Shown: in pieces, positions 1 through 20,000 of the stretch | How positions within the stretch are numbered: position 1 is the stretch's first letter | How the letters are laid out: each line of letters opens with the position of its first letter | Virus record (IMG/VR): IMGVR_UViG_3300008255_000125 | DNA from: an uncultured virus (IMG/VR IMGVR_UViG_3300008255_000125) | Taxonomy: Duplodnaviria; Heunggongvirae; Uroviricota; Caudoviricetes | Length of the DNA stretch: 20,000 nucleotides | Direction: 5' to 3' (one strand) | Notes under the pieces: generated by a model | Databases searched by the model: none | What the model saw: the letters and a program-made list of their open reading frames with translations, nothing else | What the model was told of the DNA's origin: nothing | Made by a program: the position numbers and the translations under genes

Positions 1-789
1 GAATGGCCAATATGCTTAAGAGAATTCGATAATGCTACTAAATCAATAGGAACATTGGGAGGTGGAAATCATTTCATAGAAATTCAAAAAGGATCAGATG
101 GATATATATGGATAATGATTCACTCAGGAAGCAGAAACTTAGGGAAACAAGTAGCAGATCACTACAACAAAATAGCAATAGAATTAAACGAAAAATATCA
201 TTCAAATGTTCCAAAAGAATGGGAATTAGCATTCTTACCAATTAATAGTGAAGAAGGACAATTGTATTTAAAAGAAATGCAATATTGTGTTGATTTCGCT
301 TTAGCCAATAGGAAATTAATGATAGCAAGAATCATGGATATCTTCATCGCAAAAACAAATTGCGCAGGATTCGATGATATTATTAACATAGCACACAATT
401 ATGCGTCACTCGAAAAACACTTCGGACATGAAGTCTGGATTCATAGAAAAGGAGCTACTCTCGCAACTAAAGATACTATCGGCATTATCCCAGGATCACA
501 AGGTACAAAGAGTTATATCGTTAGAGGTAAAGGAAACATATTCTCATTCCAATCATGTTCACATGGAGCTGGTCGTAAAATGGGAAGAAAAGAAGCAGAA
601 AGATCCTTGTCACTCGAAGAAGAAATCAAAAAGTTAGATGATCAAGGTATTATCCACGCGATAAGAGGAGTAAAAGAATTAGACGAAGCCCCAGGAGCTT
701 ACAAAGACATCAATATAGTAATGAAAAACCAAGATGATTTAGTCGACATCATGGTTGAATTAACTCCACTAGGAGTAATTAAAGGTTAA
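1..789 (+). CDS. rtcB: RtcB-family RNA ligase (3'-phosphate/5'-OH), 5'-truncated by the window edge
   Basis: Frame is open from base 1 (EWPICLREFDNATKSIGTLGGGNHFIE), so the TTG at 55 is not the true start. RtcB motifs GTLGGGNHFIE, HSGSR, HNYA, HRKGA, IPGSQG, SHGAGR and DEAPGAYK are present. Confidence 0.97.
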   Translation, partial: EWPICLREFDNATKSIGTLGGGNHFIEIQKGSDGYIWIMIHSGSRNLGKQVADHYNKIAIELNEKYHSNVPKEWELAFLPINSEEGQLYLKEMQYCVDFALANRKLMIARIMDIFIAKTNCAGFDDIINIAHNYASLEKHFGHEVWIHRKGATLATKDTIGIIPGSQGTKSYIVRGKGNIFSFQSCSHGAGRKMGRKEAERSLSLEEEIKKLDDQGIIHAIRGVKELDEAPGAYKDINIVMKNQDDLVDIMVELTPLGVIKG

Positions 790-796
790 TTTTCTA

Positions 797-1112
797 TATA
801 ATGTGTAAGGTTCTGGGCATTTATTATTATTAAAAATAAGTTCGAAACAATAATGTCTGCCACGAGAAATCGTAATTCTCGTGAGACCAAGTTAACTAGA
901 CAGGCGTAGTAATACGTTACATAAGGAAAATTAAAAGATATTTAAATTTATAAAGATTGATCGTCTTTATAAGTTTTTAAAATGTTTAATTAGAATTATG
1001 GTCGAAAGAACGCTTATATTTAATAATAACAAGAAGAATAATAGAAGAGAAAAATTCAAAAGATTTCTCGCTCTATCAAGTATTATTCGGGCCCAGAACC
1101 TTACACATTATA
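797..1112 (+). ncRNA. Putative ~316 nt structured RNA closed by a perfect 22 bp terminal stem
   Basis: 797-818 TATAATGTGTAAGGTTCTGGGC is the exact reverse complement of 1091-1112. Nested stems: 824-840/1013-1029, 861-868/876-883, 904-917 (GUAA tetraloop), 944-957/963-976 (two G-U pairs on + strand), 1036-1043/1081-1088. No ORF in the supplied track. Confidence 0.7.
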
Positions 1113-1128
1113 ATTAATTAATAAATAT

Positions 1129-1308
1129 ATGCCAGAACTAGAAAGTGTTTTAGCAATTAAAGATAAAGATGGAAACTTAATAGCAATCGTATATAACAAC
1201 TTAAAAAAGAAATCACAAATCTTTTATAAAACAAAGGAATGTGGATCAGAAGATATTAAGCAGTTATTAGAAGATTTATTAAATAAACAACAGATAACAC
1301 AACCATAA
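1129..1308 (+). CDS. Small hypothetical protein (59 aa, MPELESVLAIKDKDGNLIAIVY...), absent from ORF track
   Basis: Translated by hand. AT-rich start context like its neighbours; ends 5 nt before lemA. Confidence 0.8.
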   Translation: MPELESVLAIKDKDGNLIAIVYNNLKKKSQIFYKTKECGSEDIKQLLEDLLNKQQITQP

Positions 1309-1313
1309 TTAAA

Positions 1314-1898
1314 ATGAATAAATTTAAAACATCATCAATCGTAATAATAGCAACATTAGTAATAGTAATAATATCTACATTATCATGGGTTAAAAACTCA
1401 TACAATTCAATGATAGATATATCATCACAAGTAGATACAGCTTATGCCTCTATACAAACACAATACCAAAGACGTTTTGATTTAATTCCAAACCTAGCAG
1501 AAGCTACAAAAGGATATATGAATCAAGAACAGAAAGTATTTGGAGATATAGCTGTAGCAAGAACACATTATGCAGGAACTTCAACAGGATCTGCAGAACA
1601 AATAGGAGCAATGGGAGAATATAACTCAGCTCTATCACGTTTAATGGTTATAATGGAAAATTATCCAGATCTAAAATCTAATGAAACTGTCAAGAACCTC
1701 ATGGATGAATTATCTGGAACTGAAAATAGAATAAATGTATCAAGAGAAAGATATAATGAAACAGCTAGAATATATAATGTATTAATCAAATCATTCCCTA
1801 AAAATCTAATTGCTGGGAAATTTGGATTTACAAGTCGTGAATTATTCAAAGCAGATAACTCCGCACAAGAAGCAATTAAAATTAATCTAACAAATTAA
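1314..1898 (+). CDS. lemA: LemA family membrane protein
   Basis: N-terminal TM helix; motifs QYQRRFDLIPNL, ENYPDLKSN, TENRINVSRERYN, FPKNLIA. Confidence 0.96.
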   Translation: MNKFKTSSIVIIATLVIVIISTLSWVKNSYNSMIDISSQVDTAYASIQTQYQRRFDLIPNLAEATKGYMNQEQKVFGDIAVARTHYAGTSTGSAEQIGAMGEYNSALSRLMVIMENYPDLKSNETVKNLMDELSGTENRINVSRERYNETARIYNVLIKSFPKNLIAGKFGFTSRELFKADNSAQEAIKINLTN

Positions 1899-1899
1899 T

Positions 1900-2457
1900 A
1901 TGAAAAAAATATTAAACATCGCAGGATGGATAGTATTAGCAATATTATTCATCTTTATTTTATCAGAAGCACTAAAAGCTATTGATAAAAATAAAATAGA
2001 CCCCAAAACACTTACCACTGGTCCAGCTAACTCAGGAGTAATCATAGATCAAGAAATTCCTAATGTAATAGGGTACATAGATGATTCAGCTAATATACTA
2101 AGTACAGAAACAAAGGTTTCACTTACTGCACTATTAACAGAATTTGCAAAAGGAGACAAAGGAGAAATAGCAATTCTTACAGTTCCTTCTATGAATGGAT
2201 TAACAATAGAAGAATTTGGAATTAGAGTAGGAGAAAAATGGAAAGTAGGAAAAGCTGGAATAGACAATGGAGTAATTATTATTATTGCTTTAAACGAACG
2301 TAAAGTTAGAATTGAAACAGGAAGAGGTGCAAATATCACAGACGCTCAAGCAGGTCAAATTCTTGATAATAAAATGGTTCCCAAACTCAAAAAAGGAGAT
2401 TGGAATGGAGCTGTTCAGGACGGAGTTCAAGAAATTATACTTTTAATGAATAGATAA
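1900..2457 (+). CDS. TPM-domain (YgcG-like) protein lacking the usual C-terminal TM and Gly tail
   Basis: N-terminal TM; YIDDSANILS, EIAILTVPS, WKVGKAGIDNGV, ERKVRIETGRG; adjacent to lemA as is common for this family. Confidence 0.93.
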   Translation: MKKILNIAGWIVLAILFIFILSEALKAIDKNKIDPKTLTTGPANSGVIIDQEIPNVIGYIDDSANILSTETKVSLTALLTEFAKGDKGEIAILTVPSMNGLTIEEFGIRVGEKWKVGKAGIDNGVIIIIALNERKVRIETGRGANITDAQAGQILDNKMVPKLKKGDWNGAVQDGVQEIILLMNR

Positions 2458-2460
2458 TTT

Positions 2461-2631
2461 ATGGATAAATGCCCAAAATGTAAAGAAAAACAAGAAAGCA
2501 AAATGGATAAAATTTATGTAAAGCTTTATGGAAATTGTTGGTCTTGTGATAGAGATCTATGGGAAAAGAAAAAACTTACCCTAGAAGAGTTTGAAAAACG
2601 TGAACAAGAAGCATTAAAAAATACAATCTAA
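2461..2631 (+). CDS. Small putative Zn-binding protein (56 aa; CPKC...CWSC), absent from ORF track
   Basis: Hand translation MDKCPKCKEKQ...GNCWSCDRDLWEKK...; fills the gap between genes exactly. Confidence 0.85.
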   Translation: MDKCPKCKEKQESKMDKIYVKLYGNCWSCDRDLWEKKKLTLEEFEKREQEALKNTI

Positions 2632-2645
2632 TTTAAAAAATAACA

Positions 2646-3089
2646 ATGAATACATATAAAATTGGTCAAGAAGGAATTGATAAAAACTTAATAGAACTTG
2701 GAGATAAAATCGAATTAACAAATCAAACACAAGAAGTTGTAAAATGTATTGAAAGTGGAGTAAAAATGTTAAACATCGATGCAGATCAACTTATGCCAGG
2801 AGATTTAAGTTTTATTAAAAAGCTTGGATTAACAATATCCAACCCAGAAACAGATAAACCTATAGCCTTAGGTGTTGAATATAAAACATTTGGAAGGAAA
2901 CTTGCAGATTGGTTTGAAAGAGAATCAGATGAAGAAGATAATGATGATGATGATAGTTTCTTCTCACACACACCATCATCTGGAGGTTCAATCTTTGGAG
3001 GAAGTAGTGGATTTGGAGGCTTTGGAGGTGGATTCGGAGGCTTTGGAGGTGGATCATTTGGTGGAGGTGGAATGAGTAGAGGATTCTAA
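2646..3089 (+). CDS. Hypothetical protein with acidic linker and GGFGG-rich C-terminal tail
   Basis: Tail GGFGGGFGGFGGGSFGGGGMSRGF resembles the tail of TPM/YgcG proteins; no TM segment. Confidence 0.85.
   Translation: MNTYKIGQEGIDKNLIELGDKIELTNQTQEVVKCIESGVKMLNIDADQLMPGDLSFIKKLGLTISNPETDKPIALGVEYKTFGRKLADWFERESDEEDNDDDDSFFSHTPSSGGSIFGGSSGFGGFGGGFGGFGGGSFGGGGMSRGF
3009..3054 (+). repeat. 21 nt coding tandem repeat, about 2.2 copies
   Basis: GGATTTGGAGGCTTTGGAGGT / GGATTCGGAGGCTTTGGAGGT / GGAT. Confidence 0.85.
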
Positions 3090-3092
3090 TCT

Positions 3093-3416
3093 ATGTCAAA
3101 ATGTGTACCAGATAGATACTTAATTCCAAAAGAATTAAAAAAAACGACACGTTACACAGACGAGCAAAGAGCGAATGTAAAAATTCTTTATGAAAAAGGA
3201 AATAGCATTCGCTCAATATCTCGTGAAATACCAATGAGTAGAAGAATGGTTCAATTCATTCTATTCCCAGAACGTGCATTATTAGCTAAAAAGAACTTTG
3301 CAATACGACAAAAAGATGGAAGATATAGATATGAAACAAAGAAACAAAGTAACTTAGTTCAACAAGTTCGAAGTCGAAAACGTCAAATGTTGGACAAATT
3401 AATAAAAAAAATATGA
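3093..3416 (+). CDS. Basic helix-turn-helix DNA-binding protein
   Basis: YTDEQRANVKILYEKGNSIRSISREIPMSRRMVQFIL fits an HTH pattern. Confidence 0.75.
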   Translation: MSKCVPDRYLIPKELKKTTRYTDEQRANVKILYEKGNSIRSISREIPMSRRMVQFILFPERALLAKKNFAIRQKDGRYRYETKKQSNLVQQVRSRKRQMLDKLIKKI

Positions 3417-4261
3417 AATATCTCATCGGCATAACAGCCTCAAAAAGTAAAACTCAAAACTTCATAAATGATGCATACATAACAGCATTCACAACAGAAG
3501 TTACAACCCCAATAATAATTCCTAATATATTTCAATCAAAAAATGAAATAATAACAAAGGAAGATAAAAAGAAAATGTTAATCGATGTAATAAGATTAGC
3601 TGACACCTTAGACGCATTAGTATTGTCAGGAGGAGCTGATATTAGTCCAGTATTTTATAATAATAAAATAGAAGATTCTTCTTCTTTTAATTATCATAGA
3701 GATTACATGGAAACAGAATTGATTAAAGAATTCGTAAAAAGAAAAAAACCAATAATGGGAATTTGCAGAGGATTCCAATTATTAGGAATATCTTTCAAAT
3801 TAAATTACTTCCAACAAGATATATCAATTGCAGATGAACAGCATAATGGAAATTCAAGTGATATAAACCTAAGAACAGAACCAATGCACAGTGCATTTGT
3901 ATTTGGAGATTTTAGAACTTACTGTGAAAAACAAGGAATGGAAGAAAATAAAATGATAACAAATTCTTGGCATGAACAAGGTTTCACATTAAAACCAGAC
4001 GGAGGAAGAGTGAAAAATAAAGAAATAGAAGCTTACGTAACAGAAAGAGAAGAATTTTCCGATCTTCAAAAGGAAAGAATTAATACGTTTCCAAATATTG
4101 ACATAATAATGGCAACGAATTACGTAATAGAAGGATTTGAACATAAAACATACCCTATATTGGCATTCCAAAATCACCCTGAGGAATACACAAATAGCGT
4201 AGCTATTAATTATTTCATAGAAAAATACTTAATAAAACCAGTCCTTAAAAAGGAGGAATAA
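3413..4261 (+). CDS. Peptidase C26 / gamma-glutamyl-gamma-aminobutyrate hydrolase-like class I glutamine amidotransferase
   Basis: LDALVLSGGADISP, nucleophile elbow GICRGFQ, NSWHEQG and QNHPEE (Cys-His-Glu triad). Confidence 0.93.
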   Translation: MKYLIGITASKSKTQNFINDAYITAFTTEVTTPIIIPNIFQSKNEIITKEDKKKMLIDVIRLADTLDALVLSGGADISPVFYNNKIEDSSSFNYHRDYMETELIKEFVKRKKPIMGICRGFQLLGISFKLNYFQQDISIADEQHNGNSSDINLRTEPMHSAFVFGDFRTYCEKQGMEENKMITNSWHEQGFTLKPDGGRVKNKEIEAYVTEREEFSDLQKERINTFPNIDIIMATNYVIEGFEHKTYPILAFQNHPEEYTNSVAINYFIEKYLIKPVLKKEE

Positions 4262-4263
4262 TC

Positions 4264-4674
4264 ATGGGATTTGATTTAGAAGGCCAAAACGCCAAAAACG
4301 AAGAGGGTGAATACTTTAGAAATAATATTTGGTGGTGGAGAAATCTATGGAGATTTGTAACAATTCACTGCGACAAAATATTAACAGACAAAGAAAAAGA
4401 TTACGGAAACTGGAACGAAGGAAAAAAGATAGTGAAACCAAAAGCTGAGAAAATTGTAAAAAGATTAAAAGAAACAATATCTAATGGGAAAGCATTAGAA
4501 TTTGAAACAGCTGTAAAAAAAGCTCAAGAAAAAGCGAAAAGTAACAATAAAAAATTAAAAGGAGGAGTAACTGATAATGAATATGATTTCAGAGAAAATT
4601 ACCCCTTCACGGTCGAAAACCTAAAAGCATTCATAAAATTCGTAGAAAATAGCGGCGGATTCAGAATCTTTTAA
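4264..4674 (+). CDS. Hypothetical phage-type protein (YFRNNIWWW motif)
   Basis: Tightly packed ORF with typical codon usage; AGGAGG upstream. Confidence 0.85.
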   Translation: MGFDLEGQNAKNEEGEYFRNNIWWWRNLWRFVTIHCDKILTDKEKDYGNWNEGKKIVKPKAEKIVKRLKETISNGKALEFETAVKKAQEKAKSNNKKLKGGVTDNEYDFRENYPFTVENLKAFIKFVENSGGFRIF

Positions 4675-4697
4675 TTACAAATAATTAAAAAATTAAT

Positions 4698-5231
4698 ATG
4701 TGGAAATGCCCAGAATGTAGACATGAAATAGATAGAGTACAATACAATGTAAGTACATCAGGATCTGAATATGGAACAGCTTCATTAGTCGAAAATAATC
4801 CAACAAACACCAGGGACAGAGCAGAAGATTTTGAGCAAGATGATTATGGTGACACAGAATGGAACGATACACCAGAATACACATGTCCAGAATGTGATAA
4901 CAATATAAACTTAGAAGATTTAATCTGGATAAACGAAGACGACGATGAAGATGAAGATGATGATAAACCAAAACCAGAACCAGAGCCAGAAGAAACATTG
5001 CATAATATTATATTACCAGAAAATAATATAGTAAGAACAGATCTACCAAGACAAGCTGATGAATCAATTATTTGTAAAAATAAAAAATGTAAGCACATAT
5101 TCGTAGTCGAAAAAGCAACTAGATATGGATATGGGTTAAGAGATGATGAAGAAACATTTGAATGTCCTAAATGTGCAACATCAAATACTCTTACAGAATA
5201 CAAAGAATTATTATTAAAAGGCTATTTTTAA
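4698..5231 (+). CDS. Highly acidic multi-zinc-ribbon protein
   Basis: CPEC, CPEC, CKNKKC and CPKC cysteine pairs; D/E run and (K/E)P repeat linker. Confidence 0.85.
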   Translation: MWKCPECRHEIDRVQYNVSTSGSEYGTASLVENNPTNTRDRAEDFEQDDYGDTEWNDTPEYTCPECDNNINLEDLIWINEDDDEDEDDDKPKPEPEPEETLHNIILPENNIVRTDLPRQADESIICKNKKCKHIFVVEKATRYGYGLRDDEETFECPKCATSNTLTEYKELLLKGYF

Positions 5232-5232
5232 T

Positions 5233-6273
5233 ATGGTAGATAAAAAACTAAAAATAGATTTAACTCCATTATGGAGTCAACCAACAGATAAATTCATATT
5301 AAGGTTCTTAGATATGAATGAAACACACAAAAGAAAACTAGCTCAACGAATAAAAGATGTAGCTAAACAAAGAACAATAAGAAAACAAACAGGCCCAACA
5401 GTCCAAACTCTATACGAAGCATTAGAAGAAATAAACCCAATAATATTCGGAGAATATAACCAAGAAAACACATACAGAACAGTTATGGGATACAAATCCT
5501 TTAATATGAATGTAGCAAGAACAATAGCAGGTTATTCATTCCATAATTTATGCCAAGCAGTTTATTTAACCACGTGCATAAAAAGAAGATTACGTAAAAA
5601 AGAACTAATGGATATAGCTTATTTGACTTGTCAGGATTGGACAAAAGTAGGAAACTATATAGATCAAAATTACATAGAAGAAATAAATCAAACAAGGAAT
5701 CTAATGCCAGAAGAAGTAGGGATGGATGATGTTCAAAGAGCAAGACAAAATGCTGAAAACAATGGAGCTAATAGAATACCACAAGAAATATTAGATGAAG
5801 GATTATCAGATGAAGCTCAAGAAATATTAAATGGGTTTGTTGATCACGGTCTTGTAACAGACGAAGAACTAAGAACAATGGGAACTCGAGCTGTACTAAT
5901 GGATCCAAGAACAGATAGAAACGATAGAAACATCAGACTCTTAAATGAAAACCTAGAAGTTGTAGAAAGAGAAATAAGATCAATACAACAAAATGATAAC
6001 CCATACCAATATGGAAATACAGAATGGGGACAATATGAAGAAAACAGAAGACAAATGCTTCAGGAATTAGAAGCTGAGAGACTAAGAATGAGAGAAAGAA
6101 TTAGGCTAGAAAGAGGTGTAAGAGTAACCCCAAATCAGTTACATGAGTACCAAGTAAACATACTAGAAGCAGAACCAGCTCCAACAGATTGGGCCTGGAC
6201 AGCTGAGCCTATGGAAATGAGAGTAAGAGGAATAAACCCTGACTTTATGGTCGTAGATGAAGTCGAAGAATAA
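5233..6273 (+). CDS. Hypothetical protein, basic N-half and acidic/coiled-coil C-half ending DEVEE
   Basis: 346 aa ORF tightly packed in the operon; no recognisable family. Confidence 0.85.
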   Translation: MVDKKLKIDLTPLWSQPTDKFILRFLDMNETHKRKLAQRIKDVAKQRTIRKQTGPTVQTLYEALEEINPIIFGEYNQENTYRTVMGYKSFNMNVARTIAGYSFHNLCQAVYLTTCIKRRLRKKELMDIAYLTCQDWTKVGNYIDQNYIEEINQTRNLMPEEVGMDDVQRARQNAENNGANRIPQEILDEGLSDEAQEILNGFVDHGLVTDEELRTMGTRAVLMDPRTDRNDRNIRLLNENLEVVEREIRSIQQNDNPYQYGNTEWGQYEENRRQMLQELEAERLRMRERIRLERGVRVTPNQLHEYQVNILEAEPAPTDWAWTAEPMEMRVRGINPDFMVVDEVEE

Positions 6274-6294
6274 AAATAATTAATAAATAACAAT

Positions 6295-7908
6295 ATGCCA
6301 AATGTAAAAAAAGGATTTGCTTTTAAGGTAGGAGCAGATCCAGAATTCGTTTTAACAATGCAAGGTAGGAAAGTAGACGCTAAACAAACCATGCAAATAG
6401 CCTTAAGTAGAAAAGCAGGATTTAAGGCAGATAGAAATGATATGGGATTCGACGTAGAACCATATGGAAATATCGGTTGGGATGGATCATCATCTACAGC
6501 TGAAATAAGACCTAAGGCATCCTATAAGCCACAAGATGTAGTAAACAACATAGGAGGAATGCTAAAAGGTTTTATAAAACACATTAAATTCTGTGATATG
6601 TCAACAATATCAGAACATAGTTCTGTAGGAGGACATATCCACCTAGAAGTTCCAAAAGGTGAAAAATGGACAACAGAAAAAAAGAATACTCTCCACAGGA
6701 GAATGGCTTCTTTTTATCTACCATTATTAATCACAGAAAATAAAACTAATCTTAATTTAAGATTAAAGCAAAATTACGGAGCATTAAAAGACAGTAGAAT
6801 TGAACAGAAATTCAAATATGAAGATGGATCACCAGGATTCACATATGAATTTAGAGTCCCTTCAGCAGAGTGGTTAACAACACCTAAAATAGCTCAAGCA
6901 ACAATAGCTTATATGGGAGTTGTTTATCATGAAATAATGAAACATCCAAAGAATTTCACAAAATTCAATGATATTGTCTACAAAAGCGATAAACAAGGAG
7001 ATGCACTACAAACATTAGCAATAATGGAATTTGATGTATTAACACAAAGCATCCTAAATAAAGTAAAAAGATATATTAGAACATTCGAAATGTATCCATA
7101 TTATAAAGATGAAATTGAATATCTATTTAACTCAAAACAGGTAGTTAAAGATAAGCAAAAAGCAGATTATAATATTGCCTTAGGGTGGAATTTGATAGGA
7201 AAAACAATACCAAAGAAATCAGAAATCCTAGCTTCAAAGAAAAAAATACAAGGAATAGCAGCTCAAAAGGATTTCGACAACTTAAAATCTGTAATAAACA
7301 TTCACTATAATGCTGATACAAACGTAGCATTATTTGCAGATAGTTTAAAAGATAGAGTTGCCGCTTTCAATTGGAAACTTAAAAATAATTATTACCTATT
7401 CGGAATGAGAAAAGGAATAGATACAATTATTGCAAAAAATCTTAAAAAAGAATTCTTAACAGGACAAAAGGTTATTAAAACAATCCTAGAAAAAGATTAT
7501 ATAGATAGATTATTTGACAAAATGGGAACAAGATTCAATACTAATAGCGGAATGTTAAACAATCCAACATTAGATTTTATGACAGGAAAAATAAAAGACA
7601 TGAGAGAATCAGTCATAGTTATCGGAATACCATACTCAATGAGAATAGAAGAAAATATTAAACCATTCCTAAACTTTATTTGGTCACTAGAGAAAGGAGA
7701 CGTCCAAAAAATGAATAAAAAGGACGAGAACAAATTAATTGATGATACTGAATTACCATTAGAACAAAAAGGAGAAATATATAGAATCCTAACGAAACAA
7801 ATGGAAATAAATCAAGAAGTTGTCATGGATACAGGCTCACATAGTCTTCAAAATCACGAAAGAGCTGTAAACGAAATGATAAATGAATGCCAAACAGAAG
7901 GACAATAA
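6295..7908 (+). CDS. phiEco32-like COOH-NH2 ligase type 2 (glutamine synthetase/GCS fold) with long C-terminal extension
   Basis: GADPEF, DG...AEIRP, GGHIH and YEFR motifs in family order; adjacent to a class II GATase. Confidence 0.88.
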   Translation: MPNVKKGFAFKVGADPEFVLTMQGRKVDAKQTMQIALSRKAGFKADRNDMGFDVEPYGNIGWDGSSSTAEIRPKASYKPQDVVNNIGGMLKGFIKHIKFCDMSTISEHSSVGGHIHLEVPKGEKWTTEKKNTLHRRMASFYLPLLITENKTNLNLRLKQNYGALKDSRIEQKFKYEDGSPGFTYEFRVPSAEWLTTPKIAQATIAYMGVVYHEIMKHPKNFTKFNDIVYKSDKQGDALQTLAIMEFDVLTQSILNKVKRYIRTFEMYPYYKDEIEYLFNSKQVVKDKQKADYNIALGWNLIGKTIPKKSEILASKKKIQGIAAQKDFDNLKSVINIHYNADTNVALFADSLKDRVAAFNWKLKNNYYLFGMRKGIDTIIAKNLKKEFLTGQKVIKTILEKDYIDRLFDKMGTRFNTNSGMLNNPTLDFMTGKIKDMRESVIVIGIPYSMRIEENIKPFLNFIWSLEKGDVQKMNKKDENKLIDDTELPLEQKGEIYRILTKQMEINQEVVMDTGSHSLQNHERAVNEMINECQTEGQ

Positions 7909-7936
7909 TATTATCAATTAATAAATTAAAACAATT

Positions 7937-9397
7937 ATGTGTGGATTAATCGCAGGGTTCAGTACAACTACACCCAAAACAAAAAGCGCTAAGGCTACCA
8001 AAGCTGTAAGTATAAACGATCTAATTATTAATCAATATGAAGATCAATACAATAGAGGTCAAAAAGGATTTGGGATAGTAAGAATAGCTAAAAACGGAAA
8101 AGTAGATCTAGACAGAGCAACGGAACCTCAAAAATTCCTATTAGATCTATATATGAAACCAGCCACTATGATAGTAGCACATCATAGAACACCAACATCA
8201 ACTGAAAATAAAATACAACAAACACACCCAATCAAAGTATCAAATAAACAATTAAAATTTGATTATTATGTAGTTCATAATGGAATGATCAGTAATGATG
8301 AAGAATTAAAAAAGAAACATGAAAAAGAAGGATTTGTATACACAACAAAGTGTATAGAATATGTAAGTAAATATTACAGAAATGATCCAAAGACAAAATG
8401 GAATGATTCAGAAGCAATAGCTATAGAATTAGCTCTATTTATAGAAGGAAAAATAAAAGCAATAAGAACAGATAACTCAGCAGCTTTTATAGTTGTTCAA
8501 GTAAGTAAAAAAGCAGGAATAGCAAAAAGATGCTTCTTTGGAAGAAATGGTTTTAGTAGTGCATTAAACATGTCTAAAACTAAAGGAACATTACTTATCT
8601 CAAGTGAAGGTAAAGGAGATGAAGTTAAAGAAAATAAACTATATTCATTTAACGTAAGAGACGAAAAAATGAAATTAGAATCTAAAGCTATTCCATTCGA
8701 AAAAGAAAAAGTGATAGAAGTTAAAACAACAACATTAACAACAGTTGAAAAAACAGAGCCAACCAAAAAAGAAGTAGAATCATTAACATGTGAACAAGCT
8801 ACTTTAATTCCAATAGAAAACGAACCAATAACCGAAAAAGATAAAGTTGTAACACCATATGAATTAAGAGCGTGGATAGACGTAGACACAGATCCAATCT
8901 TAGATTTAGATTTCAACGCAGATATATTTACAGATAAAAAATATAAAGAAAATCTATGCGAAGAATTTAGCTTTCAGTTAAAAGGTTCAGCTACAAATGA
9001 AATTAAAAGACAAATAACTGAAAAATTAGAAGAAGAAGTTGAAAAAATAACAGAACTAGCTGAAAACTTCAAAGATATTTGCCAAAGCAGTAAGATACAA
9101 GACCCAGAAAGAAATTTCTTCTTAGCTCAAATAGCAAATCAATTCAAAGCAATGGAGGCTATCACAGATATAGCTAGTGAAGAATATATAAAAGCTCAAA
9201 TCATCGAAGATAAAGAAGAAATAGCTGATTATAACGCTGGATTTCATCTAGATGATATGGCATATTCAAAAGAAACAGGAATGCCAGATTATGATGTTGG
9301 TTATAGAAGTAGAGAAGGAGTGACACATATTCACGGAGGTCACAGATATGGACAAGGAATAAGAGATGATGATGATTACGGAATAGATAGATTCTAA
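7937..9397 (+). CDS. Class II (Ntn) glutamine amidotransferase-domain protein with acidic C-terminal region
   Basis: N-terminal MCG nucleophile, RG, HHRTPT, THP, HNG, DSE; no SIS, PRTase or asparagine synthase domain follows. Confidence 0.92.
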   Translation: MCGLIAGFSTTTPKTKSAKATKAVSINDLIINQYEDQYNRGQKGFGIVRIAKNGKVDLDRATEPQKFLLDLYMKPATMIVAHHRTPTSTENKIQQTHPIKVSNKQLKFDYYVVHNGMISNDEELKKKHEKEGFVYTTKCIEYVSKYYRNDPKTKWNDSEAIAIELALFIEGKIKAIRTDNSAAFIVVQVSKKAGIAKRCFFGRNGFSSALNMSKTKGTLLISSEGKGDEVKENKLYSFNVRDEKMKLESKAIPFEKEKVIEVKTTTLTTVEKTEPTKKEVESLTCEQATLIPIENEPITEKDKVVTPYELRAWIDVDTDPILDLDFNADIFTDKKYKENLCEEFSFQLKGSATNEIKRQITEKLEEEVEKITELAENFKDICQSSKIQDPERNFFLAQIANQFKAMEAITDIASEEYIKAQIIEDKEEIADYNAGFHLDDMAYSKETGMPDYDVGYRSREGVTHIHGGHRYGQGIRDDDDYGIDRF

Positions 9398-9402
9398 ATA
9401 AC

Positions 9403-9819
9403 ATGTATCCAACAAAGGAACAAATATTAAAGAAAGATCCGAAAGTAAAATCAATTATCAAAGCAGCGACATTAACTTGGAAAGATAAATATCTAAAAGA
9501 TTGGAAAGAATTACCAAAAGAAGAAAAAGTAGAAAGATTGAAGATCTTAGCACTTTGGCTAAATTGGTCAAATCATAAAAAACACGATACTCTTAAAATA
9601 AAAGTAGGAGATACGTTCCAATATGATCCAAGAAACCAGACTTTATACATAGATGGAGATAATCCAAGTATACTATCAACGTTGCACGAATTAGGTCATC
9701 ATATCAAAGGTTCAAGTGAATTAAACGCATGTAGATGGTCAGTATGGCTATTTATTGAATGCTTCCCAGGATTATATAAAAACCTGAAATGGGATAAACA
9801 TTTATTAGTTAAGAAATAA
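9403..9819 (+). CDS. Small HExxH (zincin-like) putative metallopeptidase
   Basis: STLHELGHH followed by SSE..A, the typical position of a third ligand. Confidence 0.7.
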   Translation: MYPTKEQILKKDPKVKSIIKAATLTWKDKYLKDWKELPKEEKVERLKILALWLNWSNHKKHDTLKIKVGDTFQYDPRNQTLYIDGDNPSILSTLHELGHHIKGSSELNACRWSVWLFIECFPGLYKNLKWDKHLLVKK

Positions 9820-9825
9820 TTAAAA

Positions 9826-9895
9826 TTCAGGTGTGCTTATTCATCCCCCTCTTAAACACGTAATCATGAGGGAGTGGTGTATAAGTACATCTGAA
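9826..9895 (+). other. 70 nt RNA hairpin (processing, stability or regulatory)
   Basis: 9826-9840 pairs with 9881-9895 (15 bp, two G-U pairs); inner CCCTC/GAGGG stem; no U-tract. Confidence 0.7.
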
Positions 9896-9901
9896 CACCA
9901 T

Positions 9902-10247
9902 TATGAACACAATTAATGCCCCGTGATAAAAGGTCGAATATTATTAGAAAAATTAATCATTATGCAACTAAATATACCCTTAGGAAGTTCAATAGAAAGA
10001 AAAGAGGAAAATGAGAATACTGTAAGGATTAAGGTTCCAAATACTAAATTCTGGATATTAGGAGAGAAAGTTTCCAAGTCGAACTGGAAAATGTCTCTAA
10101 TAGATCCTCAATCGAACTATAAGGATGTGATTCATGAAAACATAACAACCAAATCGTTTGCGATATTCTCAAACGTAATTCTCAAAACTCCATTCCCATA
10201 CAAAGGAAAAAGAGCTGAGAATTCAAGTGCTATTAAAAGGTTCATTA
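9902..10247 (+). ncRNA. Putative ~345 nt multi-stem structured RNA overlapping ORF 9923/9962-10291
   Basis: Imperfect closing stem (ATGAAC/GTTCAT, TTAAT/ATTAA); irregular arm 10012-10036/10147-10171; hairpins 10053-10107 and 10177-10223. Confidence 0.5.
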
Positions 10248-10291
10248 ATAAAAATATAAAAACATATGTCAACAGAAAACAAAGAAGTTAG
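9962..10291 (+). CDS. Hypothetical protein (probable ATG start at 9962; track gives GTG at 9923)
   Basis: Long open frame with AT-rich start context, but atypical codons, a 26 nt overlap with the next gene and dense RNA structure. Confidence 0.45.
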   Translation: MQLNIPLGSSIERKEENENTVRIKVPNTKFWILGEKVSKSNWKMSLIDPQSNYKDVIHENITTKSFAIFSNVILKTPFPYKGKRAENSSAIKRFINKNIKTYVNRKQRS

Positions 10292-10724
10292 TACAAAATT
10301 AACAGATAAAGTAGCAGAATACAAATTGATTGCTCGCGAATCTTTAAGAATGGATTTAATAACTCCACGTCTTTCAAAGATTGCTAACGTAGAAGTAACA
10401 ATAGATTCTACTAAAAAGTGTAAAGAAGAGATCGAGCACGAAATACTAGTAGAAAATTACGAAATTTCAAAACTTGATACTGATCACCCAGATTATCTAT
10501 TATTCAAAGAAGAGAAAGAAGAGACAGTAAAAGCTTACACAGAAGAAGTTGAAAACCACGACAAAGCTATCAAAGAATTAGAAGATGTTATCGCTGAGCA
10601 AAAGGAAGGCATCGCTAAAATTGAAAGTGGAGAGACAAAGGTTTCAATGGAAGCTCTTAATGATCTTGTATCAAAAATGATTGAACAAGATGCATTAAAT
10701 GCAATAGCTAAGAAAGCTGAGTAA
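10266..10724 (+). CDS. Acidic coiled-coil protein
   Basis: E/K-rich heptads; followed by a terminator. Confidence 0.88.
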   Translation: MSTENKEVSTKLTDKVAEYKLIARESLRMDLITPRLSKIANVEVTIDSTKKCKEEIEHEILVENYEISKLDTDHPDYLLFKEEKEETVKAYTEEVENHDKAIKELEDVIAEQKEGIAKIESGETKVSMEALNDLVSKMIEQDALNAIAKKAE

Positions 10725-10747
10725 CATCAGTAAAATTTAATAAAAAG

Positions 10748-10786
10748 AAAAAGCCCGAGCGCAGAAATGCCCTTCGGGCTTTTTTT
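10748..10786. terminator. Intrinsic terminator, probably bidirectional
   Basis: AAAAAGCCCGA-GC-GCA-GAAA-TGC-CCT-TCGGGCTTTTTTT: GC-rich stem flanked by A and T tracts. Confidence 0.9.
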
Positions 10787-10876
10787 ATGCTACATTGGAT
10801 GTCAAACGACATTAGATTTTTAAAAAACCATAACCGTTATCTCATGAGGCTGAAAAAATCGACTTTCGTGGGATGG

Positions 10877-10885
10877 TGGTATAAT
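10877..10885 (+). promoter_or_regulatory. Extended -10 promoter (TGnTATAAT)
   Basis: TGGTATAAT lies 9 nt upstream of the in-frame ATG at 10895. Confidence 0.65.
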
Positions 10886-10894
10886 ATAGCTGTA

Positions 10895-11074
10895 ATGAAA
10901 ACAATCGAACATACAAGGGCAAAATATGTCGAGAAAATAATACGCCTAGCTTGGAGTAGCCTAGAAAGCCATCTTGAATATACCTATAAAAAGACATCTG
11001 AAGGAGAAGAGTTCCATAAACAGTGTGTCAAGGAATATATAGAAATAATCAAGAATGCTTCCGAACTCTATTAG
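10895..11074 (+). CDS. Small hypothetical protein (59 aa; start revised from 10787)
   Basis: ATG 10895 follows the promoter, whereas 10787 abuts the terminator; converges on the exonuclease gene. Confidence 0.65.
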   Translation: MKTIEHTRAKYVEKIIRLAWSSLESHLEYTYKKTSEGEEFHKQCVKEYIEIIKNASELY

Positions 11075-11862
11075 GCTGTTATTTTTATAGTCTTTGGATT
11101 CGTAAAATAAGAACCACAATCCTGACATTGGTATTGCATCTTATAACCTCCTTTAACCATTTTATTCTTACTTTTAGTCATATGTGTAGATAAACACAAT
11201 GGATTTGGGCATGTTATACCATCTGGGTTAACATAAACAAAGTCTCCTGATTGTTTTGCGAATGGAAGTATCTTTTTTAGAACTTCATACTGTAAAGAAA
11301 CATCTAATTTACAATACTTTTTCATATATTTCCAAGCTTTTTTATCTCCTTTTTCACAATCAAGCCATAACTGCTTATGTGTACTAAGCTTTCTTCCTAT
11401 ATTTAGAAAATCTGCAATATCATCAAGTTTATTACTTGGCAAATGAAACATACTTTTTGCAATCTTTTTAGTGTCAAATGTTTTATTAACTGGAATTGGA
11501 TCTAACCCATGAGCCAGTAAACGAGTATTAAATACTTTCATATCAAATTGATCGCCATTATGAGCTGAAACAACATCAGCTTGCTTTAAAATAGGACCAA
11601 AGAATTTAACTAACTCTTCGTCATCTAATACTCCTTTTTTATATCCTTTAAAATCATCTTGACCAATAATTTTAACAGGACCATCATTCCACTTATACCC
11701 AACACAAAGAATTTTCTCAAATTCTATTTGTTCAATTATATTGGTTTCCCAAATACTCCCAAAGAAATATCCTTTTCCTGGGCTTGTCTCATAATCTAAC
11801 GACAATATTTTAACATCTTTTTTATCTGGAAAACTTAACTTAATATCTTTTTTCTTTTTCAT
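11071..11862 (-). CDS. DnaQ/RNase H-like (DEDDy) 3'-5' exonuclease with C-terminal Zn ribbon
   Basis: LDYET, AHNGDQFD, KLDDIA, YCKLDV; CPNPLC...CQDC. Confidence 0.9.
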   Translation of the reverse strand: MKKKKDIKLSFPDKKDVKILSLDYETSPGKGYFFGSIWETNIIEQIEFEKILCVGYKWNDGPVKIIGQDDFKGYKKGVLDDEELVKFFGPILKQADVVSAHNGDQFDMKVFNTRLLAHGLDPIPVNKTFDTKKIAKSMFHLPSNKLDDIADFLNIGRKLSTHKQLWLDCEKGDKKAWKYMKKYCKLDVSLQYEVLKKILPFAKQSGDFVYVNPDGITCPNPLCLSTHMTKSKNKMVKGGYKMQYQCQDCGSYFTNPKTIKITA

Positions 11863-11886
11863 ATATTTTATATTATATTTTTAATA

Positions 11887-12858
11887 TTATTCTTCGACTT
11901 CCTTTACTTTTTCATTTCCAAAACCAACACTTCCTCCAAATTCATTATCAGAACTTTTTGGATTACCCGACTCTAATAATGTTAACACTTCAACCACATC
12001 ATCCAGCTTATTATCTAAACAGAGTACAGAAATAAGAGATTCCGCTAAAGCTGCGAAAGATAATCCCTTTGTTTTCTTAACCCACTCATTTAGATTTTCA
12101 GTTTTAGGTAGTTTAGCTTTCAAGAAAGCCACCCTAACCTTTTCACTTGGTGGTAATATTTTATAAATTCTATCAAATCTTCTAGGACGATTGATAATCC
12201 TTCGATCTAATAACTCTGGATAATTTGTTGTAGCGATATTTATAACTCTGTCAATTTGACTGTCTCCATCTAGAATCGACAAAAGTTCAGTATCTCCATA
12301 CTTTTTAATAATCGCATCTATATCTTCAAAAACACAAACAATAGGTCTCTTTGGCTCTACTTGTCTTAAGTTTTTAAGTCCTTGTGTAAAAAAATCAGGG
12401 TTATCACATATAAGCACAATTCCACCACGGTCAACAACATCTTTCATTACTTGCCAAACGATAGATGACTTACCAACTCCTTGTGCTCCATAAAGCATAT
12501 AACCTCTTCTATGTAGGAATCCATGTTTTTTAAAAGAATCTTCCTTTTTCCAGAAATCATCTATTTCATTCAAAAATTTATCTGCCAGCTCTCCTTTAAA
12601 CCGCATTATTTTATCTATCTTAATATATCTACCGACAAAAATTGGTCTATCATCATGTCTATCCACTGTGACCCCGTAACAACCAGGTGGTAATTTTTCG
12701 TGAGTAACAGAGAACGCTTTAAATATTCTAGCTCCTACTGTGCCCCATTGATTTGGTTTTATAATATTTTCTTCTTGCTCAAGCTGTAGATTATACATAT
12801 TGTATACTCCATCATCAGTATCTTCTAAACTTGAACCTCTTGGTGAATTTAAACTCAT
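11887..12858 (-). CDS. AAA-family ATPase
   Basis: RRGYMLYGAQGVGKS (Walker A), CVFEDID (Walker B), ATTNYPELLD...RPRRFD (second region of homology). Confidence 0.93.
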   Translation of the reverse strand: MSLNSPRGSSLEDTDDGVYNMYNLQLEQEENIIKPNQWGTVGARIFKAFSVTHEKLPPGCYGVTVDRHDDRPIFVGRYIKIDKIMRFKGELADKFLNEIDDFWKKEDSFKKHGFLHRRGYMLYGAQGVGKSSIVWQVMKDVVDRGGIVLICDNPDFFTQGLKNLRQVEPKRPIVCVFEDIDAIIKKYGDTELLSILDGDSQIDRVINIATTNYPELLDRRIINRPRRFDRIYKILPPSEKVRVAFLKAKLPKTENLNEWVKKTKGLSFAALAESLISVLCLDNKLDDVVEVLTLLESGNPKSSDNEFGGSVGFGNEKVKEVEE

Positions 12859-12888
12859 ATATATTTTATATTCATAATTAATAATTTT

Positions 12889-13221
12889 TTACTTACGATA
12901 ACCTCTTTTATATGTTCTTCCTCTATGGCAATTGGAACATATAATATCACATTTTTCAATTTCAGCTAATAATCTAGCCCAACTAAAATTACACAATTCC
13001 GCTACCCCCATTTTTTTATCCTCTCCTTCTCTATGGTCAAAATCCATAGCATATGGTGGAAAAAAATTATGACAATCCATACAGGCCACTTTTTTTAATT
13101 CCTGTATGTAACTTCTCTTCTTTTTACGATCTCTTACTTTCTTCTCTACATACAATTCTCTGTTTCTAACATAAGAATTATGTTGAGCTTCCTGTTGCTT
13201 TTGTTTATTTTTATAAGGCAT
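12889..13221 (-). CDS. HNH-type endonuclease
   Basis: CMDC...DFDH...CDIICSNCH with a basic N-terminus. Confidence 0.85.
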   Translation of the reverse strand: MPYKNKQKQQEAQHNSYVRNRELYVEKKVRDRKKKRSYIQELKKVACMDCHNFFPPYAMDFDHREGEDKKMGVAELCNFSWARLLAEIEKCDIICSNCHRGRTYKRGYRK

Positions 13222-13227
13222 GGTTCT

Positions 13228-13236
13228 ATTATATCA
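13228..13236 (-). promoter_or_regulatory. Extended -10 promoter for a leaderless HNH mRNA
   Basis: Minus strand TGATATAAT-AGAACC-ATG. Confidence 0.6.
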
Positions 13237-13259
13237 TACTTCTAGAACCTTACCTAATG

Positions 13260-13332
13260 CTGAAGGCTAGGGAATCGAACCCTACCACGTGCTTTTGGAA
13301 TGCTCGTCGCCAGCCTTGGAACATGGCCTCCA
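13260..13332 (-). tRNA. trnW: tRNA-Trp(CCA), atypical or possibly degenerate
   Basis: Acceptor TGGAGGC/GCCTTCA, T arm TAGGG-TTCGATT-CCCTA, anticodon loop TT-CCA-AA; two A-A mismatches in the anticodon stem; CCA end not encoded. Confidence 0.8.
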
Positions 13333-13361
13333 ATTTGTGGGTTTTTACACCCACGGATATA

Positions 13362-13559
13362 TTAACCTACTACTTCTTCTTCTACTGGGGTCTCAACTAC
13401 TTCTTCAGCCACAGGAGCTTCAGTAGTTTCTTCAACTGGAGCTTCTTCTGCTGTTTCAACAGGAGCCTCAACAACTGTTTCTTCAGCTACTGTTTCTTCT
13501 ACAACTGGAGTTTCAACAACTTCTGGTTGTGTAGCTCCTACATTTAAATCTTGAATCAT
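13362..13559 (-). CDS. 65 aa low-complexity acidic E/V/T/A/P-repeat protein
   Basis: VVETPVVEETVAEETVVEAPVETAEEAPVEE...; no K or R; AT-rich leader with an upstream TGtTATGAT -10-like element. Confidence 0.8.
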   Translation of the reverse strand: MIQDLNVGATQPEVVETPVVEETVAEETVVEAPVETAEEAPVEETTEAPVAEEVVETPVEEEVVG

Positions 13560-13614
13560 ATAATTTTTAGTTTTAGTTTAGTAATTATTCGACCAATATA
13601 TATCATAACACATT

Positions 13615-13836
13615 TTAGAAAAAATCGAAATCAAAATCCTTACTCTTTAAACCCTCAATATAACCTTCTGATTCTCTAATTCTCTTTATTGTGTCTTTCG
13701 CCTGCTTCATTCTCTTTTTAGCATCTCCTCTTGTCTTTCTGTTATATTCCTTTAAATATTCTTTATAATTTCTTCCAGAGTTAATACTATCTCCGCAATT
13801 ATCTTTATTTTTCATAGCTTTGGTTCTATTTTTCAT
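13615..13836 (-). CDS. Small basic hypothetical protein
   Basis: 73 aa ORF packed directly after groES. Confidence 0.7.
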   Translation of the reverse strand: MKNRTKAMKNKDNCGDSINSGRNYKEYLKEYNRKTRGDAKKRMKQAKDTIKRIRESEGYIEGLKSKDFDFDFF

Positions 13837-13843
13837 AAAAATA

Positions 13844-14140
13844 TTACATTACATAAATAATATCCTCCTCTGCGACAAGTGAATAATTCTTACCTTCAAG
13901 CATAAATGGTCTTCCGTATTGAAAGATTACAGTATTTTCTACTTCTACACTTATTGGTTCAAATTCAAACTGATCATGACTCTTATGGAAAAATCTTTTT
14001 CCCTCTCCAACTGCAATTACTTTCCCCGTCATAAAATCCCCCATTTCTTTCTCTTTAGATATGATAATTCCTGAGGCTGTCTTTTCTTCAATATTATCTA
14101 CTTCAACTAAAATTCTATTTCCTAATAACTTTTTATTCAT
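13844..14140 (-). CDS. groES: Co-chaperonin GroES
   Basis: LGNRILV, mobile loop EEKTASGIII, GKVIAVGEG, EEDII. Confidence 0.95.
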   Translation of the reverse strand: MNKKLLGNRILVEVDNIEEKTASGIIISKEKEMGDFMTGKVIAVGEGKRFFHKSHDQFEFEPISVEVENTVIFQYGRPFMLEGKNYSLVAEEDIIYVM

Positions 14141-14158
14141 AAATTTGTATATTCTTAA

Positions 14159-14620
14159 TTAATAATCCCAAAGATCTCTCATATATTTTCCAAATAATGT
14201 GAAACCTTCCTCGACTTTTAAATTGTGTTCTTTTAGTTGCTCTTCGTTTAAATTTGTAGTAAATCTATTATCTACTTCAAACTCATCTTCCCAAGCACTA
14301 TCAAAAGCTAACTCAATTTTCTTTAAAATATTTAACCAAGCTCCTGGGTCTGAAGCAAACTCAATTGGAAGATGCATTCCATGCTCTTCATAATCCTTTA
14401 TAAAACTCTTTAAAGGATAATAAACTTTATCAATAACATAGCTACTTAAATCAGAAACATCATTCTCTGAGTAACCATAATACATTCTTTGTAACCAAAA
14501 TTTTATACCATAAAATATATCAAAGAAAAAATCAGCGAAACTAGATGACTTGTCTTTATTTATTTCTACTTCTTCCTTTGTATTTTCTACTATCTTTTCC
14601 TCTTTTCCTTTATAAATCAT
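14159..14620 (-). CDS. Hypothetical phage-type protein
   Basis: 153 aa ORF between groEL and groES, with its own promoter and structured leader. Confidence 0.85.
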   Translation of the reverse strand: MIYKGKEEKIVENTKEEVEINKDKSSSFADFFFDIFYGIKFWLQRMYYGYSENDVSDLSSYVIDKVYYPLKSFIKDYEEHGMHLPIEFASDPGAWLNILKKIELAFDSAWEDEFEVDNRFTTNLNEEQLKEHNLKVEEGFTLFGKYMRDLWDY

Positions 14621-14645
14621 ATTATTAATTCTTAGTTTATAATTA

Positions 14646-14775
14646 AGTATAAGATCATGGGGGTTTAACAGGTTACGATTTCTCGTTCTCTATCATATTG
14701 ATTATTTTGATAGGCCCCCACGATACAAATACTGGAGCACCGACTAGGTACCATCCGCCAATCCTCTACAAGGAT
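14646..14775 (-). ncRNA. Putative structured 5' leader or small RNA
   Basis: Minus strand: hairpins ATCCT/AGGAT and GGTACC/GGTGCT, then ATCGTGGGGG/CCCCCATGAT (one G-U) enclosing TATCA/TGATA and ACGA-GAAA-TCGT, with outer AGTAT/ATACT. Confidence 0.6.
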
Positions 14776-14781
14776 AATTCC

Positions 14782-14810
14782 ATTCTATACCTTTCTAAAG
14801 AACTTGTCAA
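14782..14810 (-). promoter_or_regulatory. Sigma70-type promoter
   Basis: TTGACA-17 nt-TAGAAT. Confidence 0.85.
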
Positions 14811-14821
14811 GTGTTTAGCGA

Positions 14822-16471
14822 TTATCTCATTCCATCAGGAAGCAACTTTGGTTCTTCTGCCATAGCAACCTCTGTTGTCAAAAGTATTCCACCAGCACTA
14901 GAAGCATTCTCAATTGCACTTCTTTCTACTTTTACTGGATTAACAATACCAGCATTTATCATATTTTGAACATATTCATTTCTCAAAGCATCAAAACCTC
15001 CGCCCTGAGACATCTTTTTAACGTTGTTTACAACCTCTTGACCATCTAGTCCACAATTGGTTGCAATGCAGTGTAGAGGGGCTTCTAGGGCCTTAGAGAG
15101 GATGTTAAAACCTATAAGCTCATCCTTTGTATACTTACTTGGTGAAGCTTCGCGCATTATAGCTTCAGCAGCTCCAATTAAGGCTACACCTCCCCCTGAA
15201 ACGATACCTTCTTCTAATGCTGCTTTTACAGAATTAACTGCATCTTCAATCTTTAGTTTCTGGTACTTTGTATCTTGTTCTGTGGCTGCTCCAACTTTTA
15301 TAATAGCTACTCCACCTGATAATTTAGCAATACGTTCCTCAACTTTAAGTTGATCGTGTTTTGATTCAAGACCAGCAAGCTCAACTTTAGCTTGTGCGAT
15401 TCTTGCATCAATTGATTCCTTTGTTCCCTTTCCGCCGACAATAGTTGTTTTATCTTTTGTAGATACAACCCTTGAAGCTGATCCAAGGTCTTCTAATGTT
15501 ACCTTACTTAATGGAGTTCCAAGATCACTAGCGATAAATTTAGCTCCAACAACTGTTGCGATATCTTCTAGATAATCTCTCTTTCTTAAACCAAAACCAG
15601 GGGCTTTGATTCCAAGAACAGTTAAAGCTCCGCGCATCTTGTTTACAACAAATGTGTTCAAGGCTTCTCCAACAATATCTTCAGCAATAATAACAAGTTC
15701 TCTTGCTCCTGAATTCATAACAGCTTCAAGAATTGGAACTATTTCATCAATAGCACCTAATTTCATATCTGTTACTAAAATTGGAACATCTTTACAAACT
15801 GCTTCAACTCTATTAACGTCTGTTACCATATATGGAGAGATATAACCTTTATCAAACTCTAATCCTTTAGACACCTCAGAAGAGATTCCAACTGTTGGAG
15901 ATTCCTCTACGGTAATAACAGAATCAGCTCCAAGTTCTTTAATTGTTTCTGAAATCTTTTTACCAATTTCTTCAGATTCAGATGATATTATAGCTACTTG
16001 TGTAATTTCTTCATCTGTATTAATTTGTTTAGCAATAGACTTAATATAATCTACACCAATTTTTGAGGCCTTCTCTATACCATTCTTAACCCCAATAGCA
16101 TTTACTCCTGACTTCTTGGCACTAAATATTTTATACCAAGGAGACTTAGTATGCATAGCTTTCATACCCTCGTTAAATATTGATTGCATTATGATAACTG
16201 AAGTTGTTCTACCATCCCCAGCATTATCATTTGTTTTTTGTGCAACTTCTTTAGTTACATTAGCTCCCATATTCTGTATAGGATCTTTCATTACAACTTC
16301 TCTACTAATTGATCCACTATCATTTGCGATAGTTGGTCCACCAAACCCTCTATCAAATATAACATTACGTCCCTTTGGACCAACTGTTACTTTTGATATA
16401 TCTCCGACTGTGTTAACACCAACTGCTAATTCTTTTCTACCTAAATCTCCGAACAATATTTGTTTACTCAT
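14822..16471 (-). CDS. groEL: Chaperonin GroEL, divergent
   Basis: TVGPKGRNV, AGDGRTT, FDKGYISPY, KAPGFG, ERIAKLSGGVA, EEGIVSGGG; full length 549 aa. Confidence 0.98.
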   Translation of the reverse strand: MSKQILFGDLGRKELAVGVNTVGDISKVTVGPKGRNVIFDRGFGGPTIANDSGSISREVVMKDPIQNMGANVTKEVAQKTNDNAGDGRTTSVIIMQSIFNEGMKAMHTKSPWYKIFSAKKSGVNAIGVKNGIEKASKIGVDYIKSIAKQINTDEEITQVAIISSESEEIGKKISETIKELGADSVITVEESPTVGISSEVSKGLEFDKGYISPYMVTDVNRVEAVCKDVPILVTDMKLGAIDEIVPILEAVMNSGARELVIIAEDIVGEALNTFVVNKMRGALTVLGIKAPGFGLRKRDYLEDIATVVGAKFIASDLGTPLSKVTLEDLGSASRVVSTKDKTTIVGGKGTKESIDARIAQAKVELAGLESKHDQLKVEERIAKLSGGVAIIKVGAATEQDTKYQKLKIEDAVNSVKAALEEGIVSGGGVALIGAAEAIMREASPSKYTKDELIGFNILSKALEAPLHCIATNCGLDGQEVVNNVKKMSQGGGFDALRNEYVQNMINAGIVNPVKVERSAIENASSAGGILLTTEVAMAEEPKLLPDGMR

Positions 16472-16507
16472 ATATTTTATTCATTATTTATAATTAATAA
16501 TTACGAC

Positions 16508-16948
16508 TTATAATTTTTTTAATCTTTCTAATACATCACTACTTGTATGACCATCCCATTCTGGCGCATTTTCTAGGGTATCTAAAACAAAGTCTGTATC
16601 ACTCCATCTTTCTATTGGTAAATGGTAGCTTATTTGTTTACCTTTCTCTATTTCTATCCCTAATATAAACCATCCATCAAAGGATGAACCATCTGAGTGT
16701 TTTTTCGATCTCCATGGATGTGGTAATGTTGGACCTTCCCAATATACTTTATTTTTTTCACATATCCTACAAAGTGCAATAAATAATTCTATTCTATGCT
16801 CATACAATTCATCCATTGTGTGATAGCCATCTGAAACTTCCAAAGAATCACCACCTTCAAATTCATAATTAAAACTTTGACCTTTAATACCTGAATTATT
16901 CCTTACAACCCTATCTGTTTCCATATTTTTTATTGTATATTTTTTCAT
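16508..16948 (-). CDS. WDGH-motif phage protein of unknown function
   Basis: SDGYHTMDELYEHR, QISYHLP, APEWDGHT. Confidence 0.85.
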   Translation of the reverse strand: MKKYTIKNMETDRVVRNNSGIKGQSFNYEFEGGDSLEVSDGYHTMDELYEHRIELFIALCRICEKNKVYWEGPTLPHPWRSKKHSDGSSFDGWFILGIEIEKGKQISYHLPIERWSDTDFVLDTLENAPEWDGHTSSDVLERLKKL

Positions 16949-16952
16949 ATCA

Positions 16953-18344
16953 TTATTTATATTTAGCTTCTAATTCCTTAATATATTGATCAATAAATCC
17001 ATCATCTTCTTCTTCAACTTCACGACCTTCTATTAACTGATCAATAATATCCTGTTTCTTTTCTATTAACTTCCTCATAAATCCATCAATTGTATCTTTT
17101 CCAATTATTCTATATATGTTTAAAACATCATACTTAGCTCCTGGTCTATGTGCTCTATTTTCTCCTTGGTCTAAATCTGCTGGATTCCATGGTAAATCTA
17201 AGAATATCACATTACTCGCAGCTGTCAAAGTTATTCCAACACCTGCACTTCTAGTTCCACCAAAGAAAATATTTATTTTAGGATCTTCTTGAAACTTTCT
17301 AACCAATGCTCCTCTTTCATCAACTGGTGTATCTCCAAGAAGTAATACGGAGTTTTCTTCATACTTTTCTTCTAACTCTCTTAACGGTCCATTAAAACTA
17401 GAGAAAACTATAACTTTCTGACCTGCTTCTATTATACTATCAATCATTTCTATTGCTGTAGGTATCTTACCCATAGCATTTATCTCTCTAAGTAAATTAA
17501 GTTTTACTAACTTTTCTGCTTGTAGAGATTTTGCAATTTCTTTATCTGTCTTATCTTTCTTGTACTCTTTTAAATACTTAATAAGATTAGCTTCAACTAA
17601 ATCATATTGTTTTCTAGATTCATTGGGTAATTGGATTGGAACATAAATTGGAGGATTCTTAGTAGGAAGCTCTGATAAAACTTCCTCCTTTGTTCTCCTC
17701 AAGAAGTATTTAGATATTCTTTCTTTTAACTCATCTAAATTACTTGCCCCTTTTGCTTCAAACCCCCAATAACCCTGTTTTCCCTCACAATACCTAGTTG
17801 CATAATGGTAATAGTTTCCCCATACCTTAGGATCAATTATGTTTAACATATTAAACATTTCTATCGGTCTTGAGAGAACTGGAGTACCTGTCAACATTAT
17901 TACATTTGGTATAGTTTTTGAAAGAGCCTTAATAACTTTTGATCTTATAGCTGTGGGTGATTTAATTAAATGACTTTCATCAACAACTAAACAATCCCAT
18001 CTATATTTCATAAATTCATCAAAGAACTTCTTCAATATTTCAAAATTTATAATTATTATGTTTATATCATGTGGTATATCATTAAGATGTGTTTTTGAAT
18101 CAACAACGAAGGATGATAAATTTGTCCATTTAGCAACTTCGTCTTCCCAGCAGAATTTTACAGATGCAGGGCAAACAACCAATGTTCTTTTGTGTCCACT
18201 ATGAGATACATAACCTAATGCCTGAGCTGTCTTACCAACTCCTGGACTATCAGCTAGTAATGCTCTCCCCCCACTATCTACCAAAAATTCAACGCCTTTC
18301 TTTTGATACTCGTACAATTCTTTCTTAATACCATTTATAATCAT
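16953..18344 (-). CDS. SNF2-family (HARP/SMARCAL1-like) helicase/ATPase
   Basis: YQKKGV, ADSPGVGKT, VCPAS, VDESH, LTGTP, GVGITLT, QGENRAHRPG. Confidence 0.95.
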   Translation of the reverse strand: MIINGIKKELYEYQKKGVEFLVDSGGRALLADSPGVGKTAQALGYVSHSGHKRTLVVCPASVKFCWEDEVAKWTNLSSFVVDSKTHLNDIPHDINIIIINFEILKKFFDEFMKYRWDCLVVDESHLIKSPTAIRSKVIKALSKTIPNVIMLTGTPVLSRPIEMFNMLNIIDPKVWGNYYHYATRYCEGKQGYWGFEAKGASNLDELKERISKYFLRRTKEEVLSELPTKNPPIYVPIQLPNESRKQYDLVEANLIKYLKEYKKDKTDKEIAKSLQAEKLVKLNLLREINAMGKIPTAIEMIDSIIEAGQKVIVFSSFNGPLRELEEKYEENSVLLLGDTPVDERGALVRKFQEDPKINIFFGGTRSAGVGITLTAASNVIFLDLPWNPADLDQGENRAHRPGAKYDVLNIYRIIGKDTIDGFMRKLIEKKQDIIDQLIEGREVEEEDDGFIDQYIKELEAKYK

Positions 18345-18347
18345 AGT

Positions 18348-18563
18348 CTATTTTTTCTTACTTTTTATTTCTTTTAATGTCTTACCACCCTTTTTCAACT
18401 TATCTATATTTTTAATTATAGATATTGTTTTCTCTGAGTCGAAAACATTCATGCGTCCTACCTTTGCTATTGGAGTGATAAGGCCCATTGTAAAATAATA
18501 AGCAAGTTTGCTTTTATTAATACCTAACTTTAATGCCAATTCTCCTAATGATGCGTGTTTCAT
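18348..18563 (-). CDS. MerR-like HTH DNA-binding protein
   Basis: SLGELALKLGINKSKLAYYFTMGLITP...GKTLKEIK. Confidence 0.85.
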   Translation of the reverse strand: MKHASLGELALKLGINKSKLAYYFTMGLITPIAKVGRMNVFDSEKTISIIKNIDKLKKGGKTLKEIKSKKK

Positions 18564-18600
18564 AAATTATTTTTAATTCTATTAATACTGATATAGGGCT

Positions 18601-18630
18601 ATTATACTCTATAACCTTGTCACTTGTCAA
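18601..18630 (-). promoter_or_regulatory. Sigma70-type promoter
   Basis: TTGACA-18 nt-TATAAT upstream of the MerR-like/helicase/groEL unit. Confidence 0.85.
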
Positions 18631-18632
18631 GC

Positions 18633-18827
18633 TTACCATCGTGCGACTAAATGATGTCTAAACTTTTTGTGATTCTTCCCCTTTGTTGCTAAATGCCATT
18701 TACCACACATTTTACATTCGTATATATTCATTTCTATGTGATGTAGTTTCATTGTTAGATTTTTTAAAGATACTGCTCCCATTTTATCTAACATTTGCTT
18801 ACCTGAAGGACACTCTTTATTTTCCAT
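18633..18827 (-). CDS. Small Zn-finger-like protein
   Basis: CPSGK...YECKMCGKWHL. Confidence 0.8.
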   Translation of the reverse strand: MENKECPSGKQMLDKMGAVSLKNLTMKLHHIEMNIYECKMCGKWHLATKGKNHKKFRHHLVARW

Positions 18828-18828
18828 A

Positions 18829-19002
18829 TTAATCTACGCTTTTATTCTTAACACTGAATTTTACACCAGAACTAAGATCTGCTGTCAACCATTTACCCAT
18901 AACGTGTAAATCTAACACCTTATTTTCTGGATTTATTAATGATTTCAAATATGCTAATGCATTTGAATTTATTGCTTGTGCAACTTTTTTAATTTTCTTC
19001 AT
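18829..19002 (-). CDS. Small hypothetical protein (57 aa, MKKIKKVAQAINSNALAYLK...), absent from ORF track
   Basis: Hand translation; fills the gap, overlaps the upstream stop and ends 1 nt before the next ATG. Confidence 0.75.
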   Translation of the reverse strand: MKKIKKVAQAINSNALAYLKSLINPENKVLDLHVMGKWLTADLSSGVKFSVKNKSVD

Positions 19003-19273
19003 GTGATTTTAATAATTTAATTAATTCTTCTCTATTTATATCCTCCCAACTTTCCCATTTGTTTTTTATAAGGTTTATTATATTCTCTTTATTATTTTCT
19101 ATAAAAAATATCCTAAACTCTAAATATGCTTCAAAGAAAGCTCTATAAATAGTTTTATCTCCTAATGCGGCTCTTTCAAAAGAGTCTGGTAAATGTTCAG
19201 CTATCTTACTCCAAAATATAGCTGACTCTGTTTTTATCCTTTCTTCTTTTGAGTTAAAAATAATTTTTTTCAT
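18989..19273 (-). CDS. Hypothetical protein
   Basis: 94 aa; TAATG translational coupling with the upstream gene. Confidence 0.8.
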   Translation of the reverse strand: MKKIIFNSKEERIKTESAIFWSKIAEHLPDSFERAALGDKTIYRAFFEAYLEFRIFFIENNKENIINLIKNKWESWEDINREELIKLLKSHEEN

Positions 19274-19977
19274 TATATTTTACCAACTTCTGGTATACCT
19301 TTATTGATAATTAAATATTCACTCCCATATTCTAGTGTATCCATAAAGATAAAATCTTCACCTATTTCAATACTCTCTTGATGTGTATGTCCAACAACCT
19401 GAGTAAACCCTTCAATAGAATCAGATAATAATGCTCGTGGTCGAACCCACAATGGTGATTGAGTAATACTATCTCCAGTATTATCTAATGGATTACTTGG
19501 TGTAAACTTAAAAGCATCACGATTAGTTTTGAATAAATCATTAATATCATCTCTAATATTAACCTTATCTTTAACATTTTCATTATACCATGTTTTAGTT
19601 ATTCCTGCATGTGAGAAAATAAAATCATAATATACATAACATATCTGAATATTACCATCCTCAATCTCTGAGTCTAAGCAAGCTGCTATCTGATCTCTGT
19701 TTTCAGGATTGTAACCACTATAATGTTCATTTGTACTCCAAAGATAATGATAATCATGATTACCTAAAAGAAGGATAACTTTTCCTGGGTTTTCGTATTG
19801 GAACTGCAAAATATCAGTGAAATTTTCCCACTGCTCTTGAAATGGAATACTGAAACTATCGAAATAGTCACCAAGAAATACCACCTTTCCAAAAGGTTGT
19901 TTTACAATTTCTTTCCACTTATCGCGTCCATGTGTATCTCCCAACACTATTAACTTATCGCTTTCTTTTTTTTTCAT
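19273..19977 (-). CDS. Calcineurin-like metallophosphoesterase
   Basis: GDTHG, GDYFD, GNHD, SHAG, VGHT. Confidence 0.95.
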   Translation of the reverse strand: MKKKESDKLIVLGDTHGRDKWKEIVKQPFGKVVFLGDYFDSFSIPFQEQWENFTDILQFQYENPGKVILLLGNHDYHYLWSTNEHYSGYNPENRDQIAACLDSEIEDGNIQICYVYYDFIFSHAGITKTWYNENVKDKVNIRDDINDLFKTNRDAFKFTPSNPLDNTGDSITQSPLWVRPRALLSDSIEGFTQVVGHTHQESIEIGEDFIFMDTLEYGSEYLIINKGIPEVGKI

Positions 19978-20000
19978 TTTATATTTAAGTTAACTAATAA

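Follow-up and report, generated by a model that had tools for sequence, protein, structure and literature searches.

A large structured RNA-type element behind phage rtcB that appears to represent a new RNA family

Large phage non-coding RNAs supported by covariation are rare, and several are now known either as ribozymes or as ornate assemblies of RNA. Long stems formed by the two ends of an embedded RNA are familiar from the RNase III processing stems of pre-rRNA and of phage T7. RNase III, present in most bacteria, leaves 5'-phosphate and 3'-hydroxyl ends that are not joined by RtcB, the enzyme that joins 3'-phosphate or cyclic-phosphate ends to 5'-hydroxyl ends. GOLLD and ROOL, in the available part of Weinberg et al. 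(2017, PMC5737381), are large structured RNAs of phages that lie near tRNA-related genes and are probably co-transcribed. Likewise, YrlA and YrlB of the rtcB/rsr operons are described in the available part of Chen et al. (2014, PMC4201824) as ncRNAs neighbouring rtcB, for which a scaffold role is proposed and whose 5' and 3' ends pair, and the accessible portion of PMC10690425 reports candidate RNAs of 29-151 nt, one of which lies upstream of RtcB genes. The element considered here resembles GOLLD and ROOL on the one hand and YrlA and YrlB on the other in these respects, and its ends form a long perfect stem as in pre-rRNA and phage T7, although the RNA enclosed by this stem appears to be new and its cleavage is putative. 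Of known RNAs, the large orphan ones of phages, GOLLD and ROOL among them, are nearest to it in kind; it is, however, smaller, does not match their models and is so far seen in one phage clade.

The window, a 20,000-nucleotide (20-kb) stretch of phage-like DNA, opens within rtcB, the 3' part of which occupies positions 1-789 on the + strand (PF01139, E 4.2e-83; 5' end outside the window) and ends with a TAA stop at 787-789. The nearest relative is a 73.7-kb IMG/VR contig (L001, identical with G001), 74% complete, which has capsid and portal genes, a matching gene order around rtcB and an RtcB 82% identical to that of the window. As the original prediction held, a 316-nt non-coding stretch with complementary ends (797-1112) begins 7 nt past the rtcB stop; its closing stem, P1 (797-818/1091-1112), is an exact 22 bp and the sole perfect inverted repeat of at least 14 bp within a 1-kb span across the 20-kb window. 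No reading frame is common to the elements of the window and L001. An ORF of 59 aa and no known family (1129-1308, +) starts 16 nt past the end of P1; searched against the ESM Atlas it gave scores of 0.76 or less only, it recurs in L001 at 155 nt 3' of the element, and there is a relative (L064) from which the RNA element is absent. A promoter search of the + strand between 600 and 1400 found none, and the element is without promoter or terminator of its own. A promoter-like site on the minus strand (1107-1135), with its -10 box inside the 3' arm of P1, is probably due to chance, because the number of such sites is below that in shuffles. Further along the window, a + block (6295-9397 and 3413-4261) carries genes for a phiEco32-like COOH-NH2 ligase, a class II glutamine amidotransferase-like protein and a peptidase C26; this block is common to the related phage, where another such ligase is encoded upstream of rtcB.

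The minimum free energy (MFE) fold of the + strand has a z of -8.66, and none of 100 shuffles was equally good. The 17-bp arm with one mismatch that had been predicted within P1 was confirmed at 824-840/1013-1029, and the predicted hairpins at 861-883, 904-917 (loop GUAA), 929-991 and 1036-1088 are all in this fold. The 5' arm of P1 (797-818) is conserved in sequence (19/20 identical in L001), and the 3' arm (1091-1112) differs in L001 by two A-to-G changes, which yield U.G pairs, and by one compensatory change. Stacked beneath P1 from 824 to 841 are the AU-rich helices P2 (824-834/1019-1029) and P3 (836-841/1012-1017), where L001 forms a similar AU-rich stem in a register of its own, and a conserved single-stranded linker follows at 842-853 (11 of 12 positions identical in L001). 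The invariant helix P4 (854-859/897-902) spans 854-902, encloses hairpin A (861-883, with invariant loop bases 871-876) as well as an invariant run at 881-893, and competes with an alternative pairing, 855-858/884-887. Beyond it lie hairpin B with its GNRA loop (904-917) and an invariant run at 916-928, in which 919-923 may pair with 997-1002 under a purine-rich internal loop and 916-920 could pair with loop A as a pseudoknot. The long hairpin C (929-991) has two 3-nt bulges, an invariant tip (955-965) and a self-complementary loop, for which the loop-loop duplex is calculated at -4.8 kcal/mol. The 3' hairpin at 1036-1088 is regarded as optional, given that it is missing from the L001 homologue.

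Folding energy does not tell the strand, because the minus strand scores equally well, both for the whole element (z -9.24) and for the core only (z -5.0 on + versus -5.1 on minus). The strand is addressed instead by comparison of sequences. Both partners have changed in nine pairs: 864/880 and 867/877 in hairpin A, 906/915, 907/914 and 908/913 in hairpin B, 945/975, 948/972 and 953/967 in hairpin C, and 801/1108 in P1. Counted by the tool on two sequences, such pairs number five, a modest figure that 16 of 500 shuffles reach (slid controls gave 0-1), and in L001 five pairs of the core no longer match. Among one-sided changes, 10 keep the pair on the + strand through G.U as against one C.A (p 0.006); three of these 10 are G.U pairs of the window itself, the source of the structure, and without them the ratio is 7/8 (p about 0.035). 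Similarly, a partial variant from the read archives (X2 record 7) has five new G.U pairs in hairpin C among the differences listed, and the tetraloop keeps the GNRA form in three variants (GUAA, GUAA and GCAA). P4 does not vary and therefore shows no covariation, nor was any found in the pseudoknot candidates, which likewise never vary in the sequences compared. Conservation of the unpaired core is high (46/51 positions identical between the window and L001, as against 334/543 four-fold sites in five genes in common; p 1.4e-5), and invariant runs occupy 838-844, 846-863, 871-876, 881-893, 897-903, 916-928 and 955-965. As read from the aligned sequences, the pattern is characteristic of a structured, functional RNA encoded on the + strand. 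Covariation and unpaired-core conservation thus uphold the prediction of a conserved structured RNA-type element; of the accompanying proposal that selection acts on the + strand at the RNA level, the part resting on comparative changes (G.U pairs, GNRA loop) stood, whereas folding energy lent it nothing.

The comparative set comprises two full sequences (the window and L001) plus partial variants. The L001 homologue lies 6 nt past its rtcB stop (blastn E 1.5e-55; 202 bits with a covariance model), and element length in the phage group is 250-320 bases. Contigs from read archives contain variants in two further studies (groundwater P2 and manure P3), a tally that omits run X1 as a possible source run. 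X2 record 7 has 70 differences over rtcB and the greater part of the element, and X4 record 25 takes in the element and the gene behind it (796-1259, 25 differences), its preceding 1.1 kb not aligning to rtcB; these archive differences are among those listed and were taken as complete for about 863-960 only. L001 and X2 record 7 are not independent, since several changes are common to both. The original prediction had called for homologues to be collected behind related rtcB genes. When 52 viral rtcB loci found with the window RtcB as query, 74 more and eight from the host group were reduced to 103 distinct 3' ends, the collection yielded one homologue from another record, that of L001, which is also the only one among the 52 viral loci; the other 102 ends are without the element. 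Covariance model R1 found it at none of the eight host-group loci and gave three significant matches in 100 sources, all of them the window or the L001 contig, weak matches in two further loci (L040 and L043) being coding DNA.

Wider searches gave the same picture. The best match in phage records had an E of 0.3 and none exceeded 16% cover, while a plasmid DNA search returned no true homologue. Exact-pattern scans of viral contigs gave 0, 1, 7 and 1 matches, in which the true ones are all the L001 contig and six others bear no likeness to the element on inspection. A scan of metagenome contigs gave two matches, the L001 contig and a false one in coding sequence (L062), and a scan of genome contigs gave 11, none scored by a two-sequence HMM; distant homologues could be missed by these scans because gapped patterns are strict. 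Scans for neighbouring genes found the L001 contig again, L064 without the RNA and nothing else. One copy is present in the window, one in the 73.7 kb of the related contig, none in 151 Patescibacteria genomes and one in 50 viral records. So far, then, the element appears limited to one phage clade.

Searches with Rfam 15 at the gathering threshold gave no match in the window, and when relaxed to E 10 the best match (E 7.2) lay outside the element and the best for L001 had an E of 8.7. No known family was thus matched by the covariance-model search that the original prediction had proposed, but this negative carries little weight within the clade, since none of ARAGORN, Rfam at gathering or RF00023 (E 10) picks up a tmRNA-like gene of the related phage (L155:9410-9791, -; 29.4-29.8 kb of G001) in which an acceptor stem, a T arm and a 21-codon tag frame ending in LAFV are visible by inspection. 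Families were therefore tested by their defining features. The Ro-binding motif of YrlA, GNCGAAN0-1G, lies near the 5' end according to the available part of PMC4201824, whereas in the element it occurs only at 1001-1008, in the 3' half, and is lost in L001; RF02553 has no match in G001, and a T-loop-like word at 840-848 is stemless and altered in L001. The element is also two to three times longer than YrlA and YrlB, has no D/T-arm module and is accompanied by no TROVE (Ro60/Rsr) gene in the 22 scanned ORFs of the window or in the incomplete contigs G001 and G002, so that membership in the Y RNAs, which had been cited as the ncRNA kind of rtcB operons, does not hold. For 6S RNA, RF00013 has no match and an HMM built from 16 Patescibacteria 6S-like matches misses the elements of both the window and L001. 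The Patescibacteria 6S-like RNAs themselves (L190-L206) are RF00013 matches in 17 of 101 genomes, four of them above the cut-off, with a CCCACCT-type core in common. Titles and abstract openings in the literature yielded no description of such an RNA, and none appears in the accessible portions of PMC5737381 or of PMC10690425, whose supplementary sequences may include some that overlap it; nor do matching terms occur in the available text of bioRxiv 10.64898/2026.10.21.760802. Given that each known family tested, including those taken up below, failed a defining feature, the element is ranked as what appears by sequence and fold to be a new RNA family.

The reading favoured here, tentatively and with chances somewhat short of even, is that of a trans-acting phage ncRNA, co-transcribed with rtcB, released at P1 in the manner of RNase III, and serving RNA repair, through a compact protein-binding core, as a scaffold or decoy. 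The element would be transcribed within the rtcB operon; co-transcription is likely because both full copies lie 6-7 nt behind rtcB and no + promoter was found. The 19-22-bp P1 would serve for processing, host RNase III cutting it as it does pre-rRNA stems, and its cleavage would free a stable RNA of 210-270 nt. RNase III is the obvious natural enzyme for a stem of this kind, and 98 of 101 Patescibacteria genomes encode it. A compact, possibly multimeric, protein-binding fold may be built jointly by the invariant junctions, the GNRA loop and the tip of hairpin C, which is self-complementary. The RNA might then act as scaffold or decoy within a phage kit for RNA repair, translation protection and counter-defence, a kit that would comprise RtcB, 22 or more tRNAs, the tmRNA-like gene and an RNA-repair HAD domain. 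The RNA-repair role is suggested by gene context, and processing, partner and role are all proposed from sequence. The conservation of the P1 5' arm (19/20) exceeds what a plain processing stem would need and is explained by none of the readings considered.

The original prediction had gone further, proposing an RtcB substrate or a circular RNA, and this was not supported. The link to RtcB is neither common nor obligatory, since one of 103 rtcB ends has the element and X4 record 25 has it without rtcB, and the 59-aa downstream ORF is as constant a neighbour of the element as rtcB is. Circularisation by RtcB is possible; it finds no support, because RNase III would leave the wrong ends and no known self-cleaving core was found in or around the element, and the flanks, in which no conserved sequence was found outside P1, suggest no self-cutting motif. 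RtcB is at most a candidate ligase, weakly indicated, and otherwise a co-expressed neighbour. A more ambitious proposal, in which the element would found a new class of ribozyme or ribonucleoprotein working with phage RtcB, whether released at P1 or self-cut, circularised, or guiding repair or decoying host tRNA-cutting defences, with the second large RNA described below as another such solution, is speculative and has a rather small chance of being right.

Two other explanations are unlikely in equal degree. In the first, the element would be a new ribozyme or intron-like RNA whose core cuts itself or a partner to give 2',3'-cyclic phosphate and 5'-hydroxyl ends, with P1 holding the ends while RtcB seals a circle or an mRNA. 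Like a typical catalytic core, the element has long unpaired runs without variation, a GNRA loop and possible pseudoknots; in both phages only 6-7 nt separate it from the rtcB stop; and few Patescibacteria have an RtcB (8 of 401 genomes at E 1e-40), so that the phage copy could have a phage-specific substrate. Further, P4 and a second short helix, 885-889/999-1003, can be drawn in the P3/P7-like pseudoknot topology of a group I core. The P7-like helix, however, has a C.A mismatch in L001 and a pairing probability of 0.03 or less, the P4-P6 region would be only 25 nt with a single 23-nt hairpin, the element is not inside a gene, and RF00028 has matches elsewhere and none at the element. Cores of the hammerhead, twister, pistol, hatchet, hairpin and HDV ribozymes were likewise absent (Rfam at E 10 and regular expressions); a word like HDV L3 at 876-883 has no P3, and X2 record 7 does not keep it. 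The unconserved flanks and the X4 record lacking an upstream rtcB also speak against this explanation.

In the second, the element would act in cis on its mRNA, stabilising the rtcB message or separating the downstream genes and tuning their translation. This accords with the lack of its own promoter and terminator and with the short distance from the end of P1 to the next ATG, 16 nt in the window and 8 nt in L001. Yet a processing site needs a hairpin only and not a 180-nt core in which 90% of unpaired bases are conserved, a stem of 19-22 bp is too stable for switching, and the gene immediately 3' of the element is not the same in the two phages.

Less likely again is a strongly diverged housekeeping RNA, most plausibly derived from RNase P RNA and serving the phage tRNA cluster. 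The related phage has such a cluster, which lies some 9 kb upstream, on the same strand, and numbers more than 20 tRNAs (22 tRNAs in the contig by ARAGORN, 21 by Rfam), and the tmRNA-like gene overlooked by the tools makes their misses weak evidence; RNase P RNA (RF00010, RF00011) is also of similar size, has a closing stem and would suit a tRNA-rich phage. Four short RNase P-like words occur in order, and in L001 the + chain scores above all of 150 shuffles. In the window, however, 50 of 150 shuffles scored as high, and the minus strand of L001 also scores (3/150 as high), with a different motif placement. Moreover, neither element contains the CR-I and CR-V patterns that 28 of 30 Patescibacteria RNase P RNAs have; the P4 pseudoknot cannot form, and no helix between 923-935 and 1008-1017 in that register is common to the two elements. 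RF00010 and RF00011 find nothing at the element, although RF00010 finds 60 of 61 host-group RNase P RNAs, and 6S motifs are missing as well. Were the element nevertheless a diverged known RNA, it would mean that this phage clade still hides RNAs of housekeeping type from standard tools, as it does the tmRNA-like gene.

An element working at the DNA level is very unlikely, whether as an insertion of MITE type bounded by terminal inverted repeats or as a structure in single-stranded DNA. The P1 sequence is conserved, and the perfect 22-bp ends start and finish with TA in the window, where the sequence is AT-rich and the TA is part of the stem. Presence and absence between similar flanks might also be cited, given a contig of run X1 that runs from the rtcB end to the downstream ORF through 9.6 kb of other sequence (a 22-nt match only). 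Against this, the dispersed copies by which a MITE would be recognised were not found: the element is single-copy in both the window and G001, and therefore no active MITE. L001 has no target duplication, the same site has been kept while synonymous sites diverged to 62%, and internal covariation, G.U bias and the GNRA loop likewise count against it. An orphan retron-like ncRNA that decoys a host retron reverse transcriptase is highly improbable: paired ends, short hairpins and one long hairpin are the msr-msd layout, which the element resembles overall, but no reverse transcriptase is present in the window or in G001 (74% complete) and G002, and the one-sided changes of the long hairpin, G.U on the + strand, would be mismatches in a cDNA copy.

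The element is short enough for in vitro transcription and a candidate enzyme adjoins it, so that the substrates of phage RtcB other than tRNA, and the function of large phage ncRNAs, can be tested directly. Besides its tRNAs, the related phage encodes an RNA-repair domain (HAD_SAK_2), and it also has SAM synthetase and S-adenosylhomocysteine hydrolase (L157:2842-5744, -), GroES, a GroEL orthologue and a pilin-like N-methyl protein. A Patescibacteria host is a guess from gene content; the GroEL is 38-51% identical to Patescibacteria GroELs, which does not confirm it. More broadly, the position behind rtcB in phages is often occupied by a gene for an RNA, either a tRNA or a second large RNA. 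A tRNA gene lies within 50 nt behind rtcB at six of 47 loci scanned (L006, L013, L014, L018, L019 and L039), and in five of the six it is tRNA-Pro UGG. The second large RNA is an unrelated 329-nt non-coding element directly behind rtcB (L002:3842-4170, +; identical in L003), with a perfect 13-bp closing stem, an upstream promoter-like TTGACA..TATAAC and a fold z of -5.3 on the + and -3.3 on the minus strand. It has no homologue in Rfam or phage records, is not matched by covariance model R1 and gave two chance matches of 27-37 nt only in 401 Patescibacteria genomes. At another locus (L133:2536-2920, +), the sequence behind rtcB contains several copies of a short repeated motif together with a tRNA-like gene, the anticodon loop of which is split by an insert of about 50 nt that carries a permuted copy of the motif.

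Follow-up and report, generated by a model that had tools for sequence, protein, structure and literature searches.

Two separate conserved structured RNAs in an uncultured, AT-rich phage, with a shared 14-letter motif that is probably coincidental

The reading considered most probable on balance, though far from certain, is that the window (the whole 20,000-nucleotide stretch of DNA that was analyzed) holds two separate conserved RNAs and one false member of the group proposed for it, and that the 14 letters shared by the two RNAs most likely reflect a chance resemblance of two short hairpins. The DNA would thus represent an uncultured, AT-rich phage with two structured RNAs, each conserved individually. 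The first-pass annotation had described three elements as structured and as sharing one architecture (here elements 1, 2 and 3) and read them as one family or regulon of undescribed RNAs. The common architecture was not confirmed: element 2 is coding, and between elements 1 and 3 the size, fold, genomic context and structural role of the 14-mer all differ. What stood is that two of the three stretches (1 and 3) are conserved sense-strand RNAs matching no Rfam family, with closing stems at the described distance of 16-25 nt from an ATG (16 nt before ATG 1129 for element 1; for element 3, whose outer helix runs to 14646, 25 nt before ATG 14620), whereas the third, at 10174, belongs to a protein gene (Table 1).

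Table 1. Positions of the features of elements 1, 2 and 3 in the window.
Feature	Positions	Strand	Description or basis
Element 1, closing helix P1, 5' strand	797..818	+	22-nt arm, 100% complementary to 1091-1112
Element 1, closing helix P1, 3' strand	1091..1112	+	Ends 16 nt before ATG 1129
Element 1, helix P2 (second long helix, A/U-rich), 5' strand	824..845	+	Pairs with ~1013-1035, MFE fold
Element 1, hairpin P3	855..887	+	GUCU..CACGAGAA-loop AUCGUAA-UUCUCGUG AGAC
Element 1, hairpin P4, GUAA tetraloop	904..917	+	3/4 pairs with both bases changed in G001, loop GUAA retained
Element 1, hairpin P5, long, A/U-rich, conserved apical GAUUGAUCGUC	920..1003	+	Fold and G001 comparison
Element 1, extra 3' domain, window only	1036..1088	+	56-column gap in aligned G001
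"Element 2", 109-codon protein-coding gene containing CGTAATTCTC at 10174-10183	9962..10291	+	Protein conservation in G001
Element 3, promoter	14782..14810	-	TTGACA, 17 nt, TAGAAT; sigma-70-type
Element 3 with outer helix P0	14646..14733	-	AGUAU 14733-14729 with AUACU 14650-14646
Element 3, core	14654..14724	-	MFE fold is this structure, -23.3 kcal/mol
Element 3, P1	14724-14715 with 14663-14654	-	Core fold
Element 3, P2	14713-14708 with 14695-14690	-	12-nt loop AAAUAAUCAAUA
Element 3, P3, ACGA-GAAA-UCGU	14686-14675	-	True GNRA hairpin, part of MFE fold
Element 3, J3/1, AACCUGUUAAA	14674-14664	-	Joining strand
Element 3, copy of the 14-mer	14673..14686	-	P3 plus first two bases of J3/1

Element 1 (797-1112, + strand) is about 320 nt long, follows rtcB and folds with a z-score of -9.75, none of 100 shuffled sequences folding equally well. 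Its counterpart in the nearest relative, G001, is 81% identical over 220 nt and was the sole convincing match among 52 RtcB loci; between these two sequences (n = 2, the window and G001), to which all comparisons of element 1 are confined, 58 consensus pairs were found, 6 of them compensatory. The closing helix P1 is a perfect 22-bp helix that G001 keeps with two U-A to U-G changes, for which pairing is possible on the + strand only. Both strands of P2 are altered in G001, yet they still pair (ATTAATTTAC with GTAAATTAAT, in an alignment read by eye). No Rfam match was obtained at E values up to 10, GOLLD and ROOL models included, and neither a promoter of its own near the element nor a terminator of its own was found. 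Element 1 is a real, undescribed folded RNA that is kept in G001.

The 14-mer of element 1 constitutes the 5' strand and loop of hairpin P3, where a CACGAGAA/TTCTCGTG stem competes with an alternative 4-bp form, ACGA-GAAA-UCGU (862-873). Both forms exist, as was claimed when a two-state competition was proposed, but the long stem is favored by 9-10 kcal/mol (-15.6 vs. -6.3 kcal/mol in the window; -18.8 vs. -8.8 kcal/mol in G001). Compared with G001, the long form shows one compensatory pair and one U-U mismatch, and the short form one compensatory pair (an A-U to U-A swap), with the loop changed from GAAA to GGAA and still GNRA. Retention of the short hairpin through such a swap is what would be expected under selection on the small hairpin, with a chance estimate of about 0.1, and speaks against coincidence.

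Element 3 (14646-14733, - strand) is a real, undescribed family of small, three-stem RNAs of approximately 85-105 nt. Over five homologues (three phage records and two contigs in CPR MAGs), 97 of 99 cells pair (98%) and 12 of 20 pairs have changed on both sides, a value reached in 0 of 500 shuffles. The window and G001 share an invariant 45-nt block in surroundings that are 75-80% identical, and the strand is fixed by a G-U pair in P1 (position 4) that four of the five homologues have. The element lies just downstream of its promoter (11/12 consensus matches, ranking second in the window), ahead of an uncharacterized gene X and groES; the sequence TTGACAAGT and the -10 box ahead of it are retained in G001 and G007. 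An outer helix surrounds the same core in the MFE folds of all five flanked homologues, reaching approximately 20 bp in both MAG contigs. The GAAA hairpin is a structural component of element 3 under selection: the P3 loop is GAAA in 5/5 homologues and its stem covaries from C-G to U-A in 2/5. Conservation of the motifs in relatives was thus found for the hairpin of element 3, whereas neither the 10-mer nor the 14-letter identity is kept in G001.

As for element 2, the G001 protein aligns to the gene product over about 100 residues, and substitutions relative to G001, the sole close relative, fall 17/11/39 by codon position. The DNA under the 10-mer at 10174 differs in G001. Element 2 was rejected as a structured member of an RNA family: it is a coding gene conserved as protein in G001, with a 10-mer that is at chance level and unconserved. 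At 9826-9895 the window carries a 70-nt hairpin insertion, seen in the window only when compared with G001.

The positions first reported for the motifs were correct: the 14-mer, ACGAGAAATCGTAA, occurs exactly twice in the window, at 862-875 (+) and 14673-14686 (-), and the 10-mer, CGTAATTCTC, at 871-880 and 10174-10183. Against shuffled backgrounds the two behaved differently, the 10-mer being at chance and the 14-mer unusual within intergenic sequence only. With up to one mismatch, the 10-mer had 3 matches vs. 1.02 expected, equalled in 19/200 shuffles, and some 10-mer was common to elements 1 and 3 alone in 3661/20000 shuffles; its sharing is at chance level. Across the window, 32 14-mers are repeated vs. 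10.1 ± 4.5 in shuffled windows, the 22-bp inverted repeat and a tandem repeat supplying most of the 32, and at this scale a repeated 14-mer is unremarkable; the unusual point is the location of both copies inside 951 nt of intergenic sequence. Any 14-mer was common to two different intergenic stretches in 99/5000 shuffles, and a 14-mer was common to the pair of elements 1 and 3 in sense orientation in 26/20000. The coincidence is unlikely, not extreme, and counts as a non-trivial point against the reading by coincidence. So does the distribution of four-bp GNRA hairpins: just 10 occur in the window on both strands, three of them in the 951 intergenic nt, where all three belong to elements 1 and 3 and two are identical. 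The pattern ACGW-GNRA-WCGT, derived from the same data on which it was counted, was confined to elements 1 and 3 in the window, where 0.01 were expected, and likewise in 73.7 kb of G001.

As far as sequence comparison can tell, elements 1 and 3 are not homologous and do not form one family. Covariance models of element 3 (R1 and R3), run with filters off at E values up to 5-10, gave no match within 790-1128, and the element 1 model (R2), searched over 43 records, recovered G001 plus one match at E = 0.09, and never element 3. In G007, a genome rated 100% complete, element 3 is present, the hairpin pattern occurs once only, and the element 1 model found nothing. Local alignment of the two elements in G001 was not significant (P = 0.84). 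Their G001 hairpins, ACGTGGAAACGTAA and ACGAGAAATCGTCA, agree in 10 of 14 letters and differ in four, with ACG...CGU common to all four copies in the window and G001. Between the window and G001, 3/12 letters changed in the hairpin of element 1; across the window, G001 and L089, 0/12 changed in that of element 3. The regulon of three is not supported on these grounds (a coding member, models without cross-matches, G007 without element 1, and identity lost in G001).

A functional account of the match would have one phage or host factor recognize an ACGW-GNRA-WCGU hairpin in both RNAs, in the manner of phage lambda nutL and nutR, whose boxB hairpins serve N-dependent antitermination. With elements 1 and 3 in two convergent transcription units, the rtcB-side RNA would be coupled to the leader of the groES operon, and binding would tip the balance in element 1 away from the long stem in favor of the short hairpin. 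Such an account, which we regard as rather unlikely, draws on the 14-mer identity within two intergenic RNAs, on a pattern present nowhere else in the window or G001, on the compensatory swap and GNRA loop that keep the short form in G001, and on a hairpin invariant or covarying in 5/5 element 3 homologues; as with boxB, a short, near-identical hairpin with a GNRA-type loop would stand in sense in each of two separate transcription units within one phage, one copy (element 3) just downstream of a strong promoter. Unlike the lambda sites, however, no boxA-like partner, N-like protein or other candidate binding protein was identified here, element 1 has no promoter nearby and favors its long stem, and the hairpin of element 3 is not free-standing but embedded in a larger three-stem fold that is conserved. 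The identity is also lost in G001, where the hairpin of element 1 drifts while that of element 3 is frozen, and the related complete genome has a single copy and no element 1. Common descent or patch transfer that left no shared function, by which the hairpin was copied between the RNAs in an ancestor common to the window and G001 through duplication or a short recombination tract and later drifted in element 1, would fit the fall from 14/14 to 10/14 identity, the shared ACG...CGU and the mosaic nature of phage genomes (e.g., the insertion at 9826-9895); yet the similarity stops at the 14 letters, element 1 has no outgroup to give direction, and 14 nt are too short for telling descent from chance, so this seems quite unlikely.

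Two further alternatives concern single elements. A reading of element 1's motif region as a small gene, an arginine-rich ORF of 18 codons (ATG 853 to TAG 909) with the RNA structure as a by-product or as a leader-peptide attenuator, is very improbable: the frame runs uninterrupted in both genomes, over 18 and 19 codons, and its start context, AAUAAUG, resembles by eye that of real genes of this DNA, but 18-codon open frames are common by chance, all 8 base differences are nonsynonymous (6/18 residues differ, zero synonymous changes), and four of these differences contribute compensatory RNA pairs, with one in P3 and three in P4. Some riboswitch aptamers, e.g., the purine class, are built on a three-way junction, and element 3 resembles them in its closing helix, two hairpins, invariant loops and joining strands, covarying stems and compact fold between promoter and gene. 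A ligand controlling the X-groES operon is nevertheless improbable: the downstream genes are unrelated across the three contexts (BLASTP E 2 to 33), no terminator or start-site-masking helix that could act as expression platform was found after the element, and no Rfam family matched, riboswitch models included.

Several known systems bear on element 1. Bacterial Y RNAs (YrlA) are encoded near Ro60 and often rtcB (PMC4201824), and element 1 is similarly a non-coding RNA with ends paired in a long helix in an RNA-repair neighborhood; however, searches for a TROVE/Ro60 gene gave 0/2 (G001 and G007, with control genomes positive), no tRNA-like domain was found in the element, and the Y RNA motif GNCGAAN0-1G occurs once in the window's element 1 (GGUCGAAAG, ~999-1007) and is lost in G001 by eye. 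The phage RNAs GOLLD (RF02032) and ROOL lie beside tRNA and RNA-repair genes, and element 1 is likewise large, helix-rich and non-coding, has GNRA loops and adjoins rtcB in a phage rich in tRNA genes; G001 has 22 of them, and three relatives (L006, L013, L014) carry a tRNA gene at the exact post-rtcB position. Element 1 differs in being much smaller, confined to two genomes and without a match to their models. RNase III cuts long terminal helices such as rRNA precursor stalks and the intercistronic sites of phage T7. Element 1 is comparably enclosed by a perfect 22-bp helix formed from its two ends, within a polycistronic region, and the outer helix of element 3 in the MAG contigs is of similar kind; T7 sites are simple hairpins, whereas element 1 is a 270-nt folded domain.

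Under the favored reading of two separate RNAs, element 1 would be co-transcribed with rtcB and then excised or stabilized at its 22-bp helix, possibly on the model of RNase III acting on long terminal helices. Its 14-mer would mainly provide the loop and one strand of a stable 12-bp hairpin, with the 4-bp GNRA form predicted as a minor or transient state at most; the 14-letter match would not be a shared recognition site, and the 10-mer at 10174 is chance within a coding region. In element 3, the outer helix and P1 enclose a junction of two hairpins, P2 with its 12-nt loop conserved and P3 with a 4-bp stem under a GAAA cap, followed by a conserved UGUUAAA strand. Because the same RNA precedes unrelated genes in other records, element 3 is probably not dedicated to any single gene; it may instead be a self-contained RNA module, either a leader read by a trans-acting factor or ligand, or a small RNA.

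Two of the three structured elements that the first-pass annotation had joined into one family, the element that follows rtcB (element 1, 797-1112, + strand) and the element downstream of groEL (element 3, 14646-14733, - strand), are structured phage non-coding RNAs with folds conserved on the sense strand. They lie in the two largest gaps of the window (790-1128 and 14621-14821), a stretch of an uncultured phage with a G+C content of 31.5% and 951 nt of intergenic DNA in total. The genome-wide counts given here cover the 20-kb window and its relatives. The sole close relative was G001, a collinear 73.7-kb IMG/VR record with 65-82% DNA identity over the matched segments, while a more distant phage record, G007 (101 kb, rated 100% complete), encodes RtcB and GroEL proteins 75% and 63% identical to those of the window. 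GenBank phages gave no match to the whole window (megablast), to 780-1130 (blastn), or to the 537-aa protein and protein X (tblastn), and element 3 found only matches of 23-30 nt in GenBank, at E of 0.08 or more. Within IMG/VR, the exact 22-mer of the closing helix of element 1 was present at no locus, a 16-mer of element 1 in G001 and five unrelated chance loci, a 25-mer of element 3 in G001 only, and a degenerate element 3 pattern in G001 and G007 only. Protein X gave no IMG/VR match as a single query and G001 only as an alignment; the GroEL search returned seven loci, and element 3 was absent from the five at 40-42% identity. The sole match of the 537-aa protein in metagenome contigs was the contig that is G001.

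The stretch was contained in six DNA sequencing runs, with no RNA run among those listed. Contigs of run X2 covering 960-1549 and 14072-14840 carried 35 and 53 differences, which indicates that relatives of the window exist. Among the best-supported contigs of runs X2, X3, X4 and X6 on 780-14840, no letter differences were found within either RNA other than a 1-nt deletion at 829, and these contigs provided no new alleles of either RNA. Elsewhere, window positions 1288-3105 (the LemA and TPM-domain genes at 1314-2457 and their neighbours) had no counterpart in G001, where the small gene after element 1 is directly joined to the homologue of window 3106 onward; a 31-codon hydrophobic ORF lies directly 3' of the G001 element 1. 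A perfect (12/12) sigma-70 consensus promoter, TTGACA-18-TATAAT, was observed at 18601-18630 (-) in the 69-nt gap 18564-18632. No tRNA genes were detected in the window by ARAGORN, and G001 has a tRNA-Trp gene (55715-55785) in its counterpart of the HNH endonuclease of the window and its surroundings (12889-13221).

Genes and RNA features of the window, with the state of each feature in related records where compared
Feature	Position	Strand	Remarks
rtcB, 3' part	1-789	+	
P4 of element 1, GUAA-capped hairpin	904-917	+	3/4 pairs swapped in G001, GUAA kept
Extra domain of element 1, ~55 nt	1036-1088	+	Window only, absent from G001
LemA and TPM genes, and numerous genes of unknown function	up to 11074	+	
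ORF holding 10174-10183	ATG 9962 to 10291	+	109 codons; counterpart protein in G001
DNA polymerase exonuclease subunit, HNH endonuclease		-	Converging on the + set
groES	13844-14140	-	
Gene X	14159-14620	-	153 aa, function unknown
P1 of element 3	14724-14715 with 14663-14654	-	
P2 of element 3	14713-14708 with 14695-14690	-	Loop AAAUAAUCAAUA
P3 of element 3	14686-14675	-	ACGA-GAAA-UCGU
Joining strand of element 3		-	AACCUGUUAAA
Loops of element 3		-	AAUAAUCAAUA, UGUUAAA
Promoter, second-best match in window	14810-14782, after groEL	-	TTGACA-17-TAGAAT; kept in G001 and G007
groEL	14822-16471	-	
WDGH-domain gene, helicase		-	

The two motifs on which the proposed family was built had been placed correctly. 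The 14-mer ACGAGAAATCGTAA has exactly two copies, at 862-875 (+) and 14673-14686 (-), with no further copy in the window at up to two mismatches, and copies of the 10-mer CGTAATTCTC lie at 871-880 and 10174-10183, with another that has one mismatch at 10452-10461 (-). The 10174 region (element 2), proposed as a non-coding structured RNA like the others, belongs to a protein-coding ORF (see the table). The window aligns here with G001 at 77% (9894-10708), the G001 protein aligns with the ORF product over approximately 100 residues with conservative changes, and the DNA differences between the two ORFs number 17, 11 and 39 at codon positions 1, 2 and 3. Since G001 differs under the 10-mer (AGTATGATATTGAAG against AACGTAATTCTCAAA in the window) while the protein is conserved, the 10-mer is part of a coding sequence and is not itself conserved. 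Moreover, its occurrence was at chance level (3 matches vs. 1.02 expected; 19 of 200 shuffles did as well), and when elements 1 and 3 alone were shuffled, some shared 10-mer appeared 3661 times in 20000. In the same region, the first 26 nt of gene 10266-10724 lie within gene 9962-10291 (7 nt in G001, owing to a 1-nt indel). A 70-nt near-perfect hairpin (9826-9895), an insertion, was observed between genes 9403-9819 and 9962-10291; it is absent from G001, where the flanks are joined directly, and an X4 contig skips 9819-9929 with G001-like letters in its place.

Element 3 is well supported as a new small RNA family with five members. It is a three-stem RNA located approximately 50 nt beyond its promoter, and its structure is the minimum free energy fold of the 81-nt core (-23.3 kcal/mol). 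All stem changes between the window and G001 (four double and two single) keep pairing, with 40/40 cells paired, and the two are identical throughout a 45-nt block that spans the P2 loop, P3 and the joining strand. A model of these two sequences (R1) recovered a further copy in G007, which likewise follows groEL and its promoter (50 bits, E 5e-10), and a degenerate pattern recovered two more, on contigs belonging to one Saccharibacteria and one Zambryskibacteria MAG bin (47 and 77 bits). Across the five copies, in an alignment that was fitted to the model and leans towards structure, 97 of 99 cells pair and 12 of the 20 pairs covary, changing on both sides (24 cells), which none of 500 shuffles equalled; slid controls paired at 38-46%. 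All six pairs of P2 are swapped among the copies, P3 reads ACGA/UCGU in three and AUGA/UCAU in two (pair 46-55 being C-G and U-A, respectively) with GAAA in all five, and a G-U pair in P1, present in four of the five, fixes the strand. Each copy folded alone with its flanks gave the same core within an outer helix, which in the two MAG contigs extends to about 20 bp. Every record has a single copy, and in the phylum sample of G045, a genome with a homologue, the model matched 1 of 151 genomes, G045 itself. Weak matches of R1 and of the five-sequence model R3 in G001 (L069:887-952, 23-25 bits; L070:6365-6435, 17-21 bits) had no P1 and broken pairs, and were rejected as members.

Element 3 stands close behind a promoter and is not tied to any particular downstream gene. 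The next genes are X and then groES in the window and G001; in G007 an inserted ROS/MucR-type zinc-finger gene (L075 443-1315) separates element 3 from gene X, and in the MAG contigs unrelated proteins of 214 and 400 aa follow, and then an S49 peptidase. The conserved aptamer-like core and covarying stems are riboswitch-like; the downstream proteins are unrelated, and no terminator-like site was found beside element 3 that could represent an expression platform. Its nearest analogy is with junction-type leaders, and it may be a self-contained module that acts as a small RNA or as a leader for some factor or ligand to read. Its GAAA loop would probably contact a partner or another part of the fold. 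The homologues in the Saccharibacteria (L088) and Zambryskibacteria (L089/L092) MAG contigs were observed among phage-like genes (S49 head-maturation protease, HNH endonucleases, a MazF-like protein), and these contigs showed no DNA similarity to the window at E up to 1e-5. The presence of element 3 in contigs of CPR MAGs hints that this phage group infects CPR bacteria.

Element 1 is a larger RNA, enclosed by a 22-bp helix and without signals of its own. The gap after rtcB folds at -95.6 kcal/mol (z -9.75; 0/100 shuffles equal), the closing helix P1 is perfect (797-818 with 1091-1112, 100% complementary), and no promoter-like or terminator-like site was found flanking the element on the + strand. 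A homologue was present in one of 52 RtcB-encoding IMG/VR loci, that of G001 (81% identity over 220 nt), and the model of the central 101 nt (R2) matched G001 alone among 43 records, with one further match at E = 0.09. The two-sequence consensus comprises 58 pairs, six of them compensatory, and both changes of P1 in G001 turn U-A into U-G, so that pairing is kept only in the + strand RNA. No Rfam 15 model matched anywhere in the window at E up to 1, nor in the element 3 homologous loci L075, L053 and L084 at the same limit; at E up to 10, 780-1135 and 14615-14830 gave snoRNA/lncRNA noise only (9-15 bits vs. cut-offs of 43-127). The Rfam GOLLD and ROOL models had no match here, and literature searches found nothing on these RNAs.

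The nearest analogies of element 1 are RNase III processing stalks and the large phage RNAs beside tRNA genes. RNase III substrates are cut at terminal helices, and element 1 has the uninterrupted helix of about 20 bp or longer, formed from the flanks of the RNA, that characterizes such processing. It may be made with the rtcB message and be cut or protected at its terminal helix in the manner of an RNase III substrate. In three related phages a tRNA gene lies immediately after rtcB, at the place of element 1 (L006 3807-3877, L013 3811-3883, L014 3804-3877), and G001 has 22 tRNA genes, which marks this position as the RNA neighbourhood of the phage. In another RtcB phage (L002 3789-4186, also L003), a gene-free stretch of approximately 400 nt was observed right after rtcB, with a TTGACA-17-TATATC promoter of its own, several GNRA loops, a fold of -116 kcal/mol and a long helix that closes it (AUUAUGUUCCUUA with UAAGGAACAUAAU); it had no Rfam match at gathering score, and may be another large phage RNA at the same genomic position.

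Several identities considered for element 1 were rejected. A miniature inverted-repeat mobile element is contradicted by the single copy in the window and in G001, and by arm differences that are G-U-compatible on one strand. A T-loop reading of GUUCGAAAC failed by eye, as the T stem does not form and the key A is C in G001. The marks of bacterial Y RNAs (YrlA) described in PMC4201824 include a Ro60/TROVE gene within a few kb and a tRNA-like domain; PF05731 was found in neither G001 nor G007, with control genomes positive, rtcB in G001 is not preceded by TROVE genes, and 780-1135 had no tRNA or Y RNA match. Judged by these marks, a Y RNA identity was excluded.

Two mutually exclusive folds of element 1 overlap the 14-mer. 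For the window and G001, respectively, the energies are -15.6 and -18.8 kcal/mol for the long form (GUCU..CACGAGAA / UUCUCGUG AGAC, loop AUCGUAA) and -6.3 and -8.8 kcal/mol for the short form, ACGA-GAAA-UCGU with different outer pairing. Four substitutions separate the window from G001 in this region. Two of them preserve a short-hairpin pair (A-U to U-A), and one of these puts a U-U mismatch into the long stem. The remaining two preserve a long-stem pair (A-U to G-C), and one of these turns the loop from GAAA to GGAA, still GNRA. Each fold therefore has one compensatory change, and the long fold also one break; it is improbable that the swap in the short hairpin arose by chance. Because two sequences accommodate switching and chance alike, the suggested existence of two states is possible, though unproven. 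The motif is also spanned by an arginine-rich ORF of 18 codons (ATG 853, 853-909; MSATRNRNSRETKLTRQA), open in G001 with 19 codons; all eight base differences from G001 are non-synonymous, which argues against a peptide.

No common model or alignment joined elements 1 and 3. With filters off and E up to 10 and 5, R1 and R3 found nothing in 790-1128, and R2 never matched the element 3 locus in 43 records. The top local alignment between the two elements in the window (score 30, P = 0.002) was an A/T-rich stretch and not the 14-mer, and in G001 their alignment was not significant (P = 0.84). Conservation and co-occurrence of the motif in relatives, as expected of one family, were not borne out either: the two G001 copies, ACGTGGAAACGTAA and ACGAGAAATCGTCA, match at 10 of 14 letters, and G007 has element 3 with one hairpin of the pattern AYGWGNRAWCRT and no R2 match to element 1. 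The three-member RNA family is not real, and the regulon, unsupported as stated, should not be carried forward.

The question narrows to the 14-mer itself. Its identity over the whole window was not surprising, as shuffled windows had 10.1 ± 4.5 repeated 14-mers and the real one contains roughly a dozen that are unrelated. Within intergenic DNA alone it was unusual: a 14-mer common to two different gaps, in either orientation, occurred in 99 of 5000 shuffles, and one common to this pair in sense in 26 of 20000, while of the 10 four-bp GNRA hairpins in the window the three intergenic ones all lie within elements 1 and 3, two being identical. The intergenic figures, although computed after the fact, keep alive a real link between the hairpins. 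We nevertheless regard coincidence of two independent hairpins as somewhat more probable than not. The motif is a true tetraloop hairpin in element 3, frozen across the window, G001 and the Zambryskibacteria locus L089, and in element 1 it mainly supplies one strand and the loop of a stronger stem, and 3 of its 12 hairpin letters differ in G001 from those of the window. A GNRA loop that is kept on a covarying stem, the sign of a selected hairpin, was found in P3 of element 3 and P4 of element 1; for the short hairpin of element 1 there is the change of GAAA to GGAA and of A-U to U-A, in two sequences and in competition with the stronger stem. One shared reader of both hairpins, which the intergenic excess would suit, is unlikely given these differences, and a hairpin patch copied between the elements without shared function, which would explain identical letters in the window, is slightly less likely still; other readings take the remaining weight.

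Similarly unlikely is a more specific proposal, in which one trans-acting factor lands on ACGW-GNRA-WCGU in two unrelated phage RNAs and flips the switch of element 1, a nut-like control. The two RNAs would be the leader of a co-chaperonin operon and an RNA that is produced along with the RNA ligase RtcB and then processed, and binding would flip element 1 between the 12-bp stem and the 4-bp tetraloop hairpin. The nearest analogy is the boxB of lambda nutL and nutR. Nut sites are defined by their partners, a conserved boxA next to the hairpin, an arginine-rich N-like protein and two promoter-proximal sites, shortly downstream of early promoters in two operons. Element 3 follows a TTGACA-17-TAGAAT promoter; on the + strand, nothing promoter-like was found ahead of element 1. 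The control would operate in phages that probably infect CPR bacteria, in which, to our knowledge, no gene regulation of this kind is known.

If one factor did read both hairpins, RNA repair would be linked to chaperonin expression in a phage, which is a minority reading on present evidence. RNA-level regulation in these phages and their hosts is, as far as we know, essentially uncharted. Element 1 adds another, larger RNA in a position after rtcB that a tRNA gene occupies in related phages, and element 3 recurs in phage and mobile contigs that are otherwise unlike one another, with ties to Saccharibacteria and Zambryskibacteria bins.
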